Shown: one piece after another, positions 1-64,000 of the stretch
Layout of the letters: the number at the start of each line of letters is the position of its first letter
Position numbering within the stretch: the stretch's first letter is position 1
Origin: Candidatus Omnitrophota bacterium
GTDB lineage: Bacteria; Omnitrophota; Gorgyraeia; Gygaellales; Profunditerraquicolaceae
Direction of reading: 5' to 3'
Length of the DNA: 64,000 nt
Assembly (NCBI GenBank): GCA_003598025.1
Contig: QZKH01000003.1
Span: 42,048 to 106,047, forward strand
Notes under the pieces: generated by a model
The model's database searches: none
Seen by the model: only the letters and a program-made list of their open reading frames with translations
Told to the model about the DNA's origin: nothing
Position numbers and translations under genes: made by a program

Positions 1-7
1 TACCTCT

Positions 8-1759
8 ATGACCGGAGGGGTGCCGCAGGAGATAACTTATAGCGAGTTTTATAGGATCTTAAAGGACAATCCTGATAAGATAAAAACCCTGGCTAAAACA
101 GATACTGAATTGCAAGGTGTATTTGCCGATGACAGCAAATTCAAATTAACCATACCTGATAATGACCAGGAATTGCTTAGCCTTATAAGGACTAATGTTA
201 AGCATTTTGAAGTAAAACCGCTAAGGACTTTTTGGGCGGCATTGATATTTAATTTAGGCCCAATATTAATATTGATTCTATTTTGGTGGCTTATGGCTTC
301 ACGAGGCGAGCAGCTTGGCAACAGGGTCATGTCTTTTGGTAAGGTGCGGCCGAGGATGCATAATGAAAATGATTCGGGCAAAGCCACATTTAATGATGTT
401 GCAGGTGTTGACGAAGCAAAAGAAGAATTGGCAGAAGTAATTGAATTCCTCAAGGACCCGAAGAAATTCCAGAGATTGGGAGGCAAGATCCCCAAAGGCG
501 TTCTATTGGTAGGGCCGCCTGGATGCGGGAAAACTCTCATTGCCAGGGCTGTCGCCGGAGAGGCAGGAGTACCTTTTTTCAGTATTTCAGGCTCGGATTT
601 TGTTGAGATGTTTGTCGGTGTTGGAGCAAGCCGGGTAAGGGATTTATTCGAGCAGGGGAGGCGCGCGGCCAAATCTTCTTCCAAGGGCGCAATTATATTT
701 ATAGATGAAATAGATGCGGTGGGCAGGCTGCGTTTTTCCGGAATTGGCGGCGGTCATGATGAGAGAGAACAGACACTTAACGCCCTGTTAGTAGAGATGG
801 ATGGATTTGATCCTACCCAGGGGTTGATACTTATTGCGGCAACGAACAGGCCGGATACGCTTGATCCGGCTTTACTCCGTCCGGGCAGATTTGACCGGCA
901 TGTGATTGTGCATCTGCCGGATATAAAAGGCAGGGAGGAAATCCTTAAGGTGCACACCCGTAAGATCAAGGTTTCTACGAACGTAAATTTTAAGGTATTG
1001 GCAGCATCTACTCCCGGGTTTTCGGGAGCTGACCTGGCAAACCTTTGTAATGAGGCAGCTTTGCTTGCTGCTAGATTTAACAGGGAGTCCGTGGAGATGG
1101 TTGATTTTGAAAAGTCAATTGAAAGGCTGCTTATGGGCCCGGAAAAGAAAAGCAGGATTATGTCTAAAAAAGAAAAAGAGATTACCGCAGTCCATGAATC
1201 AGGGCACGCGTTACTGTCATTGCTTATACCGGAAGTAAATCCGCTTAGGAAAGTTTCCATAATTCCACGGGGTATGGCTGGCGGATATACTTTCACTCCG
1301 CCGCTGGAAGATAAACATTATTGGCTAAGGAGTGAATTGATGGGTGAAATAGCCTTGATGCTCGGAGGCAGGGCTTCTGAAGAGTTGACGTTTAATGAAG
1401 TTACAACAGGCGCGCAGAATGACCTGGAGGTTGCAACGCAGATGGCCAGAAAAATGGTATGCCAGTATGGTATGTCAAAGAGATTGGGCAATGTTACTTT
1501 AGGCAAAAGGGAAGGAATGATTTTTCTTGGAAGGGATATTGTTGAAGAGAGGAATTATAGCGAGGAAACGGCAAGAGTAATAGATGAAGAAGTAAAAAAC
1601 ATTGTTGATGATGGTTATAAGAGGGCAAAAGAGTTATTGCAGCAGGAAGGCGATAAATTGAAGGTATTGGCTAGCGCACTTATTGAGAAGGAAGTGCTTG
1701 ACGCCGAAGAAGTAAAGAAGCTCTTGGGGATTGAGAAGAAAGATAAAGACGTAGCTTGA
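8..1759 (+). CDS. ftsH: ATP-dependent zinc metalloprotease FtsH. Probably missing its N-terminus because the window starts inside the gene.
   Basis: AAA+ Walker A GPPGCGKT, second region of homology, and zinc-binding HESGHAL (HExxH). 583 aa. Confidence 0.9.
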
Positions 1760-1765
1760 ATTGAT

Positions 1766-2974
1766 ATGCGCATCATCGATATAGCCAAGCCGGGAGATTT
1801 AAAGAATTTGATGGAGAGGCTGAAAGTTGATCCATACGGGATCAAGATAATGCTTCCAAAGGGATTGTCTTTTGCCGTAAAGATAGATTCTTTGGATTCG
1901 ATAGCAGCAAATATTTTGAAACAGCAGATGCTTTCTTTGGGGGGTGATGTAGCGCTTCCAAGAGGGATTTTGACCGGCAAGCTAAAGAACACCGACTGCC
2001 TGCTTTTAGGTAACCTTTATCAACTGAGCCAATTAATCAAGAAGCTTAAATTGCAGCCCTTCGGGTTAAAGGAATTATCTTTTAGGCTAGATTCTCTGCT
2101 TGATAGTTATCAAAAGGTAAACTTTGAGCTGGATCTACCTTCCGGCAGGATGCGTTTAGGCTCTAAGCCCCGCATCATGGGTATAATTAATATTACTCCT
2201 GATTCTTTCAGCGGTGACGGCGTACTTAAAACATCTCTGATTTCAAAGAGTATTTGTTTGGCTGATATAGTTGATAAAGCGCATAGAATGATAAAGGATG
2301 GCGCTGATATTATTGATGTCGGAGGAGAATCTTCCAGACCCGGGTCTTTACCGGTATCATATAAAGAAGAACTGAATAGGGTTATCCCTGTTATAAAGGT
2401 TCTTACAAAAAAGACAAAGGCGCCAATCTCAGTGGATACTTATAAGCCGGAAGTTGCCAGGCAAGCGTTGGATAACGGTGCCGCAATCGTAAACGATATC
2501 AGCGGATTGCGGAACAGAAATATGGCTAAGATTATCGCAAAATATAAGGGGGCAGTTGTGATAATGCATATGAAAGGCCGGCCCCGTTCGATGCAGAGAA
2601 ATCCCGTTTATGATTCAGTGGTTGATGATATTAGCGGATTTCTTAAAGGGCAGATAGATTATGCCGTTGCCAGCGGTATTCCTGCCAACAGGATTGTTAT
2701 TGATCCTGGCATTGGTTTTGGAAAGACCACTGAACATAATCTTGAAATTCTGCGCAGGCTAAGGGAATTCAGGTCTTTAGGAGAGCCTGTGCTTATTGGG
2801 CCGTCAAGGAAGGCATTTATAGGCAAAATATTAAAGGCTGATTGCTTTGACAGGGTTGCCGGTACAACCGCTGCTTGCGTATTGGCAGCAAAGAACGGAG
2901 CAAATATTGTGAGGGTGCATGATGTCAGGCAAATAGCCCAGGCTTTGAAGGTAAGCCATAGTATATTAAACTAA
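1766..2974 (+). CDS. folP: Dihydropteroate synthase with an N-terminal extension of about 130 aa of unknown function
   Basis: Pterin-binding domain motifs GIINITPDSFSGDG, IIDVGGESSRPG and VNDISG. At 402 aa it is longer than the canonical ~280 aa. Confidence 0.85.
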   Translation: MRIIDIAKPGDLKNLMERLKVDPYGIKIMLPKGLSFAVKIDSLDSIAANILKQQMLSLGGDVALPRGILTGKLKNTDCLLLGNLYQLSQLIKKLKLQPFGLKELSFRLDSLLDSYQKVNFELDLPSGRMRLGSKPRIMGIINITPDSFSGDGVLKTSLISKSICLADIVDKAHRMIKDGADIIDVGGESSRPGSLPVSYKEELNRVIPVIKVLTKKTKAPISVDTYKPEVARQALDNGAAIVNDISGLRNRNMAKIIAKYKGAVVIMHMKGRPRSMQRNPVYDSVVDDISGFLKGQIDYAVASGIPANRIVIDPGIGFGKTTEHNLEILRRLREFRSLGEPVLIGPSRKAFIGKILKADCFDRVAGTTAACVLAAKNGANIVRVHDVRQIAQALKVSHSILN

Positions 2975-2975
2975 A

Positions 2976-3782
2976 ATGTGGAGACCGATAATTGAAATAT
3001 TTGTACTTTGGTTTGTGATTTATCATATTATCCTGTTTTTTGAGGGTACGCGCGCTGTCCAGGTATTAAGAGGGATTATCACGCTTTTGATAGCCTTCTT
3101 TTTGTTCCAGATACTCGGTTTTGAGGTTTTGGATTGGCTGTTAACCAAGCTTTTTGGTATATCAATCATAGCAATATTAATAATATTCCATCCTGAGATA
3201 AGGCAGGGTTTGGCCAGGATTGGGCAAAGGCATTTATTTGCTACTACATTAAAGGAAGAAGAAATTGACTTTATGTTGAAGCAGATACTTGAGGCGGCTA
3301 TTAATCTTTCCAAGGGCAGAATAGGCGCGCTAATAGTGATTGAAAAGAATGACCCTTTAAACGCATATATGCAAAGCGGCGTCAGTATTGATGCAAAAGT
3401 TTCCCAGGAATTAATCCAGGCAATATTTACTCCCTATAATCCATTGCATGACGGAGGCATAATTATACAGCACGGAAGGATTTCGGCAGCGGGATGCATC
3501 TTTCCATTTACTCAGAATCAAGACTTAAGCAGGATATTCGGCACAAGACATAGGGCCGCGCTTGGCTTAAGCGAGGAAACGGATGCGCTTGTAGTTATTG
3601 TCTCTGAAGAGCGGCAGGATATTTCTTTGGTTTACAGAGGCAGGCTCCACCGCGGGCTTACCCAGGATGAGATGCTTTCTAAAATAAAAGAAACACTGAA
3701 ATTAAAGAAAGAAGACAACAAAGTTAAAGAGGCGCCAGATAATGGAAATGAAGGAACTCCCGAAAATAAAAATCAGCCGTAG
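2976..3782 (+). CDS. cdaA: Diadenylate cyclase CdaA (c-di-AMP synthase). N-terminal transmembrane helices followed by a DAC domain.
   Basis: Hydrophobic N-terminus. DAC motifs DGGIIIQ, TRHRAALGLSEETDALVVIVSEER. Confidence 0.85.
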   Translation: MWRPIIEIFVLWFVIYHIILFFEGTRAVQVLRGIITLLIAFFLFQILGFEVLDWLLTKLFGISIIAILIIFHPEIRQGLARIGQRHLFATTLKEEEIDFMLKQILEAAINLSKGRIGALIVIEKNDPLNAYMQSGVSIDAKVSQELIQAIFTPYNPLHDGGIIIQHGRISAAGCIFPFTQNQDLSRIFGTRHRAALGLSEETDALVVIVSEERQDISLVYRGRLHRGLTQDEMLSKIKETLKLKKEDNKVKEAPDNGNEGTPENKNQP

Positions 3783-3786
3783 AGTT

Positions 3787-3891
3787 ATGCATTGGCTTGT
3801 GAGCCATCCTTGGCTTAAGCTTATTGCCTTGATTTTGGCAATAATAGTGTGGTTCTATGTCAGAGGGGAAATAACCCGGTTCAATTATTAA
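3787..3891 (+). pseudogene. 34-aa remnant resembling the N-terminal membrane anchor of CdaR/YbbR. A truncated cdaR, or a residual micro-ORF.
   Basis: ATG sits 4 nt after the cdaA stop. Translation by hand gives MHWLVSHPWLKLIALILAIIVWFYVRGEITRFNY* then a stop. This is the canonical cdaA-cdaR position. No YbbR domains follow. Confidence 0.4.
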
Positions 3892-3893
3892 AT

Positions 3894-4610
3894 ATGCTTA
3901 AGCTGGGAGTTAATGTTGATCATGTAGCGACAATCAGGCAGGCAAGAGGCGGTTGTTATCCTGACCCGGTTAATGCAGGGCTCATATGCGAGTCATCCGG
4001 GGCAGATAGCATAGTCGCGCATTTAAGAGAAGACAGAAGACACATTCAGGAGAGAGACCTGTTCCTTTTAAGGAAGTTGTTACGCACCAGGCTTAATCTT
4101 GAGATGTCTTGCTCTGATGAAATTGTGCGGGTGGCTCTTAAGGTTTTGCCTGACCAGGCGACTTTAGTCCCGGAAAAGAGGCAGGAGTTAACCACTGAAG
4201 GCGGGCTTGATGTGCTGGCTAATATGCCGCAGGTCATAAAAGCCTGTAGAGCGCTTAAGAATAAGAATATTGATGTAAGCATCTTTCTTGACCCCGATAA
4301 AAAACAAATTGATGCTTCTAAAAAGATCGGGGTTAAGATGATTGAATTGCATACGGGCAGGTTTGCCAATAGCCGCAATAAACAGCAGTACAATAAAAAT
4401 TTTTTAGAATTGAAAAAGGCTGCGCGTTATGCCGCAAAATGCGGCTTGCGGGTTTTTGCAGGGCATGGTTTGAATTATGATAACGTCCCGGATATAGTTA
4501 AGATAAAAGAGATCGAAGAGTTAAACATAGGCCATGCTATTATTTCCCGGGCTCTGTTCGTCGGGCTTCGGTACGCGGTAACAGAGATGAAAAATTTGAT
4601 AAAGAGATGA
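3894..4610 (+). CDS. pdxJ: Pyridoxine 5'-phosphate synthase. Start chosen at MLKLGVNVDH. The track ORF begins at 3849.
   Basis: LGVNVDHVATIRQARG N-terminal signature of the PdxJ TIM barrel. Conserved pdxJ-acpS adjacency. Confidence 0.85.
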   Translation: MLKLGVNVDHVATIRQARGGCYPDPVNAGLICESSGADSIVAHLREDRRHIQERDLFLLRKLLRTRLNLEMSCSDEIVRVALKVLPDQATLVPEKRQELTTEGGLDVLANMPQVIKACRALKNKNIDVSIFLDPDKKQIDASKKIGVKMIELHTGRFANSRNKQQYNKNFLELKKAARYAAKCGLRVFAGHGLNYDNVPDIVKIKEIEELNIGHAIISRALFVGLRYAVTEMKNLIKR

Positions 4611-4963
4611 TGGTAGGCACCGGAGTAGATATTACGGAAGTAAGAAGGCTGCGTCAGGCAGTAGATAAATGGGGCGACAGTTTCTTAAGCAGGGTATTTA
4701 CGAAAGAAGAATTAAAAAATGCCCGGGGAAGGGTAAGCCTATATCAACATCTTGCCGGCAGATTTGCGGCCAAAGAAGCGGTATTTAAAGCTTTAGGCGA
4801 TCCGGACTTGACCTGGCAGGATGTAGAGATTATTAATGACAGGCAGGGTAAACCTCATTGTAAGCTGCTTAATTATAAGAAAAAGGATGTCGATATTTTG
4901 ATATCGATCTCTCATGTAAAAAGCTATGCGGTTGCCAGCGCGATTATTACAGAGAAGACCTGA
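4607..4963 (+). CDS. acpS: Holo-[acyl-carrier-protein] synthase
   Basis: MMVGTGVDITEVRRL start and 118 aa size are typical of AcpS. The ATG overlaps the pdxJ stop. Confidence 0.85.
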   Translation: MMVGTGVDITEVRRLRQAVDKWGDSFLSRVFTKEELKNARGRVSLYQHLAGRFAAKEAVFKALGDPDLTWQDVEIINDRQGKPHCKLLNYKKKDVDILISISHVKSYAVASAIITEKT

Positions 4964-5789
4964 TGCTCATAAAGGAGATTTCGGACATATATTCATTTTG
5001 GCCGGTTCGTTGCGATTTTCCGGAGCAGCAGTTCTATGCGCAGAGGCAGCGATGCGCTGCGGGGCAGGGCTGGTAACCCTGGGGGTGCCAGAAAATGTAG
5101 CCCGTCCGATAATAAAGTTTAAGCCCAGGGAAATAATGCTCCTTCCTTTGCATGAGACAAAAGAAGGCACGTTAAGTCCGTCTGGATATAAAAAGATAAA
5201 AAATTTCGCAATTACCGCTGATATATTGGCTTTAGGGCCTGGTCTTTCTCAAAATAAATCAACCCAAACTTTAATCCGTAAGATTGTGGCCACGGTAAAT
5301 AAACCTATGGTTATCGATGCTGACGGTCTAAATGCCTTAATAGGCAACTTAGGGATTTTATCCGCTAAACCATATACGCTAAACCCTAAAATATTGACCC
5401 CTCATCCTGGAGAAATGGCAAAGCTTTTGGGCACAAGCATTAAAAAGATTCAGAAACAAAGAAAAGATGCAGCAGTAAACTTTGCTAAGAAATACAAAGT
5501 AACCGTAGTCTTAAAAGGACATAATACGATAGTCGCTGATTATAAAAATAATTTATATGTAAATAAGACCGGTAACCCCGGTATGGCTACTGCTGGAAGC
5601 GGGGATGTTTTGACTGGTATCGTGTCAGCTTTCTTAGCGCAAGGTTTGGATAGTTTTAGCGCAGCTAAATTTGGGGTGTATATTCACGGATTAGCAGGTG
5701 ATCTGGCAGCAAAAGAGAAAACGGAAATTAGCTTGATTGCTTCGGATTTAATTGGTAAAATTCCCGATGCAATAAAGATCAGTTCTTAG
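4926..5789 (+). CDS. nnrD: ADP-dependent NAD(P)H-hydrate dehydratase (YjeF C-terminal domain only)
   Basis: GHIFILAGSLRFSGAAVLCAEAAMRCGAGLVTLGVP and GNPGMATAGSGDVLTG carbohydrate-kinase-like motifs. No epimerase domain. Confidence 0.8.
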   Translation: MRLPARLLQRRPDAHKGDFGHIFILAGSLRFSGAAVLCAEAAMRCGAGLVTLGVPENVARPIIKFKPREIMLLPLHETKEGTLSPSGYKKIKNFAITADILALGPGLSQNKSTQTLIRKIVATVNKPMVIDADGLNALIGNLGILSAKPYTLNPKILTPHPGEMAKLLGTSIKKIQKQRKDAAVNFAKKYKVTVVLKGHNTIVADYKNNLYVNKTGNPGMATAGSGDVLTGIVSAFLAQGLDSFSAAKFGVYIHGLAGDLAAKEKTEISLIASDLIGKIPDAIKISS

Positions 5790-5827
5790 ATATATTCTGA
5801 AAAAGTTTATCTTAGTACTAATGTATT

Positions 5828-5900
5828 GCCGGCGTAGCTCAGTCGGTAGAGCAGCTGTTTTGTAAACAGCGGGTCGGGGGTTCGATTCCTCTCGCCGGCT
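5828..5900 (+). tRNA. tRNA-Thr (anticodon UGU)
   Basis: Cloverleaf folded by hand. Acceptor GCCGGCG/CGCCGGC, anticodon stem GCTGT/ACAGC, loop TTTGTAA, T-loop TTCGATT. 73 nt. Confidence 0.85.
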
Positions 5901-6027
5901 TAAATGAGGCCACAACTTATGGAGCAAATGAAATGAGCGAACATAAGTTGTTTGGCCGAATTTATCCCGAGTGTACGAAGCAGATTTATTGAAATCTGCG
6001 AGTGCTTACACGAGGGATGTAAAATGA

Positions 6028-6110
6028 TAGTTCATAGTTGATAGTTCATTGTTCATGGATATTGGTATATTTCTATGAACCTTGAACCATGAACTAATAT
6101 GATATGAACA
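6028..6110. repeat. Family-A palindromic repeat element. Left arm of GTTCATAG-type units, right arm of CTATGAAC/CATGAAC units.
   Basis: tagttcatagttgatagttcattgttcatgg ... ctatgaaccttgaaccatgaactaatatgatatgaac. Same architecture as the copies at 36109, 51739, 53418, 57776, 57938 and 59371. Confidence 0.75.
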
Positions 6111-6231
6111 CCCGAACCGAAAGGGGTGTGGGGAATTTCCCCACGTTGTCGGGGTGACAGCGAACATAGTGAGCGCCATAGGGGCAGAGCCCCTATGGAG
6201 AGCGAGCGGTGATTGAAGACTTGGCGAGCGA

Positions 6232-6262
6232 GGGTCGGGGGTTCGATTCCTCTCGCCGGCTT
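6232..6262 (+). repeat. 31-nt direct repeat of the 3' end of tRNA-Thr (T-arm plus acceptor 3' strand). Partner copy at 5871-5901.
   Basis: GGGTCGGGGGTTCGATTCCTCTCGCCGGCTT is identical at both sites. 330 bp of non-coding, hairpin-rich DNA lies between them. No upstream 5' acceptor strand, so this is not a second tRNA. Confidence 0.8.
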
Positions 6263-6263
6263 T

Positions 6264-6334
6264 ACAAAGTCACCAAGTCACAAGGACACACGTCACAAGT
6301 TTATGTGACGTTGTGACTTTGTGTCATTGTGACA
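6264..6334. repeat. Family-B palindromic repeat element. Left arm of GTCACAAG/GACACA units, right arm of TGTGAC/CTTTGTG units.
   Basis: caaagtcaccaagtcacaaggacacacgtcacaag ttta tgtgacgttgtgactttgtgtcattgtgac. Confidence 0.75.
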
Positions 6335-6359
6335 AACACTATTTTTGTTATATTGTTTC

Positions 6360-6445
6360 GGGCAGGTACCCAAGTGGCCAAAGGGGGCAGACTGTAAATC
6401 TGCTGCACCTGTGCTTCGGGGGTTCGAATCCCTCCCTGCCCACCA
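6360..6445 (+). tRNA. tRNA-Tyr (anticodon GUA). Long variable arm. CCA encoded.
   Basis: Acceptor GGGCAGG/CCTGCCC, anticodon loop CTGTAAA, T-loop TTCGAAT, then ACCA. Confidence 0.85.
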
Positions 6446-6467
6446 GTTTGCCTTATTTTCACTCATT

Positions 6468-6538
6468 GCGGGTGTAGTTCAATGGCAGAACAATAGCCTT
6501 CCAAGCTATATATGTCGGTCCGATTCCGATCACCCGCT
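6468..6538 (+). tRNA. tRNA-Gly (anticodon UCC)
   Basis: Acceptor GCGGGTG/CACCCGC, anticodon stem ATAGC/GCTAT with loop CTTCCAA. 71 nt. Thr-Tyr-Gly order mirrors the thrU-tyrU-glyT cluster known from E. coli. Confidence 0.85.
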
Positions 6539-6620
6539 TTAATTTCAGCTGGGTGGCGGGATAAGCACGCTTGTATGTTGCCCGCTGTTAGAGTTTAAAT
6601 ATTTACAAATGAGGAAATAA

Positions 6621-8117
6621 ATGTTTCCATTCAGCCAAAGAAGAGAAATAAGGGGTATCGATAACCTTTTACCTAAGCTTATCGACCATGCCAATGTTTT
6701 AGTACTTTATTTGGATAATCATGGTTTTATAACCATGACGAATAAGAAAGTCGAAGAGATAACTGGTAAGCGCAGGGAAGATATTATCGGACGCGGCTGG
6801 ATGGATGTGCTGTTTTCAAAAAAGAACCCGACAATTAAAAAACAGATGTTTAAGGCTGTAGTTGATGATTCTATTCTCTATAAACGCTTAAACGGATTTG
6901 AAGGAATAATAGTTGACGCAAATGGCAACGAGCGCCTGATATCCTGGAGTATAAACCCCATACTATCCGAATCTAAGGATCTTGGAGGTGTTTCTTTGTT
7001 GGAAGGAGTTCTGTTTATCGGCAACGATATTACAGAGCTTAGAGAGAAGGGCGCTTCGCTTAAGAAAATCGATGATGCGCTTAAGGATTTGTTTGTCAAC
7101 ATAAAAGAATACGCTTTATATGTTACAAATTTAGACGGTAATATTACGTATTATGGGATAGGCGCCGAAAAGATGTTCGGGTGGCTTAAAAACGAAATCA
7201 TTTTTAAGCACGTTAGTGTTTTGCACCAGCCTGCGACAGCTAAAGAAGTACTTGATAATATTTTCGATAGGGTGAAAAATGCCGGCCAATATGAATCAGA
7301 AATTAATCTGGTAAAAAAGGATAATCAGGAATTTCCGGTTATTCTTACGGTCAGCCAGTTTCTTGATAACGAAGGGAAGTTGATAGGTTTTACCTTTATA
7401 GCTAAAGATATTACAGAAAGAAAGAAGATGGAGTTTCAGATACTTCAGTCTGAAAAACTGGCAGCTATAGGCCAGCTTGCTGCTGGTATGGCTCACGAAA
7501 TCAATAATCCGCTCTTTGTTATTTCCGGACGGCTGGAAATGCTCTTTGATCAGGGTGGATTGGATGAAAAAGTTGCTGAAGATTTGAAGATTATCAACTC
7601 ACAGGCAGACAGGATCAGAAAGCTAGTTGACCGGTTACTGAAGTTTGCTAGGCAAAGCCAATTGAAGCTCGAACCTTTGAATATAAACGATGTTATAGAG
7701 GGAGTTATCCCGTTTTTGTCGTATCAGAAATTGCCTGTTTCTCAGATTAAACTGGTCAAGGAGTTTGATAAAAGCCTGCCAATGGTTAAAGGCGAATTAA
7801 ATCAGCTGCAGGAAGTTTTTATTAACCTTCTCATCAATGGGTATCAGGCTATGTCTGTTAATGGCGGCCAATTGACAGTCAAGACCAGCCTGTACCTTGG
7901 AAGTTTTGTAGAAGTCAGTATTACTGATACCGGCGGAGGCATAAAACCCGAAAACCTTAAAAATATATTTATGCCGTTTTTTTCAACTAAAAAAGACGGT
8001 ACCGGCTTGGGGCTTTCAATCTGCCATAATATTATTCAAAATCACGGCGGGACAATCTCGGTTGAGAATGCACCCGGAAAGGGCACTACTTTTATAGTAA
8101 GGTTGCCAATTATTTAA
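6621..8117 (+). CDS. Cytoplasmic sensor histidine kinase (tandem PAS, HisKA, HATPase_c). No transmembrane segment.
   Basis: H-box LAAIGQLAAGMAHEINNPL. HATPase motifs GGGIKPENL and GTGLGLSICHNI. PAS-like N-terminal regions. Confidence 0.85.
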   Translation: MFPFSQRREIRGIDNLLPKLIDHANVLVLYLDNHGFITMTNKKVEEITGKRREDIIGRGWMDVLFSKKNPTIKKQMFKAVVDDSILYKRLNGFEGIIVDANGNERLISWSINPILSESKDLGGVSLLEGVLFIGNDITELREKGASLKKIDDALKDLFVNIKEYALYVTNLDGNITYYGIGAEKMFGWLKNEIIFKHVSVLHQPATAKEVLDNIFDRVKNAGQYESEINLVKKDNQEFPVILTVSQFLDNEGKLIGFTFIAKDITERKKMEFQILQSEKLAAIGQLAAGMAHEINNPLFVISGRLEMLFDQGGLDEKVAEDLKIINSQADRIRKLVDRLLKFARQSQLKLEPLNINDVIEGVIPFLSYQKLPVSQIKLVKEFDKSLPMVKGELNQLQEVFINLLINGYQAMSVNGGQLTVKTSLYLGSFVEVSITDTGGGIKPENLKNIFMPFFSTKKDGTGLGLSICHNIIQNHGGTISVENAPGKGTTFIVRLPII

Positions 8118-8131
8118 AACAGGAGGAAGTT

Positions 8132-8524
8132 ATGTCTTATAAAGTGCTGGTAGTTGATGACGAAGCTCCGGTAAGAGAATTGTTTCATGATTTGTTGGTA
8201 AAAGAAGGTTGCAATGTAAAAGTTTGTGCATCAGGCGAAGAGGCGTTGGAGCTGGTTAATGGCGAAGATTTTGACGTTATACTCCTGGATATCAAGTTAT
8301 CCGGCATGAATGGGCTTGAGGCTTTAAAAAAGATAAAGGATATAAAGCCAAAAGCCATAGTTATAATGATAACCGGATTTGGCTATGATGAGGAGCTTAT
8401 TAATAAATCAAAACAACTTGGCTGCTCAGGATACATAGGAAAAAATATGCCTATTTCGCAGATAATCAGCAATTTCAAGTTGTTTACAAAGTCTGCAACA
8501 GAGAAATTAAAAAAAGATAATTAA
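8132..8524 (+). CDS. Response regulator, receiver domain only (CheY-like)
   Basis: VLVVDDE, phospho-acceptor D in ILLDIKLSGMNG, conserved K. 130 aa with no output domain. Confidence 0.85.
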   Translation: MSYKVLVVDDEAPVRELFHDLLVKEGCNVKVCASGEEALELVNGEDFDVILLDIKLSGMNGLEALKKIKDIKPKAIVIMITGFGYDEELINKSKQLGCSGYIGKNMPISQIISNFKLFTKSATEKLKKDN

Positions 8525-8536
8525 CCGGAAGATAAA

Positions 8537-9286
8537 ATGACTGATCAATTATTGAGGCCAGTTTATATTGACGCATTTGATTTAGATGATGCCTGGTTCC
8601 AGTGCTTAAGCGCAATCCTGGAAAAAGGGCATGTTTATACGATAACCCGAGGCAGTTATGAAGGCCAGAAAAGGCTTGAATTTGATTTTGCCGTTGTAAG
8701 GGTAAAGAAACCCTCTCATCAGATTATACCGGTTATACCTGAAGGCATGAGTATACCGGCGCCTACAGATATGGATTACATCCAGGGTTATTTAAGCTAT
8801 CTGTTGACCGGGGCTAAAACAGAGACTGAGGATTACACTTATGGAGAACGGCTGGTTGACCCGAAGGTCAAGGTAAAAACCGCAGGAGCCGGCAACAATA
8901 TCTATAATGAAATACCATTGGATGTCAATCAGGTGGATGAAGTGATAAAAATTTATAAGGAAAAAGGACATGGTACTAATCAGGCAATCATGGAAATAGG
9001 GATGCCATCTGATATAAAATTGGTCGATCCGCCTTGTCTTAGGTTGATTGATACTCGTATCAGGTATGGTAAGCTGCATTTTATTTTATATTTCCGTTCC
9101 TGGGATTTATGGGGAGGGTTTCCTTCCAACCTTGGCGGCTTGCAGTTGGTCAAGCAATATATGGCTGATGAAATAGGTGTCGGCGATGGTGAGATTATTG
9201 CTGCGAGTAAAGGCCTGCATCTATATGATTACTCGTGGGATTTAGCTAAAATTAGGACTAATAAAAATAATTTACAGATAGCTTAA
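8537..9286 (+). CDS. thyA: Thymidylate synthase (ThyA) family enzyme, short archaeal-type. A dNMP hydroxymethylase cannot be excluded.
   Basis: ThyA motifs YTYGERL (YGxQWR-like), DPPC (nucleophile Cys), YFRSWD (RSxD), FPSN (Asn). 249 aa. Confidence 0.65.
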   Translation: MTDQLLRPVYIDAFDLDDAWFQCLSAILEKGHVYTITRGSYEGQKRLEFDFAVVRVKKPSHQIIPVIPEGMSIPAPTDMDYIQGYLSYLLTGAKTETEDYTYGERLVDPKVKVKTAGAGNNIYNEIPLDVNQVDEVIKIYKEKGHGTNQAIMEIGMPSDIKLVDPPCLRLIDTRIRYGKLHFILYFRSWDLWGGFPSNLGGLQLVKQYMADEIGVGDGEIIAASKGLHLYDYSWDLAKIRTNKNNLQIA

Positions 9287-9287
9287 T

Positions 9288-9707
9288 ATGGATAAACATC
9301 AGGGTCCGCACAACAAAACAGAGCGCAGGGAATTTTCCAGGCTTGATTATCTTAAGCCGCTTGCTTTCAAGGTATGTAAGCCGGAGATCATAGATAAATT
9401 ATTGGAGGGCTACACCAGCAATATAAGCCAGTCAGGCATATTATGCAACATAAGAGACAATGTGGTTTCGGGAGATATCGTCTGGCTTTCTTTCGACAGG
9501 TCGACTTTAAGTATCTGCGAAGATATAGAGAGGCGGTGTTTTATCTATCAGAACGGCATAATAGGAAAAGTGGTCAGGATCGAACATAAAGAGGACGGTT
9601 CATTTAACGTGGGTTTGAAGTTTGTAACGCGTGAAGAAAGAAATGATACAAACATACATCCAAAGATTTACTTTCTTCAAATGGGTTTGAATAAAAACAA
9701 TGAATAA
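9288..9707 (+). CDS. Stand-alone PilZ-domain protein (putative c-di-GMP receptor)
   Basis: RxxxR-like RREFSR and D/NxSxxG-like NISQSGILC motifs. 139 aa. Overlaps the gpsA start. Confidence 0.6.
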   Translation: MDKHQGPHNKTERREFSRLDYLKPLAFKVCKPEIIDKLLEGYTSNISQSGILCNIRDNVVSGDIVWLSFDRSTLSICEDIERRCFIYQNGIIGKVVRIEHKEDGSFNVGLKFVTREERNDTNIHPKIYFLQMGLNKNNE

Positions 9708-10695
9708 GAATATTGCTGTTATTGGTGACGGCGGCTGGGGTACGACTCTGGCTATTATTTTGGCAGGGAAAGGATACTCAGTTACTTTATGGGGGGCTTT
9801 CCCAAAGTATGTTAGCCAGGTCAAAGAAACCAGGATCAATGAGAAATTCCTTCCGGATATCAAGATACCCAGGCAAGTTGTCTTAACTCACGATCTAGAG
9901 GAGGCTTTATATCAAAAGGATATAGTGGTGTTGACCGTGCCTTCCCAATACATCCGTGGTGTGCTAGAAAAGATAAAGAAAAATGATTACCCAAGGAGAG
10001 CAATTTATTTAAGCGGTACGAAAGGTATTGAAATAGGAACTTTATGCAGGATTTCACAGATAATTGAAGAGGAGCTTGGTAAGGTTAAGATAGCTGTCCT
10101 TTCTGGGCCGACCATAGCACATGAAGTTGCCCTGGGTGTGCCAACAGCAGCTGTTATTGCTGCGAATAATAGAGAAATAAGCAAATCCTTGCAGGAAGTA
10201 TTCATGACAGACGCTTTCAGGATATATACGAACAGTGATGTTATCGGTGTTGAATTGGGCGGAAGCTTAAAAAATATAATTGCTATTGCTTGTGGTATAT
10301 CCGATGGTCTGGGGTTTGGAACTAATACTAAAGCCGCGCTGCTTGCAAGAGGGCTGGCGGAGATTTCGCGGTTAGGCAAAGCCATGGGTGCAAGGCAAAA
10401 TACGTTTAGTGGTATAAGCGGTTTGGGCGATTTAGTGACTACATGCATAAGCCAATACAGCAGGAATAGGTTTGTCGGTGAACAAATCGGCAAAGGGATA
10501 AGCCTGAAGGATATAAACTCAAAAATGCAAATGGTAGCAGAAGGTTTACCGACCACCAAGTCAGTTTATGAGTTGAGCATAAAATACCGCGTTGATATGC
10601 CGATAACCAGCCAGGTTTATTCGGTTATTTACAAAAACAAGCCAGCATACAAAGCGGTAAGAGATTTAATGACAAGACAGGGTAAATCTGAATAA
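9700..10695 (+). CDS. gpsA: NAD(P)H-dependent glycerol-3-phosphate dehydrogenase
   Basis: N-terminal Rossmann IAVIGDGGWGTTLAIILA. GpsA length of 331 aa. Confidence 0.9.
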   Translation: MNKNIAVIGDGGWGTTLAIILAGKGYSVTLWGAFPKYVSQVKETRINEKFLPDIKIPRQVVLTHDLEEALYQKDIVVLTVPSQYIRGVLEKIKKNDYPRRAIYLSGTKGIEIGTLCRISQIIEEELGKVKIAVLSGPTIAHEVALGVPTAAVIAANNREISKSLQEVFMTDAFRIYTNSDVIGVELGGSLKNIIAIACGISDGLGFGTNTKAALLARGLAEISRLGKAMGARQNTFSGISGLGDLVTTCISQYSRNRFVGEQIGKGISLKDINSKMQMVAEGLPTTKSVYELSIKYRVDMPITSQVYSVIYKNKPAYKAVRDLMTRQGKSE

Positions 10696-10723
10696 GCGCG
10701 GTAATTTACGGGGAGTAGCGCAG

Positions 10724-10875
10724 CTCCGACGCACTCATTTCATTCGCAGTCGGAGTCCCGACCGAGTGTAAACGAGCGTCGGGATTTGGCTTTATCGTCC
10801 GTCATTAATAAAGAAGTTACGGACGATGCCCATTTTGCGCTAACATTTGGCTGAACATATTTGTTAGTTGATATA
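10724..10875 (+). other. 152-bp hairpin-rich segment bounded by a 16-nt direct repeat of the tRNA-Pro 5' end (ACGGGGAGTAGCGCAG at 10708-10723 and 10876-10891). Possible terminators, a small RNA, or a miniature insertion.
   Basis: Three perfect stems: CTCCGAC/GTCGGAG, TCCCGAC/GTCGGGA, ATCGTCCGT/ACGGACGAT. Confidence 0.6.
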
Positions 10876-10876
10876 A

Positions 10877-10953
10877 CGGGGAGTAGCGCAGTTTGGCTAG
10901 CGCGTTTGAATGGGGTTCAAAAGGTCGTGGGTTCAAGTCCCACCTCCCCGACC
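10877..10953 (+). tRNA. tRNA-Pro (anticodon GGG). CCA encoded.
   Basis: Acceptor CGGGGAG/CTCCCCG, anticodon stem TTTGA/TCAAA with loop ATGGGGT, T-arm GTGGGTTCAAGTCCCAC, then ACCA. Confidence 0.85.
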
Positions 10954-11076
10954 AAAGTTCTCTTGTGATGTTTGAGATGTGAGCTTTGGCCATGAGTAGC
11001 CATATTTGTTGACGATTAGTACAAGAGATTTGAGAAAAAATTTTAATTCGAAATATTATCACGAAAGGAGAAATCT

Positions 11077-11430
11077 ATGGAATTCAAGGGGCCGGAAAAA
11101 AGAAAGACGCCTAGGATAGCCGGAAGATTTATTGTCTCTTACAGGATTTTAGAGGAAAATAATAATGTCGATATCTCGCAAACTAAGAATTTGAGTATGG
11201 GCGGCATGCTTCTGACTACTAACAGGCACTTCGATGTTGGCACTAATATCGCTCTGGAAATCCGTCTTCCATTTGATCCCAACCCGATTATGCTTATCGC
11301 CAAGGTCATGGAATCCAGGGAGATTACCAAAGATTTGATATATGATACCAGGCTTGCCTTTCTGGCCGTGGATGAAAGACACAGAAAAATAATAAATGAA
11401 ACAGTGGATTACTATATAAAGAAAGGTTAG
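11077..11430 (+). CDS. Stand-alone PilZ-domain protein
   Basis: RKTPRIAGR (RxxxR) and NLSMGGMLL (DxSxGG-like) motifs. 117 aa. Confidence 0.6.
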   Translation: MEFKGPEKRKTPRIAGRFIVSYRILEENNNVDISQTKNLSMGGMLLTTNRHFDVGTNIALEIRLPFDPNPIMLIAKVMESREITKDLIYDTRLAFLAVDERHRKIINETVDYYIKKG

Positions 11431-11432
11431 TT

Positions 11433-12728
11433 ATGAAGAAGATAAATGTTGGCCTGATAGGTTTCGGCAATGTCGGCTCGGGAGTAGTAAAGATCCTTAA
11501 AGACAGAAGAAGCCTGCTGAGCGAGAAAATCGGCATAGAGATTAACATTAAGAAAATATGCGATAAGGATATTTCTTCAAAGAGAAATATAAAAGTAGAT
11601 AAATCTCTTTTGACTTCTAATGTCAAGGAGGTCATCAGTGATCCCCAGGTTGATATTATCGTTGAGCTTGTTGGAGGAATCCATCCGGCTAAGGAATTTG
11701 TCATTGAGGCTTTAAAGAATGGCAAGAATATCGTTACTGCCAATAAAGCATTATTGGCTGAAAACGGGTTAGAGCTATTTACTCTCGCTAAAGATAAGGG
11801 AAAAAATATTTATTTTGAAGCTTCAGTCGGAGCAGGTATCCCGATTATTAAATCTTTGCGTGAAGGCCTGGTAGCAAACAGGTTCAGCAGGATATTTGGT
11901 ATAGTAAACGGTACATCCAACTTCATTCTTTCGCAGATGTCTGATAGCAGCTGTAGTTTTGGCGCTGCTTTAGCCGAGGCCAAGAAGAGAGGCTTTGCCG
12001 AGAGTGATCCTACTCTTGACATAGAGGGGATTGATTCTGCCCATAAGCTTGTATTGCTTACATATTTGTCTTTCGGCAAATTTGTTGATATGGGTAATGT
12101 TTTTATAGAAGGGATATCCAGGATATCTTCTTGGGATGTTAAATATGCTAAGGAACTTGGGTTTGAAATCAAATTACTTGCTATTGCAAAAAAAGAAGGC
12201 TCGCAGTTGGAGACCAGGGTGCATCCTACGTTTATACCCAGAGAACATCTTTTATCGTCAGTAAGAAGTGTTTTTAATGCTATATATGTCTCTTCTGACC
12301 TTGCCGGAGACCTTCTTTTCTACGGCCCCGGCGCAGGGCAGTTCTCGGCGGCGTCTGCGGTTGTTTCTGATTTAGTGGATTTAACCCAGGATATTAAAGC
12401 CGGAATGTTCAGGCCTATACTAAATACTGTAGTCGATAAGAGCATAAGTTCATTAAGGAGTATAGACGATATTGAGAGCCGTTATTACATACGTTTTATG
12501 GCTATGGATAAGCCCGGGGTGCTGGCAAAGATTTCCGGAATTCTGGCCAGGTTCGGCATAAGTATTGCATCTGTCAGCCAGAAGGCTGAAGCAAAAGCTC
12601 AAATTGTTCCGGTAGTAATAATTGTCCATAATGCAAAAGAGAAAAATCTTAAGGCCGCATTAAAGGCTATAGATAAACTTGATTCTGTAAAACCTGAGTC
12701 AGTAGCGATAAGGATTGAAGATTTATGA
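11433..12728 (+). CDS. hom: Homoserine dehydrogenase with a C-terminal ACT domain
   Basis: VGLIGFGNVGSGV NAD-binding site and the homoserine dehydrogenase catalytic region. 431 aa. Confidence 0.9.
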   Translation: MKKINVGLIGFGNVGSGVVKILKDRRSLLSEKIGIEINIKKICDKDISSKRNIKVDKSLLTSNVKEVISDPQVDIIVELVGGIHPAKEFVIEALKNGKNIVTANKALLAENGLELFTLAKDKGKNIYFEASVGAGIPIIKSLREGLVANRFSRIFGIVNGTSNFILSQMSDSSCSFGAALAEAKKRGFAESDPTLDIEGIDSAHKLVLLTYLSFGKFVDMGNVFIEGISRISSWDVKYAKELGFEIKLLAIAKKEGSQLETRVHPTFIPREHLLSSVRSVFNAIYVSSDLAGDLLFYGPGAGQFSAASAVVSDLVDLTQDIKAGMFRPILNTVVDKSISSLRSIDDIESRYYIRFMAMDKPGVLAKISGILARFGISIASVSQKAEAKAQIVPVVIIVHNAKEKNLKAALKAIDKLDSVKPESVAIRIEDL

Positions 12729-13819
12729 ATAGACCAACAAAATGTTGCCAGTACAAGGGGATAATTGAAAGGTATTCAGAATTTCTGCCGGTTACAAAAA
12801 ATACGCCGGTAGTGAGTTTATTGGAGGGCGATACACCGTTAATTTATGCGCATCATATAAGCGGTTTGTTTGGAAGCCGAGTCAGGGTGTTTTTAAAATA
12901 TGAAGGCTTAAATCCCACAGGTTCTTTTAAGGACAGGGGTATGACTCTAGCTATCTCTAAGGCTATTGAAAATAAGGCAAAAGCAGTAATTTGCGCTTCT
13001 ACCGGTAATACCTCGGCTTCTGCCGCAGCTTATTCAGCCAGGGCAAAGATTAAATGTATTGTCTTGATACCTAAGGGTTCAATAGCGTTAGGCAAATTAA
13101 GCCAGGCGCTGATCCATGGAGCCAGTGTATTGGCGGTAGATGGCAATTTCGACGATGCCTTGGATATAGTCAAGCAGGTCAGTAATAACTATCCTGTTAC
13201 GCTGGTTAATTCATTGAATCCATTTAGGATAGAAGGGCAGAAGACCGGTAGTTTTGAGATTTGTGATTTTCTGGGATTCGCGCCTGATTTTCAGGTTATG
13301 CCTGTGGGTAATGCCGGCAACATAACAGCTTACTGGAAAGGTTATAAGGAGTATCGAAATGAAGGTTTTATTAACTCTTTACCAAAAATGCTGGGTTTCC
13401 AGGCTGCAGGTTCTGCACCCATTGTAAAGAGGCACATTATAAAGCATCCGAAAACAATCGCTACTGCTATAAAAATAGGCAATCCTGCAAGCTGGAAGTC
13501 TGCTGAAGAGGCGCGTGATGAGTCTGGTGGTTTGATTGATTGTGTAAGCGATGTCCAAATAATCAAAGCTTATAAACTGCTTGCGGAAAAAGAAGGGGTA
13601 TTTGTTGAGCCTGCGTCAGCAGCTTCAATAGCCGGTTTGCTTAAATTACAGGAGAGAGGATATTTCAGGAAATTTAGCAAAAATAGAGGCAACATTAATA
13701 TAGTATGTATCCTCACCGGGCACGGCCTAAAGGACCCCGATAGAGCCATTAGTAGCGTGCCAAAACCCAAAATAGTCAAGGCTAATTTAAAGGCAGTGTT
13801 GAAAGAAATTGGCTACTAA
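12725..13819 (+). CDS. thrC: Threonine synthase
   Basis: PLP lysine motif NPTGSFKDRGMT. 364 aa. Confidence 0.9.
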   Translation: MNRPTKCCQYKGIIERYSEFLPVTKNTPVVSLLEGDTPLIYAHHISGLFGSRVRVFLKYEGLNPTGSFKDRGMTLAISKAIENKAKAVICASTGNTSASAAAYSARAKIKCIVLIPKGSIALGKLSQALIHGASVLAVDGNFDDALDIVKQVSNNYPVTLVNSLNPFRIEGQKTGSFEICDFLGFAPDFQVMPVGNAGNITAYWKGYKEYRNEGFINSLPKMLGFQAAGSAPIVKRHIIKHPKTIATAIKIGNPASWKSAEEARDESGGLIDCVSDVQIIKAYKLLAEKEGVFVEPASAASIAGLLKLQERGYFRKFSKNRGNINIVCILTGHGLKDPDRAISSVPKPKIVKANLKAVLKEIGY

Positions 13820-14492
13820 ATTAAAGCGGGATTATCATAGGAAAAGCAAACGCCGTAAAATCAGGGTTTTAATTACCGCTGGCCCTACTTGGATTCAGCT
13901 TGACCCTGTTAGAATTATAAGTAATATTTCTACCGGTAAGACCGGACAGATGCTGGCTGAGAAGATTGCGCGGGCAGGGAATCAGGTAAAATTATTGCTC
14001 GGCCCTTCACCCTTTGGCTATAAACATAACTTTAAAGGTGTGGAAGTCCTGCGCTATATCTTTTTTAACGAACTGCGGGATAAAATAAGGAAAATCCTGC
14101 GCAAATCAAGATTTGATGTCGTAATACACTCTGCAGCTGTTTGTGATTTCTGGCCATTACAGGTTGTCCGCCATAAATTCAAATCGAGCAATAAGAAATG
14201 GGATGTTAAATTGGTGAGGACGCCCAAGATAATAAATGAAATCAAGCGTATAAGCCCGGGCCTGATGTTAGTAGGTTTTAAATTTGAACCACAAGCTTCT
14301 AAAGGCTATTTAATCAAAGAGGCTGGCATGCTCATGCGGCAGTCTGGTTCTGATATTGTAGTTGCAAATACGGTGAAAAATAATTCTTATAAAGCCTATA
14401 TTCTTGATTCAGATTCTGTACGAGGACCTTTTATTAATAAATCTGCTATGTCAGATACATTAATCAAATTAATACAGGATAAAATAAAATGA
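13809..14492 (+). CDS. coaB: Phosphopantothenate--cysteine ligase (stand-alone CoaB domain)
   Basis: ITAGPTWIQLDPVRIISNISTGKTG matches the DFP/CoaB signature ITAGPT..LDPVR.ISN.SSGK. No CoaC half. Confidence 0.8.
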   Translation: MATKLKRDYHRKSKRRKIRVLITAGPTWIQLDPVRIISNISTGKTGQMLAEKIARAGNQVKLLLGPSPFGYKHNFKGVEVLRYIFFNELRDKIRKILRKSRFDVVIHSAAVCDFWPLQVVRHKFKSSNKKWDVKLVRTPKIINEIKRISPGLMLVGFKFEPQASKGYLIKEAGMLMRQSGSDIVVANTVKNNSYKAYILDSDSVRGPFINKSAMSDTLIKLIQDKIK

Positions 14493-15694
14493 AATATATT
14501 GTATTAGTCGGAGATGGCATGGCGGATTATCAGATTGAAGAGTTAGGTAACCGCACCCCTCTGGAAGCAGCCAAGACTCCAAATATGGATTATATCTGCA
14601 AGTATGGCAAGATCGGGCTGGCTAGGACTATCCCTGAAAATATGACCCCTGCTTCTGATGTAGCCAATATCTCTATATTAGGATATAACCCTAAAGAATA
14701 CTATTCAGGCAGGGGGCCTCTTGAAGCCGCTAACTTAGGTATAGAGCTTGAAAGCGATGATGTTGCTTTCCGTTGTAATTTAGTTACAGTCCTTGATGAT
14801 ACGATGGTTGATTATAGCGCCGGTCATATAAGCTCAAGGGAAGCCGCGTTAATAATAAAATTTATTGATGATAACCTCGGCAGCAATAAGATTAAATTTT
14901 ATCCGGGTGTTGGTTACAGGCATCTGATGGTTGTAAAACGCGGCGCAGAATCTCATTGGCATGAATTAGAATGTAGGGCTCCCCACGATATTACCGGGCA
15001 GAAGATTACGAAAAATTTTCCAAGAGGCGAGGGTTCAGACAAGCTTATAAAAATAATGCAGGACTCGCGTCCCCTCCTTGAAAACCATGAGATTAATATT
15101 GTCAGGGTTGACCTTAAAGAGAACCCGGCTAATATGATCTGGTTATGGGGGCAGGGCAGGAAGCCGGCTATGCCAAAGTTCTACGATAAATACGGGATAA
15201 ATGGAAGCGTTATTTCGGCAGTCGATTTAATAAAAGGATTGGGCAGGATATTGGGCCTGGAAGTTATCAATGTGAAAGGCGCAACAGGCTATTATGATAC
15301 AGATTATTTAGGAAAGGCAAAAGCCGCTCTGGCATCTCTTAAGGATAATGATTTTGTATTTGTGCATGTGGAGGCACCCGATGAAGCGGGGCACAATGGG
15401 GACTTAAGAGAGAAGCTTACAGCCATAGAGAGATTTGATCAGCTTATCGTTGGGACGATACTCGAAGCTTTTAAGAATAGAAAGGATTTTAGGATCATGG
15501 TATTGCCGGACCATCCTACTCCCATAGCTTTAAAGACACATTCAAGTGATATGGTCCCATTTGCTGTTTTTGGAAAAGACATTGTGCCTTCAGGCGCAGG
15601 ATCGTTCAGCGAGAAAGAAGCAGCTGCATCAGGTTTTTCTTTTGAAAGAGCGCATGAGCTTATGGATTATCTTATAAAAGGCCAGTATAAATGA
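14489..15694 (+). CDS. apgM: 2,3-bisphosphoglycerate-independent phosphoglycerate mutase, archaeal-type
   Basis: MKYIVLVGDGMADY N-terminus and metalloenzyme-superfamily motifs. 401 aa. Confidence 0.85.
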   Translation: MKYIVLVGDGMADYQIEELGNRTPLEAAKTPNMDYICKYGKIGLARTIPENMTPASDVANISILGYNPKEYYSGRGPLEAANLGIELESDDVAFRCNLVTVLDDTMVDYSAGHISSREAALIIKFIDDNLGSNKIKFYPGVGYRHLMVVKRGAESHWHELECRAPHDITGQKITKNFPRGEGSDKLIKIMQDSRPLLENHEINIVRVDLKENPANMIWLWGQGRKPAMPKFYDKYGINGSVISAVDLIKGLGRILGLEVINVKGATGYYDTDYLGKAKAALASLKDNDFVFVHVEAPDEAGHNGDLREKLTAIERFDQLIVGTILEAFKNRKDFRIMVLPDHPTPIALKTHSSDMVPFAVFGKDIVPSGAGSFSEKEAAASGFSFERAHELMDYLIKGQYK

Positions 15695-17280
15695 GTTCGT
15701 TTCTTATACTTCTTTTATCATTTGCTGTCTTTGCCTGGGCATATTTTTTTTATGCTAAACGCTTTGAGGCTATTTTAGGCGCAGATCCTAAGAAGCCTAC
15801 ACCGGCTTTTTCTAAATTCGATAGCGTTGATTATATCCCTGCAAAAAATGTTTTAGTGCTTTTTGGCCATCATTTTTCTTCTATCGCGGGAGCCGGGCCG
15901 ATAATCGGGCCTGTTATTGCGGTGATGCTCTGGGGTTGGTTGCCGGCGTTGTTATGGGTCATAATCGGTACAGTTTTTATAGGCGGGATACACGATTTTG
16001 GCTCTTTAGTAGTCTCTATTAAGCAGGGGGGTTCTTCTGTCGCAGATGTTTCACAGCATGTAATAAGCAAGAGGGTCAAAATTATTTTTTCGCTTTTTGT
16101 CTGGCTTGCCCTTATTTTAGTTATCGCTGTTTTTGCCTGGTTTTGCGCCGATACGTTTGTTAAAGAGCCAAAAATAGTCCTTCCTTCGCTTGGGCTTATA
16201 CCGGTAGCAATCCTTTGCGGTTACCTTTTATATGTAAGGCAGCGCAATCTGGCTTCGGTTACCGCATTAGGGTTACTGCTTTTAGTTGGGTTAATTTTTG
16301 TTGGTAATATATTGCCGATTAAAGCAGGCCTGAATATCTGGCTTTTTATACTTCTTTTTTATTGTTACTTGGCATCAATTCTTCCGGTTAATATTCTTCT
16401 TCAGCCCCGGGATTACCTGAGCAGCTACCTATTGTTCTTTGGGCTCGGTATGGGGTACATTTGTTTGTTATTTACCAGACCGCCGATTGAGATGCCTTTT
16501 TATCATAATTGGGTATCCAGTGAAGGTTATTTATGGCCCGCGTTATTTGTGACTGTTGCCTGCGGAGCGGTTTCCGGATTTCATTCTTTGATTGCCAGCG
16601 GTACGACTTCAAAACAGATATCCAATGAAGCTCAGGCAAGAAAAATAGGCTATGGGGCAATGGTCGTGGAGGCCATGCTTGCAATATTAGCGGTTTTATC
16701 AGTAGCAGTACTTTTTAATTCTAGAATGAATTTTGCCGCTATTCTTAAATCAAGAGGCCCCTCTGCGCTGTTTGGTGACGGATATGGTTATATCACTAAG
16801 CCTATGCTTGGCAGTTATGGGTTGTTTGTAGCCATTACTATCTTGAATGCTTTTATCCTTACGACGTTGGATACCGCAACTAGGATTACCAGGTATATAA
16901 GCGAAGAGCTTTTTAAAATAAAAAACAAACACATATCTACTGCTTTTGTTATTTTTTTGGCAGGCATGCTTGCTTTCAGCGGCAAATGGAGTAGGATTTG
17001 GCCGGTTTTTGGAGCATCAAATCAACTGGTAGCAGCTTTATCTTTATTTGTTTTGGCATCATGGTTGATAGCAAAACATAAGACAATACGTTTTGTTTTG
17101 GCCCCAGCCATATTTATGCTCATTACCACTTTAGTTTCACTTTTAGCGCAGGCCAGGAGATATTTTATTTCTAGGGACATAATGCTTTTAATTATTGTGA
17201 TTCTTTTAATGGGTTTAGCTTTTTTTATGATACTGGAGGTCGTTCCTTTAATTTCTAAGAGGAGAAGAGTTAATGTCTAA
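15691..17280 (+). CDS. cstA: CstA family transporter (carbon starvation protein A)
   Basis: GHHFSSIAGAGPIIGPVIAV signature of CstA. Many transmembrane segments. 529 aa. Confidence 0.8.
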   Translation: MSSFLILLLSFAVFAWAYFFYAKRFEAILGADPKKPTPAFSKFDSVDYIPAKNVLVLFGHHFSSIAGAGPIIGPVIAVMLWGWLPALLWVIIGTVFIGGIHDFGSLVVSIKQGGSSVADVSQHVISKRVKIIFSLFVWLALILVIAVFAWFCADTFVKEPKIVLPSLGLIPVAILCGYLLYVRQRNLASVTALGLLLLVGLIFVGNILPIKAGLNIWLFILLFYCYLASILPVNILLQPRDYLSSYLLFFGLGMGYICLLFTRPPIEMPFYHNWVSSEGYLWPALFVTVACGAVSGFHSLIASGTTSKQISNEAQARKIGYGAMVVEAMLAILAVLSVAVLFNSRMNFAAILKSRGPSALFGDGYGYITKPMLGSYGLFVAITILNAFILTTLDTATRITRYISEELFKIKNKHISTAFVIFLAGMLAFSGKWSRIWPVFGASNQLVAALSLFVLASWLIAKHKTIRFVLAPAIFMLITTLVSLLAQARRYFISRDIMLLIIVILLMGLAFFMILEVVPLISKRRRVNV

Positions 17281-18493
17281 AGGTCTGATAGTCCAGAAAT
17301 TCGGAGGTTCTTCTGTAGCCAATGTTGAATGTATACAGAACGTAGCAAGAAAAGTAACTGCTTATAAAAAACAGGGATATGATTTGGTAGTCGTGGTTTC
17401 TGCTTTAGGGGATACAACCGATGAATTGATTGAGCTGGCGAATAAAATTAATGTAGAGCCTTCTGAGCGGGAAATGGATATGTTGCTTTCTACCGGAGAG
17501 CAGATATCGGTCGCGTTACTGGCAATGGCTATCCATAAATTGGGATTTGAAGCCATATCTTTTACCGGAGCCCAGGTTGGTATTATCACTGATACCAGCC
17601 ATACAAAGGCACGAATAGTAAAAATTGAAGCAAAGAGGATAATAGAGAAAGTGAATGAAGGAAAGATCGTTATTGTTGCCGGGTTCCAGGGAATAACTCC
17701 GGATTATGATATAACTACTTTGGGCAGGGGAGGGTCTGATCTTACTGCTGTAGCTTTAGCTAAAGAGCTTAAGGCTGATCATTGCGAAATATATACCGAC
17801 GTTAAGGGTATATACACAACCGATCCTAGGATCGACTCGAGAGCCAGGAAGATAGAGAGTATAACATATGATGAGATGCTGGAAATGGCATCATTAGGCG
17901 CTCAGGTAATGCAGGCGCGTTCAATCGAAGTAGCAAAAAAATACGACGTACCTATACATGTACGTTCTTCTTTTTCTGATGAACCGGGTACTATGATTAT
18001 TAAGGAGGTTAAAAACATGGAAGAAGTTTTGGTAAGCGGTGTTACCTTGAATAAGAATGAAACGAAAATAACTGTTTGTAATGTTCCCGATAAACCGGGA
18101 GTCGCGGCTAAAATATTCAAGGAGATGTCGGGTGCCGGCATAAGTGTCGATATGATCGTCCAGAACGTCAGCCATTTAAGGCAGACCGATATTTCGTTTA
18201 CTGTAGATAAAGCATCTTCTCCTAAAGCGATGAAGATTGCAAAAAGCGTAGCAAGGAAGATAAAAGCCGGCGATGTCCTGGAAGGGCCAGATATAGCAAG
18301 AGTTTCTATAGTAGGCGTAGGCATGAAGTCGCATCCGGGCGTTGCTGCAACCATGTTTGACATACTTGCAAAAATCAAGGCTAATATTGAAATGATCTCA
18401 ACTTCAGAAATAAGCATATCGTGTATTATTGAAAAGAAGTTTGCAGAGAAGGCAGTTCGTGCCTTGCACGAGAAATTTAATCTCGGAAAGTAG
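17273..18493 (+). CDS. lysC: Aspartate kinase with C-terminal ACT domains
   Basis: IVQKFGGSSV and the amino-acid kinase fold. 406 aa. Confidence 0.9.
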   Translation: MSKGLIVQKFGGSSVANVECIQNVARKVTAYKKQGYDLVVVVSALGDTTDELIELANKINVEPSEREMDMLLSTGEQISVALLAMAIHKLGFEAISFTGAQVGIITDTSHTKARIVKIEAKRIIEKVNEGKIVIVAGFQGITPDYDITTLGRGGSDLTAVALAKELKADHCEIYTDVKGIYTTDPRIDSRARKIESITYDEMLEMASLGAQVMQARSIEVAKKYDVPIHVRSSFSDEPGTMIIKEVKNMEEVLVSGVTLNKNETKITVCNVPDKPGVAAKIFKEMSGAGISVDMIVQNVSHLRQTDISFTVDKASSPKAMKIAKSVARKIKAGDVLEGPDIARVSIVGVGMKSHPGVAATMFDILAKIKANIEMISTSEISISCIIEKKFAEKAVRALHEKFNLGK

Positions 18494-18500
18494 GTTTAAT

Positions 18501-20075
18501 ATGCCTAAGGTAAAATTATACGATACTACATTAAGGGACGGTTCTCAGGGAGAGGGCATCTCTTATTCTGTACTGGATAAATCCCGCATAGCAAGAGAGC
18601 TCGATTCTCTCGGTATTCATTACATTGAAGGAGGTTGGCCAGGGTCAAACCCTAAAGATATGGAGTTCTTCGTTCAGATGGCCAAGAAGCCTCTTAAAAA
18701 CTCAACACTTGTTGCTTTTAGTATGACTCGCAGGCCAAATATAAAAGCCAGCGATGACCAGAATATCAAGGCAATACTGAAATCCAAAGCAAAATCAGTT
18801 GCTATTGTAGGTAAGACCTGGGATTTGCATGTCAGTGATGTCTTAAAAGTAGAGCTTGATGAAAATATCAGAATGATCGAAGATACAGTCTCTTTCCTTG
18901 TTTCCAAGGGCCTTGAGGTATTTTATGATGCCGAACATTTTTTTGATGCATATAAACATAACAAGGAATACACTTTCAAATGCCTTGCAGCTGCAGAGTT
19001 GGCAGGTGCTAAAGCGATTTGTCTCTGTGACACAAACGGAGGTATGCTGACTTCAGAGTTGGCTCGAATAGTCAGGGAAATCAGGCCTCTTGTTAAAGTT
19101 GGACTTGGCATACATTGTCATAATGATTGCGGTGTTGCCGTAGCTAATTCGTTAACTGCTGTTGAGGCGGGCTGCGATATAGTACAGGGGACCATAAACG
19201 GCTACGGAGAACGGTGCGGTAATGCTGATTTGATACCCATTATTGCTAATCTGATGCTTAAGATGAAGATCAGTTGTTTAGGTGAAGATAAACTTAAGGA
19301 GCTCACAAAGGTATCGCATTTTGTAAGTGAAATGGCAAATATGAAGCAAAGGTCGGATCAGCCTTTTGTCGGTGATTCGTCTTTTGCCCACAAAGGCGGT
19401 ATGCATATAAATGCAGTAGTAAAGAATCCAAAGTCCTATGAGCATATTGATCCATCCTTAGTCGGCAACCACCGCAGGATACTTGTTTCTGAGCTTGGCG
19501 GTAAAACAGGGATAATGCTGCGTGCCAAGAACCTGGAGTTTGACCTGGCCAAAGAAGATGCCAAGACAAAGAAGATATTAAAGCTTATTCAAGACCTTGA
19601 ACATAAGGGTTATCATTTTGAGGCGGCAGAAGCTTCGTTTGAATTGTTGATGAAAAAGGCTTTGAAGAAATATAATAAATTCTTTGAGCTGGAAGGTTTC
19701 CGTGTTGTGATAGAGAAGGTATCTAATAAAAAGATCACTTCCGAGGCTATAATTAGAGTTAAGGTAAAAGGGGTGAAGGAGCATACTGCTGCTGATGGTG
19801 ATGGCCCGGTGAATGCCCTTGATAATGCGCTTAGAAAAGCCTTGAAGGATTTTTATCCTTCGCTTTCTAAAATGCATTTGTCTGATTTTAAGGTAAGGGT
19901 ATTAGATGAAAAAGACGGCACTGCCGCAAAAGTAAGAGTGCTTATACAATCACAGGATGAAACTGATTCCTGGAGTACGGTAGGGGTGTCTGAGAATATT
20001 ATTGAAGCCAGCTGGCAAGCTCTTGTAGATAGTGTAGAGTATAAACTATTAAAAGATACAAAAAAGCAGCCCTGA
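18501..20075 (+). CDS. cimA: (R)-citramalate synthase / 2-isopropylmalate synthase family. Start chosen at MPKVKLYDTT. The track ORF starts at 18429, inside lysC.
   Basis: LYDTTLRDGSQGEG, HCHNDCG, plus the C-terminal LeuA-dimer regulatory domain. Confidence 0.8.
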   Translation: MPKVKLYDTTLRDGSQGEGISYSVLDKSRIARELDSLGIHYIEGGWPGSNPKDMEFFVQMAKKPLKNSTLVAFSMTRRPNIKASDDQNIKAILKSKAKSVAIVGKTWDLHVSDVLKVELDENIRMIEDTVSFLVSKGLEVFYDAEHFFDAYKHNKEYTFKCLAAAELAGAKAICLCDTNGGMLTSELARIVREIRPLVKVGLGIHCHNDCGVAVANSLTAVEAGCDIVQGTINGYGERCGNADLIPIIANLMLKMKISCLGEDKLKELTKVSHFVSEMANMKQRSDQPFVGDSSFAHKGGMHINAVVKNPKSYEHIDPSLVGNHRRILVSELGGKTGIMLRAKNLEFDLAKEDAKTKKILKLIQDLEHKGYHFEAAEASFELLMKKALKKYNKFFELEGFRVVIEKVSNKKITSEAIIRVKVKGVKEHTAADGDGPVNALDNALRKALKDFYPSLSKMHLSDFKVRVLDEKDGTAAKVRVLIQSQDETDSWSTVGVSENIIEASWQALVDSVEYKLLKDTKKQP

Positions 20076-20143
20076 GCAAGGTCGAAGGACAGGCGCTGGT
20101 GTGGGCAACGTAGAGTAAAATTACTTAAGGATACAAAGCAATA

Positions 20144-22945
20144 ATGGCTATAGAGCTTTCAAAGCAGTATAATCCTCACGAAGTTGAGGACAAATGGTAT
20201 TTTGACTGGGAAAAAAACGGGTATTTTAAAACCTCCCCGTCTAAGAACAGAATCCCTTTTTGTATAGTTATCCCTCCGCCTAATGTGACGGGTATTTTGC
20301 ACATGGGGCATGCTTTAAATAATACGATACAAGATATTCTTATCCGGTACCACCGCATGAATGGCGAGGCTGCTCTATGGATGCCGGGCACAGATCATGC
20401 CGGCATTGCTACTCAGAACGTCGTTGAAAAAAGTTTGGCAAGGGAGAATATTAAACGCCAGGATTTAGGCAGGGAAAAGTTTATTGAAAAAGTGTTATTA
20501 TGGAAAGACAAATACGGCTCTACGATAATTCATCAGCTTAAGAAACTGGGTGCTTCCTGTGATTGGTCAAGGGAGCGTTTTACTATGGATGAAGCGTATT
20601 CCAGGGCGGTAAAACATGTATTTGTGCGTTTGTGGGACAAGGGGCTTATTTATCAAGGGGATAAGATAATTAACTGGTGTCCTCGCTGCCAGACAGCTTT
20701 ATCTGATGAAGAAGCACCGCATCATGAACTTGATGGTCATCTTTATTATTTGAAATATCCTTTGAAGGCCGATCCTGATACTTTCATTATTGTGGCTACT
20801 ACCAGGCCGGAAACAATGCTTGGAGATACAGCCGTCGCAGTTAACCCCAGGGATAAAAGATATAAAAAATTCTTGAATAAAATCCTGTTATTGCCTTTGG
20901 TTGGCAGGGAGATAAAAGTAATCGGCGATAGTTCAGTGGATATGAAATTCGGAACCGGTGCTGTAAAAGTTACACCTGCCCATGATCCGAATGACTATAT
21001 AATGGGCAATAGGCATAAACTGAAATTTGTAAATGTTATGTATCCGGATGGCCGGATGAATGAGAATGCCGGAGAGTATAAGGGTATGGATAGGTTTGAG
21101 GCACGGGAAGTGATTATAGAAGACCTCAGAGAAAAAGGATTACTGGATAAAATAGAGCCACATGCGCTTTCTGCCGGGCATTGTTATCGTTGCCACACTA
21201 TAATTGAACCGTATCTTTCAAGGCAATGGTTCGTTAAGATGTCCCCTTTGGCAAAACCGGCAATAGAAGCTGTGAAAAAAGGTAAAATCAAATTCCATCC
21301 TAAAAGATGGACTAAGGTATATCTTAACTGGATGGAAAATATACAGGATTGGTGTATTTCACGGCAGATATGGTGGGGGCATCGCCTGCCGGTATATTAT
21401 TGTAAGGAATGTATAAAGAATGCCGGCGAGTTCACGGTTCATAGTTCACAGTTCACAGGTAAGAATAAAGCCGGTATTATAGTTTCTGAAACTAAGCTGG
21501 ATAAATGTCCTAAGTGCGGTTCATCGGATATACATCAGGAAGAAGATGTTTTAGATACATGGTTTTCTTCCTGGCTATGGCCTTTTGCTACTTTTTATTG
21601 GCCGGATTTTCAAAAGCAATCAGCCATCAGCCATCAGCCATCAGCTTTCAGCTCTCAGCTGGATAGTCTACAGTCTACCGTGCACAGTCCACCGTCCACA
21701 GACAAAGATATTTCTGCCAGGCTCAAGGCGGATTTGGATTATTTTTATCCTACATCCACTCTTGTAACTGCACCTGAGATTATCTTCTTTTGGGTAGCCA
21801 GAATGATTATGGCGGGCATGGAGTTTATGCATAATGTCCCCTTTAAGGATGTTTACATCCATGGCACAGTGCGCGATATAGAAGGCAAGAAAATGTCTAA
21901 ATCCCTGGGTAATATTATAGACCCGCTTGAGATTATAAGCCAGTACGGTGCTGATGCCCTTCGCTTTAGCCTCATATCGATTACTTCTCAGGGGCAGGAT
22001 GTATATCTTTCTAAGGACAGGTTCGAGCAGGGCAGGAATTTCGCGAATAAGCTTTGGAATGCATCGCGTTTTATACTGATGAATATGGAAGAGGCAGACT
22101 CAGGCAAAGTTAACCAAATACGTCAAAACAGCACTAATATCGTAAATAAATGGATATTAAGCAGGTACAATTCCACAATAAAACAGGTTTCATCTTATCT
22201 TAATGCATATAAATTTAATGAAGCGGCAAATGCTATTTACGGTTTCTTCTGGCACGAGTTTTGTGATTGGTATCTTGAGATTATAAAGCCGAATATAAAA
22301 GATGATGAAAGCCGGGTAATTACGCGTATTATCCTTGAGGGTACCCTTAAAATGCTGCATCCTTTCATGCCTTTTATAAGCGAAGAAATATGGCGGATGA
22401 TCCCCGGTAATACTTCTACTATAATGTTTAGCAGCTGGCCGGTTCATTCTGAGAAAGCAATAGACAAAAAGATAGAGGCCCGGGTTAATATGGTCTTTGA
22501 TGTGATTAGCAGCATAAGGAATATGCGTTCCGAGCTTGAAATAGCAGTAACTGATAAAATAAATGTTAAACTTTTTACCGGCAGCAAGCCGAATTTGGAA
22601 ACGCTTAATTTTATGAGCGGAGACATCAAATTAATGTCAAAGCTGGATAATCTCGAGATCTCTAAAGATTATAAGCCTCAGATTAACCAATATGCAAGCG
22701 TCCTAAAGGATATCCATATAATAATCCCATTGTCCGGAGTTATTGATGTAGAGAAATACCTGCTTAAACTGGGTAAGCGTATCCAGGAAGTTTCATCCCA
22801 GATTGAAGCAAAGGGCAGGACATTGGAAAATAAGGATTTTATCGCACGGGCACCAGCAGAAGTCATAAAGAAAGAACAGGATAAATTAGAAGAACTTAAA
22901 GAAACCCTGAACAAACTAAAGGTGGTGAAAGATGGTATTAAATGA
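20144..22945 (+). CDS. valS: Valine--tRNA ligase. Intact ORF that contains two in-frame short-repeat insertions.
   Basis: HMGH, KMSKS, DVLDTWFSS, FFWVARM. C-terminal coiled coil. 933 aa. Confidence 0.9.
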   Translation: MAIELSKQYNPHEVEDKWYFDWEKNGYFKTSPSKNRIPFCIVIPPPNVTGILHMGHALNNTIQDILIRYHRMNGEAALWMPGTDHAGIATQNVVEKSLARENIKRQDLGREKFIEKVLLWKDKYGSTIIHQLKKLGASCDWSRERFTMDEAYSRAVKHVFVRLWDKGLIYQGDKIINWCPRCQTALSDEEAPHHELDGHLYYLKYPLKADPDTFIIVATTRPETMLGDTAVAVNPRDKRYKKFLNKILLLPLVGREIKVIGDSSVDMKFGTGAVKVTPAHDPNDYIMGNRHKLKFVNVMYPDGRMNENAGEYKGMDRFEAREVIIEDLREKGLLDKIEPHALSAGHCYRCHTIIEPYLSRQWFVKMSPLAKPAIEAVKKGKIKFHPKRWTKVYLNWMENIQDWCISRQIWWGHRLPVYYCKECIKNAGEFTVHSSQFTGKNKAGIIVSETKLDKCPKCGSSDIHQEEDVLDTWFSSWLWPFATFYWPDFQKQSAISHQPSAFSSQLDSLQSTVHSPPSTDKDISARLKADLDYFYPTSTLVTAPEIIFFWVARMIMAGMEFMHNVPFKDVYIHGTVRDIEGKKMSKSLGNIIDPLEIISQYGADALRFSLISITSQGQDVYLSKDRFEQGRNFANKLWNASRFILMNMEEADSGKVNQIRQNSTNIVNKWILSRYNSTIKQVSSYLNAYKFNEAANAIYGFFWHEFCDWYLEIIKPNIKDDESRVITRIILEGTLKMLHPFMPFISEEIWRMIPGNTSTIMFSSWPVHSEKAIDKKIEARVNMVFDVISSIRNMRSELEIAVTDKINVKLFTGSKPNLETLNFMSGDIKLMSKLDNLEISKDYKPQINQYASVLKDIHIIIPLSGVIDVEKYLLKLGKRIQEVSSQIEAKGRTLENKDFIARAPAEVIKKEQDKLEELKETLNKLKVVKDGIK
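21428..21459 (+). repeat. Family-A octamer tandem (GTTCACGG GTTCATAG TTCACAG TTCACAGG) lying inside the valS coding sequence
   Basis: gagttcacggttcatagttcacagttcacagg is translated in frame as EFTVHSSQFTG. Confidence 0.8.
21618..21662 (+). repeat. CAGCCAT x3 / CAGCTTTCAGCTCTCAGCTG tandem repeat inside valS. Related in reverse complement to 47042-47074.
   Basis: atcagccatcagccatcagccatcagctttcagctctcagctgg encodes SAISHQPSAFSSQLD. This stretch is absent from canonical ValRS between WP(E/D) and FYPTS. Confidence 0.8.
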
Positions 22946-23813
22946 AAGTTTTCCTTCGGAGAAAAAGGCAGAGTTGGATTGGCAGAAGATTGACAGTATT
23001 TTAAGGCATGCTTTGATAGAAGATATCGGTAAGGGTGATATCACCACTCAATTGACTATCCCAAAAGATAAAGAAACCGAAGCAGTTTTATTAGCAAAAG
23101 AGGATTGTGTTGTTTGCGGCCTGGATATCGCAGGGAGAGTATTTAAAATAGTGGATTCGCAGCTAGATTTCAAAACTACTGTCAAAGAAGGCAGGTTTGT
23201 AAAGAACGGAAAGGTTTTGGCTAAAATAACCGGGAAAGCCAGCAGTATCTTGTCTGCAGAAAGGGTAGCCTTAAATCTATTATCTATGCTTTCCGGCATT
23301 GCTACAAAAACCCGAGAGTATGCAAAGGAAGTGGAGCCTTATAAGGTAAAAATCACCGATACCCGTAAGACAATACCCGGTTTAAGGGACTTACAGAAAT
23401 ATGCGGTAAGGATAGGCGGCGGTTTTAACCATAGAGCCGGCCTGGATGAAATGATACTTATAAAAGATAATCATATTAAGGTAACCGAAGGCTATAGCAA
23501 ATTGCCAAGTGTGCCAAAAGGGTTTAAAATCGAGATTGAAGTCCAGGATTTGGAGGAGTTCAAGCATGCTTTGAGGTTTAAGCCTGATGTGATAATGCTG
23601 GATAATATGGAGTTGGAAGATATGAAGAGCGCTGTCCAGATCAGGAATAATACGCTTTTTAACAGCCATCATCCTAGGACAAAGCTTGAAGCATCGGGTA
23701 ATATAAATCTGAAAAACGTAAAGAAAGTCGCCTCTTGCGGAGTGGATATAATTTCTATCGGCGAGTTGACGCATTCTATAGAGGCAGCAGACATCTCGCT
23801 GGAGATTAAGTGA
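22932..23813 (+). CDS. nadC: Nicotinate-nucleotide pyrophosphorylase (quinolinate phosphoribosyltransferase)
   Basis: QRPT family motifs. 293 aa. Confidence 0.85.
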   Translation: MVLNESFPSEKKAELDWQKIDSILRHALIEDIGKGDITTQLTIPKDKETEAVLLAKEDCVVCGLDIAGRVFKIVDSQLDFKTTVKEGRFVKNGKVLAKITGKASSILSAERVALNLLSMLSGIATKTREYAKEVEPYKVKITDTRKTIPGLRDLQKYAVRIGGGFNHRAGLDEMILIKDNHIKVTEGYSKLPSVPKGFKIEIEVQDLEEFKHALRFKPDVIMLDNMELEDMKSAVQIRNNTLFNSHHPRTKLEASGNINLKNVKKVASCGVDIISIGELTHSIEAADISLEIK

Positions 23814-24631
23814 TAGCAAGGTTTGCTAAGTTTATTTTGCTGCCATGTTTACTGGTTGTTTTGTTTTGCCCCAGGATTTACCCGCAGAATTTTGCCAATA
23901 ATAATAAGCAGATCAAGATCGATAAGCCGGAAAAAGAACTTAAGGTCGGAGAGAAGCTTAAATTTAGCCTCCAGTGGCTGGGTGTACCCATAGGCTGGAT
24001 TGAGCTTGAAACAAAGGGAATTGTTTCAATTGAAGGCAATAACTGCTATCAAATAGTTGCCAGGGCTTTTCCGAACAGTTTTTTCAGAAAGATATACAAT
24101 GTAGAATACGCGGTCAATTCATTTATAGACAAGAAAGGGCTTTTTACAAGGCGTTTTACCAAGCGTAAGCTCTACAATGGTAAAGTAACTGATGTTATTA
24201 TTGATTTTGATTTACAGAATAAACAGGCTAAATACAGGAATCTTACTACTAATCAGGATTTTACTGTTAAAGCATTATCTTTTGCCCAGGATCTATTATC
24301 CAGCCTTTATTATCTTCGTCTCCAAGATCTGAAGTTAGGCTCAAAATATAAGGTAGACATAGTTTATGGGGATAAGTTTTGGAATATTAATGCTGAGGTT
24401 GACGATGTCAAGGCTTTGGATTTGCGTAAATTAGGGACTTTTAATGTGGTAAAGGTAGACCTGAATGCCGAATTAAGCCAGATGGTACTTGGTAAAAAAG
24501 ATATGCGGCTTTTCCTGACTTCTGATTCAAGAAGGATACCTGTGCTGTTTACCTTGCATACTTCTATGGGGCCGGTTAGGGGCATAATCCAGGAAATTAA
24601 ACCCGGTTCACAATGGAAAAATTCATCCTAA
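23810..24631 (+). CDS. Secreted hypothetical protein, DUF3108-like. GTG start.
   Basis: N-terminal signal peptide LLPCLLVVLF. No catalytic motifs recognised. Confidence 0.5.
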   Translation: MIARFAKFILLPCLLVVLFCPRIYPQNFANNNKQIKIDKPEKELKVGEKLKFSLQWLGVPIGWIELETKGIVSIEGNNCYQIVARAFPNSFFRKIYNVEYAVNSFIDKKGLFTRRFTKRKLYNGKVTDVIIDFDLQNKQAKYRNLTTNQDFTVKALSFAQDLLSSLYYLRLQDLKLGSKYKVDIVYGDKFWNINAEVDDVKALDLRKLGTFNVVKVDLNAELSQMVLGKKDMRLFLTSDSRRIPVLFTLHTSMGPVRGIIQEIKPGSQWKNSS

Positions 24632-26580
24632 AATCAAAATTTAAACCCTGCGGAGACCAGCCGCAAGCTATAAAAGAACTTGTCAACGGGTTTAATAACG
24701 GAGAAAAAAAACAGACGCTTCTTGGCGTCACCGGCTCCGGCAAGACATTTACCCTTGCCAATGTCATTGCCCAGCTAAATTTACCCACCTTAGTAATTTC
24801 TCATAATAAGACTTTAGCCGCCCAGCTTTATTCTGAATTCAAGGATTTCTTTCCTGAGAATGCTGTAGAGTATTTTGTAAGTTATTATGATTACTATCAG
24901 CCTGAAGCATATATTCCGTCTACAGATACTTACATTGAGAAGGACGCTTCAATAAATGACAGGCTTGATCGTTTAAGGCTTTCCACAACAACATCACTTA
25001 TGAGCAGGAAAGATGTTTTAGTTATAGCTTCGGTATCGTGCATATATAACCTTGGCGACCCTTTGGATTATAAAGACTTGCTTGTTTTTGTGGAAAAAGG
25101 GATGCAGTTATCAAGAGAAGACTTGATATTAAGGTTTATTCATATGCAGTACGAAAGGAATGATTATGAGTTTATCAGGGGTAAGCTGCGTGTGCGCGGT
25201 GATTGCCTTGAGATATTCCCTTCATATCAAGAAAAAGCAATAAGGATAGAGTTCTTCCAGGATAAGATAGAAAATATTTCGTTAATAAATCCGGTCAGCG
25301 GACAGGTAATCAGTAACCTGAAGAAAACCGCTATTTATCCGGCAAAGCATTTTATTGTTTCTCAGGACCGGATAGATTCTGCCATTAAGTCAATAGAAGA
25401 TGAATTAACCGTAAGACTTGAGTTTTTGCGCAAGAATAATAAGCTGCTGGAGGCAGAGCGCCTTGAATCCAGGACTAAGTATGATATGGATATGTTAAAA
25501 GAAGTGGGGTATTGCCATGGGATAGAAAATTATTCGAGGCATTTATCACAGAGGCCTGAAGGCTCACGGCCTTATTCATTGATTGATTATTTCCAGGGTG
25601 ACTTTTTGGTAGTTATTGATGAGTCTCACGCTACTATCCCGCAAATCAGAGGGATGTATGAGGGCGACCGCGCGAGGAAAGAGATATTAGTGGATTACGG
25701 GTTCAGGCTTCCGTCTTGCCTTGATAACCGTCCGTTGAAATTTGACGAGTTCCAGGGTTTGATAGATAATTTTATTTTTGTTTCTGCTACCCCGGGAGAT
25801 TTTGAGATAAAACAGTGTAATAACAAGGTTGTCCAGCAGTTAATCAGGCCTACCGGCTTGGTTGACCCTGAGATCGAAATAAGGCCGCAGGACGGCCAAA
25901 TCGAGGACCTCATAAAAGAAGTTAAATCGCGCGCTGCAAAGAATGAAAGGTCTCTTGTTACTACTCTCACCAAGAGAATGGCCGAAGACCTAGCGACCCA
26001 TTTGCAGGAAAACGGGATAAAGGTAAAATATCTGCATTCAGAAATACACACAATCGAACGTTCCAGGCTATTGAGAAGTTTAAGGCTTAAGGAATTTGAT
26101 TGTTTGGTAGGCATTAACCTTTTGCGGGAAGGTCTTGATTTGCCTGAGGTATCTCTTGTGGCCATACTTGATGCTGATAAGGAAGGGTTTCTGCGTTCTG
26201 AAACTTCGCTTATACAGGTAAGCGGCAGGGCTGCAAGGAATGTAAACGGCAGGGTCATTATGTACGCAGATAATCTTACCGGTTCGATGAGAAGGGCGAT
26301 ATCCGAGAGTAACCGTAGAAGGGTAATCCAATTGGAATATAATGTAAGGAGAGGCATAAAACCACGCTCAATACAAAAAGCGATAAGGGATGGGATTGAA
26401 GATCTCCAGGAAGCAGAACAGCTGGTTGAGGAGCTTACCGGGCTTGAAAAAGATAAGTATGAATTGAATAAATATATTTCAGAGTTAGAATATGAGATGG
26501 AGCTGGCAGCAAGGAACCTTCATTTTGAAGAAGCAGCTAAAATCAGGGATGAAATCAAGGAACTGAAGAAACTTAGGTAA
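24613..26580 (+). CDS. uvrB: Excinuclease ABC subunit B
   Basis: Walker A GVTGSGKT, helicase motifs, C-terminal UVR domain. 655 aa. Confidence 0.9.
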   Translation: MEKFILKSKFKPCGDQPQAIKELVNGFNNGEKKQTLLGVTGSGKTFTLANVIAQLNLPTLVISHNKTLAAQLYSEFKDFFPENAVEYFVSYYDYYQPEAYIPSTDTYIEKDASINDRLDRLRLSTTTSLMSRKDVLVIASVSCIYNLGDPLDYKDLLVFVEKGMQLSREDLILRFIHMQYERNDYEFIRGKLRVRGDCLEIFPSYQEKAIRIEFFQDKIENISLINPVSGQVISNLKKTAIYPAKHFIVSQDRIDSAIKSIEDELTVRLEFLRKNNKLLEAERLESRTKYDMDMLKEVGYCHGIENYSRHLSQRPEGSRPYSLIDYFQGDFLVVIDESHATIPQIRGMYEGDRARKEILVDYGFRLPSCLDNRPLKFDEFQGLIDNFIFVSATPGDFEIKQCNNKVVQQLIRPTGLVDPEIEIRPQDGQIEDLIKEVKSRAAKNERSLVTTLTKRMAEDLATHLQENGIKVKYLHSEIHTIERSRLLRSLRLKEFDCLVGINLLREGLDLPEVSLVAILDADKEGFLRSETSLIQVSGRAARNVNGRVIMYADNLTGSMRRAISESNRRRVIQLEYNVRRGIKPRSIQKAIRDGIEDLQEAEQLVEELTGLEKDKYELNKYISELEYEMELAARNLHFEEAAKIRDEIKELKKLR

Positions 26581-26585
26581 AGTGA

Positions 26586-27380
26586 ATGGAAAGAAATAGA
26601 TTAAGATATTCTAATAATAAAACTCGGATTTTCATTGCCGTTGATGTTGGAAATACCAATATCAATTTTGGTATTTTTAAGAGGAATGCTCTTGTCAGGG
26701 AGTTTATCATACCGACTTGCGCGTATTCTTTGGCTAAGCTTAGAAAGCATTTTGGACAGGGATCATATCCTGGTAGCGCTTTTGTTTGTAGCGTTGTCCC
26801 AGATATTAATAAGCGTTTAAAAAGAGATTTAACAGTTTTAGGATTTAAGGCATATATTATAGGTAAGGATATCAAAGTACCTATAAGGAATAATTATCGT
26901 TATCCTTCCCAGGTTGGGCAGGATAGGCTTGTTAATGCCTACGCCTCGCTAAAAATATACGGCAAGCCGTTAATAATCATAGATTTTGGAACGGCAATTA
27001 CGTTTGATATTGTTTCTGGTAAAGGCGTTTATTTGGGCGGGATGATCTTGCCTGGTTTTTCGATCTCGCTGGATGCCTTATGTGAAAAGACAGCTCTTCT
27101 TCCGAAGGTAAAATTAGGCCTGCCTCCGGAATTTATTGGCCGTGATACCAGAAACAGTATTCTAAGCGGCCTGGTTTATGGATTTGCAGGTCTTACTGAT
27201 GGGTTTTGCAGAAAAATAAGATTTAAACTGGGTAAGCGTACAAAAGTGATCGCAACCGGAGGCAGCCTGCCTTTAATCAGGAAATTTGTTAAGCAGATAA
27301 ATTTCTTTGATAAAAATCTTATCTTGAAGGGCCTTTATATGCTTTATGAGAGCAAGGCTCAAAAGAAGGATTCATGTTGA
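26586..27380 (+). CDS. coaX: Type III pantothenate kinase
   Basis: IAVDVGNTNINFGIF ASKHA N-terminus and the Bvg accessory factor fold. 264 aa. Confidence 0.85.
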   Translation: MERNRLRYSNNKTRIFIAVDVGNTNINFGIFKRNALVREFIIPTCAYSLAKLRKHFGQGSYPGSAFVCSVVPDINKRLKRDLTVLGFKAYIIGKDIKVPIRNNYRYPSQVGQDRLVNAYASLKIYGKPLIIIDFGTAITFDIVSGKGVYLGGMILPGFSISLDALCEKTALLPKVKLGLPPEFIGRDTRNSILSGLVYGFAGLTDGFCRKIRFKLGKRTKVIATGGSLPLIRKFVKQINFFDKNLILKGLYMLYESKAQKKDSC

Positions 27381-27385
27381 CCGCA

Positions 27386-27467
27386 GGTCCGTTTCTATCA
27401 CTCCTCATAGAAGTGCCCCCATTGGGGGCACTTCTATGGTCAGTCAGAGAAACGGACCTAGAATTTT
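27386..27467 (+). terminator. Nested perfect palindrome (family-C element, full copy) followed by a T7 run. Putative intrinsic terminator after coaX.
   Basis: AGGTCCGTTTCT...AGAAGTGCCCCC ATT GGGGGCACTTCT...AGAAACGGACCT then TTTTTTT. Confidence 0.7.
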
Positions 27468-27480
27468 TTTAAAAAAACTC

Positions 27481-27508
27481 TTGACAATAAAATTTTTTTT
27501 CTTATAAT
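27481..27508 (+). promoter_or_regulatory. Sigma-70-type promoter of groESL (-35 TTGACA, 16 nt, -10 TATAAT)
   Basis: ttgaca at 27481-27486, tataat at 27503-27508, directly overlapping the CIRCE operator. Confidence 0.7.
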
Positions 27509-27534
27509 TAGCACTCTAAGAAATAGAGTGCTAA
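27508..27534 (+). promoter_or_regulatory. CIRCE operator (HrcA binding site) upstream of groES
   Basis: TTAGCACTC-TAAGAAATA-GAGTGCTAA is a perfect match to the CIRCE consensus TTAGCACTC-N9-GAGTGCTAA. Confidence 0.9.
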
Positions 27535-27579
27535 GTAAATAACAATATTAAACTACTTAACAATTAAGGAGGTGTTTTT

Positions 27580-27870
27580 ATGAACATCCAGCCATTAGGT
27601 GACCGCGTAGTTGTTAAGCCGCTTGAGGCCGAATCGAAAACTAAAGGTGGGATACTTCTTCCGGACACAGCTAAAGAAAAACCGCAAGAAGGCAAAATCG
27701 TTGCTGTTGGCAAGGGCAAAGTCTTAGATAGCGGCAGTATACAGCCGTTGGAAGTAAAAGTAGGGGATAAAATATTATACGGGAAATATTCTGGTAATGA
27801 AATCACTACCAGCGAAGGCGATGAGCTTTTGATAATGAGGGAAGAGGATATTTTAGCTATTATAAAGTAA
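27580..27870 (+). CDS. groES: Co-chaperonin GroES
   Basis: 96 aa cpn10. Strong AAGGAGG Shine-Dalgarno upstream. Confidence 0.95.
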
Positions 27871-27887
27871 GATAAAGGAGGAGTTAC

Positions 27888-29525
27888 ATGGCAAAACAAT
27901 TGTTGTTCAAGGATGAGGGCCGCAGAAAGATACTCAGCGGTGTTGAGCAGCTAGCCGCAGCGGTAAAGGTTACCCTCGGGCCTAAGGGCCGTAATGTGGT
28001 AATCGATAAGAAGTTCGGTTCACCTACAATAACTAAAGACGGTGTAACCGTTGCTAAAGAAATAGAACTCGAAGATCCGTATGAAAATATGGGTGCTCAA
28101 ATGGTCAAGGAAGTTGCCGAAAAAACTTCTGATGTTGCAGGCGATGGCACTACTACTGCAACTGTCCTGACCGAGGCCATTTTTAGAGAAGGCTTAAAGA
28201 ATGTTACGGCCGGAGCTAATCCCATGGCTTTAAAAAGGGGCATTGAAAAAACGGTAGTAAAAATAGTAGAAGAATTAAGAAAACTTTCAACTCCTGTAAA
28301 AGACAAGAAAGAAATAGCCCAGGTTGCCTACATCGCCGCAAACTGTGACAAGACTATAGGCGACCAGATCGCCGAAGCGATGGATAAAGTCGGCAAAGAC
28401 GGTGTAATTACAGTTGAAGAGGCAAAATCAACGGCAACTACGCTTGAAGTAGTTGAAGGTATGCAGTTTGACCAGGGATATCTTTCTCCCTATTTTGTCA
28501 CAGATACAGAAAGAATGGAGTGCCTTTTAGAAGACCCATATATACTGATTCATGAAAAGAAAATAGCTTCTCTAAAAGACCTATTGCCTTTGTTGGAGAA
28601 GATAGCACGCAGCGGTAAACCTCTGTTAATAGTTGCTGAAGAGGTTGAAGGCGAGGCTTTAGCTACCTTAGTCGTCAACAAGATCAGAGGTACTTTTACG
28701 GCTTGTGCTGTTAAAGCTCCAGGCTATGGTGATAGAAGAAAAGCGATGCTTGAAGATATCGCTATATTGACCAATGGTAAGGCTATTACCGAAGACCTTG
28801 GTATCAAACTTGAGAATGTTGATATAAACGACCTCGGGCGCGCCAAGAGGGTAAAGATAGACAAAGAGAATACTACCATTGTTGAAGGCGCTGGTAAGAC
28901 AACAGGAATAAACGCAAGGATTAACCAGATACGTAAGCAGATCGAAGATACTGATTCTGATTACGATAAGGAAAAACTGCAGGAGCGCCTTGCTAAATTG
29001 GCAGGTGGCGTTGCAGTCATCAATGTCGGTGCTGCCACAGAAACAGAAATGAAAGAGAAAAAAGCCAGGGTTGAGGATGCGCTTCATGCAACTCGCGCAG
29101 CAGTTGAGGAAGGTATTATCCCCGGCGGCGGCGTTGCGCTTATCAGGACAATCCCGGCTTTAGAAAAATTGAAGCTTGAAAACGATGAGAAGATAGGTGC
29201 CGATATAGTAAGGCGCGCGCTTGAAGAGCCTTTAAGACAGCTTTCTCATAATGCAGGCCTTGAAGGTTCTGTTGTAGTGCAGGAAGTGAAAAAGAGAAAG
29301 ACAAATGAAGGCTTGGATGTGTCAGAAGGCAATTATGTAGACATGATTGAAGCAGGGATAATTGATCCTACAAAGGTTACCCGTTCTGCTTTAGAGAATG
29401 CCGCAAGCATTGCCGCTTTGATGCTGACAACCGAGGCTTTAATAGTAGATAAGCCTGAAAAGGAAGATAAGATGCCTCCTATGCCACCTGGTGGTATGGG
29501 TGGAGGTATGGGTGGTATGTATTGA
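27888..29525 (+). CDS. groEL: Chaperonin GroEL
   Basis: cpn60 with [15 protein letters not shown] and a C-terminal GGM repeat tail. 545 aa. Confidence 0.95.
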
Positions 29526-29547
29526 TAAGCCAGAATATGGCTTGAAT

Positions 29548-29584
29548 AAAAAGGGGCAAGGAGAAATCCTTGCCCCTTTTTATT
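29548..29584 (+). terminator. Rho-independent terminator of groEL
   Basis: AAAAGGGGCAAGGA GAAA TCCTTGCCCCTTTTTATT. Confidence 0.8.
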
Positions 29585-29597
29585 AGAGAAATTAATA

Positions 29598-29660
29598 AGC
29601 GGGGGCACTTCTCTGGTTAGCAGGAGAAACGGTCTATGGAGAGCAGGAGAAACGGTCCTA
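29598..29660. repeat. Family-C element, right-half copy, with an internal duplication of GGAGAAACGGTC
   Basis: GGGGGCACTTCTCTGGTTAGCAGGAGAAACGGTCTATGGAGAGCAGGAGAAACGGTCCTA compared with GGGGGCACTTCTATGGTCAGTCAGAGAAACGGACCTA at 27421. Confidence 0.7.
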
Positions 29661-29785
29661 AAATAATATGTTGACAAAACTTGAATAATATTATAAAATT
29701 TTACATTCCAGCCTAAAAAAAATAGCGCAAAGGAAGGTCTTTAACTCATTGTTAATAAATAATTTATATAAAGCGAGGTAATGAT

Positions 29786-30946
29786 ATGGCAGAATGGATA
29801 GGTATAGGCAGGCGGGCAAGAAGATGTTATGGTTTTGATGAGGTAGCACTCGTACCAGGTGACAGGACTATAAACCCTACTGATGTGGATACTACTTTTG
29901 AGATCGGAGGGAAAAAATTCAAAATACCTATACTTGCAGCAGCCATGGATGGGGTAGTTGATGCTAAGTTTGCCGTAGAAATGTCTAAACTAGGCGGTAT
30001 TGCAGTATTAAATTTGGATGGTGTTCAGAGCAGGTATGATAATGCCGATGAAGTCTTAAAAAAGATAGCCGCTGCTTCTTCGGAAGAAGCAACACAGTTA
30101 ATACAGTCTATTTATAATACGCCGATTAAAGAAAAGCTGATCTCTAGGATTATCAAGCAGATAAAGAATAAAAATGGCACTGCTGCCGTAAGCTGCATAC
30201 CCGCCCATGCAGAGAAATTCGGTAAAATTGCGGTCTCATCCGGAGCTGACCTTTTATTCATACAGTCTACCGTAACCAGCACGAAACATTTGTCTAAAGA
30301 ATATAAAAGCCTTAATCTGGCTAAGTTCTGTAAAACATTTAAGATACCAGTAATAATCGGTAATTGCGTGACTTACGAAATGACTTTGGCCCTTATGGAA
30401 ACCGGCGCATCTGGCTTGTTGATAGGAGTTGGCCCGGGTGCGGCATGTACTACAAGGGGAGTATTGGGTATAGGCGTACCTCAGGTTACAGCTACTGTTG
30501 ATGCAGCTGCTGCAAGAGATTTTTACTTGAAGAGTACAGGCAGGTATGTCCCGATTATAACCGATGGAGGCATGAATAGAGGCGGGGATGTTTGTAAAGC
30601 CTTTGCTGCCGGAGCTGATGCCGTTATGATCGGCTCGAGCTTTGCCAGGGCGATTGAAGCACCCGGCAGGGGATATCATTGGGGAATGGCGACTTCAAAT
30701 GTCAATCTTCCCAGAGGCACGCGTATTTATGTAGGCACAACCGGTAAATTAAAAGAAATTTTATTTGGCCCGGCAAAAGTTGATGATGGTTCACAGAATT
30801 TAATCGGGGCATTAAAGACCTCCATGGGGTCTTTGGGCGCGTCAAATATTAAAGAGATGCATAATGTTGAAATTATAATAGCGCCTTCGATACAGACGGA
30901 AGGCAAGATATTTCAAGCCAGCCAAAGAGTGGGGATGGGCAAATGA
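29786..30946 (+). CDS. guaB: IMP dehydrogenase family protein lacking the CBS subdomain (GuaB-like)
   Basis: Catalytic loop [20 protein letters not shown] and IMPDH TIM-barrel motifs. 386 aa. Immediately upstream of guaA. Confidence 0.7.
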
Positions 30947-32484
30947 CAAGACAGACGATACTTATACTTGATTTTGGGTCGCAGTATACACAGTTGATTG
31001 CAAGGCGGGTAAGGGAGAATAAGGTTTATTCCAAAATAGTCCCGTACAATATTTCAGCTAAAGAGATAATAAGCATGGCTCCCAGAGGGATAATTTTATC
31101 CGGAGGCCCGGCCTCTGTCACCAGTAAAAAGAGCCCGTATCCTGATAAAAAAATATTCAAGCTGAAGATCCCTATTCTGGGTATTTGTTACGGTATGCAG
31201 GTTATAACCGAAATGAACGCAGGCAAGGTTAAGCAATGCCGGCATCGTGAATTTGGCAGGGCCGAGCTTTTTATTGATGATAACCGTGACCTCTTCAGCC
31301 AGATGCCAGGCAATATTACATGTTGGGCAAGCCACGGAGACCTTGTTAAAAAATTACCTTCCGGGTTTCATGCGATTGCGCATACTCTAAATGCCCCGAT
31401 AGCTGCAATCTCAAATAAAAAAACAAAGATCTATGGCGTCCAGTTCCATCCGGAGGTTACTCATACCGAAAAGGGAAGCCAGATTATAAGCAATTTCTTA
31501 TTCAGGGTCTGCGGATGTTCCGGGCGCTGGACTATGCAGTCGTTTATAAAAGAAAGCATAGAAAATATTAAAAAAACAGTGGGCAAGGATAAAGTTGTTT
31601 TAGGCCTAAGCGGGGGCGTTGATTCATCCGTGGCAGCATTATTGATACATAGGGCTATAGGTAAAAATTTAAGGTGTATTTTTATTGATAACGGTGTATT
31701 AAGAAAAGATGAGCCGCAGCAGATTAAAAGCGTATTTAAGGAGATGTTCCATTTGAACCTTGATTACGTTGACAGGAGCAAGCGTTTCTTAGAGCGGCTT
31801 AAAGGGATAACTGACCCTGAAGAAAAAAGAAAGATAATCGGCAATGAATTTGTTAAAGTTTTTGAAGAGGAGGCTCTGAAAGTAAAAGGAGTAAAATATT
31901 TAGCGCAGGGAACACTTTACCCTGATGTTATTGAATCAGTTTCAGCTTTTGGCGGCCCTTCAAGCAGGATAAAAACACATCATAATGTCGGCGGCTTGCC
32001 TGCACATATGAAGCTTAAATTACTGGAGCCTTTGCGTGAATTATTCAAGGACGAGGTCCGCCAGATCGGCAGGAACATGAATTTACCCGATGTCATAATT
32101 AACCGTCAGCCTTTTCCCGGGCCCGGGCTTGCAATTAGGATAATTGGAGAGGTTACTATTGAAAGGCTTAATTTGCTCAGGGAAGTTGACCGCAGGGTGC
32201 TGGATGAAGTAAGGAAAGCTGGGCTCTATGAACAAATCTGGCAGTCTTTTGCGGTTTTATTGCCTATTAAAAGCGTGGGGGTAATGGGTGACGAGCGTAC
32301 TTATGAGAACGTTGTGGCTCTTCGTTGTGTAACCAGCTCAGATGGAATGACCGCAGATTGGGCCAAGTTGCCGTACGAATTACTCGGCAAAATATCCAAT
32401 CGTATAATAAATGAAGTAAAAGGTGTTAACCGCGTAGTCTACGATATAAGCTCAAAGCCTCCTGCGACGATAGAGTGGGAGTAA
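30943..32484 (+). CDS. guaA: GMP synthase (glutamine-hydrolysing)
   Basis: GATase CYGMQ, N-type ATP-PPase SGGVDSSV, and the C-terminal dimerisation domain. 513 aa. Confidence 0.9.
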
Positions 32485-32494
32485 GATTAGCTCA

Positions 32495-32632
32495 AGATTC
32501 ATAGTTGATTATTCATAGCTGAAGTCACAAAGACACCAGTCACAAAGACACAAAATTATTGATTTTTATTTTAGTTTTGTACGTTTATTTGTGACCTTGT
32601 GACATTGTGGCGTGTGTCCCATATAAACGTAT
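32495..32632. repeat. Composite repeat locus. Short family-A units followed by a family-B palindrome with an AT-rich centre.
   Basis: attcatagttgattattcatag then gtcacaaagacaccagtcacaaagacacaa ... gtgaccttgtgacattgtggcgtgtgtcc. Confidence 0.7.
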
Positions 32633-32651
32633 TTTAGCTACTATTAAATAT

Positions 32652-35600
32652 ATGCCACGAAGCGAATTTATCCACCTACATCTGCATACCCAATACAGCC
32701 TTCTTGACGGCGCATGCCGTATATCAGATCTACTGGGTTTGGCTAAGCAGTATAAAATGGATTCCCTTACAATAACCGACCACGGAAATATGTTCGGTGC
32801 AGTTGATTTCTACATGGAGGCCCAGAGGGCCGGCATCAAGCCGATAATCGGATGCGAAACTTATGTTGCCCCCGGCAGCCGCAAAGACAAGGGTTCCAGT
32901 GGTATCGATGAGGCTTCTTATCATTTAATCATGCTTGCCAAAGATGAAATCGGCTATCATAATCTTATGAAGCTGGTTTCAGTCGGTTACCTGGAAGGCT
33001 TTTATTACCGCCCCAGAATCGATAAAGAAATTTTATCACAACACTCCAAAGGCCTGATTTGTTTAACCGCTTGCCTTAAAGGCGAAATCCCCCAGTTGAT
33101 CCAGCAAAGGCGCTTTAATGATGCGCTTAAAGCCGCAGATGAATATTCTCATATTTTAGGCAAAGATAATTTCTACCTTGAATTACAGGCCAATTCTATA
33201 CCTGAGCAAAAGACCGTAAACGAGGGGCTGATTAAAATAGCAAAAGAGCTTAACCTTCCTTTAGTTGCGACAAATGACGTGCATTACCTTACGAAAAATC
33301 ACGCCAGGAGCCATGAGGCATTGCTTTGTATTCAGACGCAATCCACCCTTGATGACCCTAACAGGATGAAGTTCCAGACAAACGAATTCTATTTCAGGTC
33401 CCCCCAGGAGATGATAGAGGTATTTAAGGATGTTCCGGAGGCGATCCAAAATACGCTGGAGATAGCTTCGCGTTGCAACCTTGAACTTGACTTTTCTAAG
33501 ATACATCTGCCCAGGTATGAAACCCCCGGTAATGAGGATAAAGAAGAATTCTTGCGTAATCTTTGCGCTGATGGGTTAAAGAGAAGGTTCAACCGGCTAA
33601 CCCCGGAAATCAATGAGCGCCTTGAGCATGAACTCAAAATAATAAAAGATGCAGGATTTATAAGTTATTTTCTTATAGTATGGGATTTCATTAACTATGC
33701 CAAAAAGAACAATATTCCCACTGGCCCTGGAAGGGGCAGCGCAGCAGGCAGCCTTATAAGCTATCTTCTCGGGATCACTGATATCAATCCGTTAAAATAC
33801 GGGCTGCTATTTGAGAGGTTTCTTAATCCTGAGCGCAAAGGTCTACCCGATATTGATATTGATTTCTGCTATGAGAGAAGGCAGGAAGTCATAGAGTACG
33901 TGACTAAGAAGTATGGCCAGGAAAATGTCGCCCAGATCATAACATTTGGGACGATGCAGGCAAGGGCTGTGGTAAGGGATGTGGGAAGGGTAATGGGGAT
34001 CAGTTATGCCGACGTAGACCGTATTGCAAAAATGATACCTCCGGACCCGGGGATCAGTTTAAAGCAGGCATTAGATTCGGAAGCAGAACTTAAGAATATG
34101 TATGACAACGACCCGCAGATAAAAGAATTGATGACTATAGCCCTGCAGCTTGAGGGCCTGAACCGCCATGCATCTGTCCATGCCGCCGGTGTTGTTATTG
34201 CCGATAAGCCTTTAGATAATTATATGCCTCTTTTTAAAACCCAGGAAGACCAGATAACCAGCGGTTATAGCATGAGTATTCTGGAAAAAGTTGGCCTGCT
34301 TAAGGTAGATTTCTTAGGGCTTCGTACCCTTACCGTAATTCAGCATACAGTTGATTTGATTAAGAGAGTAAAACATATAGATGTCCACATTGATGACATA
34401 CCATTAGATGACAAAAAGACATTTCATTTATTATCCAGTGCCCAGACTGAAGGAGTCTTCCAGGTTGAAAGCTCGGGCATGAGGGATTTGCTTAGAAAGC
34501 TGCAACCTGAAAGGTTTGAAGATTTAATCGCCCTGCTGGCATTATACAGGCCTGGCCCGATAGGCTCTGGTATGCTCGATGATTTCATTCAGCGTAAACA
34601 TAACAGGGTGGAAATAAAATATCCCCACAAGAAGTTAGAGCCTATATTAAAAGAAACATACGGGATTATGGTTTATCAGGAACAGATAATGCAGACCGCT
34701 TCTGTATTGGCCGGTTTTACTCTCACCCAGGCAGATTTATTACGCAGGGCAATGAGTAAGAAAATCCCCGAAATTATGGAACAGCAGCGTAAAATATTCA
34801 TATCCGGATGCCTAAATAACGGAATAAGCGAGAGTATCGCAAGCAAGATATTTGACCTTATCGAATATTTCTCAGGTTATGGTTTTAATAAATCGCATAG
34901 CGCAGCATATGCTATGATCTCATACCGGACAGCCTATCTAAAAGCAAATTATCCCGTTGAATTTATGACTGCGCTATTGACATCTGAGCGTGACAATACG
35001 GATAAAATCGTAGAATATATTAATGAGTGCGCAAGGATGAACCTTAAGGTCCTTCCTCCGGATATTAATGAGAGCGATGCCCTATTTAGCGTAGTAGATG
35101 ATAAAACGATACGCTTCGGGCTTTTAGCAGTTAAGAATGTCGGCCTGGGCGCGATAGAATCCATAATCAATGCCAGGGCTGATTCACGCTTTAAGAGCCT
35201 GCATGACCTTTGCCAGAGAATTGATCTAAGGCTGTCTAACAGGAAGGTTTTAGAAAGCCTCATAAAATGCGGTGCCATGGATGAATTTGAAACTCCGAGG
35301 GCGCAGATGGTCGCGAATTTAGATAGATTGATTGAGTTTTCTTCAAAGATGCAAAAAGAGAAACTTACCGGGCAGCTTTCTTTCTTTGATGTAAAACTGA
35401 CCAAGGACATTTTTGATAACAACATGATAAACCTTCCGCAGGTGCATGAATGGCCTGAGCCGCAGTTATTGTCTTTTGAAAAAGAGATGCTTGGTTTTTA
35501 TGTAAGCGGCCATCCTTTAGCCCGTTATGCCGGCCAACTCAAGCATTTTGTTTCTTCGTCTACGTCCACATTAGCTACCCATGAGGATGGCCAGGACGTT

Positions 35601-36086
35601 AAGATAGTCGGCCTTATCGCAAAGGTAAAGCAGACTCTTACCCGCGCAAAACAGGAGAAGATGGCAATAGTAAAACTCGAGGACTTAGAAGGGGTTGTGG
35701 AATTGCTGATATTCCCTCAGGCATACCAGAAAATATCCCGTTTTATCCTGCCTAATACCGTCGTTTTGGTGAAAGGAAGGCTTAATCTTAAAGAGGATAT
35801 GCCAAAGATAGTTGTTAATGATATGCTGTCTTTTGAGCAAATATATAAATCAATTACAGCGGTAAATATTAACCTTACCGGCATGAAAGACACTCTTTTT
35901 GAAAGCTTGAAGGAGCTATTAACAAACTCAAGAGGCAATATTCCGATATATCTTCATATTGATACTCCGTCAAAATCAAAAGTCAAATTGGTCGTTGGCG
36001 AGGGCTTTTTTGTAGAGCCTAAGGAAGAGCTGATCAGGGGCATTGAAGATCTTATTGGCCAGGACCGCCTGACACTTACCATATAA
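32652..36086 (+). CDS. dnaE: DNA polymerase III alpha subunit. Start chosen at MPRSEFIHLHLHTQYS. The track ORF begins at 32607.
   Basis: PHP N-terminus HLHxHxxYSxLDG, polymerase core, OB fold. Confidence 0.9.
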   Translation: MPRSEFIHLHLHTQYSLLDGACRISDLLGLAKQYKMDSLTITDHGNMFGAVDFYMEAQRAGIKPIIGCETYVAPGSRKDKGSSGIDEASYHLIMLAKDEIGYHNLMKLVSVGYLEGFYYRPRIDKEILSQHSKGLICLTACLKGEIPQLIQQRRFNDALKAADEYSHILGKDNFYLELQANSIPEQKTVNEGLIKIAKELNLPLVATNDVHYLTKNHARSHEALLCIQTQSTLDDPNRMKFQTNEFYFRSPQEMIEVFKDVPEAIQNTLEIASRCNLELDFSKIHLPRYETPGNEDKEEFLRNLCADGLKRRFNRLTPEINERLEHELKIIKDAGFISYFLIVWDFINYAKKNNIPTGPGRGSAAGSLISYLLGITDINPLKYGLLFERFLNPERKGLPDIDIDFCYERRQEVIEYVTKKYGQENVAQIITFGTMQARAVVRDVGRVMGISYADVDRIAKMIPPDPGISLKQALDSEAELKNMYDNDPQIKELMTIALQLEGLNRHASVHAAGVVIADKPLDNYMPLFKTQEDQITSGYSMSILEKVGLLKVDFLGLRTLTVIQHTVDLIKRVKHIDVHIDDIPLDDKKTFHLLSSAQTEGVFQVESSGMRDLLRKLQPERFEDLIALLALYRPGPIGSGMLDDFIQRKHNRVEIKYPHKKLEPILKETYGIMVYQEQIMQTASVLAGFTLTQADLLRRAMSKKIPEIMEQQRKIFISGCLNNGISESIASKIFDLIEYFSGYGFNKSHSAAYAMISYRTAYLKANYPVEFMTALLTSERDNTDKIVEYINECARMNLKVLPPDINESDALFSVVDDKTIRFGLLAVKNVGLGAIESIINARADSRFKSLHDLCQRIDLRLSNRKVLESLIKCGAMDEFETPRAQMVANLDRLIEFSSKMQKEKLTGQLSFFDVKLTKDIFDNNMINLPQVHEWPEPQLLSFEKEMLGFYVSGHPLARYAGQLKHFVSSSTSTLATHEDGQDVKIVGLIAKVKQTLTRAKQEKMAIVKLEDLEGVVELLIFPQAYQKISRFILPNTVVLVKGRLNLKEDMPKIVVNDMLSFEQIYKSITAVNINLTGMKDTLFESLKELLTNSRGNIPIYLHIDTPSKSKVKLVVGEGFFVEPKEELIRGIEDLIGQDRLTLTI

Positions 36087-36108
36087 ACATTAATGGCATA
36101 AGTAGATT

Positions 36109-36388
36109 AGTTCATGGTTCATAGTTCACGGTTCACAGAATAGCGTTTACCAGTTGAATAGTTGGTTCGTTGAACCGAAGAAGCCTGGATTAACGAATAA
36201 ACTATTAAACGAATCAACGATTTAACTATGCTTTTCTTGTGATTTTGCGACCTTAGGCCTTCGACACTGCTCAGGCCGAGGGAGTCCTGAGCGTTTTATG
36301 GTGAGTGAAGTCGAACCAAGCCGAAGGATGTCTTTGTGACTAGATACTCTTCATGTCTATGAACTATGCTCTATGAACTGTGAACCAG
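36109..36388. repeat. Large palindromic family-A element. GTTCA-unit arm at 36109-36138 and TGAAC-unit arm at 36356-36388, enclosing about 215 bp of structured sequence.
   Basis: agttcatggttcatagttcacggttcacag ... ctatgaactatgctctatgaactgtgaaccag. The interior contains a family-B unit gtctttgtgac. Confidence 0.65.
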
Positions 36389-36421
36389 CCTACTTTACCT
36401 ACTAACTAATCCATTTTTTTG

Positions 36422-36450
36422 TTGACATCGTAACTTTCTGTTGGTATTAT
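36422..36450 (+). promoter_or_regulatory. Sigma-70-type promoter for hup (TTGACA, 17 nt, TATTAT)
   Basis: ttgaca at 36422-36427, tattat at 36445-36450. Confidence 0.65.
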
Positions 36451-36508
36451 ACTTATAAACATAACGGGCTAATTTAAAGGCTGCGTTCTTGTTTAAAAGG
36501 GGGAACAG

Positions 36509-36781
36509 ATGACAAAAAAAGATATTATTTTAAGAATATCCGATGAGACCAACATCAAACAGATTGCGGTAAAAAAGGTCGTCCAAAAGACCTTTGACTA
36601 TATTATTGAAGCTCTGATAAGAGGAGAAAAGATAGAGCTGCGTAACTTCGGTGTTTTTAAGATAAAACAAAGAAAAAGCCGTACCGGAAGGAACCCTCGT
36701 ACAGGCCAGGTAGTCCCCGTCCCTCCAAGAAAAGTGGTCATTTTTAAACCAGGCCTTGAAATGAAAAAGAAGGTTATTTAA
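36509..36781 (+). CDS. hup: HU/IHF family nucleoid-associated DNA-binding protein
   Basis: RNFGVFKIKQRKSRTGRNPRTGQVVPVPPRKVVIFKPG beta-arm. 90 aa. Confidence 0.9.
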   Translation: MTKKDIILRISDETNIKQIAVKKVVQKTFDYIIEALIRGEKIELRNFGVFKIKQRKSRTGRNPRTGQVVPVPPRKVVIFKPGLEMKKKVI

Positions 36782-36802
36782 ATTTTCCCCCTCTCCTAAG
36801 AT

Positions 36803-38050
36803 ATGCTAAAAAGAGTCCCCGGAACAAAAGATATATTACCTCAGGAAGCAGGTTTGTGGCTTCACATAGAAGAACAAAGCAGAAATATATTCAATTTGTA
36901 TAATTATCATGAGATCCGCCTGCCTTTATTAGAAGACGCAGCCCTTTTTAACAGGACCTTAGGTGCCTCTGCTGATATTGTGCAGAAGCAGATGTTTGTG
37001 ATTAAAAAGGAAGATGCCTCTTACGCTATGCGTCCTGAAGGCACAGCCTCCGTAGTAAGGGCCTATATCGAGAATAACCTTGATAAAACAAACGGGTTTA
37101 TTAAGTTATTTTATATCGGCCCGATGTTCAGGTATGAAAGGCCGCAGCGCGGAAGGTTAAGGCAATTCCATCATATAGGCTGTGAGACAATAGGCTCTTA
37201 TGACCCCTTTCTTGATGCCGAAGTCATCTCCCTCGGAGATAAATTGTTAAAATCTGCCGGTGTAACCGGTTATAAGATACATATAAACAGTTTAGGATGT
37301 GCCAATGACCGTAAGAAATTAGCTGATTATTTACGCAAAGAAATCAAGGGTAAGCTTGATAAATTATGCGCAGACTGCAGGAAAAGATTTGATGTAAATA
37401 TATTAAGGATACTGGATTGCAAGAATGAAGAATGTAAAAGCGTCCTGAAGGGTCTGTCTTTAGGCGGCAGTCATATTTGCCCTGATTGCGATACACATTT
37501 TAAGAAACTGAAAGGTTCCCTTAGCGTCCTTGGTATTAAATTTGAAGTAAACCCTTTCTTGGTGCGCGGGCTTGATTATTATACACGTACAGTTTTTGAA
37601 TTCAGGCACGATGCTTTAGGCGCGCAGGATGCCTTGGGCGCAGGCGGAAGATATGACGACCTTGTAAAGAACTTAGGCGGGCCGGACGTTGGTTCTGTTG
37701 GATTAGCCTTGGGCGTGGAAAGGATGATACTGGCCCTTGGCCGGCAAGAGGAGCAGATTACTAATAAACTTGTTTATATCATCGCTTTAGGGGAAAAGGC
37801 GCGAGATAAAGCGGTTGAAATACTGGGTTTTTTACGTGCTAATAATATTGCCTGCGATACAGATTACGAAAACAAGACTTTAAAGGCGGCTATGCGCGTT
37901 GCCAATAATCTTAATGCAAAATTTGCCTTGATAATCGGCGAAGACGAGCTAAAAGCAGGAGTTTTAACCTTGAAAGATATGGCTAATAGCCAGCAGATAA
38001 GTATAAAAGAAAGCCAGTTATTGAACGAGTTTAAAGCCAGGATGAATTGA
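36803..38050 (+). CDS. hisS: Histidine--tRNA ligase
   Basis: Class II motifs MFRYERPQRGRLRQFHHIG and GGRYD. Anticodon-binding C-terminus. Confidence 0.9.
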   Translation: MLKRVPGTKDILPQEAGLWLHIEEQSRNIFNLYNYHEIRLPLLEDAALFNRTLGASADIVQKQMFVIKKEDASYAMRPEGTASVVRAYIENNLDKTNGFIKLFYIGPMFRYERPQRGRLRQFHHIGCETIGSYDPFLDAEVISLGDKLLKSAGVTGYKIHINSLGCANDRKKLADYLRKEIKGKLDKLCADCRKRFDVNILRILDCKNEECKSVLKGLSLGGSHICPDCDTHFKKLKGSLSVLGIKFEVNPFLVRGLDYYTRTVFEFRHDALGAQDALGAGGRYDDLVKNLGGPDVGSVGLALGVERMILALGRQEEQITNKLVYIIALGEKARDKAVEILGFLRANNIACDTDYENKTLKAAMRVANNLNAKFALIIGEDELKAGVLTLKDMANSQQISIKESQLLNEFKARMN

Positions 38051-39453
38051 GTATGTTAAGGACGAATACTTGCGGTGAGCTGAACCTGAATGATTCCGGT
38101 AAGACAGTAGCCCTTTGCGGCTGGGTAGCGAACAGGCGCGACCACGGTAAACTTATATTTATTGACATAAGAGACAGGTATGGCATAACCCAGATTGTAT
38201 TTATACCCAAAGAATCCGGCCAGGCTTATGAAAAAGCAAAAGGTCTCGGTAATGAATTTGTAATAAGGGTAACCGGCATAGTTAACAACCGGCCTAAGAA
38301 CAACCTGAATCCTAAAATCAGTACCGGAGAAATCGAAATTTTAGTAAAAGATATGGAAGTGCTGAATCCCAGCTTGAATCCGCCATTTGAAATAAGCGAT
38401 AATTCGGAGATCACTGAAGAGCTCCGCTTTAAATACCGCTATCTTGATCTAAGGAGAGAAACGGTTTTAAATAATTTTGTAATGAGGCATAATTTATTTA
38501 AAATTATACATTCTTTCCTGGATGCCAAGGGTTTTCTGGAATTCGAGACACCCGTATTAACAAAATCCACACCGGAAGGGGCCAGGGATTACCTGGTACC
38601 TTCGCGTGTAAATCCGGGAAATTTCTTTGCCCTTCCGCAGTCACCGCAGTTATTTAAACAGATATTAATGGTTTCCCAGGCAGACAAATATTACCAGATT
38701 GCTAAGTGTTTCAGGGATGAAGACCTGCGTGCTGACCGCCAGCCGGAATTCACCCAGCTGGATATTGAGATGTCGTTTGTCGAAGAAGATGATATATATT
38801 TGCTCATAGAAGAATTGATGAAGGTTATTTTTAAAGAATTAAAGGGGGTAGATATAAAGACGCCTTTTACCCGTTTAAGTTATAAAGAAGCACAGGAAAA
38901 GTATGCAACTGATAAACCAGACTTAAGAAAGGTATTGAACTCTGAGTTTGCTTTTGCATGGGTTAATGAATTCCCTTTGTTCAAGTTTAATGAGGAGGAG
39001 AAGAGATGGGAGAGCGAGCATCATCCGTTTACCGCCCCAAGCAAAGATTCTTTGGATCTGCTTAAAACTGACCCAGCGGCAGTTAAATCAAGGTCGTATG
39101 ATCTCGTTTTAAACGGGATGGAGCTCGGTTCCGGATCGATAAGGATACATAACCAGGCGCTGCAGGAGAAAATTTTTGATATAATCGGTATTGATAAAGA
39201 ACAGGCTTACAGAAGGTTTGGTTTTCTTCTGGAGGCATTCCAGTATGGAGCCCCTCCTCATGCGGGTGTGGCTTTTGGTTTAGATAGGCTGGCTGCAATT
39301 CTTGCCGGGCAGGAGAGTATTAAAGAGGTTATCGCTTTTCCTAAGACTTCTCAGGCAATATGCCCGTTAACAGGCGCGCCTTCTGAAGTCGATGAAAAAC
39401 AATTAAAGGAGCTGGCCATTGAGGTCAGAAAAAAAGGAGGAAAAAATGGATAA
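38047..39453 (+). CDS. aspS: Aspartate--tRNA ligase, bacterial-type core without the GAD insertion domain
   Basis: FRDEDLRADRQPEFTQLDIEMSF. DKPDLR is followed directly by FAWVNEFPLF. 468 aa, against about 590 aa for typical bacterial AspRS. Confidence 0.8.
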   Translation: MSMLRTNTCGELNLNDSGKTVALCGWVANRRDHGKLIFIDIRDRYGITQIVFIPKESGQAYEKAKGLGNEFVIRVTGIVNNRPKNNLNPKISTGEIEILVKDMEVLNPSLNPPFEISDNSEITEELRFKYRYLDLRRETVLNNFVMRHNLFKIIHSFLDAKGFLEFETPVLTKSTPEGARDYLVPSRVNPGNFFALPQSPQLFKQILMVSQADKYYQIAKCFRDEDLRADRQPEFTQLDIEMSFVEEDDIYLLIEELMKVIFKELKGVDIKTPFTRLSYKEAQEKYATDKPDLRKVLNSEFAFAWVNEFPLFKFNEEEKRWESEHHPFTAPSKDSLDLLKTDPAAVKSRSYDLVLNGMELGSGSIRIHNQALQEKIFDIIGIDKEQAYRRFGFLLEAFQYGAPPHAGVAFGLDRLAAILAGQESIKEVIAFPKTSQAICPLTGAPSEVDEKQLKELAIEVRKKGGKNG

Positions 39454-39973
39454 GAAGCTGAGCGGAACAATATTGCTTGCATCTGTTTTTATTATTTCGG
39501 GATGTGTGGTCAGGACTTACCCTCTTACAAAAGACAGAGTGGATCAAGACCTGTCAGCAGGAAACAGGGGATATCTTAAGGGCGAGGCTCCTTATGAGGA
39601 GACAAAAGTGCGTAAGACAGAAAGGACGACCAGGGTAGTCGAGATTGAACTGGGTTTTCCGGCAAAAGCCAAGAAAGGTGGTAAGGCCGCACAAACGCCA
39701 GTAACTATGGAAGAGGCGGCTGTTGATTATACTGAAGGGGAAAGTATGCCTGTTCAGGAAACCGCTGAAGCCTTAAATTATGAAGAGTATGTAGTGCAGA
39801 AGAATGATACTTTACAAAAGATATCCCAGAAATTCTATGGGACGACTAAGAAATGGAATAAGATATTTGAAGCAAATAAAGAAGCTTTAAAAAGCCCGGA
39901 TCGGATATATCCCGGCCAGACAATAATGGTCCCTGTTGAAAATATGAAGGAGCCGGCGGTTAAGATCAAATAA
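39446..39973 (+). CDS. LysM-domain lipoprotein. Start chosen at MDKKL. The track ORF starts at 39419.
   Basis: Lipobox LLASVFIISGC. C-terminal LysM YVVQKNDTLQKISQKFYG...YPGQTIMVP. Confidence 0.7.
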   Translation: MDKKLSGTILLASVFIISGCVVRTYPLTKDRVDQDLSAGNRGYLKGEAPYEETKVRKTERTTRVVEIELGFPAKAKKGGKAAQTPVTMEEAAVDYTEGESMPVQETAEALNYEEYVVQKNDTLQKISQKFYGTTKKWNKIFEANKEALKSPDRIYPGQTIMVPVENMKEPAVKIK

Positions 39974-39975
39974 AA

Positions 39976-40932
39976 ATGGAAAAAAATATAAGGCTTTGTA
40001 CTCATGATGAAGCTAAGCTATTATTCGGGCCCAATGATCAGAATACGAAGTCTATAGAGAAGCAATTTAAAGTAAAGATAACTGTTCGTAATGAGCATCT
40101 TAAAATAAAAGGTGCTGCAAATAATATAAAAAAGTCTGCTAGCCTGATAGAAAGCATACTTGGCGGCTTACGAAATGGAAATATTTTAGGGCCGGAAGAG
40201 GTAAAAGATCTGATATCCGGGTATAAGAACGGATCAAAAGGCTATGTATCGGATCTGTTGAGCATGCCATCACTTACTTGTTCTTCCGCGGGTAAGCGTA
40301 TCGGGCCAAGGACAAAAGGCCAGCAGGAGTATGTTCAGGCCATCAGAGCATATGATATTGTTTTTGGCATCGGGCCGGCGGGGACAGGCAAGACGTATCT
40401 TGCCATGGCTGCCGCGGTTGAGGCGCTCAAGAAGCATGAGGTGCGCAGGATAATACTCACGCGCCCTGCTATTGAAGCCGGGGAGTCCCTGGGTTTTCTG
40501 CCCGGGGATATGGTAGAGAAGATATCCCCTTATCTGCGCCCTTTGTATGATGCGATGTATGATATGATGGATGCCGAGGTCATTGAAAAATACCTTGAAA
40601 CGGGGATTGTCGAAGTTGCGCCTTTGGCTTATATGCGCGGGAGGACTTTAAATGAAGCATTTATCATCCTGGATGAAGCGCAGAATTGCACAGCCGAACA
40701 GATGAAGATGTTTCTGACCCGCCTGGGTTTTGATTCAAAGGCCGTGATTACCGGGGATATAACGCAAAGCGATCTTCCTGAAGGTAGGCCCGTAGGTTTA
40801 TTGCAGGCCCAGGATATACTTTCCGGAATAGAAGGGATAAAGTTCATCAGATTCAGCGGCCTGGATGTTGTAAGGCATGCTTTAGTGCAAAGGATAATCG
40901 AAGCTTATGATAAAACAAGCCGTAATAAATAA
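39976..40932 (+). CDS. phoH: PhoH-like ATPase (PhoH/YbeZ)
   Basis: Walker A GPAGTGKTYLA. N-terminal KH-like region. 318 aa. Confidence 0.85.
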   Translation: MEKNIRLCTHDEAKLLFGPNDQNTKSIEKQFKVKITVRNEHLKIKGAANNIKKSASLIESILGGLRNGNILGPEEVKDLISGYKNGSKGYVSDLLSMPSLTCSSAGKRIGPRTKGQQEYVQAIRAYDIVFGIGPAGTGKTYLAMAAAVEALKKHEVRRIILTRPAIEAGESLGFLPGDMVEKISPYLRPLYDAMYDMMDAEVIEKYLETGIVEVAPLAYMRGRTLNEAFIILDEAQNCTAEQMKMFLTRLGFDSKAVITGDITQSDLPEGRPVGLLQAQDILSGIEGIKFIRFSGLDVVRHALVQRIIEAYDKTSRNK

Positions 40933-42301
40933 AGCTAAGTTTTTCTTTATCTCTATTTTGATTTTGATAGTCGGCTATATCGTCGGCATAAATCTTATAG
41001 TGCCGGTTTTTATACTTACCCTGGCCACGTATTTTAAATACCGTAAGACAATATACCAAAAAGAAAGCTTGCTGGAGTTAAGCCTGCTCTATCTGATAGG
41101 TTTTGCCACCAGCTATTTTATTTTGAATAACAGGCTTTCTGTTTTCCTGATCCCTTTCTGCGTGATACCCATGCTGGCAGCCATATTATATAATAATCTT
41201 GAAGTATCTTTTCTTTTAAGCTTGTCTTATGCTTTCTCCGTGGCTTCTCTTTATGGCAATAACCTTAACCTCGGGCTGCTATTCTTGATCAGCGGTGTAG
41301 CTTCAGGTATCTTTGTTTTCGGTTTGCGCAGGCGTATGGTGATAATCAGGACCGGCATAATAATAGGGGTACTACAGGTTGCGCTCTTGCTGATCATTGA
41401 CAGGTTTAGTATTGGTGACCCGAGTAGGTATACGGTGCTGTTTATCAATGGTATTATCTCAAGCGTGGTTGTATTGGGAGTCTTGCCGATATTTGAATAT
41501 CTTTTTGGCACAATTACAAATATCAGCCTACTTGAATTAGCCGATTTCAATCACCCTCTTATGCAGAGGATGATAATGGAAGCACCAGGCACTTACCATC
41601 ATAGCTTGATCGTGGGCAATCTTGCTGAGGCCGCGTGTTCTGCCGTAGGGGCAAACGCTTTATTATCCCGGGTCGGGGCATATTATCATGATATCGGCAA
41701 GCTCGATAAGCCTGAATATTTCAGCGAGAACCAGCAGTTGGATAGGAGTAAACACGAAGATTTGTCCCCATCCATGAGTAAGCTGGTTATAATGAACCAT
41801 GTAAAAGAAGGCGTAGACCTGGCAAAAAAATATAAGATTAATAGGAGGCTTATAGATTTTATACAGCAGCATCATGGTGACAGCCTTGTATATTATTTTT
41901 ACCGCAGGGCGCTTGAGAATGTTGACGGAGGCGAAGAAGTCAACGAAGAAGGTTTTCGTTATCCCGGGCCCAAGCCCGCTACCAAGGAGACAGCCATAGT
42001 ATTATTGGCTGATTCTGTCGAGGCAGCTACGCGCTCATTAAAGGATTTTTCACCCAATAAGATTGAAGAGGAAGTGCATAAAATTATCAATAATAAGTTT
42101 ATAGACGGCCAGCTTGATGAATGCGAACTCACCCTAAAAGACCTTGAGAATATTTCCAAGGTGTTTATTAGAATACTCAGCGGCATATATCACGTTCGGG
42201 TGTCCTATCCGGAGAAAAATTCAAATAGTGAAGATAGCTATAAAAAACCTTCAGAAGAAAGTCTGCGTCAGTCCAGCAAAGGTAAGAAAAGTAGTGCTTA
42301 A
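40907..42301 (+). CDS. pgpH: Membrane HD-domain phosphohydrolase of the 7TMR-HD (PgpH/YqfF) family. Putative c-di-AMP phosphodiesterase.
   Basis: About 7 transmembrane helices, then an HD domain (HHSLIVGNLAE...YYHDIGK). phoH-pgpH-ybeY order as in Firmicutes. Confidence 0.7.
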   Translation: MIKQAVINKAKFFFISILILIVGYIVGINLIVPVFILTLATYFKYRKTIYQKESLLELSLLYLIGFATSYFILNNRLSVFLIPFCVIPMLAAILYNNLEVSFLLSLSYAFSVASLYGNNLNLGLLFLISGVASGIFVFGLRRRMVIIRTGIIIGVLQVALLLIIDRFSIGDPSRYTVLFINGIISSVVVLGVLPIFEYLFGTITNISLLELADFNHPLMQRMIMEAPGTYHHSLIVGNLAEAACSAVGANALLSRVGAYYHDIGKLDKPEYFSENQQLDRSKHEDLSPSMSKLVIMNHVKEGVDLAKKYKINRRLIDFIQQHHGDSLVYYFYRRALENVDGGEEVNEEGFRYPGPKPATKETAIVLLADSVEAATRSLKDFSPNKIEEEVHKIINNKFIDGQLDECELTLKDLENISKVFIRILSGIYHVRVSYPEKNSNSEDSYKKPSEESLRQSSKGKKSSA

Positions 42302-42656
42302 GACTCTTTCTCTGGAAAGGGCGCGCTACCCGTTGGAACTGTCGGTTACTTTTGTCAGCGACAATAAAATCAAAAGGCTTAATAAACTATATTTGGGGAA
42401 AAATGAGGCGACTGATGTCTTGGCGTTTGATTTATCAGGTTCAGGCGCTCGTTCTGCCGTTGCCGATATTATAATATCTACAGATACAGCCAGCCGCCAG
42501 GCAAGGCAATATGCTACGAGCGCACTCTTTGAAGTTTACTTATATCTTGTACACGGGCTTTTGCATATTCTCGGATATAGCGATGATACAGAAAGCGGAT
42601 ATTTAAAGATGCAGAAGCGCTGCGAATATATACTTAACAAACTTAATCTGAGTTGA
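42294..42656 (+). CDS. ybeY: Endoribonuclease YbeY. Likely GTG start. The track ORF runs from 42144, overlapping pgpH.
   Basis: C-terminal HGLLHILGYSD metal-binding H3 motif. Confidence 0.65.
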   Translation: MLKTLSLERARYPLELSVTFVSDNKIKRLNKLYLGKNEATDVLAFDLSGSGARSAVADIIISTDTASRQARQYATSALFEVYLYLVHGLLHILGYSDDTESGYLKMQKRCEYILNKLNLS

Positions 42657-43441
42657 TAGAAAGGCCCAAGATGCCGATTTTAAAAGCGGAAGCAATAGTG
42701 CTGAACAAATGGGATTTCAGGGAGACCTCGCTTATAGTGAATTTTCTGACTAAAGAGTTTGGTAAGGTATCAGGCCTGCTTAAGGGCATCAGAAAAGAGC
42801 CGAAGAAATTCGCAAGCACATTAGAGATATTTTCACACAATGATATATTGTTTTATCAGAAAAGGGAAAGCACCCTGCACTTGGTAAGCCAGTGCGATAT
42901 AAGAGACAACTTCAATAATACAAGGAGTCAGATCCCCGGGATAGCAGCTTCCAGCCTGATGATGGAGTTATTGGATGCTATAATGCCCATAGAGGACCCC
43001 AATGAAGATGTTTTTAACCTTGCCCTGGATTGTCTGAAGGAAATAAACAACGGGAGCAGCCCGGAAAAGATAACAACGATATTTAAAATAAAGACTCTTT
43101 CCCTTTCGGGTTTTAGGCCGAATTTCGACTCTTGTGTTTCCTGCCAGGGAAAGATACTGGGTGATTCAAAATTCAGTCTGGTATTAGGCGGCTTATTATG
43201 CAGCAGGTGTTTTACCAAAGATACGAGTTCCCGTTCGGTGTTCAGAGGCACGGTAGCCTCTATCTTGCACATAGAGCGCAACGATTTAAAGAGCAACCTT
43301 AACCTCGGGATGAACCCGCAGATTAAGCGTGAATTAGAACTTATTCTAAACACATTCCTTAATTTCCATTTAGGGCGAAGTTTAAAATCGCAGAAGGTAG
43401 CCAATAAGCTTAACGATTCAAGAGTTCCTTTGGCAGTTTAA
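42653..43441 (+). CDS. recO: DNA repair protein RecO
   Basis: MPILKAEAIVLNKWDFRETSLIV OB-fold N-terminus. Cys-rich C-terminal region CVSCQG..CSRC. Confidence 0.8.
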   Translation: MIERPKMPILKAEAIVLNKWDFRETSLIVNFLTKEFGKVSGLLKGIRKEPKKFASTLEIFSHNDILFYQKRESTLHLVSQCDIRDNFNNTRSQIPGIAASSLMMELLDAIMPIEDPNEDVFNLALDCLKEINNGSSPEKITTIFKIKTLSLSGFRPNFDSCVSCQGKILGDSKFSLVLGGLLCSRCFTKDTSSRSVFRGTVASILHIERNDLKSNLNLGMNPQIKRELELILNTFLNFHLGRSLKSQKVANKLNDSRVPLAV

Positions 43442-43466
43442 GAAGAATTATGTTTGGAGGCAATAT

Positions 43467-44408
43467 ATGAAAATAGTTATAGTTGGCGCAGGGGCCATAG
43501 GCAGTCTTTTGGCAGCTATGTTATCTAAAACCAAAGAAGAGGTATGGGTCCTGGAAAAAGATAAAGAACGATCTGCTATTATCAATAAGCACGGTATCAG
43601 TATTGAAGGTGTTTCGGGCAGCTGGAACGCAAAAGTAAAAGCAACAGTGGATGTTTCCGAAGTAGATAAGGCTGACCTGGTGCTTATCTGTGTAAAATCT
43701 TATGATACCAAGAAAGCCGTGCTCTCAGCCAAGCCTTTACTCCATAAAAATACTGTCGTCCTGACATTGCAAAATGGCATCGGTAATATTGAAGTCATCA
43801 GCGAAATTATCGGTGAGAATATGGTTATGGGAGGCGCTACCAGCCAGGGAGCTACGCTTATTAAACCTGCCCATGTCCGCCATGCAGGTAAGGGTGAAAC
43901 AGTAATCGGGTTCATCGACGGCAGGACCACGGTAGAAATACGCTCCATAAGGGAGTTATTTAATAAGGCGGGCCTGGAGATTAAAATATCAAGAGATATA
44001 AAATCAGTTTTATGGTCTAAGCTGATAGTAAATGTCGGCATAAATGCAATATCTGCCCTTACCAGGATGAAGAATGGAAAATTGATCGAGTTTGAAGGGA
44101 CCCGTAAGATATTAAGGGCAGCTGTTTCGGAGGCTGTGCGCATTGCAAAAAGGAAAAGAGTCAAACTTATTTATGATGACCCGCTTGCAAAAGTAGAAGC
44201 TGTCTGCGAGTCTACTGCACAGAACATCTCTTCGATGCTGCAGGACGTGCTGAATAAAAAGAAGACAGAAATAGATTATATAAATGGGGTAGTTGTGAGA
44301 TTAGGGCAGGAACTCTCAATTCCAACGCCTGTTAATTCTCTTTTAGTTGATTTAGTTAAAACGATCGAATCCGGTTACGAATCAGTAGTAGAAAACAGCC
44401 GTAGCTGA
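43467..44408 (+). CDS. panE: 2-dehydropantoate 2-reductase
   Basis: MKIVIVGAGAIGSLLAAML Rossmann fold and the ApbA C-terminal domain. 313 aa. Confidence 0.8.
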   Translation: MKIVIVGAGAIGSLLAAMLSKTKEEVWVLEKDKERSAIINKHGISIEGVSGSWNAKVKATVDVSEVDKADLVLICVKSYDTKKAVLSAKPLLHKNTVVLTLQNGIGNIEVISEIIGENMVMGGATSQGATLIKPAHVRHAGKGETVIGFIDGRTTVEIRSIRELFNKAGLEIKISRDIKSVLWSKLIVNVGINAISALTRMKNGKLIEFEGTRKILRAAVSEAVRIAKRKRVKLIYDDPLAKVEAVCESTAQNISSMLQDVLNKKKTEIDYINGVVVRLGQELSIPTPVNSLLVDLVKTIESGYESVVENSRS

Positions 44409-44432
44409 TAAAGCCCCGGCAGGTGTTTTGTT

Positions 44433-45233
44433 ATGATAAAAAAAAGCATTATTTTTTTTATGATTCTTGCTGGGTTCGGTTTGCTGCTGCGCTTTTTTTT
44501 AATTAATCCTACCGTAGGTTTCCTTAGCAAAAGCCGCGATTTTGAATCAGCAGAGAAACAGATATTAACCGACCTCAAAAACAGGGAAGATAAGACCGCC
44601 TTTAACAGGGCGCAGAGAATATTGAGAACTGACCCTGAGAATAATTTTGCCATCTGGGCAAAGGCGGAAGTTTTACGCAGAAGGTATGATTTTAAAGAAT
44701 CGCAAGAATTGCTTGAACAGGTATTAGCAAAGGACCCTGATCATACCTTAAGCCAGATTTCTTTAGCTTATATATATTATAATGATTCTAAATTAGATGA
44801 AGCAACACGCTTATTAAAACAATGTTTGGGGCAAAAGGATCTAAGCAGCCAGAACCGTGCAATGGTGTATATTTTGATCGGTTCTATAAATGCAAAAAGG
44901 ATCAACAGTTCGGCAATGATTGATAAATTATTTTTTGCAGTGAATATAAAAAAATATTTTATCCAAGCGCTCGAAATCTCTCCTGAATTGCCTGAGGTCC
45001 ATCTTGGGTTAGGCACGTATTTTTTATTGGCTCCTCAGATCATGGGCGGCAACGTTGATAAGTCAATTGAGCATCTTGAGATCGCCATTAAACTCTCGCC
45101 TCAATTTTCAACCCCCTATATGAGGCTGTCGCAGGCTTATAAGAAGAAAGGCGATATGGAAAAGGCGGAGTTTTACAGGCAGAAGGCCGTCAAGATAGAG
45201 CCGGGTATAGATAAATTAAAAAACCTTCAATAA
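44433..45233 (+). CDS. TPR-repeat protein with an N-terminal membrane anchor. Function unknown.
   Basis: Hydrophobic N-terminus. Repeated TPR-like helices. Confidence 0.5.
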   Translation: MIKKSIIFFMILAGFGLLLRFFLINPTVGFLSKSRDFESAEKQILTDLKNREDKTAFNRAQRILRTDPENNFAIWAKAEVLRRRYDFKESQELLEQVLAKDPDHTLSQISLAYIYYNDSKLDEATRLLKQCLGQKDLSSQNRAMVYILIGSINAKRINSSAMIDKLFFAVNIKKYFIQALEISPELPEVHLGLGTYFLLAPQIMGGNVDKSIEHLEIAIKLSPQFSTPYMRLSQAYKKKGDMEKAEFYRQKAVKIEPGIDKLKNLQ

Positions 45234-45265
45234 TAAAACCATAAAAACACCCAACCCTTTGTAAT

Positions 45266-46975
45266 ATGGAAAGCACCTTAATTGCAAATATATTCAGGGA
45301 TATCGCTAATATTCTTGAGATAAAGGGAGAAAATATCTTTCGTATACGGGCATATACACGGGCCGCAGAGGTGATAGAGGGTTTTAGCGGAAACCTTGAA
45401 GAATATGTTAATGAGGATAAGCTTCAAGAGATACCCGGTATCGGCAAGGACCTTTCTGCAAAGATAATAGAAATATTTTCTACGGGTAAACTTAAGTTTT
45501 ATGAAGATTTAAAACGAAGTATACCCGAAGGGTTGCTGGAAATTCTTAATATCCCTTCAATCGGGCCCAAGACTGCCAGGCTTTTGTACGACAAACTGGG
45601 CATAAAAGGTATAGCCGACCTGGAAAATGCCATATCTGAAGGCAGGCTCCTGAAATTGCCCGGCATAAAAGGCAAAACCGTAGAGAATATTAAAAAAGGA
45701 ATAGCTCTTTTTAAGGAAGGCCGTCAAAGAATGCTTTTGCCGGAAGCCTATAACGTGTCTGATGGCTTTATAAAATATCTTAGTGCCATACCGGCAGTAG
45801 ATAAAATCTCAGTCGCCGGCAGCCTAAGGAGAAAAAAAGAGACCATAAGGGATATAGATATTTTAGTTACTTCGAAAAACCCGGGGAAGGTTATGCAGGC
45901 ATTTTTGAAAGCTCCTTCGGTTAACCGGGTTTTAGCCAAAGGAGAAACGAAAAGCTCGGTAATAACAAAAGGCGGTGTGCAGGTTGACTGTAGGGTAGTA
46001 AAAAATGAATCCTATGGCGCTGCGCTTATATATTTTACAGGATCAAAAGATTTCAATATAAAACTCCGGCAGCTAGCGATAAAAAAGAAGCTGAAGATTA
46101 ATGAATACGGAATATACAGGGGCAATAAATTAATTTACGGTAAAGATGAAAAAGGTGTTTTTAAGGTATTAGGCCTCGATTATGTAGAACCTGAGTTGCG
46201 CGAAAACACAGGGGAAGTAGAACTGGCAATTAAATCTGGATTGCCAATTTTGATCCAGGATAAGGATATAAAAGGCGACCTGCATGTTCATTCTAAATGG
46301 TCTGATGGCATTAACAGCATAGAAGAGATGGCTTATGCGGCAAAAGGAGCGGGGTATTCATATATAGCTGTAACCGATCATTCCCAGAGTTTAAAAGTTG
46401 CCGGAGGATTATCAATAGGTGATTTGCGTAAAAAGAAAAAAGAGATCGATAAGATAAATTCTAAATTGAATAATTTCAGAGTGCTTTACGGCACGGAGGT
46501 TGATATTGATTCTGAAGGCAATATTGATTATGATGATGATATATTGAAAGAGTTTGATATTGTAGTAGCTGCTATCCATACCGGGTTCAAACAGGCACGG
46601 ATTCAAATAACCAGCAGATTAGTAAGGGCATGCAATAATAAATATGTGAATATCATCGCGCATCCTACTGGGAGATTATGGGGTGTGCGACCTTCTTACG
46701 ATGTAGATTGGGAGAAAGTGTTAAGCGTGGCCAGAGATACTAACACCACACTTGAAATCAATAGCTTTGCCCAAAGGCTTGACCTGGATTCCCATGATGC
46801 AAGGCGTGCGGCTGAATCCGGAGTAAAGCTGGCCATAAATACTGATTCGCATGATATAGGGCATTTGAAATCAATAAAGTTCGGAGTCGGCGTTGCCAGA
46901 AGGGCGTGGCTTAAAAAGGAAGATGTCATAAATACGCTCACTTTAGATGAGTTACTTAAGAAGATAAGGAAATGA
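45266..46975 (+). CDS. polX: Family X DNA polymerase with a C-terminal PHP domain (PolX)
   Basis: Pol-beta-like HhH/nucleotidyltransferase N-terminal half. PHP histidines HVHSKWSDG. 569 aa. Confidence 0.8.
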   Translation: MESTLIANIFRDIANILEIKGENIFRIRAYTRAAEVIEGFSGNLEEYVNEDKLQEIPGIGKDLSAKIIEIFSTGKLKFYEDLKRSIPEGLLEILNIPSIGPKTARLLYDKLGIKGIADLENAISEGRLLKLPGIKGKTVENIKKGIALFKEGRQRMLLPEAYNVSDGFIKYLSAIPAVDKISVAGSLRRKKETIRDIDILVTSKNPGKVMQAFLKAPSVNRVLAKGETKSSVITKGGVQVDCRVVKNESYGAALIYFTGSKDFNIKLRQLAIKKKLKINEYGIYRGNKLIYGKDEKGVFKVLGLDYVEPELRENTGEVELAIKSGLPILIQDKDIKGDLHVHSKWSDGINSIEEMAYAAKGAGYSYIAVTDHSQSLKVAGGLSIGDLRKKKKEIDKINSKLNNFRVLYGTEVDIDSEGNIDYDDDILKEFDIVVAAIHTGFKQARIQITSRLVRACNNKYVNIIAHPTGRLWGVRPSYDVDWEKVLSVARDTNTTLEINSFAQRLDLDSHDARRAAESGVKLAINTDSHDIGHLKSIKFGVGVARRAWLKKEDVINTLTLDELLKKIRK

Positions 46976-47041
46976 AAGCAGCTCATAACTAATATCGAGC
47001 ATCGAGAATCTCTTAGTCTACAGTTAACGGGCCACACAGTA

Positions 47042-47185
47042 TGGCTGATAGCTGAGAGCGGATAGCTGAAAGCTGCATTTGTTCACAGTTCATGGTTCAT
47101 AGAAATGACTAGAGTAGTTAGTCACAAAGACACACGACACAAGGACACAAAAATCTTGAGTTCACTATTCACATTTCACGGATTG
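47042..47185. repeat. Composite repeat locus: GGCTGATAGCTGAGAGCGGATAGCTGAAAGCTG (reverse complement of the valS 21618 repeat), then family-A octamers, then the family-B left arm, then TTCAC units
   Basis: ggctgatagctgagagcggatagctgaaagctg catttgttcacagttcatggttcatag ... gtcacaaagacacacgacacaaggacacaa ... gagttcactattcacatttcacgg. Confidence 0.75.
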
Positions 47186-48157
47186 AGACTTATTTTGCGT
47201 TATTTTCTTGTTTCTGCGCTCCGTCCACTTTGCTCCGCGCACAAGGCTACTTTACCAATTATTGTTTTATTGTCTGCTCTATTTCTCTCCGGATGCCAGG
47301 AGAGTGAATTATACAGAGAAAAGATGGTTTTGATGGGGACTTTTGTTGAAGTTATTTCTCCTGACACTCGGGCGCCGGCAATTGTTTTTAATGAAATAAA
47401 GAGGGTAGAATCCATTTTTAGCAAATATAAAGCGGATAGCCAGGTGGCATTGCTAAATCATAATGGCAGGATTGCTCCTTCAAAAGAGCTGTTTTTTGTT
47501 GCAGAAAAGGCAAGAAAATTCTGGGAGGATTCCGGGGGTGCTTTTGATGTAACTATCGGCCCGTTAATGGATGCCTGGGGTTTTACAGAAAAAGAATACA
47601 TCAGGCCCCCTGATGCCAAAATCAGCGAGGCCCTTCTTAAGGTAGGCCTTGACAAAGTTGATATTAAGAGTAATCTAATATATTTTAAGGTTGCAGGCAT
47701 GAAGGTGGATTTCGGGGCGATTGCAAAAGGATATGCTGTTGATCGCGCGGTCAAAGAATTAAAGAATGCAGGCATAAATAGCTGTTTGATTAATGCAGGG
47801 GGCGATATTTATTGCCTGGGGAAAAAGTTCGGCCGTCCCTGGAGGGTAGCTGTAAATAACCCCCGCAGAAGCGGGTATATTGAATACCTTAACATAGAAG
47901 ATAAAGCTGTTGTTACCAGCGGAGATTACGAGAATTTCTTTATAAACAACGGAAAGCGTTTTTCTCATATATTCAATCCTAAGACAGGATATCCGGCTGA
48001 TTCAGGGGTTGTTTCGGTGACTGTAGTAGCTGATGATTGCCTTACAGCGGATGCGCTGGCAACAAGTATTTTTGTTTTAGGCAGAAAAGAAGGCTTGGAG
48101 CTTGCTAAGAAATATAATTCAGGCCGGGTGATAATAATATCCAAAGACGATGTTTAA
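47105..48157 (+). CDS. apbE: FAD:protein FMN transferase (ApbE family) lipoprotein. The true start is probably downstream of 47105, because the first 25 codons are repeat sequence.
   Basis: Lipobox LLSALFLSGC. ApbE motifs in the C-terminal 300 aa. Confidence 0.75.
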   Translation: MTRVVSHKDTRHKDTKILSSLFTFHGLRLILRYFLVSALRPLCSAHKATLPIIVLLSALFLSGCQESELYREKMVLMGTFVEVISPDTRAPAIVFNEIKRVESIFSKYKADSQVALLNHNGRIAPSKELFFVAEKARKFWEDSGGAFDVTIGPLMDAWGFTEKEYIRPPDAKISEALLKVGLDKVDIKSNLIYFKVAGMKVDFGAIAKGYAVDRAVKELKNAGINSCLINAGGDIYCLGKKFGRPWRVAVNNPRRSGYIEYLNIEDKAVVTSGDYENFFINNGKRFSHIFNPKTGYPADSGVVSVTVVADDCLTADALATSIFVLGRKEGLELAKKYNSGRVIIISKDDV

Positions 48158-48974
48158 GATCATAGATAAAGAAAACTTAAATAAAGAAATTGTGCGAATC
48201 GAAATCGAGGCGCCTCAAATTGCGGCTAAAGCCAACGCCGGGCAATTTGTAGCTGTTGTCATTGACGAAAAAGGAGAGCGCGTGCCTTTAACAATCGCTG
48301 ACTGGGATGCAGAAAAAGGCACAATAACTTTGATTTTTCAAAAAGTCGGCTTCACAACAAGAAAATTTGGAGAAATGGGTGTAGGCCAGATCCTGTTTAA
48401 TGTCTTAGGCCCTTTAGGCCATGCTACCAGGCCAATTCAGTCAAAAACAATCATTTGTGTAGCCGGAGGGGTAGGAATAGCCGAGATTTATCCGGTTATC
48501 AGGCTTTTTAAATCTGAAGGGAATAATGTAACAACTGTAATCGGCGCCAGGAATAAAGGCCTGTTAATCTTAGAGGAGAGAATAAGTAAAATTTCAGATA
48601 AGCTTTTTATAACCACAGACGACGGTTCATATGGCGATAAAGGCTTCGTCACAGACGTCTTAGAAAAGATTATCAACGGCCAAGAAAATGCTGGACGTAA
48701 TATTAAACCTGATTTAGTATATTGTGTCGGTCCTGTCATGATGATGAAGGCAGTGTCAGAATTGACCAGAAAATCCGGCATAAAGACAATTGTAAGCCTC
48801 AATCCGATCATGGTCGATGCTACAGGTATGTGCGGCTCCTGCCGTTGTAAAGTAGAAGGCAGGACGGTATTCGGATGTGTTGACGGCCCTGATTTTGACG
48901 GCCATCAGGTTGATTTTGATGATTTAAGTAACAGGTTGGGGCAATTTAAAGAAGAAGAAAAAAATGCAGACTAA
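48150..48974 (+). CDS. nfnA: PyrK-like FAD/[2Fe-2S] oxidoreductase subunit (NfnA / sulfide dehydrogenase beta type)
   Basis: FAD-binding beta-barrel plus a C-terminal CGSCRC cluster motif. 274 aa. Confidence 0.7.
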   Translation: MFKIIDKENLNKEIVRIEIEAPQIAAKANAGQFVAVVIDEKGERVPLTIADWDAEKGTITLIFQKVGFTTRKFGEMGVGQILFNVLGPLGHATRPIQSKTIICVAGGVGIAEIYPVIRLFKSEGNNVTTVIGARNKGLLILEERISKISDKLFITTDDGSYGDKGFVTDVLEKIINGQENAGRNIKPDLVYCVGPVMMMKAVSELTRKSGIKTIVSLNPIMVDATGMCGSCRCKVEGRTVFGCVDGPDFDGHQVDFDDLSNRLGQFKEEEKNAD

Positions 48975-50370
48975 AGTTACCCAAAACAGAAATATCAAGG
49001 TTTATGCGTTATTCCTGCCTGAAATAAAAGAATTACTTCAGGCCAAGGATTTTAACAGCCTGAAAGAGTTTTTAAAGACAGTACATTCATTGGACCTGCC
49101 CGAGATTTTAAAGTCTCTTGAGCCCGCGGAAAAAATACTGGTTTTCAGGCTGTTGGGAACAAAAAAAGCCGTTGAGGTTTTTGAGAACCTAAGGTTTGAC
49201 GACCAGAATTATATATTAAATAATCTGGAGAGCCAGGAAGTTTCCCAGATCATAAATGAAATGGCCCCAGATGAACGGGCTGACCTTTTTAAAGAATTGC
49301 CAAGCAAGGTATTCAGAAAGTTTTTTGCATTGATAAATAAGGAAGAGGCCCAGGATTTGAAGAACCTTATGGTTTATGAAGAGGGCACAGCAGGCAGCCT
49401 TATGACTACAGATTTTGTTTCTTTAAAAAAGGATATGACTGCAAAGAATGCAATAATCTCAATACAGCAGAACCTGCGTGCTGATTACCGGGAGAATATT
49501 TATTCTGTTTTTGTTACTGATGATAACCGCAAGCTTCTTGGCCATATTTCTCTCCAGGATCTTTTGAAGGCGCCTCCGGATATACTTGTTAAAGATATAA
49601 TGGGCACAAACGGTTTTATTAAGATCTATCCAAATACCACCAAAGAAGATGTAGCAGCATGGTTTAAGCAGTATGATTTATTGGATGCGGCAGTGATTGA
49701 TGATAACGGAATACTGGTAGGGATAATAACTGTTGATGATATTGTCGCAGAAATGGAGAAACAGACCACTAAAGATATATATGAAATAGGTAAGATGGAT
49801 GCCAGGGGCGGTGAAATAATCAGCTATGCTTCTGCAACTACCTTTGAATTAGTCAGAAGAAGGGCAGGCTGGCTGGTCCTTCTGTTGATTTTTGATTTTT
49901 TGACAGGCACAGTATTGAAGAATTTTGAGCATACTTTAAGCGCGGTTGTAGCGCTGACATTCTTCATACCAATGCTGCTTGATACAGGAGGAAATGCCGG
50001 AGCGCAGACATCCATTACCATTATAAGAGGCTTGGCAACAGGGGATGTAAATTTTAAGAATGTTTTTAAAGTAATAAGGCTGGAATTCTCTTCTGCTTTC
50101 CTTATGGGTATTATTATAGGCTCGGTTGCTTTTGCAAGAGCCCTGCTTCTACAGAAAGATTTTCATATAGCCCTTGTAGTAGGCTTAAGCATGGTGGCAA
50201 TAGCGATACTTGCTATCTGCACAGGGGTATTTCTGCCGCTTTTCTCCAAGAAGATCGGCCTTGATCCTGCATCTTTGGCAGGCCCGATAACTACCAGCGT
50301 TGTTGATGTTGTTGGATTGATTATTTATTTTAAAATTGCTCAAGCGTTTATTCCGGCGCTGAATTTCTAA
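48964..50370 (+). CDS. mgtE: Magnesium transporter MgtE
   Basis: N-terminal domain, tandem CBS, 5-TM C-terminal domain with PMLLDTGGNAG. 468 aa. Confidence 0.85.
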   Translation: MQTKVTQNRNIKVYALFLPEIKELLQAKDFNSLKEFLKTVHSLDLPEILKSLEPAEKILVFRLLGTKKAVEVFENLRFDDQNYILNNLESQEVSQIINEMAPDERADLFKELPSKVFRKFFALINKEEAQDLKNLMVYEEGTAGSLMTTDFVSLKKDMTAKNAIISIQQNLRADYRENIYSVFVTDDNRKLLGHISLQDLLKAPPDILVKDIMGTNGFIKIYPNTTKEDVAAWFKQYDLLDAAVIDDNGILVGIITVDDIVAEMEKQTTKDIYEIGKMDARGGEIISYASATTFELVRRRAGWLVLLLIFDFLTGTVLKNFEHTLSAVVALTFFIPMLLDTGGNAGAQTSITIIRGLATGDVNFKNVFKVIRLEFSSAFLMGIIIGSVAFARALLLQKDFHIALVVGLSMVAIAILAICTGVFLPLFSKKIGLDPASLAGPITTSVVDVVGLIIYFKIAQAFIPALNF

Positions 50371-51738
50371 ATGCGTAATAAAGTCCCACAGCAGCCACCA
50401 AAAAAGCGTATCAGTAACTTTTTTGAAGTGGCCTTAGGTTATTCTAAAGAGCAGGCTGAAGCTGAAGCTAAGCGATGCCTTCAGTGTAAACAGCCCGCAT
50501 GTGTAAAAGGCTGTCCCGTCCAGATTAATATCCCTGCTTTTATTAAGTTGATTAAAGAAGGAAAACGTAAGGAGGCGCTTAGTAAGATTAAGGAGAGAAA
50601 TAATCTTCCTGCTGTCTGCGGCCGGGTTTGTCCGCAGGAGGACCAATGTGAAGCCGCCTGTATATTGAACAAAAAGAAAATCCCGATTAATATCGGTGCG
50701 CTTGAAAGATATGCTTCGGATTACGAGTTAGAAAATAAGCAACATCTTGAAGGCTCGGCAACCGGCGCAGGCACAAAGGTTGCTGTTGTCGGAAGCGGGC
50801 CCGCAGGATTGACTTGCGCTGCGGATTTGGCAAAACTTGGATTCAAGGTAACAGTCTTTGAGTCACTGCATTTTGCCGGCGGGGTTTTGACTTACGGGAT
50901 ACCTGAATTCAGGCTGCCAAAACAAATAGTTGCCAATGAACTTGATTATATCCGTAGTTTGGGTGTGGAAATAAAGCCCGGTATTTTAATAGGCAACACT
51001 TTCAGTATTAAAGACCTTTTTCAAGAGGGTTACAAAGCTGTATTTATAGCCACTGGAGCAGGCCTGCCACAGTTCCTTGATATTCCCGGAGAAAGCGCAA
51101 AGAGAGTTTACTCTGCGAATGAATTTCTTACCAGGGTAAATTTAATGAAGGCTTATAAATTTCCGGAATACGCAACACCGATAGCTATCGGAAAGAAGGT
51201 AGCGGTAATCGGCGCAGGCAATGTTGCAATGGATTCAGCCAGGGTTGCACTTCGCTTAGGGGCAAGTGTTTCTCTGGTTTACCGCAGGACCGAAGTTGAG
51301 ATGCCGGCCAGGGTCGAAGAGGTCCAGAATGCAAAAGAAGAGGGCGTCAAATTTTTCTTGCTATCGCAGCCTAAGGAAATCCTGATGGACAAAAACGGTT
51401 TCGCAATCGGATTAAAATGCATAAAGATGAAACTAGGTGAGCCCGATGCTTCGGGAAGGAAGCGGCCTTTACCTGTAGAAGATTCGGATTTTATTATTGA
51501 GGCAGATACTGTAATAGTCGCCATAGGCCAGAGCCCAAATCCTCTGTTGCCTAAAACGGTTCCCGGGATTAAAATGAATGCTGACGGCACCATACAGGTT
51601 AATGATAATATGATGACTTCTATCCCAGGTGTTTTTGCCGGAGGTGATATTGTTACCGGCGCCGATACTGTAATTTCAGCGATGGGGGCAGGTAAGAAAG
51701 CGGCTGTAGAGATAGAGAAGTATATTAATAAAATATAA
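50371..51738 (+). CDS. nfnB: Glutamate synthase small-subunit-like NADPH oxidoreductase (NfnB / SudA type)
   Basis: Two Cys clusters C..C..C...CP. Two Rossmann motifs GSGPAG and GAGNVAMD. 455 aa. Confidence 0.75.
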   Translation: MRNKVPQQPPKKRISNFFEVALGYSKEQAEAEAKRCLQCKQPACVKGCPVQINIPAFIKLIKEGKRKEALSKIKERNNLPAVCGRVCPQEDQCEAACILNKKKIPINIGALERYASDYELENKQHLEGSATGAGTKVAVVGSGPAGLTCAADLAKLGFKVTVFESLHFAGGVLTYGIPEFRLPKQIVANELDYIRSLGVEIKPGILIGNTFSIKDLFQEGYKAVFIATGAGLPQFLDIPGESAKRVYSANEFLTRVNLMKAYKFPEYATPIAIGKKVAVIGAGNVAMDSARVALRLGASVSLVYRRTEVEMPARVEEVQNAKEEGVKFFLLSQPKEILMDKNGFAIGLKCIKMKLGEPDASGRKRPLPVEDSDFIIEADTVIVAIGQSPNPLLPKTVPGIKMNADGTIQVNDNMMTSIPGVFAGGDIVTGADTVISAMGAGKKAAVEIEKYINKI

Positions 51739-51848
51739 GTTCACTGTATTGGTTCATAGTTCATTGTTCATAGTTCATAGAGCTGTCCTTACGTCCATGA
51801 ACTCTGAACTAATCTATGAACTTTGAACCATCAACCATGAACTAATAA
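51739..51848. repeat. Family-A palindromic element filling the whole nfnB-panB spacer
   Basis: GTTCATAGTTCATTGTTCATAGTTCATAGAGCTGTCCTTACGTCCATGAAC. This ~50-nt core is identical to 59374-59423. Confidence 0.8.
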
Positions 51849-51861
51849 TGAGGCAATAGTT

Positions 51862-52689
51862 ATGGAAAAAATAACAGTAAAGAATATCTTGGCGCTTAAA
51901 AGTCAGCGCAAAATCACTATGCTTACCGCGTATGATTATCCTTTCGGCCAATTTGTAGATAAAGCAGGCATAGATATGATTTTAGTCGGGGATTCTTTGG
52001 CCAATGTTGTCTTAGGGCTGGATTCTACTACCAAAGTCGGTATGCCTGAAATGCTTCATCATGCTAAAGCAGTTGCCAGGGCAGTAAAGCGGGCGTTAAT
52101 AATCGGTGATATGCCTTTCGAATCATATCAGATTAATACAGAAGAGTCGGTTGTAAATGCGCGAAGATTTATAGAAGAAGCAAACTGCGATGCCGTTAAG
52201 CTTGAATGGTTTGACAAGTGTCTTGAAGTCACCGAGAGCATAGTTAAATCAGGTATAGACGTAATGGGCCATATCGGGCTCACTCCTCAGACAGCCGAAA
52301 AGCAGGGCGGATTCAAAGTCCAGGGTAAGGATGCCGAGGCGGCTCAGAAGATAATCCAGCAGGCGCTTGCTTTAGAAAAATGCGGGTGTTTTGCTTTAGT
52401 GCTTGAATGTGTACCTGACAGAATAGCGGAGATGATAACCCAAAAATTAAAGATACCGACTATCGGTATCGGCGCAGGCCCTTATTGTGACGGGCAGGTA
52501 TTGGTTATTCATGACATGCTTGGTTTGTTTGAAAGATACACGCCAAAGTTCGTAAAGAAATATGTTGATCTCTCCGGATTAATAACCGAGGCGATCACAA
52601 ATTATAAAAATGACGTACTTGAAGGTAAGTTTCCTTCCAAGGAGCACACTTTTACTATAAAAGAAGATGAAGTCAAGAAAATCCGGTAA
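51862..52689 (+). CDS. panB: 3-methyl-2-oxobutanoate hydroxymethyltransferase
   Basis: MLTAYDYPFGQFVDKAGIDMILVGDSLANVVLG. 275 aa. Confidence 0.9.
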   Translation: MEKITVKNILALKSQRKITMLTAYDYPFGQFVDKAGIDMILVGDSLANVVLGLDSTTKVGMPEMLHHAKAVARAVKRALIIGDMPFESYQINTEESVVNARRFIEEANCDAVKLEWFDKCLEVTESIVKSGIDVMGHIGLTPQTAEKQGGFKVQGKDAEAAQKIIQQALALEKCGCFALVLECVPDRIAEMITQKLKIPTIGIGAGPYCDGQVLVIHDMLGLFERYTPKFVKKYVDLSGLITEAITNYKNDVLEGKFPSKEHTFTIKEDEVKKIR

Positions 52690-53419
52690 TTTCGTTAATT
52701 TTCTTAAATTAGTATGGATAATTATTGCTTGGCTCTTGATAATAGCTTCGCTGGGAGTCTTTATAGTAAAATACGCAGGGCCGCCGATATTAAAGTCATA
52801 TGTGAGAATGGGTGTAGGGGATTGCCGAAGGCTGCCTGTACTATGCGTAAGTTTTGATAAAGGCGTATATCACTCAAATATTGATGAAGAATTTATCTCT
52901 TTGCTTGCAGTCTATAGTTTCCCGGGCATGGAGATCAGACTGCCTAAGAATTTCCTCGCCGTGAAAGAGAAGATAAATAAAGTCTATTATAAACGCAGGA
53001 AAGTAGAATTAAATTCCAAGCCGACTGCTTACCTGCTTAGCCAGCCGCCGGGTTTCTTCGTCAATCTCTTCCCTGAGGTCAAGCGTTTTGGTGTTGAGAG
53101 TGATTATCAGTTTTATGAGAACCTCCTTGCTTCAAGATACGATAATTTAACGAGTATCAAAGATGCTTTTTTTATAATCATGAAATCAATATTTACTCCT
53201 GACCTTGGGCCCCAGGAAGATGTTAAGATGATAAAAGCAGAATGGCAGGCAATGACCGGTTTTATATCTTATAATCTGTCTGGAGAGACAAATTACTTTG
53301 ATTGTAATTTATTTGACAAGGCAGGAAATTATTCCAAAGTGTATATAAAGGATAAAAATAAAGAACTGACCCTGCAAAAGGTATATAGCATAATAAGTAC
53401 GCTGAAAACAGGGAATTAG
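52667..53419 (+). CDS. Hypothetical membrane-anchored protein
   Basis: Single N-terminal transmembrane segment. No recognisable motifs. 250 aa. Confidence 0.4.
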   Translation: MKSRKSGNFVNFLKLVWIIIAWLLIIASLGVFIVKYAGPPILKSYVRMGVGDCRRLPVLCVSFDKGVYHSNIDEEFISLLAVYSFPGMEIRLPKNFLAVKEKINKVYYKRRKVELNSKPTAYLLSQPPGFFVNLFPEVKRFGVESDYQFYENLLASRYDNLTSIKDAFFIIMKSIFTPDLGPQEDVKMIKAEWQAMTGFISYNLSGETNYFDCNLFDKAGNYSKVYIKDKNKELTLQKVYSIISTLKTGN

Positions 53420-53546
53420 TTCATACATTAGTTCATTGTTCATAGTTAATAGTTTATAGAAATATGCCATCTATCCATGAACTTTGAACTATGATCTATG
53501 AACCAATAAATCCATGAACTTTGAACCTTCAACCGTGAACTAATAT
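53418..53546. repeat. Family-A palindromic element, divergent copy
   Basis: gttcatacattagttcattgttcatagttaatag ... ccatgaactttgaactatgatctatgaacc ... catgaactttgaaccttcaaccgtgaactaat. Confidence 0.75.
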
Positions 53547-53588
53547 CTCCTTGACTTTTAACTTAAATTGAGATAAAAATAAAAAGCT

Positions 53589-54896
53589 ATGGCCGATAAT
53601 TTAATGGAAAATATAGTATCTTTATGCAAACGGCGCGGCTTTATCTTCCAATCCTCAGATATCTACGGCGGTTTGGCTAATACCTGGGATTACGGCCCTT
53701 ATGGGGTAGAGTTGAAGAATAACCTTAAACGTGCCTGGTGGAAGTCGGTAGTCTATGATAGGGATGATATCCTTGGGCTGGATGCCTCGATTTTAATGCA
53801 CCCAAGGGTCTGGGAGGCTTCTGGCCATGTGCAGAACTTTTTTGATTTAAAAAGTGATTGCAAGAAGTGCAAAAAGCGCTTTAAATCCGAAGACCTGAAA
53901 GGAAATAAAACTTGCCCGGAATGCGGCGGAGAATTGACAGAAGGCAGGCCGTTTAACCTGATGTTTAAGACTTACCAGGGCCCGGTTGAAGATGCGACTA
54001 ATCTTATTTATCTCAGGCCTGAGACCGCGCAAGGCATGTTCGTAAATTTCTCAAATATAATTGATTCAAAGCACCCTAAGCTTCCTTTTGGTTTGGCTCA
54101 AGTAGGCAAGTCATTCCGTAACGAGATAACCCCCGGTAATTTTACTTTCAGGACAAGAGAATTCGAGCAGATGGAGATCGAGTATTTTGTGAACCCTAAA
54201 GATGCGGATAAGAAATTGGAAGAGTGGATTGAGTACCGCTTTGAATGGTATTTGAACCTGGGTTTAAAAAAAGACAGTTTAAGGAAACGCAAACATGCCG
54301 AAAACGAATTGGCGCATTATGCTAAGGCATGTACCGATATCGAATATAATTTCCCATTTGGCTGGTCAGAACTCGAAGGCGTTGCAAACCGGACGGATTT
54401 TGATCTCAGGCAGCACTCAGAGGCAAGCGGCAAGGATTTAAGGTTCTTTGACGATTCAAGCAAGGAAAGGTTTTTCCCGTATATAATTGAGCCTTCCGGC
54501 GGAGTTGACAGGAGCGTATTGGCATTCTTGGTAGATGCATTTGCGCAGGAAAAGGTCAAGGATGATACAAGGGTTGTCTTAAAGCTGCATAAGGATCTGG
54601 CGCCGGTAAAGGTAGCTGTGCTGCCTTTGCTTAGGAATAAACCGGAGATTGTGGAGTTAGCAAAGAGAATCTCCCGGGAACTTAAGAAAGCATTTGTTAC
54701 TGTTTATGACGACACAGGCGCAATCGGCAAGCTCTACAGAAGGCAGGATGAAGTCGGCACGCTCTATTGTGTCACAATAGACGTCCAGTCCCTTGATGAT
54801 AAACAAGCTACAGTCAGGGACAGAGATACCATGAAGCAGGATAGGGTAGAAATTAATAATTTAAAAAAATATATTTTAGACAAAATATGTTCATGA
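53589..54896 (+). CDS. glyQS: Glycine--tRNA ligase, alpha2 dimeric (class II, eukaryote/archaeal-like) type
   Basis: RRGFIFQSSDIYGGLANTWDYGPYG. Anticodon-binding C-terminus. 435 aa. Confidence 0.85.
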   Translation: MADNLMENIVSLCKRRGFIFQSSDIYGGLANTWDYGPYGVELKNNLKRAWWKSVVYDRDDILGLDASILMHPRVWEASGHVQNFFDLKSDCKKCKKRFKSEDLKGNKTCPECGGELTEGRPFNLMFKTYQGPVEDATNLIYLRPETAQGMFVNFSNIIDSKHPKLPFGLAQVGKSFRNEITPGNFTFRTREFEQMEIEYFVNPKDADKKLEEWIEYRFEWYLNLGLKKDSLRKRKHAENELAHYAKACTDIEYNFPFGWSELEGVANRTDFDLRQHSEASGKDLRFFDDSSKERFFPYIIEPSGGVDRSVLAFLVDAFAQEKVKDDTRVVLKLHKDLAPVKVAVLPLLRNKPEIVELAKRISRELKKAFVTVYDDTGAIGKLYRRQDEVGTLYCVTIDVQSLDDKQATVRDRDTMKQDRVEINNLKKYILDKICS

Positions 54897-54906
54897 TTAT
54901 TAGATG

Positions 54907-54972
54907 GGTCACAAGGACACAAGACACAAGGACACAAAAAACTGTGACTTTGTGACGTGTGACTTTGTGACT
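54907..54972. repeat. Family-B palindromic element
   Basis: gtcacaaggacacaagacacaaggacacaa aaaac tgtgactttgtgacgtgtgactttgtgac. Confidence 0.8.
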
Positions 54973-55016
54973 GCTGATGATTTTGAGCTAAACAAAAAGG
55001 GAGGGTTTTAAAAGCA

Positions 55017-57773
55017 ATGGCAAAGTATGTTTACTTCTTTGGAGGGGGTAAGGCTGACGGCAATGAATCTATGAAGAATCTTTTGGGCGGCAAGGGCGCT
55101 AACCTTGCTGAAATGGCTGGAAGCAAAGATTTGAAGCTCCCTGTTCCCCCGGGATTTACTATTACTACAGATGTTTGCACATATTACTACGAACATAAAA
55201 GGGCTTATCCAAAAGGCTTAAACGAACAGGTAAAAGAAGCCCTTAAGAAAGTGGAGAAATTGATGGGCAGGGAATTCGGCGACTCCGAAAACCCGCTTTT
55301 GGTTTCCGTGCGTTCAGGCGCAAGGAGATCTATGCCAGGGATGATGGAAACAGTCCTTAATGTCGGCTTAACTGAAAAAACAATACCCGGACTCATAAAG
55401 CAGAGCGGCGGTAACAGCCGGTTTGTATATGATGCATACCGTCGTTTGATAATGATGTATTCTGATGTTGTCATGGAGAAGGCAGGCGGCATTGAGCCGA
55501 AAGATTCAGAATCCGGAATACGCAAACAGCTGGAAAAGATAATGTCGGAGTTAAAGAATGTCTTGGGGTATAAAACCGATACAGAGCTTACTTGTGATGA
55601 CTTAAAGAAGCTTTGCAGGTTATTTAAGGAGAAGGTCAAAGAAGTGCTCAAAAAAGAGTTTCCTGATGATCCATATGATCAGTTATGGGGAGGCATAGGA
55701 GCTGTGTTTGCATCGTGGAACGGTAAAAGAGCTATCAGCTATAGAAGGATAGAAAATATTCCTGATGAATGGGGTACAGCAGTAAATGTCCAGACAATGG
55801 TTTTTGGAAATATGGGCAATGATTCAGCAACAGGCGTAGCTTTTACAAGAAATCCCGGTAATGGAGAGGGGCAATTTTACGGTGAGTACCTTATTAATGC
55901 GCAGGGTGAAGATGTCGTCGCCGGTATAAGGACACCAGCGCCGATTAATAGCTATTCTACTTCAGAGCATAATAAAGAGATGCTTACTTTGGAAAAAGCC
56001 ATGCCAAAAATATACAGGCAGCTATTTGATATCCAGCTAAAGCTTGAGAAACATTACCATGATATGCAGGATATTGAGTTTACGATTGAAAAAGGCAGGC
56101 TATTTATGTTGCAGTGCAGGGTCGGCAAACGCAACGGCCCGGCAGCTGTGCGTATGGCTGTTGATATGGTCAAAGAAAAACTTATCAATAAAGAAACAGC
56201 CGCTTTAAGAGTGACTCCTGCCCAACTTGATGAGCTCTTGCATCCTGTAATAGACCCGAAGGCCGAAATAAAAAGCAAGCCGATAGCCAAGGGGTTGCCT
56301 GCAGGTCCGGGCGGTGCTACAGGGCAGATAGTTTTCTCTGCAAATGATGCGGTTGAATGGGCAAAAAAAGGCAAAAAAGTAATATTGGTAAGAGAAGAGA
56401 CTAATCCTGAGGATGTTGAAGGTATGCGTGCTGCTCAGGCTATACTTACTGCAAGAGGCGGCATGACATCGCATGCTGCGTTGGTTGCGCGCGGCTGGGG
56501 CAAATGCTGCATTGTAGGCTGCGGAGGTATCCATATTGAATATAACGAGAAGGAATTACATGCCGATGGCAAAGTATTAAAGGAAGGCGATTGGATTACT
56601 CTTAACGGCACAAAAGGCAATGTTTATGAAGGCCAGCTTCCTATGATGGATGCCGGGGAAGAGAACAAACTGTTAAGCAGTTTCTTGAGACTGTGCAGTT
56701 CTATCAAGAAATTAGGAGTGCGCACTAACGCAGATACCCCTGAAGATGCAAAGAGGGCAAGGCAATTCGGGGCAGAGGGTATTGGATTGTTCAGGACAGA
56801 GCATATGTTTTACGGAAAAGGCTCTGACCAACCGCTATTTCTTTTGCGTAAAATGATTGTTTCTAAGACTGAGGCTGAGAGGAAGAAGGCGCTTGGCGAA
56901 TTGTTCCCTTATGTAAAAAAAGATATTAAAGGGACCCTTGAAGCTATGGACGGTTTTCCTGTGGTCTTCAGGCTGCTTGATCCTCCGTTGCATGAATTTG
57001 TCCCGCGCGAAGAGTCAAAGTTGAATGAGTTAGCAAAAGAATTGAATATCAGCCTTGATGAACTGCGTTCCCGCGCCGAGGCTTTACATGAGTCTAATCC
57101 GATGATGGGGCACCGCGGAGTCCGTTTAGGCGTTACTTATCCTGAAATAAGCTCTATGCAGATAGAAGCTATATTTGAAGCTGCAGCTGAACTTATCCAG
57201 GAAGGCAAAAAACCCTATCCGGAGATAATGATACCGGTTGTCTGCGATGTAAAAGAATTGCAGGACCAGCTTGTAATTGCAAAGACAGTTTACCAGAGTG
57301 TGCTTAAGAAATATAATTTAAAAAATATAAAACATATGTTTGGGACAATGATAGAAGTCCCCCGCGCAACATTGGTTGCTGATAAGCTTGCAAGCGTTGC
57401 CCAATTCTTCTCTTTCGGGACCAACGACCTTACACAGATGGGTTTTGGTTTCTCAAGAGACGATATCGGCGGATTCTTGCCGCATTACCTTAATAAGGGC
57501 ATACTCCCTGAAGACCCGTTTCAGAGTATTGACCAGGAAGGTATTGGCGAGTTGATTAAGATAGGAATTAATAAAGGCCGCTCTGCCTCACCGAAGCTTG
57601 AAGTCGGTATCTGCGGAGAGCATGGAGGAGAGCCTAAATCAGTTGAGTTCTGCCATAAAGTAGGCATGGATTATGTAAGCTGTTCTCCTTTTAGGGTGCC
57701 TATCGCCATACTTGCCGCATCCCAGGCAGAGTTGAAGGATAAGGCTAAGGAGAAGGGGAAGAAGAAAAAGTAA
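55017..57773 (+). CDS. ppdK: Pyruvate, phosphate dikinase
   Basis: PEP-utilising-enzyme phosphohistidine region GGMTSHAALVARGWG and C-terminal TIM barrel. 918 aa. Confidence 0.9.
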   Translation: MAKYVYFFGGGKADGNESMKNLLGGKGANLAEMAGSKDLKLPVPPGFTITTDVCTYYYEHKRAYPKGLNEQVKEALKKVEKLMGREFGDSENPLLVSVRSGARRSMPGMMETVLNVGLTEKTIPGLIKQSGGNSRFVYDAYRRLIMMYSDVVMEKAGGIEPKDSESGIRKQLEKIMSELKNVLGYKTDTELTCDDLKKLCRLFKEKVKEVLKKEFPDDPYDQLWGGIGAVFASWNGKRAISYRRIENIPDEWGTAVNVQTMVFGNMGNDSATGVAFTRNPGNGEGQFYGEYLINAQGEDVVAGIRTPAPINSYSTSEHNKEMLTLEKAMPKIYRQLFDIQLKLEKHYHDMQDIEFTIEKGRLFMLQCRVGKRNGPAAVRMAVDMVKEKLINKETAALRVTPAQLDELLHPVIDPKAEIKSKPIAKGLPAGPGGATGQIVFSANDAVEWAKKGKKVILVREETNPEDVEGMRAAQAILTARGGMTSHAALVARGWGKCCIVGCGGIHIEYNEKELHADGKVLKEGDWITLNGTKGNVYEGQLPMMDAGEENKLLSSFLRLCSSIKKLGVRTNADTPEDAKRARQFGAEGIGLFRTEHMFYGKGSDQPLFLLRKMIVSKTEAERKKALGELFPYVKKDIKGTLEAMDGFPVVFRLLDPPLHEFVPREESKLNELAKELNISLDELRSRAEALHESNPMMGHRGVRLGVTYPEISSMQIEAIFEAAAELIQEGKKPYPEIMIPVVCDVKELQDQLVIAKTVYQSVLKKYNLKNIKHMFGTMIEVPRATLVADKLASVAQFFSFGTNDLTQMGFGFSRDDIGGFLPHYLNKGILPEDPFQSIDQEGIGELIKIGINKGRSASPKLEVGICGEHGGEPKSVEFCHKVGMDYVSCSPFRVPIAILAASQAELKDKAKEKGKKKK

Positions 57774-57775
57774 CC

Positions 57776-57850
57776 TAGTTCATTGTTCGTAGTTCATAGG
57801 GTCGTCCTTAGTCCATGAACCATGAACTAATCTATGGATTATGAACCGAT
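57776..57850. repeat. Family-A palindromic element, upstream flank of tRNA-Arg
   Basis: tagttcattgttcgtagttcatag ggtcgtccttagtc catgaaccatgaactaatctatggattatgaac. Confidence 0.75.
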
Positions 57851-57857
57851 TGATTGC

Positions 57858-57931
57858 GCCCCTGTAGCTCATAAGGATAGAGCAACGGTTTCCTAAACCG
57901 TGTGCGGCAGGTTCGATTCCTGCCAGGGGCA
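57858..57931 (+). tRNA. tRNA-Arg (anticodon CCU)
   Basis: Acceptor GCCCCTG/CAGGGGC, anticodon stem ACGGT/ACCGT with loop TTCCTAA, T-arm GCAGGTTCGATTCCTGC. 74 nt. Confidence 0.8.
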
Positions 57932-57937
57932 GTTTAC

Positions 57938-58030
57938 TTAGTTCATAGAGCTGTCCATACGTCCATGAACTATCAACCATGAACCTTGAACTAATCTATA
58001 AACCTTGAACCATCAACCATGAACTAATCT
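57938..58030. repeat. Family-A palindromic element, downstream flank of tRNA-Arg. Ends at the sigma-factor ATG.
   Basis: ttagttcatagagctgtccatacgtccatgaactatcaaccatgaaccttgaactaatctataaaccttgaaccatcaaccatgaactaatct then ATG. Confidence 0.75.
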
Positions 58031-58849
58031 ATGGAAGCCTTAAAATCATACCTCAAAGATATAAGAAGCATACGGCTTTTGACTGCCGAAGATGAAGTCC
58101 GCCTTAGCAAAAGGGTTAAAAAAGGCGATGAGATGGCGCGTAAAGAGATGATCAGGGCCAACCTGCGCCTTGTAATAAACATAGCTAAGAGATATATGTA
58201 TTTAGGTATACCTTTGCTCGACCTGATAGAAGAAGGCAATCTTGGCTTAATGAAGGCCGTGGATAAATTTGACCATAAAAAAGGTTTCAGGTTTTCTACT
58301 TATGCTGCCTGGTGGATAAAACAGGCTATAACCCGCTCAATATCTGAGCAGGGTAAGACTATCAGGGTCCCTGTGTATATGAGTGAAATAATAAGCAAGT
58401 GGAAGAAGGCAAAGGAGCATCTTTCGCAGAAACTTAAGCGTATACCGAACGACGAAGAGATCGCAAAGAATATAAAACTGCCTAAGGATAAGATTGAACA
58501 GGTTAATTTCTGGCTCACCAGTTCTACTTCCTCCCTTGAGGCTCCGGTGGGTGATGATAATGATAATCAGGTAATGGACCTGGTTGAAGATAAGACAGCC
58601 ATATCCCCAGATTCTACTATAGAGCGTTTACTGGATAAGGAGAGGGTGGATAATTTGCTGGAGATTATGACTGACAGGGAGAGGAACATACTGGACATGC
58701 GTTTCGGGCTTGCGCAAGGCAAACCGCATACGCTTGCAGAAGTGGCTGGCAAACTAAAGATTTCAAGGGAAAGGGTCCGTCAGATAGAAGAAGCAGCGCT
58801 TAGAAAATTAAGAAGGTTTGTTGAACAGCAGGAAAAGGAGTTAAAATGA
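58031..58849 (+). CDS. RNA polymerase sigma factor, sigma-70 family (regions 2-4, no region 1.1; RpoD/RpoS-like)
   Basis: DLIEEGNLGLMKAVDKFD, FSTYAAWWIKQAITRSI, region 4 HTH LAEVAGKLKISRERVRQIE. 272 aa. Confidence 0.8.
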   Translation: MEALKSYLKDIRSIRLLTAEDEVRLSKRVKKGDEMARKEMIRANLRLVINIAKRYMYLGIPLLDLIEEGNLGLMKAVDKFDHKKGFRFSTYAAWWIKQAITRSISEQGKTIRVPVYMSEIISKWKKAKEHLSQKLKRIPNDEEIAKNIKLPKDKIEQVNFWLTSSTSSLEAPVGDDNDNQVMDLVEDKTAISPDSTIERLLDKERVDNLLEIMTDRERNILDMRFGLAQGKPHTLAEVAGKLKISRERVRQIEEAALRKLRRFVEQQEKELK

Positions 58850-59370
58850 GCGGGGAATTTGATTTTAAGAAATATATCCGAGACATTCCCGATTTTCCCA
58901 AAAAAGGGATAATCTTTAAAGATATAACCACGCTTTTAAAAGATAAGAAAGCCTTTAAGGCGGCCGTAGAAATTATCGCCGATAAATTTAAGGGTAAAAA
59001 AATAGATATTGTTATGGCTGTTGAATCAAGAGGTTTTATCTTAGGGGCAGCTGTTGCCAACCGGCTTAATGCCGGCTTTGTCCCTGTCCGCAAAAAAGGC
59101 AAGCTTCCGTGGCAGACGATATCTGCAAGTTATGAGCTTGAATACGGCACGGATACGCTTGAGGTGCACAAAGATGCCTTAAAGAAGGGCGACAGAGTCT
59201 TATTAGTCGATGATTTAATAGCTACAGGCGGGACTGCCGGAGCGGTTATAGATTTAATTAAGCAGCTTGAAGGCAAGATCTGCGGTATTGCTTTTTTGAT
59301 TGAGTTGGCTTTTCTTAACGGAAAAGAAAAACTTAAAGGGTATCCGGTTTATTCTTTGATTAAATATTGA
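58846..59370 (+). CDS. apt: Adenine phosphoribosyltransferase
   Basis: DFPKKGIIFKDIT and the PRPP site VLLVDDLIATGGT. 174 aa. Confidence 0.9.
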   Translation: MSGEFDFKKYIRDIPDFPKKGIIFKDITTLLKDKKAFKAAVEIIADKFKGKKIDIVMAVESRGFILGAAVANRLNAGFVPVRKKGKLPWQTISASYELEYGTDTLEVHKDALKKGDRVLLVDDLIATGGTAGAVIDLIKQLEGKICGIAFLIELAFLNGKEKLKGYPVYSLIKY

Positions 59371-59483
59371 GTGTTCATAGTTCATTGTTCATAGTTCATA
59401 GAGCTGTCCTTACGTCCATGAACCTTGAACCATCAATTATGAACTAATCTATGAACCTTGAACTACCAACCATGAACTAATCC
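59371..59483. repeat. Family-A palindromic element. Its last unit supplies the ATG of the next gene.
   Basis: gtgttcatagttcattgttcatagttcatagagctgtccttacgtccatgaaccttgaacc...catgaactaatccATG. Confidence 0.8.
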
Positions 59484-60140
59484 ATGTACAACCTCCATTC
59501 CCACACACTACTAAGCGACGGGGTGCTTCTTCCGTCAGAACTGGCAATGAGGCATTTTTCTCTCGGATATAAAGCCTTAGCCATAACAGACCATGTTGAT
59601 TACAGCAATATTGAGCATGTAACGGATTCCATTATCAGGTTTGTTAAGGCCTGGCCCAAAAACCTGGGTATAAAAGTATTATCGGGCATAGAATTGACAC
59701 ATCTGCCTTTAGAACAGGTAGGTTTATTAACTAAATACGCCAGAAAGAAAGGCATCCAGGTTATAGTGGCGCACGGCCAAACCCCGGCGGAGCCGGTTTT
59801 AAAAGGATTCAACCGCGCGGCAATAGAGGCTGGTATAGACATTCTGGCTCATCCCGGCCAAATCACGGAAGAAGAAGTTCTGCTTGCCAAAAAATTTGGT
59901 GTTTTCCTGGAAATAACCACCAGAAAAGGGCACAAGATAACAAACAGCCACGTGTTAAAAACGGCATTAAATGTCGGCGCAAAAATAATCGTTAATACTG
60001 ATTGCCATGCCCCCGAGGATATATTAGGCCGTGATGCGATGAATGTATTCTATGCTGAAACCGGTATTTCTGAAAATGAAATTAATAAAATAAACTCTGA
60101 TGTAGAAGAACATTTTTTCAATCAAAGGAGGAGGTGCTGA
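59484..60140 (+). CDS. PHP-family metal-dependent phosphoesterase (histidinol-phosphatase-like)
   Basis: MYNLHSHTLLSDG PHP N-terminal HxH motif and internal His/Asp ligands. 218 aa. Confidence 0.65.
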   Translation: MYNLHSHTLLSDGVLLPSELAMRHFSLGYKALAITDHVDYSNIEHVTDSIIRFVKAWPKNLGIKVLSGIELTHLPLEQVGLLTKYARKKGIQVIVAHGQTPAEPVLKGFNRAAIEAGIDILAHPGQITEEEVLLAKKFGVFLEITTRKGHKITNSHVLKTALNVGAKIIVNTDCHAPEDILGRDAMNVFYAETGISENEINKINSDVEEHFFNQRRRC

Positions 60141-60598
60141 TGTTTCTCAGGCTGGGCTTAGCTGTTTTGATTTTGTTTTTATCCTTTACATTACCCGCTT
60201 GTTCAACAATGTCTAAAAGCAGCAATTTAAACGCCGATGGTATGCTGGAATCAGCAGCAACTTTTAAATTTGCCGATATTCCCGTGCCGGCAGGTTTCAA
60301 AATAGTACCGCAAGATTCCTATTCATTTGAATCTGGCGGTATCAGGGTGGGTGTTCTTAGGTATCAGGGTAAGGCTGACCCGGATGTAGTGATGGGTTTT
60401 TATAAAACTCAGATGCCTGCTTTAAACTGGAACCTGTTAAACGTGGTAGAGTTTGGGGATAGGATACTGAACTTTGACCGTCAAAATGAGACTTGTATAG
60501 TTGAGGTCAGGGCAAGGGGAAATAGCATAAAAATTACTGTTTCGCTGGGGCCAAAATCACAGCCTTTGGCGAAGAAATCAAAGCCTCCCTTAAAATAG
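60134..60598 (+). CDS. Hypothetical lipoprotein
   Basis: Signal peptide with lipobox LPACS. 154 aa. Confidence 0.45.
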   Translation: MLMFLRLGLAVLILFLSFTLPACSTMSKSSNLNADGMLESAATFKFADIPVPAGFKIVPQDSYSFESGGIRVGVLRYQGKADPDVVMGFYKTQMPALNWNLLNVVEFGDRILNFDRQNETCIVEVRARGNSIKITVSLGPKSQPLAKKSKPPLK

Positions 60599-60817
60599 GC
60601 AGAAAATTCAAAAAACACTTGACAAATAAGGGGTTGTGTGTTAAAAAAAATGAAATGGTTATACCACTGGAGATGACTTTAATCCAGGGCGAAACGGAGG
60701 TGAGAAAAAATAGCCTGAAGTCAGATCAAATTCCGGTGATATACTATAGAAGAAATTATCTAGGAACAACCTAATACCCTAGTTGATATATTTATTTTTT
60801 ATTAAAGGAGGAACAAA

Positions 60818-62263
60818 ATGAGTAAACGCTTAGTACTGGTTCTTGCGCTTGCATTTGTTTTCGGCGTTACTTTTTGTGCATACGCAGAAGTTCAGAATGT
60901 CAAAGTCAGCGGTGACCTTACCGTAATGGGTATATCCCGTAATGACCTGGACTTAACGAAAACAACTGGTGGCGGCGCAACAAGCAATGATGAACAGAAC
61001 AATTTTTCATCGATTGCAAGAGTAAGAATTGATGCCGACCTCACAGACAATGTAATGGCGACAATAAGGTTGATCAATGAGAGAGATTGGGACGGTGAAG
61101 ATACTACAACAACCGAAGCCAATAATATTGAAATTGATTTAGCCTATGCTACGATGAAGGAATTCTTGTATTCACCTTTATCGCTTACAATAGGCCGCCA
61201 GGAATTAAGGTATGGTAACGCATTAGTAGTTGGCGATCCTGATACCAACAACCTTGCCGCTGCATCAACATTGACCGCAGGCGATTTAAGTTTAAGAAAA
61301 TCGTTCGATGCAATTAAGGCAGTGTTGAATTATGATCCATTAACCGTTGATTTAGTTTATGCAAAGATTGACGAGAACACGATTAGAGGCGCAAATTCAA
61401 ACGATGATATTGACCTCTATGGTATTAATGCAAATTACGCATTAAACAAAGATACCACATTGGAAGGTTATATATTCTCCAAGCAAACCGGAAGCAATGC
61501 CACAAAATTCACTGCAGCTCAGAGAACTACAGGCGTCGCACTTGCTGATCCCGGCACAAAAGAAAATGATATCCATACCGTTGGTGTCAGGGTTGCTAAT
61601 ACATCTGTGAAGAATTTGATGGCACAATTAGAAGCAGCATTCCAGTTTGGTAAATACAACCCAGGTTATGACATCAATTCACAGAATGCAGCAGTTGAAG
61701 GCGACAGAAGAGCATATGCATTACAGGCTATAGCACACTATAACCTTATGGATATTGTCCCTTCAAGCTTAAGCAAGTATAAGCCGCAAGTAATGGGAAC
61801 CTATACATATTTGTCCGGTGAAAAGAACACAAGGACATCCGGAACTTATCATGGATGGGATCCAATGTTCGAAGACCAGACACCAGGCAGCCTTATTAAT
61901 GCCATATTTGGTTATTCTAACAGCCATACATTGGCTTTGACCGGTAAGGTAAATCCAATGGAAGATGTCGGCTTTAGAGTTGATTATGCAGCAGTCTGGT
62001 TAGATAAAAAATTCCCTGATACAGGCACTGCTACAGCCGGTTTCAACACCGTAAATATGAGAGGTGTTGCAGGCGCAAGCACATATACAATGACAGGAAA
62101 GAGATTTTTAGGCCAGGAATTAGATGCAACCTTGACCTATGATTATACCGAAGATGTCCAGTTTGGGCTTCGCAGCGGTATTTTCTTCCCTGGCGATGCA
62201 CTTCAGGGCAACAATGACAGGAACGCAACAGAGTTAATCGGTACAATGAAAGTTACTTTCTAA
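60818..62263 (+). CDS. Outer-membrane beta-barrel protein (putative porin / alginate-export-like)
   Basis: Signal peptide ending AYA. Alternating amphipathic beta strands. C-terminal ...KVTF with terminal Phe. Confidence 0.6.
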   Translation: MSKRLVLVLALAFVFGVTFCAYAEVQNVKVSGDLTVMGISRNDLDLTKTTGGGATSNDEQNNFSSIARVRIDADLTDNVMATIRLINERDWDGEDTTTTEANNIEIDLAYATMKEFLYSPLSLTIGRQELRYGNALVVGDPDTNNLAAASTLTAGDLSLRKSFDAIKAVLNYDPLTVDLVYAKIDENTIRGANSNDDIDLYGINANYALNKDTTLEGYIFSKQTGSNATKFTAAQRTTGVALADPGTKENDIHTVGVRVANTSVKNLMAQLEAAFQFGKYNPGYDINSQNAAVEGDRRAYALQAIAHYNLMDIVPSSLSKYKPQVMGTYTYLSGEKNTRTSGTYHGWDPMFEDQTPGSLINAIFGYSNSHTLALTGKVNPMEDVGFRVDYAAVWLDKKFPDTGTATAGFNTVNMRGVAGASTYTMTGKRFLGQELDATLTYDYTEDVQFGLRSGIFFPGDALQGNNDRNATELIGTMKVTF

Positions 62264-62284
62264 GTATCGTTATGTAGTCATAAA

Positions 62285-62317
62285 CCCTCGGGAGAGCATA
62301 TCTCCCGGGGGTTTTTT
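62285..62317 (+). terminator. Rho-independent terminator after the outer-membrane protein gene
   Basis: CCCTCGGGAGAGCATATCTCCCGGGGG then TTTTTT. Confidence 0.85.
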
Positions 62318-62324
62318 ATTACCA

Positions 62325-62355
62325 CGTCACAAAGTCACACGTCACAAAGTCACAA
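62325..62355. repeat. Family-B left arm, immediately upstream of the four-helix-bundle gene
   Basis: cgtcacaaagtcacacgtcacaaagtcacaa. Confidence 0.8.
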
Positions 62356-62357
62356 TT

Positions 62358-62711
62358 ATGGATAAAGGATACAAAAAACTTTTAGTTTGGCAGAAGGCAG
62401 ATGAATTAGCTTTACAAATTTATCTTGAGACAAAGCGATTCCCTAAAGATGAAATATATGGTGTTACTTCCCAATTAAGAAGAGCGGCTATCTCTGTCCC
62501 CACCAATATCGCTGAAGGCTCAGGTAGGCAAAACAAATCAGAATCTAAACAATTCATAAATATTTCTTTAGGCTCTTTAGCCGAAACCGAGTATTTATTA
62601 GAATTCTGTTTCCGTCTTAAATACTTAGATGAAGAAAATTTTAATAGGTTAGAAGAATTACGGAATGATGTTGGCGCCTTACTTTGGAATCTTTATAAAA
62701 GCTTTACGTAA
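62358..62711 (+). CDS. Four-helix-bundle protein of the 23S rRNA intervening-sequence protein family
   Basis: 117 aa. Typical LLVWQKA...L...Y..T..FPK.E.YGLTSQLRRAA.S...NIAEG N-terminal pattern of that family. Confidence 0.7.
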   Translation: MDKGYKKLLVWQKADELALQIYLETKRFPKDEIYGVTSQLRRAAISVPTNIAEGSGRQNKSESKQFINISLGSLAETEYLLEFCFRLKYLDEENFNRLEELRNDVGALLWNLYKSFT

Positions 62712-62781
62712 AAGTAAAATAAGTTGTTTCTTTTTGCTTTTGTGACCAGCTGCTTTTGAATAGTCAATCGTTTTCTTAACT

Positions 62782-62813
62782 TTTGTGTCCTTGTGACCTT
62801 GTGTCCTTGTGAC
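62782..62813. repeat. Family-B right arm (inverted partner of 62325-62355), downstream of the four-helix-bundle gene
   Basis: tttgtgtccttgtgaccttgtgtccttgtgac. Confidence 0.8.
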
Positions 62814-62855
62814 CCATTACTTTATAGTATGCTATATCTCTCTTTTATCTTCCAC

Positions 62856-64000
62856 ATGCACCAGCCTTATTACAAGGACATCCTGACACAGGAAAGCCCG
62901 GTTCCCTGGGTGCGGCTGCATGGCACCAAGGATTACCTGGATATGGTGGCAATATTAAAGAATTACCCTAAAATCCACCAAACATTTAATGTAGTTCCGT
63001 CGCTGCTTGAGCAAATAGATGATTATCTTAACCGCAATGTAAAAGACAAATACCTGCACTTATCATATAAAGAAGCAGCTGCGCTAACAAGCGAAGAGAA
63101 AAAATTCATCATTAATAATTTCTTCAGTATAAACAAAGAGAAGGTGATTTTATTTCATCCCCGATATTATGACCTATACCTTAAAAGGCAGAAGAACCAG
63201 GCTTTTAATACACAGGATTACCTTGATCTTCAGGTATGGTTTAATTTAGCATGGATAGACCCCACAACCCGTAATAGCTTTGAAGACTTAAAAAGAATAC
63301 TTGTCAAAGAAAGGTTCTTCACTGAAGAAGAAAAGCATCTTGTCCTGGATAAGCATCTTGAGATACTTGAAGAGATAATCCCGACTTACAAGAAATTTCT
63401 CGAATCCGGGCAGATTGAACTTACTACAAATCCGTATTATCATCCGATATTGCCTCTGCTTTGCAACACCAGGACAGCCAGGCAGGCCAACAGGAGGACA
63501 TTGCTGCCGGAATTAAACTTTCAATATCCCCAGGATGCAAAGTCCCAGGTTGATGAAGCAGTGAAATTCCATAAAGAGAAATTTGGAGTATTGCCTTTAG
63601 GTATGTGGCCTTCGGAAGAATCGGTTAGCGAGCGGATTGTCCCGGGCCTCATTGAATCCGGGATTAAATGGATAGTTACTGACGAAGCGATACTTTTTAA
63701 ATCATTAAAGCTTAAGAATAGGGATACAACGTTATTATACCAGCCGCATTTACTTAAAAGGAAATGCGGTAATCTCACAGTAATCTTTAGAGACAGGAAT
63801 CTTTCTGACCTGATAGGATTTAACTACAGTAATATGGATTCATCGGAGGCTGCCGAAGATTTCATGGCACACCTTAAGAACATTTCAACTGCTTTTAAGG
63901 ATAAAGATATACTTGTGACCATCGCCATGGATGGAGAGAATGCCTGGGAATATTTTAGGTATGACGGCCATGAATTTTTAAACGAGCTTTATTCCAGGTT
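62856..64000 (+). CDS. Glycoside hydrolase family 57 protein (alpha-glucan branching enzyme / amylase family). 3'-truncated by the window end. Not in the ORF track because the window ends before any stop codon.
   Basis: Open frame translated by hand with no stop: MHQPYYKD..., TNPYYHPILPL, GMWPSEESVSE (nucleophile-Glu region), AMDGENAWEY (acid/base region). Confidence 0.7.
   Translation, partial: MHQPYYKDILTQESPVPWVRLHGTKDYLDMVAILKNYPKIHQTFNVVPSLLEQIDDYLNRNVKDKYLHLSYKEAAALTSEEKKFIINNFFSINKEKVILFHPRYYDLYLKRQKNQAFNTQDYLDLQVWFNLAWIDPTTRNSFEDLKRILVKERFFTEEEKHLVLDKHLEILEEIIPTYKKFLESGQIELTTNPYYHPILPLLCNTRTARQANRRTLLPELNFQYPQDAKSQVDEAVKFHKEKFGVLPLGMWPSEESVSERIVPGLIESGIKWIVTDEAILFKSLKLKNRDTTLLYQPHLLKRKCGNLTVIFRDRNLSDLIGFNYSNMDSSEAAEDFMAHLKNISTAFKDKDILVTIAMDGENAWEYFRYDGHEFLNELYSR

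Follow-up and report, generated by a model that had tools for sequence, protein, structure and literature searches.

The short open reading frame (ORF) that lies between cdaA and pdxJ in the window analyzed here, a 64,000-nt stretch of DNA from a Candidatus Omnitrophota MAG, very probably encodes a conserved microprotein derived from CdaR, the membrane-bound regulator whose gene usually comes after cdaA. The explanation that we favor as a whole, and that we consider probable, is that this micro-ORF is an orthologue of cdaR that has lost its ectodomain and acts as a fixed subunit or modulator of CdaA, the membrane-bound diadenylate cyclase. An earlier note on this DNA had described the frame as a cdaR reduced to a membrane-anchor relic. 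Our analysis bears out the descent from cdaR, both by position and by sequence, and the retention of the N-terminal anchor only, but not the designation as a relic.

The features of the locus are collected in Table 1. The CdaA protein encoded in the window is identical to RJP28691.1, its residues 5 to 233 are matched by the full-length CdaA chain 9g69_C, and the nearest related loci all belong to Omnitrophota. The order in which folP precedes cdaA also occurs in seven of the related loci used for comparison below (L083, L084, L087, and L089 to L092).

Table 1. Features of the cdaA locus in the window (positions counted from the first nucleotide of the window).
Feature	Position	Strand	Evidence and remarks
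ftsH	8–1759	+	AAA and M41 protease motifs in the translation; opens the ftsH-folP-cdaA block, an order shared with L083 and L084
folP (dihydropteroate synthase), directly 5′ of cdaA	1766–2974	+	Pfam Pterin_bind 4.5e-82
cdaA (membrane-bound diadenylate cyclase, 268 aa; N-terminal three-helix membrane domain and DAC domain)	2976–3782	+	Pfam DAC 5.9e-43, CdaA_N 1e-4
GAGG, Shine-Dalgarno-like site	3729–3732	+	read from the sequence, 9 nt 5′ of ATG 3742
Anchor-only cdaR micro-ORF, 49 aa and stop (preferred model)	3742–3891	+	homologues in 77 loci; linked to YbbR-domain CdaR by profile and gene order
Basic N-terminal arm, residues 1–21, predicted cytoplasmic	3742–3804	+	family charge bias; dN/dS ~0.40
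Internal ATG (Met16), alternative initiation site	3787–3789	+	disfavored: homologues keep residues upstream
Conserved core, residues 22–43 (HPWLK motif, hydrophobic helix ~W24–V40, R-G-E exit motif)	3805–3870	+	invariant columns, codon entropy, dN/dS 0.14, AF2 helix
Predicted periplasmic tail ITRFNY and TAA stop (3889–3891), no YbbR domain	3871–3891	+	pdxJ 2 nt on
pdxJ, next gene of the tightly packed operon	3894–4610	+	Pfam PdxJ 4.1e-98; same neighbor across related loci
acpS (holo-ACP synthase)	4607–4963	+	start overlaps pdxJ stop by 4 nt; Pfam ACPS 7.8e-16
nnrD (NAD(P)H-hydrate dehydratase), last gene of the conserved block	4926–5789	+	Pfam Carb_kinase 1.1e-58

The earlier note had read the frame as a 34-codon ORF, MHWLVSHPWLKLIALILAIIVWFYVRGEITRFNY*, at positions 3787 to 3891, beginning 4 nt past the cdaA stop codon. 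The reading is correct, and so is the spacing (ATG at 3787, TAG at 3780 to 3782), but the likely product is a protein of 49 amino acids that starts at 3742. The frame is open from this upstream ATG, which adds MEMKELPKIKISRRV in front of the 34-mer to give the full product MEMKELPKIKISRRVMHWLVSHPWLKLIALILAIIVWFYVRGEITRFNY; the first 41 nt of the longer ORF overlap the 3′ end of cdaA in another frame. In homologues, the HPW motif is preceded by a basic arm of ~18 to 20 residues, and the closest of them, P0002 (MRKIKISRKIMYWLISHPW...), aligns with window residues 8 to 24, i.e., already upstream of Met16. The start of the micro-ORF overlaps the 3′ end of cdaA in 63 of 78 loci, the commonest overlap being 8 nt, and an identical 49-aa product (P0001) is on public record as a hypothetical protein. 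Since the homologues share the arm, the GAGG motif is located at a distance of 9 nt, an overlap with cdaA is usual, and the public record has the same 49 aa, ATG 3742 is most likely the start codon rather than ATG 3787. A Shine-Dalgarno-like motif comparable to that of the window was present in just 27 of the 78 loci, so that its contribution to the choice of 3742 is modest.

To follow the micro-ORF through related genomes, we scanned one genome per GTDB species for CdaA, which yielded 80 Omnitrophota loci (L001 to L080) at 59 to 75% CdaA identity. Three of these loci end at cdaA. In every one of the 77 that extend past it, a short ORF was found between cdaA and pdxJ (32 to 56 aa, mostly 42 to 46 aa), so that conservation of the micro-ORF in relatives, a point raised in the earlier note, holds for all 77 of these loci. 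The core of the encoded proteins, HPWLKLIALxLAxxVWFYVxGE, is near-invariant, with 16 columns showing no variation at all (H22, P23, W24, L25, K26, L27, I28, A29, L30, A33, V36, W37, F38, Y39, V40, and E43). Entropy at the first, second, and third codon positions, calculated for 24 core codons in 78 sequences, was 0.74, 0.33, and 1.42 bits, respectively, i.e., approximately four times higher at the third position than at the second. The dN/dS ratio estimated by the Nei-Gojobori method for 28 orthologues of 46 codons was ~0.20 for the whole ORF, 0.14 for the core, and 0.40 for the N-terminal arm. These substitution patterns bear the mark of a translated gene that purifying selection maintains in no fewer than 77 related species. 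Since the stub is kept under selection in so many species, the CdaR helix is likely to have a function in itself.

The relationship to CdaR was assessed by a profile search. A profile built from 18 database homologues of the micro-ORF was searched against 1.84 billion representative proteins and gave 95 matches at E ≤ 1e-3, of which 85 were 31 to 83 aa long (these short representatives are counted at the level of 50%-identity clusters), nine were 112 to 156 aa long, and one, P0019, was 1745 aa long. In the proteins of 112 to 156 aa, the profile matched the extreme N terminus. Four of the nine pass the Pfam gathering score for YbbR (P0073, 29.5 bits; P0082, 26.3 bits; P0092, 32.9 bits; and P0107, 30.8 bits), and three more have weak YbbR matches. 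When the micro-ORF profile was compared by hhalign with 14 longer CdaR proteins (~215 to 231 aa, the size class with two YbbR domains), the two aligned anchor to anchor with a probability of 96.2% and an E value of 2.1e-9. The likeness to YbbR N termini proposed in the earlier note is thus upheld: the micro-ORF profile matches the anchors of YbbR-domain proteins far beyond chance. The top match of the database search, the 1745-aa protein P0019, is a repeat protein whose unit, which contains “LIQHPWLKLQ,” was matched 27 times; this match appears to be spurious and unrelated to CdaR.

The specificity of the profile was estimated with a set of 13,938 six-frame ORFs of at least 30 aa from the window and loci L001 to L088, which include many other membrane proteins. 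At E ≤ 10, each of 86 sources yielded a single match to the profile HMM, and the matched ORF was always the gene after cdaA. The one- and two-domain CdaR proteins were recovered in the same search, and no other membrane protein was matched. Scans of the 49-mer itself against Pfam and NCBIfam returned only noise (Flavi_M, 0.043; TraP, 0.1). The 49-mer escapes Pfam, since the PF07949 model covers the YbbR domain but leaves out the anchor. A word-indexed homologue search with the 49-mer alone likewise returned only short proteins, and the link to YbbR proteins became apparent only in the exhaustive profile search.

The longer relatives occupy the same genomic slot. One-YbbR proteins, which can be viewed as “mini-CdaR,” are encoded at position X of the loci L081 (P0073, 149 aa; folP?-cdaA-X-pdxJ-acpS-nnrD), L083 (P0092, 141 aa, named “CdaR family protein” by NCBI; ftsH-folP-cdaA-X-pdxJ-acpS-nnrD), L084/85 (P0114, 155 aa; ftsH-folP-cdaA-X-pdxJ-acpS), and L087 (P0082, 147 aa; folP-cdaA-X-pdxJ). 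To these we add P0122 of L086 (155 aa; X-pdxJ-acpS-nnrD, on a contig that starts inside the upstream gene), which is without a Pfam YbbR record and is matched by a YbbR-domain HMM built here at 2.6e-27. These five proteins of 141 to 155 aa share with the micro-ORF the gene order of the window (folP-cdaA-X-pdxJ-acpS) and a homologous anchor, and their CdaA proteins form a sister grade to the clade of the window; they still have one YbbR domain, whereas the window protein ends 9 residues past the helix. Locus L082 has the canonical order cdaA-cdaR-glmM and encodes a 229-aa protein with two YbbR domains (P0133). In L089/L090 (L089:807-3104), an anchor-only protein of 43 aa (P0056) is encoded in the order folP-cdaA-X-glmM-pdxJ-acpS, so that the stub fills the classical slot of cdaR, from cdaA to glmM. 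In descent and position, the micro-ORF is a CdaR orthologue, although it cannot be counted among YbbR proteins if PF07949, the domain that defines them, is the measure.

No YbbR domain can be accommodated at the locus of the window, because pdxJ follows at once: only ~6 to 9 residues remain after the helix, and the ATG of pdxJ lies 2 nt past the stop codon, in agreement with the statement of the earlier note that pdxJ comes immediately after the micro-ORF. HMMs of the YbbR portions alone detected no YbbR domain in the 64-kb window or in the flanks of 80 anchor-only loci; the same HMMs recovered every positive control, with E values from 1e-18 to 1e-36. The absence of glmM from the locus, also mentioned in the earlier note, was confirmed. 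The GlmM signature motifs SASHNP and DGDGDR were found neither in the window nor in 81 loci (822 kb in total), and pdxJ takes the place of glmM. On visual inspection, the product of a 401-aa ORF elsewhere in the window (14489 to 15694) resembles a cofactor-independent phosphoglycerate mutase and not GlmM.

With the canonical L082 as the root, a neighbor-joining tree of CdaA proteins groups the window and all loci of the HPWLK type into one clade with a bootstrap support of 99/100. Outside of this clade are the one-YbbR loci and three further short forms, those of L089 (43 aa, with glmM), L091 (37 aa), and L092 (70 aa, with a low-complexity tail). CdaA of L089 and L092 shares more identity with CdaA of the one-YbbR loci (56 to 65%) than with that of the window’s clade (50 to 52%), while CdaA of L091 is about equidistant (50 to 52% to the one-YbbR loci and 45 to 48% to the window’s clade). 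Internal bootstrap values in this outer grade are weak (26 to 63%). Since short forms are located outside of the clade and a lost YbbR domain would hardly be regained, the tree is most parsimoniously read as showing two or more independent reductions to an anchor-only CdaR, a reading that we hold with moderate confidence. The order folP-cdaA-X-glmM-pdxJ-acpS of L089/L090, the second lineage with an anchor-only CdaR, is likely ancestral, and the loss of glmM from the operon seems to have been a separate event. In Borrelia, a cdaA-ybbR-acpS order without glmM has been reported (PMC8316131). One more group, comprising P0055, P0064, P0076 (L092:1644-1856), P0091, and P0099, has an “NNFWIK” anchor and a low-complexity hydrophilic tail of 20 to 45 residues in place of YbbR. 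This “NNFWIK” subfamily could represent either an intermediate stage or a third kind of reduced CdaR. The forms found in Omnitrophota could be ordered as a natural deletion series that runs from two YbbR domains through one YbbR domain and an anchor with a disordered tail to the anchor only.

The topology of the microprotein was estimated from charge distribution and structure prediction. The net charge averaged over the family is +4.2 on the N-terminal side of the helix and −0.2 on the C-terminal side, which fits the positive-inside rule and favors an N-in orientation. AF2 predicts a helix at residues 23 to 46, with a pLDDT of ~90 over residues 23 to 42 and lower values beyond. A concatenate of CdaA and the microprotein was predicted poorly (mean pLDDT of 59.8), and solved structures include no CdaA-CdaR complex, 9G69 being a complex of CdaA with GlmM. 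Published work indicates that CdaR contacts CdaA through the transmembrane domains (PMC10243994, PMC8573169, PMC8316131) and that TMH3 mediates tetramer formation by the CdaA membrane domain, which efficient synthesis requires (PMC11686323). For full-length CdaR, both activation and inhibition of CdaA, the essential c-di-AMP cyclase, have been reported, and the mechanism has been called unclear (PMC8573169, PMC10117814, PMC13508791).

Taken with these reports, the sequence data suggest the following mode of action. As a cdaR orthologue stripped of the extracytoplasmic YbbR sensor, the protein retains the basic arm on the predicted cytoplasmic side, one transmembrane helix, and an outer tail of 6 to 9 residues. 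It would insert with the N terminus inside and the C terminus outside, and its helix would pack against the transmembrane domain of CdaA, as reported for full-length CdaR. Such packing could set or stabilize the oligomeric state of CdaA and, hence, its cyclase activity. Without an ectodomain, the microprotein would no longer report on the cell envelope and would serve CdaA as a small, fixed subunit or modulator, not as a sensor. That the microprotein still acts on CdaA through helix packing seems to us reasonably likely, if less so than its descent from CdaR. The alternative offered in the earlier note, a mini-TM peptide retained as a partner of CdaA, fits the observed conservation, and the partnership itself is what we infer. 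A broader proposition is that the CdaR helix alone is a functional and selectable subunit of CdaA, with the YbbR ectodomain an optional sensor add-on, and that the deletion series reached its end more than once; here we find belief and doubt evenly balanced.

The micro-ORF is tightly coupled to cdaA, translationally through the usual overlap of its start with the cdaA stop and, in L021, through an in-frame fusion. In this locus (L021:5962-6864), which comes from a single Omnitrophota MAG, the reading frame of cdaA continues into that of the anchor-only cdaR, so that a 300-aa CdaA::microprotein fusion is encoded. The fusion may be real or may result from an assembly or frameshift error. If real, a fusion of this Rosetta-stone type implies that CdaA and the anchor-only CdaR act together. 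It parallels the natural CdaA-CdaR fusions of streptococci (PMC10243994), except that the streptococcal fusions keep YbbR domains and that the one in L021 is a single MAG observation with a possible assembly error. The membrane domain of CdaA (residues 1 to 80, positions 2976 to 3215 of the window) is more conserved than the DAC domain (mean p-distances of 0.28 and 0.34, respectively, in 73 loci), which is unusual for a mere membrane anchor. In a mirror-tree analysis with partial Mantel tests, the microprotein correlated to the same degree with the transmembrane and DAC domains of CdaA (r = 0.51 for each) and about equally with PdxJ (r = 0.49), so that the CdaA membrane domain is not singled out.

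Conservation by itself names no partner, and the CdaR-derived microprotein could have been co-opted for another partner or role (the FtsH protein encoded upstream, an envelope protein, or membrane localization of the operon products), in which case it would no longer regulate CdaA. The lack of preference for the CdaA membrane domain in the mirror-tree analysis is compatible with such a change of role, as is the presence of ftsH in the same conserved block. However, the gene adjoins cdaA in every locus, with stop and start usually overlapping, and is joined to it in frame in L021. In addition, contact with CdaA has been reported for precisely the segment that has been kept (PMC10243994, PMC8573169), and the membrane domain of CdaA is unusually conserved, as described above. 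We therefore regard co-option as the strongest of the competing explanations, although an unlikely one.

Far less probable is a role of the DNA or RNA in which the peptide is irrelevant, i.e., as a translational-coupling spacer or a cis-acting RNA between cdaA and pdxJ. The genes are indeed packed very tightly, with an overlap at the cdaA side, a stop codon 2 nt before pdxJ in the window, and a distance to pdxJ that in most loci is between −1 and +9 nt. Yet selection acts on the amino acids: 16 columns are invariant while third codon positions are near saturation (1.42 versus 0.33 bits at second positions), and the dN/dS ratio of the core is low (0.14). No Rfam family matches the micro-ORF region, and in L089 the same peptide precedes glmM and not pdxJ.

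Still more improbable is that the frame is a functionless remnant of cdaR, a pseudogene fragment that has yet to be deleted, even though the entire YbbR part is gone and cdaR pseudogenes exist elsewhere, e.g., in L. lactis MG1363 (PMC10117814). The stub is kept in 77 of 77 species loci within a narrow range of lengths (mostly 42 to 46 aa) in a set in which CdaA has diverged to 59% identity, too far for the loci to come from near-identical strains, and 85 short representatives exist at the level of 50%-identity clusters. The substitution pattern is of the coding type, with a dN/dS ratio of ~0.2 over the whole ORF. Given purifying selection and retention, the micro-ORF is therefore not a relic in the pseudogene sense, and this part of the description in the earlier note has to be abandoned. 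Finally, the possibility that we are dealing with an unrelated small hydrophobic ORF that resembles CdaR through a generic transmembrane appearance can practically be dismissed, for, although the 49-mer has no named family in Pfam, NCBIfam, or direct word-based searches, the profile picks only genes in the CdaR position among 13,938 ORFs, the matches of 112 to 156 aa drawn from 1.84 billion proteins are mostly YbbR proteins, the hhalign E value is 2e-9, and the genomic slot is identical.

The preferred reading, an ectodomain-less CdaR that acts on CdaA, places the micro-ORF close to CdaR/YbbR proteins (PF07949; the cdaA-cdaR-glmM operons of Firmicutes and others) in several respects. Its gene lies directly after cdaA; its N-terminal anchor, [HN]-x-x-[WG]-L-K-[LI]-[IL]-[AS]-L-x-L-A...W, is homologous to theirs and, as predicted from the charge bias, may share their N-in/C-out topology; and it keeps the segment that is reported to engage the transmembrane domain of CdaA (PMC10243994). 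Unlike CdaR, it has no YbbR domain and hence no extracytoplasmic sensor, while canonical CdaR proteins have three or four such domains (PMC10243994, PMC10636490). It is also much shorter, 49 aa compared to 141 to 231 aa in the longer relatives considered here, with canonical three- and four-domain CdaR proteins larger still, and it is followed by pdxJ rather than by glmM as in the canonical module. In size, the microprotein resembles a different class of proteins. MgrB, AcrZ, and KdpF, which act on PhoQ, AcrB, and KdpABC, respectively, are single-helix modulators of less than 50 aa that are encoded next to or together with their targets and likely work through helix-helix packing. To our knowledge, none of the three arose by the trimming of a larger regulator down to its anchor, and we know of no sequence relationship between them and the micro-ORF.

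No description of an anchor-only CdaR, and no link of Omnitrophota to a reduction of cdaR, was found in the literature searched; database entries for the anchor-only forms are unnamed or labeled “hypothetical protein.” More than 85 sequence clusters that now carry this label could be annotated as anchor-only CdaR. A clade that keeps only the CdaR helix under purifying selection argues that helix-helix contact with the CdaA membrane domain matters functionally, and it would do so independently of sensing by YbbR. The natural construct of ~45 residues may offer a minimal system for studying how CdaR controls CdaA, since it isolates a single part of CdaR whose role can be cleanly tested. It also provides a clear example, among bacteria, of a microprotein that arose when a larger regulator was truncated.

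Elsewhere in the window, downstream of the conserved gene block, a direct repeat is associated with a tRNA gene. The last ~30 nt of tRNA-Thr(tgt) (5828 to 5900) together with the two following bases (5872 to 5902) are repeated at 6232 to 6262, so that ~330 nt separate the tRNA gene from a copy of its own 3′ end. The repeat looks like the attachment-site scar of an integrative element that has been mostly deleted. It is followed by GTGAC-rich inverted repeats (6264 to 6330) and then by the genes for tRNA-Tyr and tRNA-Gly.

Follow-up and report, generated by a model that had tools for sequence, protein, structure and literature searches.

The Spacer between tRNA-Thr and tRNA-Tyr

The window, that is, the whole stretch of 64,000 nucleotides analysed here, contains the genes for tRNA-Thr(TGT) and tRNA-Tyr(GTA) of a Thr-Tyr-Gly cluster on the same strand. 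The 3' part of tRNA-Thr is repeated in the spacer between them (Table 1). The 31-nt sequence GGGTCGGGGGTTCGATTCCTCTCGCCGGCTT occurs in exactly two copies, both exact. No third copy was found at up to 3 mismatches, and none is expected by chance (100 shuffles). Copy a corresponds to the variable loop, T-arm, 3' acceptor strand and discriminator of tRNA-Thr(TGT) plus one further base.

Table 1. Features of the tRNA-Thr to tRNA-Tyr region, in positions of the window.
Feature	Position	Strand	Evidence
tRNA-Thr(TGT), complete, host tRNA of the element	5828-5900	+	ARAGORN; Rfam tRNA, 68.4 bits
Copy a of the 31-nt repeat	5871-5901	+	Exact match; 0 expected by chance
Trailer element F	5901-6016	+	Recurs directly behind tRNA or tail 3' ends
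Family-A hairpin repeat (GTTCAT.../...ATGAAC)	~6025-6098	+	Inverted repeat I2, 6028-6049/6075-6096
5' segment ACCCGAACC of the module, candidate 5' strand of the closing helix P1	6110-6118	+	RNAduplex
Helix Pa: AAAGGGGUG - GUGGGG / CCCCAC - GUUGUC	6119-6150	+	Covariation compared with shuffles
Conserved joining strand GGGGUGACAG	6151-6160	+	Variable base covaries with the P4 mismatch
Variable hairpin Pb	6161-6175	+	Alignments A2, A3
Helix P4: CCAUAGGGGC AGA GCCCCUAUGG	6176-6198	+	Inverted repeat and alignment
Variable region Pc, between GAGAGCGAGCG and GGCGAGCGA	6199-6231	+	Ends in GAGCGA(C)
Copy b of the 31-nt repeat, tRNA-Thr-derived 3' tail of the module	6232-6262	+	Exact match
Family-B hairpin repeat (GTCACAAG.../...TGTGAC)	6264-6333	+	Inverted repeat I1; more copies in the window
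tRNA-Tyr(GTA), next gene of the Thr-Tyr-Gly cluster	6360-6445	+	ARAGORN; Rfam tRNA

An earlier note on this sequence described the 330 bp between the two copies as a gene-less, hairpin-rich segment with a family-A element, and this description holds. The DNA between the tail copies has no convincing gene; the ORFs that overlap it are at most 59 aa long, and all of them lie inside hairpin repeats or tRNAs. The perfect hairpins named in the note are all present. Compared with shuffled sequence, the 362 nt at 5901-6262 form a much more stable fold (z = -9.2).

The 330 nt are not one cargo but a mosaic of trailer element F, the family-A hairpin and a module. Element F consists, in this order, of TAAATGA, hairpin 1 (5908-5957), GAATTTAT and hairpin 2 (5966-6016). 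It is also found behind tRNA-Tyr (L025), behind tRNA-Gly and copy b (L043) and behind copy b (L201), and its stems show compensatory changes between loci. The family-A hairpin matches many further copies in the intergenic regions of the window; it is a genome-wide intergenic repeat with no relation to the tRNA. The family-B hairpin, between the module and tRNA-Tyr, is likewise a genome-wide intergenic repeat. The genome of the window is full of hairpin repeats. The ~200 nt between the copies that do not belong to the module are small hairpin elements unrelated to it.

The module is the last ~155 nt of the insert (6110-6262) and is one conserved structured unit, whose 3' end is copy b. The 31-nt "direct repeat" is the tail copy that ends the module. 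The layout of the unit is a complete tRNA, a stretch antisense to the T-arm, the core Pa-GGGGUNACAG-Pb-P4-Pc, the motif GAGCGAC and a copy of the tail of its own tRNA.

The earlier note mentioned that the second copy might be part of a functional tRNA-like gene. Copy b is part of a conserved RNA-like element, but not of a tRNA; neither ARAGORN nor the Rfam tRNA model detected a cloverleaf at 6100-6262. A tmRNA, including the two-piece form, was considered and rejected: ARAGORN found no tmRNA in the window, and the Rfam tmRNA model reached 7.2 bits on the T-arm only. The identity of the tail tracks the neighbouring tRNA and no tag frame was seen by eye, which argues against either a tmRNA or a tRNA-like gene at copy b.

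The Thr-Tyr-Gly Locus in Related Genomes

The order Carb_kinase-Thr-Tyr-Gly is syntenic in dozens of Omnitrophota genomes. The Thr-Tyr spacer is 459 nt in the window and 1-364 nt in 26 relatives, which bears out the claim that the conserved cluster is interrupted. The earlier note had suggested looking for an empty site at the orthologous junction. Such "empty" sites are present: in 12 of the 26 relatives the spacer is only 1-25 nt, and the element is therefore considered to be a gained insertion.

The nearest relatives of the window have no module at the Thr site. Carriers at this site are scattered over at least five places in the Carb_kinase tree. There are 4 module carriers among ~65 related loci. 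At the Thr site, the second tail copy is preceded by the module in L043, in L052 and in the window. All members of the clade L100/L103/L128/L182, whose Carb_kinase identity is 77-83%, have kept the module. In Omnitrophota, the surroundings of the cluster often contain partial tRNA duplicates, among them 5' halves of tRNA-Gly and 3' parts of tRNA-Pro, tRNA-Tyr and tRNA-Gly.

Integration into a tRNA gene classically leaves a direct repeat that starts in the variable loop or T-arm and reaches the tRNA 3' end, and duplicated tRNA 3' ends are routinely interpreted as integrase att sites or island boundaries. The earlier note took the repeat for such an att-site signature, possibly the scar of an excised or decayed integrative element. 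The two copies would be attL and attR of a tyrosine-integrase element at the tRNA-Thr 3' end, and the 330 nt a decayed island or CIME. Both the footprint and the empty site in relatives are as this explanation expects. However, no Phage_integrase or other recombinase domain, and no transposase Pfam domain, was found within 10 kb on either side, where the neighbours are all housekeeping genes. Element F is enclosed by the repeats in the window, but in L043 and L201 it stands outside them, behind the second copy. Copy b is the 3' end of one conserved module that stands behind at least 19 anticodon types, which is not expected of one integrase family, and the module comes with a tRNA-specific antisense segment, which att sites do not predict. 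The att-site claim thus found no support, and an integrase origin is considered very improbable.

Distribution of the Module and Its Linkage to tRNA Genes

Metagenome contigs were searched with a pattern of the core that includes the conserved joining-strand and P4 motifs. At least 121 instances were found in at least 120 contigs, whose GC content ranges from 37 to 73%. Among the matches listed, a same-strand tRNA lies within 130 nt upstream in 54 of the 97 judgeable instances, the host tRNAs represent at least 19 anticodon types, and an adjacent tRNA on the opposite strand was seen in one instance only. The module lies at a variable distance (3-60 nt) from the tRNA end. An exact copy of the 3' tail of the own tRNA (at least 10 nt; 10-36 nt) is present in 47 of the 55 tRNA-linked members listed, and the repeat extends past the tail in L103 and L128. 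The repeat ends between -3 and +4 nt from the tRNA 3' end in 41 of the 47 tail-bearing members among the matches listed.

About 45% of the judgeable instances listed are not behind a tRNA. They abut a tRNA 5' end or sit between two long hairpins, which shows that the core can do without the tRNA tail. The junction motif GAGCGA(C), just 5' of the tRNA-derived tail, is conserved in the family, and the same motif abuts position 1 of a complete tRNA in other contigs. In the conserved Lys-Leu-Gly cluster, the module occupies different places in different contigs, namely behind Lys, between Leu and Gly or behind Gly. Partial second units are observed behind the tail copy in L119, L126, L142 and L163.

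A covariance model of the module core matched 6110-6200 at 88 bits, with no second match within the window; this model (R1) is essentially a sequence profile, because the closing helix and the variable hairpins align poorly. The full pattern gave no match in viral contigs, where one loose match was seen (L082). Apart from syntenic genes, no protein family recurs near the 121 instances listed, and no transposase, integrase or reverse transcriptase does.

Several other origins were examined. An assembly artefact is rejected because the same architecture recurs in many independent assemblies. Retro-insertion of the cDNA of a mature tRNA is ruled out because the copy has CCA only where the gene encodes CCA. 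A group I or II intron in the T-loop was rejected, as no intron core was found and the upstream tRNA is already complete. The resemblance to a folded site of the integron attC type is merely a loose AAC/GTT likeness, and this candidate was also dropped.

RNA Structure and Covariation

The 5' segment ACCCGAACC is complementary to GGGTCGGG(G) at the start of copy b, with a duplex energy of -17.5 kcal/mol in the window (RNAduplex). In the family, among the matches listed, duplexes of this closing helix are more stable between cognate strands (mean -17.7 kcal/mol) than between non-cognate ones (-12.6 kcal/mol; p = 3e-9). Within 80 nt downstream, 49% of module-bearing trailers have a stretch of at least 8 nt that is antisense to the tail, compared with 3% of module-less trailers and 1% of upstream controls. 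The two trailer classes differ too much for the antisense T-arm to be native to all tRNA trailers, and this explanation was rejected.

The pairing evolves with the tail copy. In locus L165, the 5' strand tracks the diverged tail copy and not the tRNA, and a recurrent change of C56 to U in the tail copy preserves a wobble pair. In the window, the minimum free energy fold pairs copy b with 6203-6227, and the far 5' segment pairs locally; the fold of the module unit has z = -4.3. In Thr-type members, the closing helix leaves ~20 nt of the tail unpaired, and a mimic of the tRNA "top half" is therefore not obvious.

Helix Pa has 12 pairs, 6 of them with compensatory changes, and the observed covariation was reached by none of 500 shuffles. 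Its four outer pairs are mostly G·U alternating with G-C. The family consensus of P4 is CCAKAGGGGC...GCCCCUNUGG. Invariance of the joining strand and P4 follows from the search pattern, into which both motifs are built. The positions N1, K and N3 covary: the combinations among the matches listed are (G,G,A) in 41, (A,U,U) in 31, (G,U,A) in 7 and (U,U,G) in 6 members, with chi-square p = 2e-27 for N1-N3. The internal position of P4 is non-Watson-Crick in 32 of 37 aligned members. In the alignments of relatives, read by eye, the loops of Pb are of the GNRA type, and the base of this hairpin shows a candidate tandem G·A motif. From MAFFT alignments, RNAalifold retrieved Pa and P4 and no other helix.

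In 91 of 92 cores, the better fold is that of the + strand, which is the tRNA strand, and 9.4% of the pairs are G·U. The weight of this asymmetry is reduced because G-rich strands generally fold better. The G·U-rich helices, the compensatory changes, the three-way covariation and the strand asymmetry point, at the level of sequence, to an RNA made from the tRNA strand.

These observations bear on a neutral origin, in which the second copy would be an eroded leftover of a tandem tRNA duplication or of replication slippage, with ordinary hairpins and nothing functional. Partial tRNA duplicates are indeed common near the cluster in Omnitrophota, the genome is hairpin-rich, and ~200 nt of the insert are unrelated elements. 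Such a leftover is hard to reconcile with a module whose sequence and structure are conserved over contigs of 37-73% GC, with the compensatory evolution that maintains the closing helix despite the diverged copy in L165, or with an antisense segment almost confined to module-bearing trailers. We give this explanation little credence.

Mobile DNA or Functional RNA

The earlier note also proposed a miniature non-autonomous integrative element. Part of this proposal stands, since the module acts like a small non-autonomous unit, but no integrase lies within 10 kb and the 330 nt are a mosaic. On a rival reading, the module would be selfish non-autonomous mobile DNA, mobilised in trans, which inserts at tRNA 3' ends and duplicates the tail. 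The tail duplication would be a long target duplication of variable length or the result of Campbell-type recombination through the tail. The conserved hairpins would be recognition structures for the mobilising enzyme and not functional RNA.

The empty sites in close relatives and the scattered Thr-site carriers in the Carb_kinase tree agree with mobility, and so does the varying position within the Lys-Leu-Gly cluster. Among the matches listed, tails are identical to the neighbouring tRNA for up to 36 nt. The partial second units and the antisense/sense T-arm pair around the core, which resembles terminal inverted repeats, can be read in the same way. However, no transposase, integrase or reverse transcriptase recurs near the instances or lies within 10 kb in the window, and the pattern matched nothing in viral contigs. 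The window holds a single copy, and carriers are few among the related loci. Repeat lengths vary (10-36 nt and longer), and so do the "terminal repeats", which change with the target tRNA. G·U-rich helices, GNRA loops and three-way covariation are features of RNA, and the module is kept across a clade with 77-83% protein identity. Selfish mobile DNA is considered unlikely as the explanation, though far from negligible. It partly overlaps with the RNA reading, as the element could be both at once.

Known mobile systems were compared as well. The module differs from a MITE-type transposon in having neither fixed terminal inverted repeats, since its flanking antisense and sense strands vary with the tRNA, nor a target duplication of fixed length; one copy is present in the 64 kb of the window. 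A TnpB/IscB omega-RNA or the homing guide of a CRISPR-transposon, in which a scaffold is followed by a 3' guide that matches the tRNA, was rejected for the lack of a recurrent nuclease or transposase neighbour. Moreover, the length of the unpaired tail is not constant (~8 to 24 nt), and flanks are not duplicated when IS200/IS605 elements insert.

Proposed Origin and Role of the Module

We favour, with modest confidence, the reading that 6110-6262 is a member of a widespread family of structured non-coding RNAs of ~150-200 nt that reside inside tRNA operons, as "riders" resembling the RtT RNA of E. coli. From its position and the RtT analogy, the module would be co-transcribed with tRNA-Thr from the tRNA promoter. 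The closing helix would form between the antisense segment and the tail copy. The tRNA-type 3' end may then allow tRNA-maturation nucleases to free the element as a discrete RNA. Such excision has been described for RtT of the tyrT operon, and by analogy release by tRNA processing is probable.

Lineages differ by gain and loss of the module, and partial tandem arrays can arise. One candidate route is recombination, or slippage, between the tail of the tRNA and the tail copy. A selfish mobile element would explain the patchy distribution just as well as a useful RNA would.

A broader proposal is made tentatively, as something possible rather than probable. The modules may represent a large undescribed class of ornate non-coding RNAs in bacterial tRNA operons, with RtT as the local case of a multi-phylum phenomenon, a core with a biochemical function of its own and spread templated by the tail. 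The core might, for example, bind a conserved protein, sense or sequester an enzyme of tRNA processing or tRNA modification, or be catalytic.

If one design, in which a tRNA is followed by an antisense stretch, a folded core and a copy of its tail, recurs behind at least 19 kinds of tRNA in sequences of 37-73% GC, with a core that is highly conserved and different from that of RtT, it would be a general way to make or spread non-coding RNAs. The modules would be natural RNAs that borrow the promoter and the processing enzymes of tRNAs. Biochemists would gain a defined fold of ~150 nt with tertiary contacts supported by covariation. For annotators, the reading of duplicated tRNA 3' ends as att sites or island boundaries would be wrong here.

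Comparison with Known Elements and RNA Families

The locus shares with tRNA-targeting integrative elements and CIMEs a direct repeat of the tRNA 3' part that brackets an insertion, an intact tRNA and empty sites. It differs from them in having no integrase and in a cargo of ~150-330 nt that is non-coding and structured. The module also differs in its association with many unrelated tRNAs, its tRNA-specific antisense segment and its RNA-type structure evidence.

Rfam 15 was applied to the window and to 20 module loci at the gathering threshold, to 5700-6700 at E up to 10 and to 15 more loci at E up to 5. Within this scope, only tRNAs and sub-threshold noise were found in the window and module-bearing loci, and no family for the module. 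A literature search for a described family gave only theta ribozymes and RtT as leads. The Clostridiales-2 RNA motif (RF02937) shows weak recurrent matches on AAAGGGGUG-Pa in the window and 4 other loci at 13-22 bits, all far under the gathering score of 58.6 and confined to one hairpin. This resemblance is a lead only.

GOLLD and ROOL RNAs are roughly 500-800 nt in size. They are far larger than the module, they have Rfam families, none of which matches here, and they have no tRNA tail copy. Like the module, they are ornate non-coding RNAs of unknown function near tRNAs, and it has been described that they are often located near tRNAs and possibly co-transcribed with them (PMC5737381).

HDV-like theta ribozymes adjoin phage tRNAs, and a role in the maturation of tRNA ends has been proposed for them (PMC10879173). 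They resemble the module as small structured RNAs directly beside tRNA genes, presumably co-transcribed with them. With this precedent, the module could be imagined as a self-cleaving ribozyme for trimming the 3' trailer of tRNAs; its place directly 3' of tRNAs and its complex conserved fold, with evidence of tertiary contacts, would suit such a role. Against this, no Rfam ribozyme matched the window (E up to 10) or 15 other loci (E up to 5), and the sequence could not be threaded onto the HDV-like nested pseudoknot. The variable distance between tRNA and module (3-60 nt) and a tail copy for which a ribozyme would have no need do not suit a trailer-trimming ribozyme either, and we hold this function to be scarcely probable. 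The module further differs from theta ribozymes in being much larger and in having a tail copy, and it is cellular, with no full-pattern match in viral contigs, whereas theta ribozymes are viral.

For decades, RtT RNA has been regarded as a peculiarity of a single E. coli operon, without a settled function; it is tied to tRNA-Tyr and is known mainly from enterobacteria. It was reportedly studied by Rossi et al. in 1981 and by Bösl and Kersten in 1991. The layout of RtT (rttR; RF00391) was checked on the tyrT-tyrV operon of NC_000913.3, where rttR is annotated from 8 nt behind tyrV up to the CCA of the tail copy. It has been stated that RtT is involved in tyrT transcript processing and that it may have a part in the stringent response (bioRxiv 10.1101/2024.07.17.603846).

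RtT and the module both lie downstream of a tRNA on the same strand. Each RtT unit of ~178 nt ends in an exact 19-nt copy of the tRNA-Tyr 3' end including CCA, and the module ends in a tRNA-Thr copy of 31/31 nt. An AGCGAC-type motif precedes the tail in both. In the Rfam consensus of RtT, the 5' antisense GgGaaGGAU pairs with the tail copy and leaves the acceptor end free. The corresponding closing pairing of the module is seen at the family level, and the window fold of minimum free energy prefers 6203-6227.

The differences concern sequence, arrangement and host tRNA. The E. coli units reach 133-137 bits with the RtT covariance model, but this model has no match in 5700-6700 of the window at E up to 10, so that the Rfam match level for RtT (45 bits) is not reached, and none at other Omnitrophota loci with tail duplications. 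The module core (Pa, GGGGUNACAG, Pb, P4) differs from the RtT core. The bulk of RtT sits at the T-loop position of the copy, whereas that of the module lies between the antisense and sense strands. The window holds a single unit, whereas RtT occurs as a non-integral tandem array. RtT, as checked on E. coli, is tied to one tRNA (Tyr), whereas the module family is associated with at least 19 anticodon types over a wide range of GC content.

The tRNA-Thr locus

The 31-mer GGGTCGGGGGTTCGATTCCTCTCGCCGGCTT has exactly two exact matches in the window, copies a and b, as the earlier note had reported. There is no third match at up to three mismatches, and none is expected from shuffled sequences. At copy b, no tRNA was called by ARAGORN or Rfam, and neither found a tmRNA in the window. 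All ORFs between the copies are short and located within hairpin repeats or tRNAs, in agreement with the segment being gene-less, and the hairpins described for it were all located. The stretch from 5901 to 6262 folds much better than shuffles (z = -9.2).

The window belongs to a 210-kb JGI metagenome contig, and its nearest relatives are Candidatus Omnitrophota genomes. Genes within 10 kb on each side of the repeat are all housekeeping genes; they include those for an FtsH-type protease, DHPS-like protein, DAC, PdxJ, ACPS, Carb_kinase, PAS histidine kinase, and thymidylate synthase. Dozens of related genomes keep the gene order Carb_kinase-Thr-Tyr-Gly. Among the 26 relatives with a called tRNA-Tyr, the Thr-Tyr spacer ranges from 1 to 364 nt (25 nt or less in 12 of them); in the window it is 459 nt, the longest in this comparison. 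Because the spacers of the relatives are shorter, the segment is an insertion into the otherwise conserved Thr-Tyr-Gly cluster, as had been proposed.

In several comparison loci from relatives (L002, L007, L010, L014, L015, L016, L020, L030, L036, L060, and L147), tRNA-Tyr carries an anticodon-loop insert of ~230-330 nt and is not called by ARAGORN. Judged by eye, the insert looks like a group I intron. The tRNA-Tyr of the window has no such insert. In L007 and L036, tRNA-Thr and tRNA-Tyr are also separated by an ORF of ~200 aa that contains a LAGLIDADG-like motif.

Mosaic structure of the segment

The 330 bp had been read as possibly a single element, containing a family-A repeat. The family-A repeat is present, and the segment is a mosaic of a trailer element, this repeat, and a structured module distinct from both. 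In the window, the trailer element is inside the repeats and precedes the module; in L043 and L201, it is outside them and follows copy b; thus, the stretch between the repeats is not one element. The trailer element is also found directly 3' of tRNA-Tyr (L025) and tRNA-Gly (L043), and its stems show compensatory changes between genomes.

Positions of the features in the window and in comparison loci (L numbers)
Feature	Position	Description
tRNA-Thr(TGT)	5828-5900	
Copy a	5871-5901	Part of tRNA-Thr(TGT) from the variable loop through the T-arm and 3' acceptor strand to the discriminator, and one further base
Two-hairpin trailer element	5901-6016	TAAATGA, hp1, GAATTTAT, hp2
Trailer element in relatives	L025 6176-6290; L043 5130-5250 and 5660-5780; L201	
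Family-A hairpin repeat	~6025-6098	Same repeat in many intergenic regions of the window
Module	6110-6231 + copy b	
Copy b	6232-6262	
tRNA-Tyr	6360-6445	Downstream of tRNA-Thr
tRNA-Gly	6468-6538	Downstream of tRNA-Tyr
tRNA-Pro fragment	10709-10790	
tRNA-Pro(GGG) gene	10877-10954	
Family A repeat		GTTCATAGTTCAT... / ...ATGAACYTTGAAC
Family B repeat		GTCACAAGGACACAAG... / ...TGTGACTTTGTGAC
Family A/B examples	36100-36370, 51739-51861, 53420-53550, 57774-58030, 59371-59483	
Further A/B examples	32550-32606, 54897-54980, 62310-62357	
High-GC module subtype	L104, L140, L145, L169, L181, L195, L202	Flanking hairpin GTACAGCATTTCAGAAGTCC nnnn GGACTTCTGAAATGCTGTAC, CTTAG-like bases on both outer sides
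Palindrome	L043 5094-5113	CCTGCCTGCCGGCAGGCAGG
Repeated unit	L147 2630-2760	

Association of the module with tRNA genes

The core of the module consists of helix Pa, a joining strand (J), Pb, P4, and Pc. The search pattern derived from it (GGGGTNACAG, 8-38 nt, GCCAKAGGGGCNNNGCCCCT) gave at least 121 instances in at least 120 taxonomically unassigned metagenome contigs of 37-73% GC; because the J and P4 motifs form part of the pattern, their invariance is built into the search. Among the matches listed, upstream sequence was long enough for a judgement in 97 instances, and 54 of these are within 130 nt downstream of a same-strand tRNA. Only one instance adjoins an opposite-strand tRNA, and 47 of the 55 tRNA-linked instances end with an exact copy (10-36 nt) of the tail of their own tRNA. 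These copies begin in the T-loop, T-stem, or variable loop. In 41 of the 47, the repeat ends between 3 nt before and 4 nt after the tRNA 3' end; the other 6 enter a partial second unit or leave the contig. CCA is present in the copy solely where the tRNA gene encodes it, indicating that the tail was copied at the DNA level. An origin as cDNA of mature tRNA is ruled out on the same ground.

The repeat had been interpreted as the att signature of an integrase. No domain of an integrase or transposase lies in the 10 kb to each side, and the module is found behind 19 anticodon types (Thr, Arg, Lys, Met, Ser, Ala, Gln, Gly, Trp, and Phe) among the matches listed. Both observations speak against this interpretation, and the repeat is unlikely to be an integrase scar.

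Immediately before the core comes a stretch antisense to the T-arm region of the cognate tRNA. Of the module-bearing trailers, 49% have an exact antisense match of 8 nt or more within 80 nt downstream; for trailers lacking the module and for upstream controls, the figures are 3% and 1%, respectively. The duplex between the 5' and 3' parts is stronger for cognate than for non-cognate pairs (-17.7 versus -12.6 kcal/mol, p = 3e-9). In L165, where the copy has diverged from the tRNA, the antisense strand tracks the copy. T-loop C56 to U is recurrent in the tail copy; this change would break a tRNA, but pairing of the copy to the antisense strand persists as a wobble. It is unlikely that the second copy is a neutral remnant of duplication.

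The junction motif GAGCGAC adjoins position 1 of a complete tRNA in L046, L083, L114, L147, L166, and L188. In a high-GC subtype, the core is flanked by a pair of near-identical perfect hairpins, each of ~44 nt, and has no tRNA next to it.

Evidence for structure at the RNA level

Compensatory changes affect 6 of the 12 pairs of helix Pa, and the covariation of this helix exceeds every one of 500 shuffles and every slid control. Its outer four pairs largely alternate between G·U and G-C; G·U accounts for 9.4% of predicted pairs in the cores. Three positions covary: N of GGGGUNACAG and both sides of the P4 internal mismatch (N1-N3, p = 2e-27). Their combinations among the matches listed are (G,G,A) in 41, (A,U,U) in 31, (G,U,A) in 7, and (U,U,G) in 6, which suggests a tertiary contact. 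The + strand fold is more stable than the - strand fold in 91 of 92 non-redundant cores, a comparison weakened by the general tendency of G-rich strands to fold better. The unit in the window folds with z = -4.3.

From its position, architecture, and conservation, we infer that 6110-6262 specifies an RtT-like "rider" RNA, which would be transcribed, processed, and possibly functional. It would be co-transcribed with tRNA-Thr, and the antisense stretch and the tail would form its closing helix. The tRNA-type 3' end may allow tRNA-maturation enzymes to release it; that the module is instead a ribozyme cleaving the trailer is unlikely.

Distribution of the module

L043 and L052 are two other Omnitrophota loci in which the Thr tail is duplicated, and in both a homologue of 6110-6231 lies just 5' of the second copy. 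A covariance model of the core, R1, searched against the window and 82 other loci (657 kb), matched only 6110-6200 of the window (88 bits), L043, L052, L046, and the viral contig L082. Thus, the window has one module copy, and the module is rare among ~65 related loci. A looser pattern matched one viral contig, and the full core pattern none.

In the Carb_kinase tree, the loci with the module at the Thr site are spread over at least five separate places. The nearest relatives of the window have no module, and one clade keeps it at 77-83% identity. In the conserved Lys-Leu-Gly cluster, it is at three different places in different contigs. This patchy distribution fits repeated gain and loss, which makes selfish mobile DNA a serious rival, partly overlapping with the rider-RNA reading. 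Among the matches listed, no protein family recurs near module instances beyond syntenic housekeeping genes.

Other hairpin repeats and tRNA fragments

Two families of long hairpin repeats (A and B), made of short tandem motifs, fill most intergenic spacers of the window and occupy both flanks of tRNA-Arg. A duplicate of positions 1-15 of tRNA-Pro(GGG), CGGGGAGTAGCGCAG, lies ~170 nt upstream of the genuine gene. Two hairpins (CTCCGAC..GTCGGAG and TCCCGAC..GTCGGGA) break the D-loop of this fragment, which then continues with TTTGGC. It is a 5'-side counterpart of the Thr repeat with a different small element.

A two-hairpin element of ~60-75 nt, TCCCGCC..GGCGGGA-TYYCGCC..GGCGGCTCAA, is found in loops of tRNA pseudo-fragments of tRNA-Gly (L010, L015, L016, L023, L045, L053, and L060) and tRNA-Pro (L022 and L029). 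In L015, which has two different extra halves in tandem, it is exactly at the anticodon of the tRNA-Gly 5' half; at the tRNA-Pro loci, it occupies the T-loop of 3' pseudo-copies. It has the look of a mini-element that targets loops and survives only in non-functional tRNA copies.

The second Thr copy of L043 has a 20-nt palindrome in its T-loop. L201, whose Carb_kinase is 99% identical, does not have it, indicating a recent polymorphic insertion. The palindrome or near variants are also inside or near modules of L046, L095, and L098. In L147, a unit downstream of the interrupted tRNA-Tyr is present twice. It comprises a hairpin of the last tRNA bases and trailer (CCACCAAATTTTCCC) with a downstream antisense (GGGAAAATTTGGTGG), followed by GCACTCAAGCGAGCG motifs.

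Comparison with known RNA families

No Rfam 15 family matches the module in the window or 35 other loci; the sole weak signal to recur, from Clostridiales-2, reaches 13-22 bits, whereas the gathering score of that family is 58.6. The module family is widespread, and neither an Rfam 15 model nor a published description of it was found.

Module-less tRNA-tail duplications are seen in Omnitrophota at tRNA-Tyr (L058 and L061), tRNA-Gly 3' (L053), and tRNA-Pro (L025 and L029). L058 and L053 have the same layout as the module: tRNA, antisense T-arm stretch, structured sequence, and a copy from T-loop to 3' end. Motifs such as GACCCGRAG...GGGCGC are common to some of these duplications and E. coli RtT. 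This layout seems more general than any single core.

RtT RNA has the same layout as the module. In E. coli tyrT-tyrV-rttR, each 178-nt unit ends with a 19-nt copy of the tRNA-Tyr tail, and the Rfam RtT model scores four units at 133-137 bits. The annotated rttR extends from 8 nt past tyrV to the CCA of the copy. In the RtT consensus, 5' GgGaaGGAU is paired with the tail copy, leaving ccaCCACCA free. RtT has been described as taking part in tyrT transcript processing, and possibly in the stringent response (bioRxiv 10.1101/2024.07.17.603846). The RtT model matches neither the window nor the other Omnitrophota tail duplications. With the same layout and no match to the model, the two are the same kind of thing, but not the same family. 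The module is best read as an RtT-like tRNA-operon RNA, a new form of an obscure type that is already known.

Follow-up and report, generated by a model that had tools for sequence, protein, structure and literature searches.

Within the window, i.e. the whole 64,000-nt stretch of Omnitrophota DNA analyzed here, a short unit (GWCACAAR, hereafter Family B) recurs in arms of ~30 nt, in which successive units are arranged as head-to-tail direct repeats with a period of 8/7 nt. Given a unit spacing of 8,7,8 nt, each arm can be read as about two 15-nt super-units, and wherever two arms form a pair their order at the junction is TCACA...TGTGA. The repeat had been proposed from an earlier reading of the sequence at six sites, all of which (6/6) were borne out at a frequency far above chance: GWCACAARGWCACA, allowing at most one mismatch, has 19 matches in the window, every one of them within these six sites, compared to a mean of 0.07 matches in shuffled windows, none of which (0/100) reached 19. 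Likewise, GTCACAA is found 23 times in the window against 3.9 expected, and a looser array detector returned 10 arrays, compared to 0.2 in shuffles. Family B copies are set in short spacers between co-directional genes. A second repeat family, GTTCATA, is present in the same window.

Two of the six sites, 62325–62355 and 62782–62813, had been taken for separate copies, but together delimit a single 489-nt element (62325–62813, forward strand), one as its left and the other as its right arm; this element represents a complete cassette. Its left (5′) arm (62326–62355, GTCACAAA GTCACAC GTCACAAA GTCACAA) and right (3′) arm (62782–62813, TTTTGTGTC CTTGTGAC CTTGTGTC CTTGTGAC), both given on the forward strand, pair with each other in the minimum-energy fold and enclose a forward-strand ORF (62358–62711) encoding a 117-aa four-helix-bundle protein. 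The last of the four 8/7-nt units of the left arm lies 2 nt before the ORF ATG, and the right arm begins 70 nt past the ORF stop, leaving 15 nt between its own end and the ATG of a GH57 gene. The cassette is located between the GH57 start codon (62829) and the intrinsic terminator of a porin gene (62282–62314, forward strand), a conserved feature that marks the insertion site and is also present in the cassette-free relatives (L206–L210). This terminator is the sole terminator-like site in 62200–62900 and lies outside of the arms. No sigma-70-like promoter was detected upstream of the ORF, and the strong terminator directly upstream of the cassette restricts transcription into it by read-through.

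Besides this full cassette, the window contains four gene-less arm copies, namely three hairpins and one solo arm. The best-preserved hairpin (54907–54972; arms 54908–54937 and 54943–54971, 5-nt loop) begins 11 nt past the glyS stop, leaves 45 nt to the ppdK ATG, and has a predicted folding energy of −37.9 kcal/mol (z −8.6); it displays no T-tract, and no terminator-like site was identified in 54700–55100. The hairpin at 6264–6334 (arms 6264–6299 and 6304–6333, 4-nt loop; −32.2 kcal/mol, z −4.2) begins 2 nt past a duplicated 3′ end of tRNA-Thr, with 26 nt separating it from tRNA-Tyr. The third hairpin (32523–32620; arms 32524–32553 and 32588–32618; −27.4 kcal/mol, z −2.4) follows guaA (stop at 32484) and precedes dnaE, whose likely start is the ATG at 32655; it has a degenerate right arm and a 34-nt AT-rich loop. 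This loop showed no similarity to the cassette interior and no remnant of it, and so lends no support to an origin of this copy by internal deletion. Finally, a solo left arm of four units (47119–47151, forward strand), whose partner arm is absent, shows no significant fold (z −0.3); it is separated by 18 nt from a preceding Family A arm (47081–47100) and lies upstream of or inside the 5′ end of apbE. The Family B hairpins are very stable and are not intrinsic terminators. Contrary to the earlier note, the 6264 copy is situated between tRNAs rather than immediately before the histidine kinase gene.

The protein encoded by the cassette is a clear member of PF05635 (23S_rRNA_IVP; E 1.3e-37, 128.7 bits, cut-off 33.8) and TIGR02436 (E 2.8e-34, 117.6 bits, cut-off 24), and also matches XCC0516 (PDB 2gsc, an entry with five chains) with an E-value of 5e-18. 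Solved PF05635 homologues have been described as pentameric toroids (PMC4990558). Among relatives of the window protein dN/dS is ~0.11–0.23, and by this comparison the protein is evidently under purifying selection and functional. Its four-helix-bundle fold and superfamily are those of Avd, the nucleic-acid-handling partner of DGR reverse transcriptases, to which the match is however weak (NF033474: E 9e-8, 32.4 bits, cut-off 80; PF22296: E 3e-4, 21.7 bits, cut-off 40). Assignment as a DGR accessory protein was rejected because these scores are far under the Avd cut-offs and the neighboring genes encode a porin and a GH57 protein; neither in the window nor at the related loci is the gene accompanied by a reverse transcriptase or by template and variable repeats. 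The cassette is, in short, a small promoter-less PF05635/S23p, Avd-like gene between inverted arms of about four units.

Family B, for which the earlier note had named confinement to the window as a refuting outcome, has further copies outside of it, and these reveal a near-constant association between arms and gene. In 71 of the 72 evaluable metagenomic relatives (loci L122–L201, 62–81% identity to the window protein), the ORF stands between inverted arms built of the same type of unit, and two more arm-flanked genes come from genome assemblies (L100 and L005). The arms of these relatives have a median length of 35 nt and a median stem score of 41, compared to 18 (95th percentile 24.7) for decoys shifted by 560 nt. 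Their period is 8 in 101 and 7 in 38 of 142 cases (7 or 8 in 139/142), with a median distance of 18 nt from the end of the 5′ arm to the ATG and of 4 nt from the stop to the start of the 3′ arm. The two arms co-vary across loci (rho 0.81 for CACC/GGTG, 0.84 for TCAC/GTGA, and 0.91 for GCAC/GTGC), and arms and protein diverge together (Mantel r 0.48, with 0/999 permutations as high). More distant PF05635 genes display an equal layout with other units, e.g. GTCACAGAG in L016, AAGTTCAT in L050, and TTAGCAA in L027. At one locus (L072), similar arms surround an unrelated GxxExxY protein, a second cargo type, which indicates that the four-helix-bundle protein is not required by the arms. Solo arms are also numerous among loci beyond the window, and 23 additional Family-B-type arrays were detected in 80 kb of outer flanks of cassette loci, with none in 61 kb of cassette-free relatives. 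A purely local origin of the arrays through microsatellite-like slippage and inverted duplication, involving neither mobility nor a gene link, would be consistent with the wide range of array lengths (as many as 17–23 units in L030 and L038) and with the variable heptamer number among Coxiella strains (PMC4990558). Such an origin nonetheless seems very unlikely, given that a unit sequence is shared by numerous unrelated sites of a single genome and also recurs in many phyla, that the link to a single gene clade is near-obligate, and that clusters of matching arrays occur in cassette-bearing contigs only.

A comparison of orthologous spacers, as recommended in the earlier note, showed that copies are present or absent among related Omnitrophota. 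The glyS–ppdK spacer, which contains a Family B hairpin in the window, is empty in L202 and L203; L204 has a GTTAATG array there, and L205 a GTTCATR hairpin. Similarly, the cassette is found in the porin–GH57 spacer of the window and of seven metagenome loci (L122, L129, L133, L137, L153/154, L158), and is absent throughout L206–L210, where this spacer is either empty (L207, L209, and L210) or holds unrelated solo arrays directly before the GH57 ATG (L206 and L208). With this gain and loss over evolution, the elements resemble selfish or miniature mobile DNA in their behavior, and not conserved regulatory sites. At the loci with a cassette in the porin–GH57 spacer, neighboring proteins have diverged to 60–70% identity, and such a long stay looks more like that of a domesticated gene than that of an active parasite.

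These observations also bear on the initial proposal that Family B could consist of tandem half-sites, forming dispersed high-affinity arrays for one global regulator of the CRP/FNR type. A CRP-type site is a 22-bp palindrome made of inverted half-sites, TGTGA-N6-TCACA. Family B units do contain the half-site pentamer TGTGA/TCACA, yet they are direct repeats at 7–8 nt, the TCACA...TGTGA order of the arms is the reverse of a CRP site, and unit variants such as GTCACCAG and GAGCACAAG take the place of TGTGA in related cassettes. The window contains no match to TGTGA-N6-TCACA, even when 1 mismatch is allowed, and a phmmer search with E. coli CRP found no homologue among the window ORFs, although this is a weak test limited to 64 kb. 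The glyS–ppdK spacer, which in close relatives contains either nothing or a different repeat, also does not behave as a conserved regulator site would. Based on unit geometry and the lack of spacer conservation, the CRP/FNR proposal is not supported, and we consider it extremely improbable.

Intergenic head-to-tail arrays of 7–8-nt units were identified at 120 loci or more across at least ten phyla, and as such they correspond to STRR or heptamer direct repeats, a descriptive class without a mechanistic definition. STRRs, for short tandemly repeated repetitive sequences, were reportedly described in heterocystous cyanobacteria by Mazel et al. in 1990. In Beggiatoaceae, Cyanobacteria, and Bacteroidetes, TAACTGA heptamers form intergenic arrays of 2–6 or more units, which often end just before a start codon and were proposed to be cis-regulatory in Beggiatoaceae; the spacers of relatives are shorter and repeat-free, and the patchy cross-phylum distribution of the repeats suggests horizontal spread, with no mechanism known (PMC4679880). 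Family B shares with these repeats the intergenic head-to-tail units of a 7-nt type, the frequent position right before a start codon, the patchy occurrence among phyla, the shorter repeat-free spacers of relatives, and the occurrence of several families per genome. Unlike them, described as direct repeats only with essentially no inverted partners and no gene-family link, Family B is mainly composed of inverted pairs, is tied to PF05635 genes, and has a period of 8/7 nt instead of strictly 7. In another reading, the arrays would act in cis on the translation or mRNA stability of downstream host genes, and would benefit the host instead of being selfish. In favor of this reading, they often end a few nt before a start codon (2 nt for the four-helix-bundle ATG; GH57 in L206 and L208), with the 47119 arm found before apbE and an equal placement reported for TAACTGA repeats (PMC4679880). 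We regard a cis-regulatory function as quite improbable, however, since the equivalent spacer in close relatives is empty or contains an unrelated unit family, the flanked genes are unrelated housekeeping genes, and one related arm lies in frame within valS.

Miniature mobile elements, the other option raised in the earlier note, provide a closer parallel. Family B copies are small, carry terminal inverted repeats without a transposase of their own, are dispersed over five sites in 64 kb, and vary in presence at orthologous spacers, and the gene-less copies share their arms with an ORF-bearing element. The ORF is not a transposase, however, and no target-site duplication was found: no direct repeat is visible at the edges of any copy, and the empty sites of relatives are too diverged to place the exact junctions. 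Classical MITEs mobilized in trans by a transposase from another genomic locus, with the four-helix-bundle gene as passenger cargo, would readily accommodate inverted arms, small size, dispersal, variable presence at orthologous spacers, and a second cargo type such as GxxExxY. This scenario has a low probability in our view, as no transposase was seen beside any of ~200 loci, and the ORF-bearing elements with these ends encode the four-helix-bundle protein, or once GxxExxY, and never a transposase. Furthermore, arms made of tandem units and abundant solo arms are atypical of MITEs, and an arm–protein linkage seen in 71/72 cases is unlike that of occasional cargo.

Short and abundant imperfect palindromes that occupy co-directional spacers and are co-transcribed with their neighbors are also known as REP/BIME and REPINs in proteobacteria, and as Correia elements in Neisseria. 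REPINs consist of two inverted repeats forming one long hairpin, and copies of these repeats also border the single-copy gene with which REPINs are associated. Correia elements are cut by RNase III and are associated with a TA duplication. A REP/REPIN–RAYT system was considered and rejected for the window, as the gene between the repeats encodes a PF05635 four-helix bundle and not a RAYT (Y1) transposase, and the arms are tandem octamers without the GTAG motif. In contrast to Correia elements, Family B is without TA duplication.

Further similarities were identified between the cassette and the 23S rRNA IVSs of the Coxiella, Leptospira, and Brucella/Xanthomonas type (S23p). Both have an ORF of the same family (PF05635), the same size (~430–490 nt), complementary termini that enclose the ORF and form a stem of about 28–30 bp (about 20–30 bp for IVSs in general), three to four 7–8-nt tandem repeats immediately 5′ of the ATG, and a poor or absent Shine-Dalgarno. 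In Coxiella, for instance, the IVS is 428–444 nt long, with an S23p ORF inside and 3–4 tandem heptamers (GACAGAT) just before the ATG (PMC4990558). PF05635 genes have also been reported in rRNA insertions of CPR bacteria, as well as wedged between cmr3 and cmr2 (PMC3936711). Insertion of such IVSs is into helix 25 or 45 of a 23S rRNA gene. The window cassette differs from these IVSs in its location outside of rRNA, between porin and GH57 genes (Rfam models identify five tRNAs and no rRNA in the window), in tandem units that make up both arms, and in the dispersal of gene-less arm copies across the chromosome. In addition, purifying selection acts on its ORF, in contrast to the decaying ORF of Coxiella. 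On balance, we favor with moderate confidence the interpretation that Family B represents the arms of an IVS-type selfish cassette, along with miniature gene-less derivatives of it.

Another possibility, which we consider unlikely, is that the four-helix-bundle protein would itself bind the arms (e.g. 4x GTCACAAG) as arrays of sites. One subunit of a ring-shaped oligomer would recognize each 7–8-nt unit, either in DNA or in RNA, and the protein might autoregulate, package, or mobilize its own cassette, with gene-less copies acting as extra sites. In favor of such binding, the 7–8-nt periodicity is constant in every clade, with heptamers also in Coxiella (PMC4990558), while the unit sequence shifts with protein clade. 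Five chains per solved entry, pentameric toroids, a relationship to Avd, and the clustering of matching gene-less arrays near cassettes would also be consistent with protein binding. Within the arms, units keep a CAC core and their second base is nearly free and often mismatched between arms, a pattern that fits motif recognition better than pure pairing. This variable second base pairs in 78% of cases vs 72% by chance, a slight gain only, and arm mismatches on the sense strand display no excess of G.U over A.C (62 vs 90, with 281 other). Both results speak against pairing at the RNA level in particular, as arm complementarity could stem from one shared motif. Conversely, no free-standing PF05635 protein is directly known as a sequence-specific nucleic-acid binder, co-divergence of arms and protein is also predicted by simple linkage, arms usually comprise 3–4 units and not 5, a spacing of 8 bp would place successive sites on different faces of B-DNA, and the arms in L072 flank an unrelated protein. 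If the four-helix-bundle protein did bind the arms, the earlier notion of a single regulator and its arrays would hold, albeit for a different protein and with a different logic.

For the favored IVS-type selfish cassette, a possible mechanism can be outlined from homologous 23S rRNA IVSs for which experiments are available, namely those of Coxiella, Leptospira, and Salmonella. Host transcripts would include the elements, and the two arms would pair into a long imperfect stem that RNase III may then cleave, a cut that has been demonstrated for 23S rRNA IVSs and would extend to the window cassette by analogy. Such cleavage could insulate the insert from the host transcript and free the ORF RNA, and the gene-less hairpins would represent passenger processing or stability sites. 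Two features of the repeats are not explained by this model, namely the tandem periodicity, which an RNase III stem does not need, and the solo arms (47119 and many elsewhere), for which stem formation is impossible. Overall, through the association described here, short tandem repeats of a bacterial class that had lacked an explanation are linked to a protein that is very common.

All six window sites at which repeats had been noted carry the GWCACAAR-unit arrays that we refer to as Family B. The core GWCACAARGWCACA, with at most one mismatch, matches 19 times in the window and nowhere outside these sites (shuffle mean 0.07), and GTCACAA occurs 23 times against an expectation of 3.9. Units are spaced by 8, 7, and 8 nt, so that an arm of about 30 nt can be described as two 15-nt super-units. 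Gene-less hairpins were identified at 54907-54972 (-37.9 kcal/mol, z -8.6), 6264-6334 (z -4.2), and 32523-32620 (34-nt AT-rich loop, z -2.4), along with a single arm without a fold at 47119-47151 (z -0.3). The sites at 62326-62355 and 62782-62813, previously counted as two copies, are instead two arms, left and right, of a single 489-nt element; they pair with each other in the minimum-energy fold and enclose an ORF (62358-62711) encoding a 117-aa four-helix-bundle protein. The + strand carries every window gene, and all Family B copies are located in spacers between co-directional genes or tRNAs. The gene-less hairpins do not qualify as intrinsic terminators, and an Rfam search of the window returned only tRNAs at the gathering threshold, with the Family B hairpin giving sub-threshold miRNA-like noise alone. 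A further inverted repeat of 37 nt at 27385-27459 (AGGTCCGTTTCTATCACTCC.../...GAGAAACGGACCT, 86% complementary, 1-nt loop) has no relation to Family B or to the second repeat family of the window, Family A.

Comparison with relatives established that these repeats are conserved, co-evolving flanks of PF05635 genes. Among 80 metagenome loci encoding proteins 62-81% identical to the cassette protein, 72 had sufficient flanking sequence for evaluation, and in 71 of these the ORF was flanked on either side by inverted arms. The gapped stem score of the relatives' arms reached a median of 41, compared to a median of 18 and a maximum of 27 for controls shifted by 560 nt. These arms have a median length of 35 nt and a period of 8 (101 of 142 arms) or 7 (38 of 142), with a median of 18 nt from the end of the 5′ arm to the ATG and of 4 nt from the stop to the start of the 3′ arm. 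The closest relatives have GTCACAAG/GACACAAG units, replaced by GTCACCAG, GAGCACAAG, GAGCACCAG, and GAGCGCATG in more distant ones, and the matching complement of the 5′ units is always present in the 3′ arm. Across loci, the two arms co-vary (rho 0.81-0.91), and protein identity is correlated with arm similarity (Mantel r 0.48, reached by 0 of 999 permutations). Complete arm-ORF-arm examples were also obtained from genome assemblies (loci L100 and L005), as were three distant PF05635 genes with the same cassette layout and other unit types, found in L016, a Bacteroidota MAG (GTCACAGAG), in L050 (AAGTTCAT/AAGTTATA, similar to Family A of the window), and in L027 (TTAGCAA heptamers). In a Bacteroidales MAG (L072, 1129-1602), inverted GACACAAAG-type arms surround a GxxExxY protein (TIGR04256, E 1.8e-37, PD-(D/E)XK-like) rather than a four-helix-bundle protein. 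Hence, the arms are able to enclose more than one kind of small gene, with no fewer than two unrelated families of small genes sharing one arm system.

The cassette protein itself matches PF05635 and TIGR02436 “four helix bundle protein” and resembles a solved structure, XCC0516 (2gsc, five chains; E 5e-18). It is weakly similar to DGR Avd, with scores under the model cut-offs. A Candidatus Omnitrophota MAG has an identical protein in its annotation, and JGI contig Ga0394679_005064 matches the window. The protein's clade alone includes more than 2,000 relatives, and a search with PADLOC for membership in a defence system yielded no match. With a dN/dS of ~0.11-0.23 among relatives, the protein is under purifying selection. 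No sigma-70-like promoter was detected upstream of the ORF.

The comparison of orthologous spacers in relatives that the earlier note had proposed revealed both the Family B hairpin and the cassette at some spacers and their absence at others. Relatives with a GlyRS 81-84% identical to that of the window keep the gene order panB-hyp-glyS-ppdK-sigma70, and the glyS-ppdK spacer, occupied by a Family B hairpin in the window, is empty in L202 and L203 (23 nt), holds five GTTAATG heptamers in L204 (4309-4375), and holds a GTTCATR hairpin in L205. These relatives lack the window's Family A hairpins or have them elsewhere. The cassette is found between a porin terminator and the start of a GH57 gene in the window and in metagenome loci L122, L129, L133, L137, L153/154, and L158, and is absent from five other GH57 relatives (L206-L210, 64-68% identity), which keep the porin terminator. 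There, the spacer is plain (16-26 nt in L207, L209, and L210) or contains a solo array, of CCTAAGAC/CTAACAC units in L206 (2403-2500) and of AAGTTAAA-type units in L208 (2407-2500). The solo arrays in L204, L206, and L208 directly precede start codons, at spacers occupied in the window by Family B elements. Different unit families seem to repeatedly colonise these two spacers, and in a neighbour-joining tree of GH57, drawn without support values, cassette-bearing and cassette-free lineages are interleaved. Since the arms are still recognisable at cassette sites where neighbouring proteins have diverged to 60-70% identity, they are maintained and not decaying. The GH57 start (62829 in the window, 2501 in L206-L210) lies 16-26 nt past the T-tract of the porin terminator in L207, L209, and L210, where a Shine-Dalgarno sequence is not obvious, and GH57 is there presumably expressed via terminator read-through or from a leaderless or short-leader mRNA.

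Arrays of sites for a CRP-type regulator, as suggested in the earlier note, are the wrong reading of these repeats. CRP-type operators are composed of inverted half-sites, TGTGA-N6-TCACA, and this arrangement is absent from the window even with one mismatch allowed. Family B units are direct repeats at 7-8 nt, their arms meet as TCACA...TGTGA, i.e., opposite to the CRP order, related cassettes contain GGTGA or GTGC in place of TGTGA, and Family B sites are not conserved at orthologous spacers. No CRP homologue was found among the window genes, which is a weak test given a 64-kb window. The other suggestion, a MITE family, came close to the mark. No transposase was found beside any of ~200 loci, and no target-site duplication is visible at the Family B copies or at the orthologous spacers compared.

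Gene-less copies travel with cassettes in the same genomes. The outer flanks of the 80 cassette loci (80 kb, cassettes masked) contain another 23 arrays of the Family B type, some of them complete hairpins without a gene, and the window contains 10 such arrays vs 0.2 in shuffles. None were detected in the 61 kb of L202-L210, where the five GH57 loci are cassette-free and a PF05635 gene is present in 0 of 9 loci. Beyond these loci, a four-unit pattern (27-28 nt) was matched at at least 120 genome loci, and the matches listed include Omnitrophota, Planctomycetota, Bacteroidota, Acidobacteriota, Chloroflexota, Cyanobacteriota, and Proteobacteria, with several genomes having 4-7 loci each. Among the matches listed, 56 of 129 arrays have a partner arm, across loops of 0-60 nt (n = 28), 61-250 nt (n = 22), or longer (n = 6), and the others are solo arrays. 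Most arrays are gene-less, as a close PF05635 gene lies within 20 nt of the matched array at just 2 of the 120 loci listed (a third locus, L005, has an armed gene apart from the array). Solo arrays reach 15-23 octamer units arranged head-to-tail (L030 17-140, L038 674-860, L116 2768-2890), and these long arrays suggest slippage-driven expansion. Some of them are located at contig ends, and they probably cause assembly breaks. Carriage by phages was rejected, with 3 pattern matches and 1 protein relative in a nearly pattern-free set of 2.9 million viral contigs.

Family A is built like Family B: its arms consist of four GTTCATA/GTTCACR heptamers each and come in inverted pairs, and its presence likewise varies among orthologous spacers. 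In the window, it occurs at 6029-6095, 36109-36379, 47081-47100, 51747-51847, 53427-53544, ~57775-57857, ~57935-58030, and 59373-59477. Since AAGTTCAT-type arms flank the distant PF05635 gene of L050, Family A is probably part of another cassette lineage. At 36109-36379, Family A arms surround a 231-nt non-coding insert (z -3.6 vs shuffles, no Rfam match), which may represent RNA cargo, a third kind, or else a gene that has decayed. A single Family A arm at 21430-21456 (GTTCACG GTTCATA GTTCACA GTTCACA) lies in frame within valS (20144-22945) and encodes ...EFTVHSSQFT... between two Cys-x-x-Cys motifs, and an essential enzyme, valyl-tRNA synthetase, apparently tolerates the repeat as an inserted peptide. 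Finally, the last 29 nt of a tRNA-Thr (gggtcgggggttcgattcctctcgccggctt, 5870-5900) are duplicated 362 nt downstream at 6232-6262, the ~330 nt in between containing a Family A hairpin as well as GC-rich stems, and the Family B hairpin at 6264 begins 2 nt past the duplicated end. This duplication resembles an attL/attR scar, as would be left by a tRNA-integrating element that was either very small or has been largely deleted.

The Family B element is related to the descriptive class formed by STRR and heptamer repeats. Cyanobacterial STRR are intergenic heptamer direct repeats with a patchy cross-phylum distribution. To our knowledge, STRR and TAACTGA-type heptamer and octamer repeats, described since 1990, have never been explained, and we know of no gene link or mechanism in the description of STRR. 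TAACTGA-type intergenic heptamer direct repeats are patchy across phyla, without a known mechanism or gene link (PMC4679880). PF05635 genes have been noted within rRNA insertions of CPR bacteria, and also between the cmr3 and cmr2 genes of a CRISPR operon (PMC3936711). Coxiella burnetii's 23S rRNA intervening sequence (IVS), 428-444 nt long, contains an S23p (PF05635) ORF with a poor ribosome-binding site and, immediately 5′ of its ATG, three or four tandem GACAGAT heptamers whose number varies by strain (PMC4990558). The window element is made up of the same components, arranged in the same order, but is located outside rRNA. Its layout matches that of rRNA IVSs excised by RNase III, and it is best filed, by analogy, as probably working like an S23p-type IVS, without being a strict member of this class because it is not in rRNA. 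IVSs have been proposed to be mobile elements with an ORF serving mobility (Ralph and McClelland 1993, as summarised in PMC4990558). In the literature searched, neither free-standing PF05635 genes with tandem-unit arms nor gene-less copies of such arms were found described.

The Family B finding is real: the comparisons show a cassette in which two co-varying arms flank the gene of a protein under selection, together with derivatives that lack the gene and with indel polymorphism. By homology with IVSs, the element would be co-transcribed with neighbouring genes, and its arms would pair into a stem cut by RNase III, so that any transcript could tolerate the insert. Hairpins without a gene may then represent passenger processing or stability sites. 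Weak points of this mechanism are the strong terminator located just upstream of the cassette, the lack of target-site duplications and of a transposase, and the lack of any ORF remnant in the loop of the gene-less hairpin at 32523-32620 (local alignment 18 vs a shuffle mean of 17.5). Several features fit an RNA stem poorly: the relatives' arms do not display the sense-strand wobble excess expected for such a stem (G.U 62 vs A.C 90), the pairing of variable unit bases between arms is in marginal excess (78% vs 72% by chance), and both the tandem periodicity and the solo arms are left unexplained. Given these weak points, one alternative stays in play: the units may serve as motifs recognised by the four-helix-bundle oligomer itself or by another factor, which would also explain a unit sequence changing with protein clade at a constant 7-8-nt period. 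We consider it unlikely that an S23p/Avd-like oligomer specifically recognises the tandem 7-8-nt units around its own gene and thereby sustains or propagates the arms, either by itself or with the help of a recruited host enzyme (reverse transcriptase or nuclease). If true, this would represent a new class of protein-plus-repeat selfish system covering rRNA IVSs with an ORF, cyanobacterial STRR, TAACTGA-type heptamers, and Families A and B, with each repeat family in a genome paired to a PF05635 (or GxxExxY) lineage of its own.

Hairpins of this type break metagenome assemblies, many related contigs being just 1-3 kb long, and such repeats can be mistaken for regulator sites, as in the CRP reading, or lie in frame within essential genes, as in the window's valS. 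PF05635/TIGR02436 proteins are among the commonest small bacterial proteins without a known function. Our finding joins this very common protein to a long-unexplained class of repeats, and turns three separate curiosities into one testable system.

Follow-up and report, generated by a model that had tools for sequence, protein, structure and literature searches.

Two permissive loops in the valine--tRNA ligase (ValRS) of Omnitrophota bacteria have probably been colonised, on repeated occasions, by dispersed hairpin repeats that are translated with the enzyme and tolerated by it. The case described here is the valS gene (20144..22945; all coordinates refer to the forward strand) of a 64,000-nt stretch of Omnitrophota DNA, referred to below as the window. 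As the first-pass annotation had claimed, valS is an intact open reading frame of 933 aa. Its catalytic motifs, HMGH (HIGH-type) and KMSKS, are undamaged. The product is a class Ia ValRS, combining these motifs with a full-length match to the solved ValRS 1GAX (E 6e-222 across residues 4-925), which is also the best Foldseek match for the valS model (E 1e-58). A 100% identical protein (P0001) is annotated as valine--tRNA ligase of a Candidatus Omnitrophota MAG and carries the Pfam domains PF00133, PF08264 and PF10458. A search for genomes or strains sister to the window organism found none, the best other ValRS being 66% identical, and a metagenome scan for close ValRS gave identities of 64% at most.

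Three tandem arrays of 7-nt units are detected within valS by TRF, namely GTTCAYN x4, TCAGCYN x6.5 and AGTCYAC x5. Site 1 (21428..21466) is an insertion of ~13 aa, E429-N441 (EFTVHSSQFTGKN), between the CxxC pairs of a Cys4 knuckle; it consists of the 5' arm of a family-A element (21429-21458, GTTCAYN x4.3) and an A-rich loop remnant, the 3' arm being missing. Site 2 (21605..21731) covers D488-A529, 42 aa where the canonical enzyme has 4, and lies between the WP and DLxYFYP segments. It is made up of a family-C array (21615..21660, TCAGCYN x6.5), which represents the 5' arm of the site 2 element, a family-D array (21665..21701, AGTCYAC x5.3), and a degenerate remnant of a reverse family-C arm (~21716..21740, GCCAGGCTCAAGGCGGATTTGGAT, peptide ARLKADL), which aligns to the AGCCGAAAGCTGAAAGCTGAATTAGCC arm in orthologues. 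The strings quoted in the first-pass annotation are found in place and encode EFTVHSSQFTG and (Q)SAISHQPSAFSSQLD, and the two insertions it described are both real; the second is larger than was claimed, at ~38 aa, and includes the overlooked family-D array as well as the degenerate reverse arm. The octamer units it assigned to valS were not recovered, the TRF period being 7 for all three arrays; true octamer arrays (GTCACAAN) are present in the window outside valS. The window valS arrays are unfolded half-elements (z 0.0 at site 1 and -2.1 at site 2), which rules out a hairpin in this gene's own mRNA; the palindromic character is seen in the intergenic copies and in the valS copies of orthologues.

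The second stretch had been placed between WP and FYPT, in a position where canonical ValRS has no counterpart, and both parts of this statement hold. The DTWFSS-to-FYPT spacing is 63 aa in the window; of 150 ValRS of other bacteria, a set that came from a genome-contig scan with over-general patterns and is mostly from other phyla, 145 have a spacing of 25 aa. The HMMER alignment to 1GAX is split into two blocks, the break falling at residues 488/530, and shows gaps at 424-444. The AlphaFold model used (120-sequence MSA, pTM 0.71; an earlier one from 31 sequences, with a pLDDT of 64, was too poor for use) agrees with 1GAX except at residues 429-441 and 489-531, which are coil with pLDDT <50, a value range to be read alongside the low pLDDT of several conserved ValRS segments. 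Going by the alignment and the low pLDDT, both inserts may be exposed on the surface. Within the Rossmann-fold catalytic core the two sites belong to its second half, site 1 being enclosed by the Cys4 knuckle; the expected mapping to the catalytic/anticodon-stem junction is unsupported.

The sequences found in valS are not confined to it. All non-valS arrays in the window fall in the 9% of its DNA that is intergenic, where they form hairpins of inverted arrays, and the arrays are far above chance: GTTCANNGTTCANNGTTCA has 23 matches with up to one mismatch (0.00 expected), TCAGCNNTCAGCNNTCAGC has 8 with up to two mismatches (0.10 expected), and 9 period-7 arrays compare with 0.4 in codon-block shuffles. 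Family A is represented by an intergenic hairpin at 51749..51845, with the structure (GTTCATN)4 - loop - (NATGAAC)n, and by sister copies at 6024-6097, 36107-36138/36364-36385, 53429-53540, 57776-57835, 57950-58026 and 59370-59483. The octamer family B forms an intergenic hairpin at 54910..54972, (CACAAGGA)n/(TGTGACTT)n, with sister copies at 6262-6334, 32522-32613, 47123-47151 and 62323-62355/62781-62815. An intergenic composite (47016..47102) contains a D-like array followed by reverse family C (47044-47077) and then family A (47080-47102), which bears out the earlier remark that the reverse complement of the second stretch recurs between genes next to GTTCA units; its 47016-47077 portion is collinear with the D+/C- part of valS site 2. 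Likewise, valS site 1 can be aligned with intergenic family-A elements over their 5' arm, and valS and intergenic copies have their unit variants in a common order (ATGAAC..TGAAC..TCAAC..TGAAC, with AGCYGA as unit 3). Sequence comparison assigns the valS arrays to the families of the dispersed intergenic repeats. Rfam has no family that matches any of the repeats or the bracketed region at 36.1-36.4 kb, a Pfam scan of 40 window proteins found neither a transposase nor a RAYT-like gene, and the literature search returned no paper connecting Omnitrophota with such repeats. The arms are inverted arrays in which no terminal inverted repeats were identified. Target-site duplications are likewise not evident; the motif AAGAAT..GCCGG flanks site 1 on either side and is not seen there in orthologues. 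Arrays also bracket a tRNA-Arg and other genes in the window.

Among 120 Omnitrophota ValRS, each of the two sites is occupied in ~60%, and about one third, including the shortest (874-884 aa), carry neither insertion. Heptamer arrays or GC palindromes occur at these valS sites in the loci L081-L086, L088-L090, L171 and L172, and the inserts are repeat arrays or palindromes in all eight insertion-bearing relatives whose DNA was read, so that the corresponding peptides of relatives are themselves repeat-derived; the refuting case named in the first-pass annotation, orthologues with peptides of non-repeat origin, was thus not what was observed. Many of these inserts are complete hairpins (RNA fold z -6.9 to -9.5), and in the four loci where this could be tested (the window, L081, L089 and L090) the valS families are also present between genes close by on the same contig. 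Turnover at the two sites is rapid, with insert lengths of 0-78 aa and with families and sequences that vary even among genes 95-98% identical. For example, P0004 and P0044, with a core identity of 98.4%, differ by 51 and 36 nt of units at site 1 and by the repeat family present at site 2, and the 95% identical P0013 and P0077 differ by a 51-nt insertion present in one and absent in the other. Peptide types are scattered across a neighbour-joining (NJ) tree of ValRS and near-identical genes differ, and a single ancient insertion followed by vertical inheritance is therefore unsupported; for the 3' module of site 2 alone such an origin is conceivable.

All 120 orthologues are full-length, and their inserts are stop-free and multiples of 3; where close relatives differ in length, the difference is also a multiple of 3 (51 and 36 nt). 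Between genes the consensus unit is GTTCATA, which would put a TAG in frame at intervals of 21 nt. Of 10 intergenic elements, 7 are interrupted by stops in each of the three forward phases, which rules out an element consensus pre-adapted to open reading frames. In the valS copies, by contrast, the codon at precisely the in-phase junction is CAG, GAG or AAG, and TCA or CGA takes the place of the TGA that the reverse arm would supply, a pattern suggesting that the inserts are translated and have been selected for an open frame. A phase-variable contingency locus was also considered and rejected, given an essential gene that is in frame in 120/120 orthologues.

We propose that Omnitrophota genomes contain dispersed hairpin elements with arms built from short tandem runs of 7-nt (sometimes 8-nt) units, usually located directly 3' of genes and around tRNAs, and that copies of these elements have repeatedly entered, expanded, been exchanged and been lost in the two ValRS loops. 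Their spread could proceed by transposition or by recombination/gene conversion with dispersed copies, together with replication slippage. Survivors would be copies with a length that is a multiple of three and no in-frame stops, and would therefore be translated, giving loops of low complexity and probable disorder, with a high content of Ser, Gln, His, Thr and Pro, that the enzyme tolerates; we infer both the translation of the loops and their neutrality. The window valS copies would be old and half-eroded: at site 1 a 5' arm and loop are left, and what remains at site 2 is a 5' arm, an array from a different family and the decayed 3' arm.

Several observations could be read as a sign of function, with the sites being kept filled as a cis RNA hairpin on the valS mRNA (acting in RNase III cleavage, stability or ribosome pausing) or as a functional peptide. 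Besides the high occupancy of each site and the great stability of the hairpins formed by fresh copies, these include L083 and L084, where arrays persist in valS only and the flanking 20 kb has none. Counting against the colonisation reading, array density is 0.75 per kb in valS and 0.036 per kb in other CDS of 11 loci, a sample biased toward insert-bearing genes; it is not obvious how insertion at random, followed by tolerance, would account for this excess. The negative results on a transposase or RAYT-like gene among the 40 window proteins and on a target-site duplication also count against it. Moreover, the 3' module of site 2 (AGCCGAAAGCTGAAA; …SRKLKA[ED]L) is as conserved across distant lineages as the enzyme core, with 81-86% nucleotide identity and one identical 15-nt block even where the 5' arm has been replaced, and synonymous changes (GCT to GCC or GCA) break the repeat core and keep the residue; the conservation of the module is therefore a hint that it may be under constraint. 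A functional role is nevertheless unlikely in our view, as neither insertion is present in about a third of the orthologues, near-identical genes differ in family, length and sequence, the hairpin has been lost from the window's own copies, and the inserted residues are modelled with very low confidence. A more specific version, in which the ValRS loops are preferred landing pads for elements with their own constraint and targeting, these act in cis on the mRNA and SRKLKA[ED]L has been domesticated, seems similarly doubtful; it would imply a family of heptamer-array hairpins conserved over many Omnitrophota lineages, whose fresh copies would provide RNase III-type processing stems, for example, in the manner of the arrays around tRNA-Arg and other window genes. 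Of the earlier statement that repeats had invaded a coding sequence and been tolerated or domesticated as a surface loop, the part on invasion and tolerance agrees with the repeat families, the frame, the insertion points and the predicted coil; domestication goes beyond the data, because the sites are hypervariable even between genes that are 95-98% identical.

A purely local origin, by in-place slippage of short native motifs independent of the dispersed elements, is very unlikely. Slippage-like differences in unit number do occur between near-identical genes (L082 versus L085), and heptamer repeats are the commonest class of long simple sequence repeats (SSRs) in bacteria (PMC4679880). However, the inverted-arm architecture of the valS copies equals that of the dispersed elements, with which they share their order of unit variants, and one genome has the identical 27-nt palindrome at both valS sites. 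The empty site reads AAG GAG AGC GCG GAT TTA and contains no seed motif; in particular, it is without the native GCTGA motif from which an array might have been seeded.

That the segments are absent from the mature protein, through RNA-level excision or bypass, or are an assembly artefact, is extremely improbable: repeats are assembly-prone and the hairpins of relatives could in principle be processing substrates, but the 120 orthologues, each assembled independently, always have stop-free inserts in multiples of 3, unit variants that would create stops have been replaced precisely at in-phase positions, the identical protein is on record from two contigs and sources, and no intein or intron signatures are present. 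Misassembly of the valS segment is unlikely because independent assemblies share the same architecture.

The preferred reading, recurrent colonisation of two tolerant loops by dispersed hairpins, can be set against several known systems. Lineage-specific insertions of aminoacyl-tRNA synthetases (aaRSs) are alike in being extra loop segments of the catalytic core that leave HIGH, KMSKS and the editing domain intact. CP-type insertions of class Ia aaRSs and the low-complexity inserts of Plasmodium aaRSs are stable, lineage-wide protein features, whereas the inserts described here are recognisably repeat DNA and are unlike each other between near-identical genes. The STRR sequences of cyanobacteria and other heptamer SSRs also consist of tandem 7-nt units at many, mostly intergenic, loci, and the relative L082 uses the unit CAGTCCC, which we take to be a rotation of CCCCAGT, the cyanobacterial STRR1 unit. 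The phylum differs, however, the window units (GTTCAYN, TCAGCYN and AGTCYAC) are not STRR1-3, and the arrays here occur as inverted pairs forming hairpins; to our knowledge, in-frame occupation of essential-gene loops by STRRs has not been described. In Beggiatoaceae, TAACTGA repeats are found upstream of start codons and, when read in the forward orientation, include stops (PMC4679880). REP/REPIN sequences and MITEs (ERIC, BOX, Correia) are short non-autonomous hairpin repeats located between co-directional genes, with occasional intragenic in-frame copies (PMC3116915, PMC10969869), and in contrast to the elements described here they lack internal heptamer periodicity.

By analogy, the valS pattern appears much like the ‘selfish DNA inside proteins’ of Rickettsia. 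In the account given in PMC10969869, Rickettsia RPEs (Ogata et al. 2000, 2002) are dispersed palindromic repeats present both in intergenic DNA and in frame in unrelated housekeeping genes, where they are translated as part of the protein and are considered tolerable at places that the fold allows. Here, too, the insert family is dispersed in the same genome, the frame is kept, and the position is absent from ValRS of other bacteria. As described in that source, RPEs fall into consensus families of ~100-150 bp, each encoding a conserved peptide; against this description, the present elements have arms built from a varying number of tandem 7-nt units, an open reading frame is precluded in most intergenic copies, several families alternate at one site, the host belongs to the Omnitrophota, and one gene is occupied at two fixed sites, recurrently and with rapid turnover.

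These findings indicate that a ValRS position invariant across bacteria can take up tens of repeat-derived residues, and the orthologues, which range naturally from fresh hairpins through eroded half-elements to empty sites, could be used to follow the acquisition of loops from non-coding DNA. If the landing-pad reading were true, a coding-compatible mobile RNA-structure element would tie repeat dynamics to the expression of an essential translation enzyme. For annotation, what looks like error in Omnitrophota core genes, such as a low-complexity loop or a variable length, may instead be repeat DNA, and quality control of MAGs is affected because repeat-rich coding regions are assembly-prone. 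At the protein level, a tryptic peptide predicted to span the insert is, for example, QSAISHQPSAFSSQLDSLQSTVHSPPSTDK.

The valS gene of the window (20144-22945, forward strand) encodes a 933-residue protein that is 100% identical to one annotated as valine--tRNA ligase in a Candidatus Omnitrophota MAG and recorded on contigs of up to 567 kb, matches Thermus thermophilus ValRS (1GAX; E 6e-222) and has both the HIGH-type (HMGH) and KMSKS motifs. Repeat DNA is inserted at two points, site 1 (21428-21466) and site 2 (21605-21731), and these insertions are a real finding; the valS strings quoted in the first-pass annotation agree with the sequence in coordinates and translation, and its interpretation was essentially right, the corrections concerning unit length, insertion extent and location. 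The units described there as octamers are heptamers, Tandem Repeats Finder giving period 7 for AGTTCAC (4.3 copies, 21429-21458), for AGCCATC (4.4 copies, running on as TCAGCTC to 21660) and for AGTCCAC (5.3 copies, 21665-21701). This last array had been missed, and the second insertion, itself confirmed, is thus larger than described and composite.

The HMMER alignment to 1GAX splits exactly at residues 488/530 and has gaps at 424-444. Among ValRS of other bacteria (77 species-representative genomes and 73 from metagenomes), the spacing from DTWFSS to FYPT is 25 aa in 145 of 150, against 63 aa in the window, so that site 2 amounts to about 38 extra residues (488-529) at an otherwise nearly invariant position. 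Across site 1, from WWGH to DTWF, the median in the other bacteria is 42 aa and the window has 61 aa; relative to the common Omnitrophota form there are about 13 extra residues (429-441), in the loop separating two conserved CxxC pairs. Both sites fall in the catalytic core rather than at its junction with the anticodon-stem region, where the loops had been expected. In an AlphaFold model built from 120 orthologues (mean pLDDT 75, pTM 0.71), whose top structural match is 1GAX, coil with pLDDT below 50 at 429-441 and 489-531 coincides exactly with the inserts, and low pLDDT is also seen in a few conserved ValRS segments; from this model we infer that the inserts are surface-exposed. The flanks of site 1 (21416-21476; 5' AAGAATGCCGG, 3' AAGAATAAAGCCGG) might be read as a short duplication, probably fortuitous because orthologues lack it.

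The 120 ValRS most similar to the query, which itself bears inserts, are 61-69% identical to it and all come from Omnitrophota or Omnitrophica where a source is named. Their lengths, 874 to 990 aa, vary mainly at four indel hot spots, the largest two being the sites of the window, where 70 and 73 of the 120 sequences have at least six extra residues; the longest site 2 is that of the window. DNA was taken for 12 orthologue loci (L081-L090, L171 and L172), and every insertion in it is repeat DNA: L081 carries (GTTCANN)4...(NNTGAAC)4 and (CAGCTCA)4...(TGAGCTN)4, L082 and L083 carry (CAGTCCC)n...(GGGACTG)n and (TCAGCYN)n...(NRGCTGA)n, L089 has (GCATATC)n...(GCGATAA)n in both positions, and L088 repeats one 27-nt GC palindrome, closed by a TTCG loop, at its two sites (11285-11311 and 11462-11488). 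Complete copies fold into hairpins of high stability (z -6.9 to -9.5); those of the window (z 0.0 and -2.1) and of L084 (z +1.6) do not. Window valS retains halves of such elements: site 1 lines up with the L081 element over its 5' arm and A-rich loop and lacks the 3' arm, and a degenerate remnant at site 2, GCCAGGCTCAAGGCGGATTTGGAT (peptide ARLKADL), aligns to the 3' arm seen in L082 and L083. At all four testable loci (window, L081, L089 and L090), adjacent intergenic DNA of the same contig contains the repeat families of valS too. The L088 palindrome, GGGTCAGWCCCC-TTCG-GGGACAGAYCC, encodes GQ[ST]PSGTDP, and many orthologues have related peptides ('KGTVP', 'GQSPSGTDP') at the two sites. The CAGTCCC unit of L082 (6355-6465) is a rotation of CCCCAGT, the cyanobacterial STRR1 heptamer, a likeness that points to convergence or else to a constraint common to heptamer repeats.

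The inserts differ between close relatives. Two orthologous proteins 98.4% identical across 870 core columns (P0004 and P0044) differ in their site 1 repeat units by 51 nt and by 36 nt and, at site 2, have a 135-nt TCAGCYN hairpin in one and a short octamer-type stretch in the other, with flanks identical right up to the junctions. A 51-nt array is present in only one member of a 95% identical pair (P0013/P0077), and a pair at 87% identity (P0022/P0079) differs likewise. Of the 120 sequences, 19 have the E[FSL]xVxS type at site 1 and 11 the KLKA[ED]L type at site 2, and both types are dispersed across a neighbour-joining tree of the cores. Every length difference observed is a multiple of three.

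Heptamer arrays pass through all three frames; the intergenic consensus GTTCATA would bring a stop (TCA-TAG) once per three units, and a reverse arm of the NATGAAC or NAGCTGA type a TGA. Most intergenic elements indeed have no forward phase free of stops. In valS the codon at the in-phase junction is CAG (window, L084), GAG (L081) or AAG (L090), and within the reverse arm the in-phase unit reads TCA or CGA. These stop-free junctions and the intact ORFs of 120 orthologues speak against excision of the segments and, on sequence grounds, argue for translated inserts whose open frame is under selection.

A functional role of the inserts seems unlikely to us, and what favours it is the 3' module of site 2, which is 81-86% identical across lineages with differing 5' arms (conserved flanking coding sequence, 76-80%). 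Its 15-nt block AGCCGAAAGCTGAAA (SRKLK) is identical in four genes that have 5' arms of different families, two of which no longer fold, and its unit order is retained in the intergenic copy of the window; the element family itself may be constrained and re-inserting, or the module may have been domesticated. We think it likely instead that the dispersed hairpins enter or convert two ValRS loops permissive to them, spreading perhaps by transposition, or by recombining or undergoing gene conversion with further copies, together with slippage; selection would retain in-frame, stop-free versions alone, after which the hairpin would erode and the segment finally be lost or overwritten, window valS representing a late, half-eroded stage. 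Less easily fitted into this picture is the concentration of arrays in valS: they occur there at an intergenic-like 0.75 per kb versus 0.036 per kb in other coding sequences of the same loci, some 20 times rarer in a sample biased to insert-bearing valS, and an occupancy of roughly 60% in the 120 orthologues, ranked by similarity to an insert-bearing query, points the same way. In L083 and L084, valS is the sole array-bearing place. In-frame arrays also occur in nadC of L090 (GGTTCAN, adding 6 aa, and ACCGCAC, in place of a loop; 5253-5287 and 5433-5472) and thrC of L081 (ACGCAAT, 1267-1297, in place of an equal-length loop), and elsewhere within valS (L089 7839-7873; L090 4041-4078 and 4168-4206).

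The closest parallel is the Rickettsia palindromic elements, presented in the PMC10969869 summary of Ogata 2000 and 2002 as dispersed palindromes inserted in-frame in many housekeeping genes. Unlike these, the Omnitrophota elements have arms of tandem heptamers in variable copy number, are mostly not ORF-compatible in their intergenic copies, alternate as several families at one valS site, turn over rapidly and recurrently target a single enzyme, ValRS. In unit structure they resemble cyanobacterial STRR and further heptamer SSRs of bacteria (PMC4679880), which are described as direct repeats lying between genes. No RAYT or transposase was found in 40 window proteins scanned, and our literature search turned up no paper describing such repeats in Omnitrophota. 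The interest of the inserts lies in recurrent hot spots over many Omnitrophota lineages and a visible life cycle.

Across the window, GTTCANNGTTCANNGTTCA (at most 1 mismatch) has 23 matches against 0.00 expected and TCAGCNNTCAGCNNTCAGC (at most 2 mismatches) 8 against 0.10; codon-block shuffles give 0.4 period-7 and 0.1 period-8 arrays, against 9 and 3 observed. Coding sequence makes up 91% (about 52 predicted genes, all on the + strand), and the non-coding 9% houses every array outside valS; there they pair up in inverted orientation, as (GTTCATN)n - loop - (NATGAAC)n or as octamer (GTCACAAN)n/(NTTGTGAC)n, and form long imperfect hairpins immediately 3' of stop codons or around tRNA genes. 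The intergenic counterpart of the second insertion noted earlier is borne out, 47044-47077 being a reverse-complement TCAGCYN array with GTTCA units at 47080-47102; 47016-47040, just upstream, resembles the AGTCYAC array, which makes 47016-47077 collinear with the part of site 2 that comprises the forward AGTCYAC array and the reverse TCAGCYN arm. GC skew is positive in all 2-kb bins. The other aminoacyl-tRNA synthetase genes, four by our count (among them hisS at 36803, an aspS/asnS-type gene at 38047 and a class II gene at 53589), are free of arrays. The tRNA-Arg(CCT) gene (57858-57931) sits between two GTTCAYN hairpins (57776-57835 and 57950-58026), the whole (57776-58026) folding as a single long stem-enclosed structure that looks like a processing stem. 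In the 716-bp gap 3' of dnaE (36087-36802), GTTCAYN arms (36107-36138 and 36364-36385) pair across an intervening stretch of about 225 nt, structured and rich in GC, which may represent a small RNA that is unannotated or else cargo of the element; an Rfam search of the gap returned no match even at E<=1. A tRNA-like 3' end, GGGTCGGGGGTTCGATTCCTCTCGCCGGC (about 6233-6261), lies between a GTTCAYN hairpin and an octamer hairpin (region 6100-6262), is called by neither ARAGORN nor Rfam, and may represent a fragment of a tRNA or an unusual RNA resembling one. Finally, a gene for a four-helix protein of the 23S-rRNA-intervening-sequence type (PF05635, 62358-62711) lies between two octamer arrays in inverted orientation, (GTCACAAA)n (62323-62355) and (TTGTGACC)n (62781-62815), and resembles a stem-bracketed cassette.
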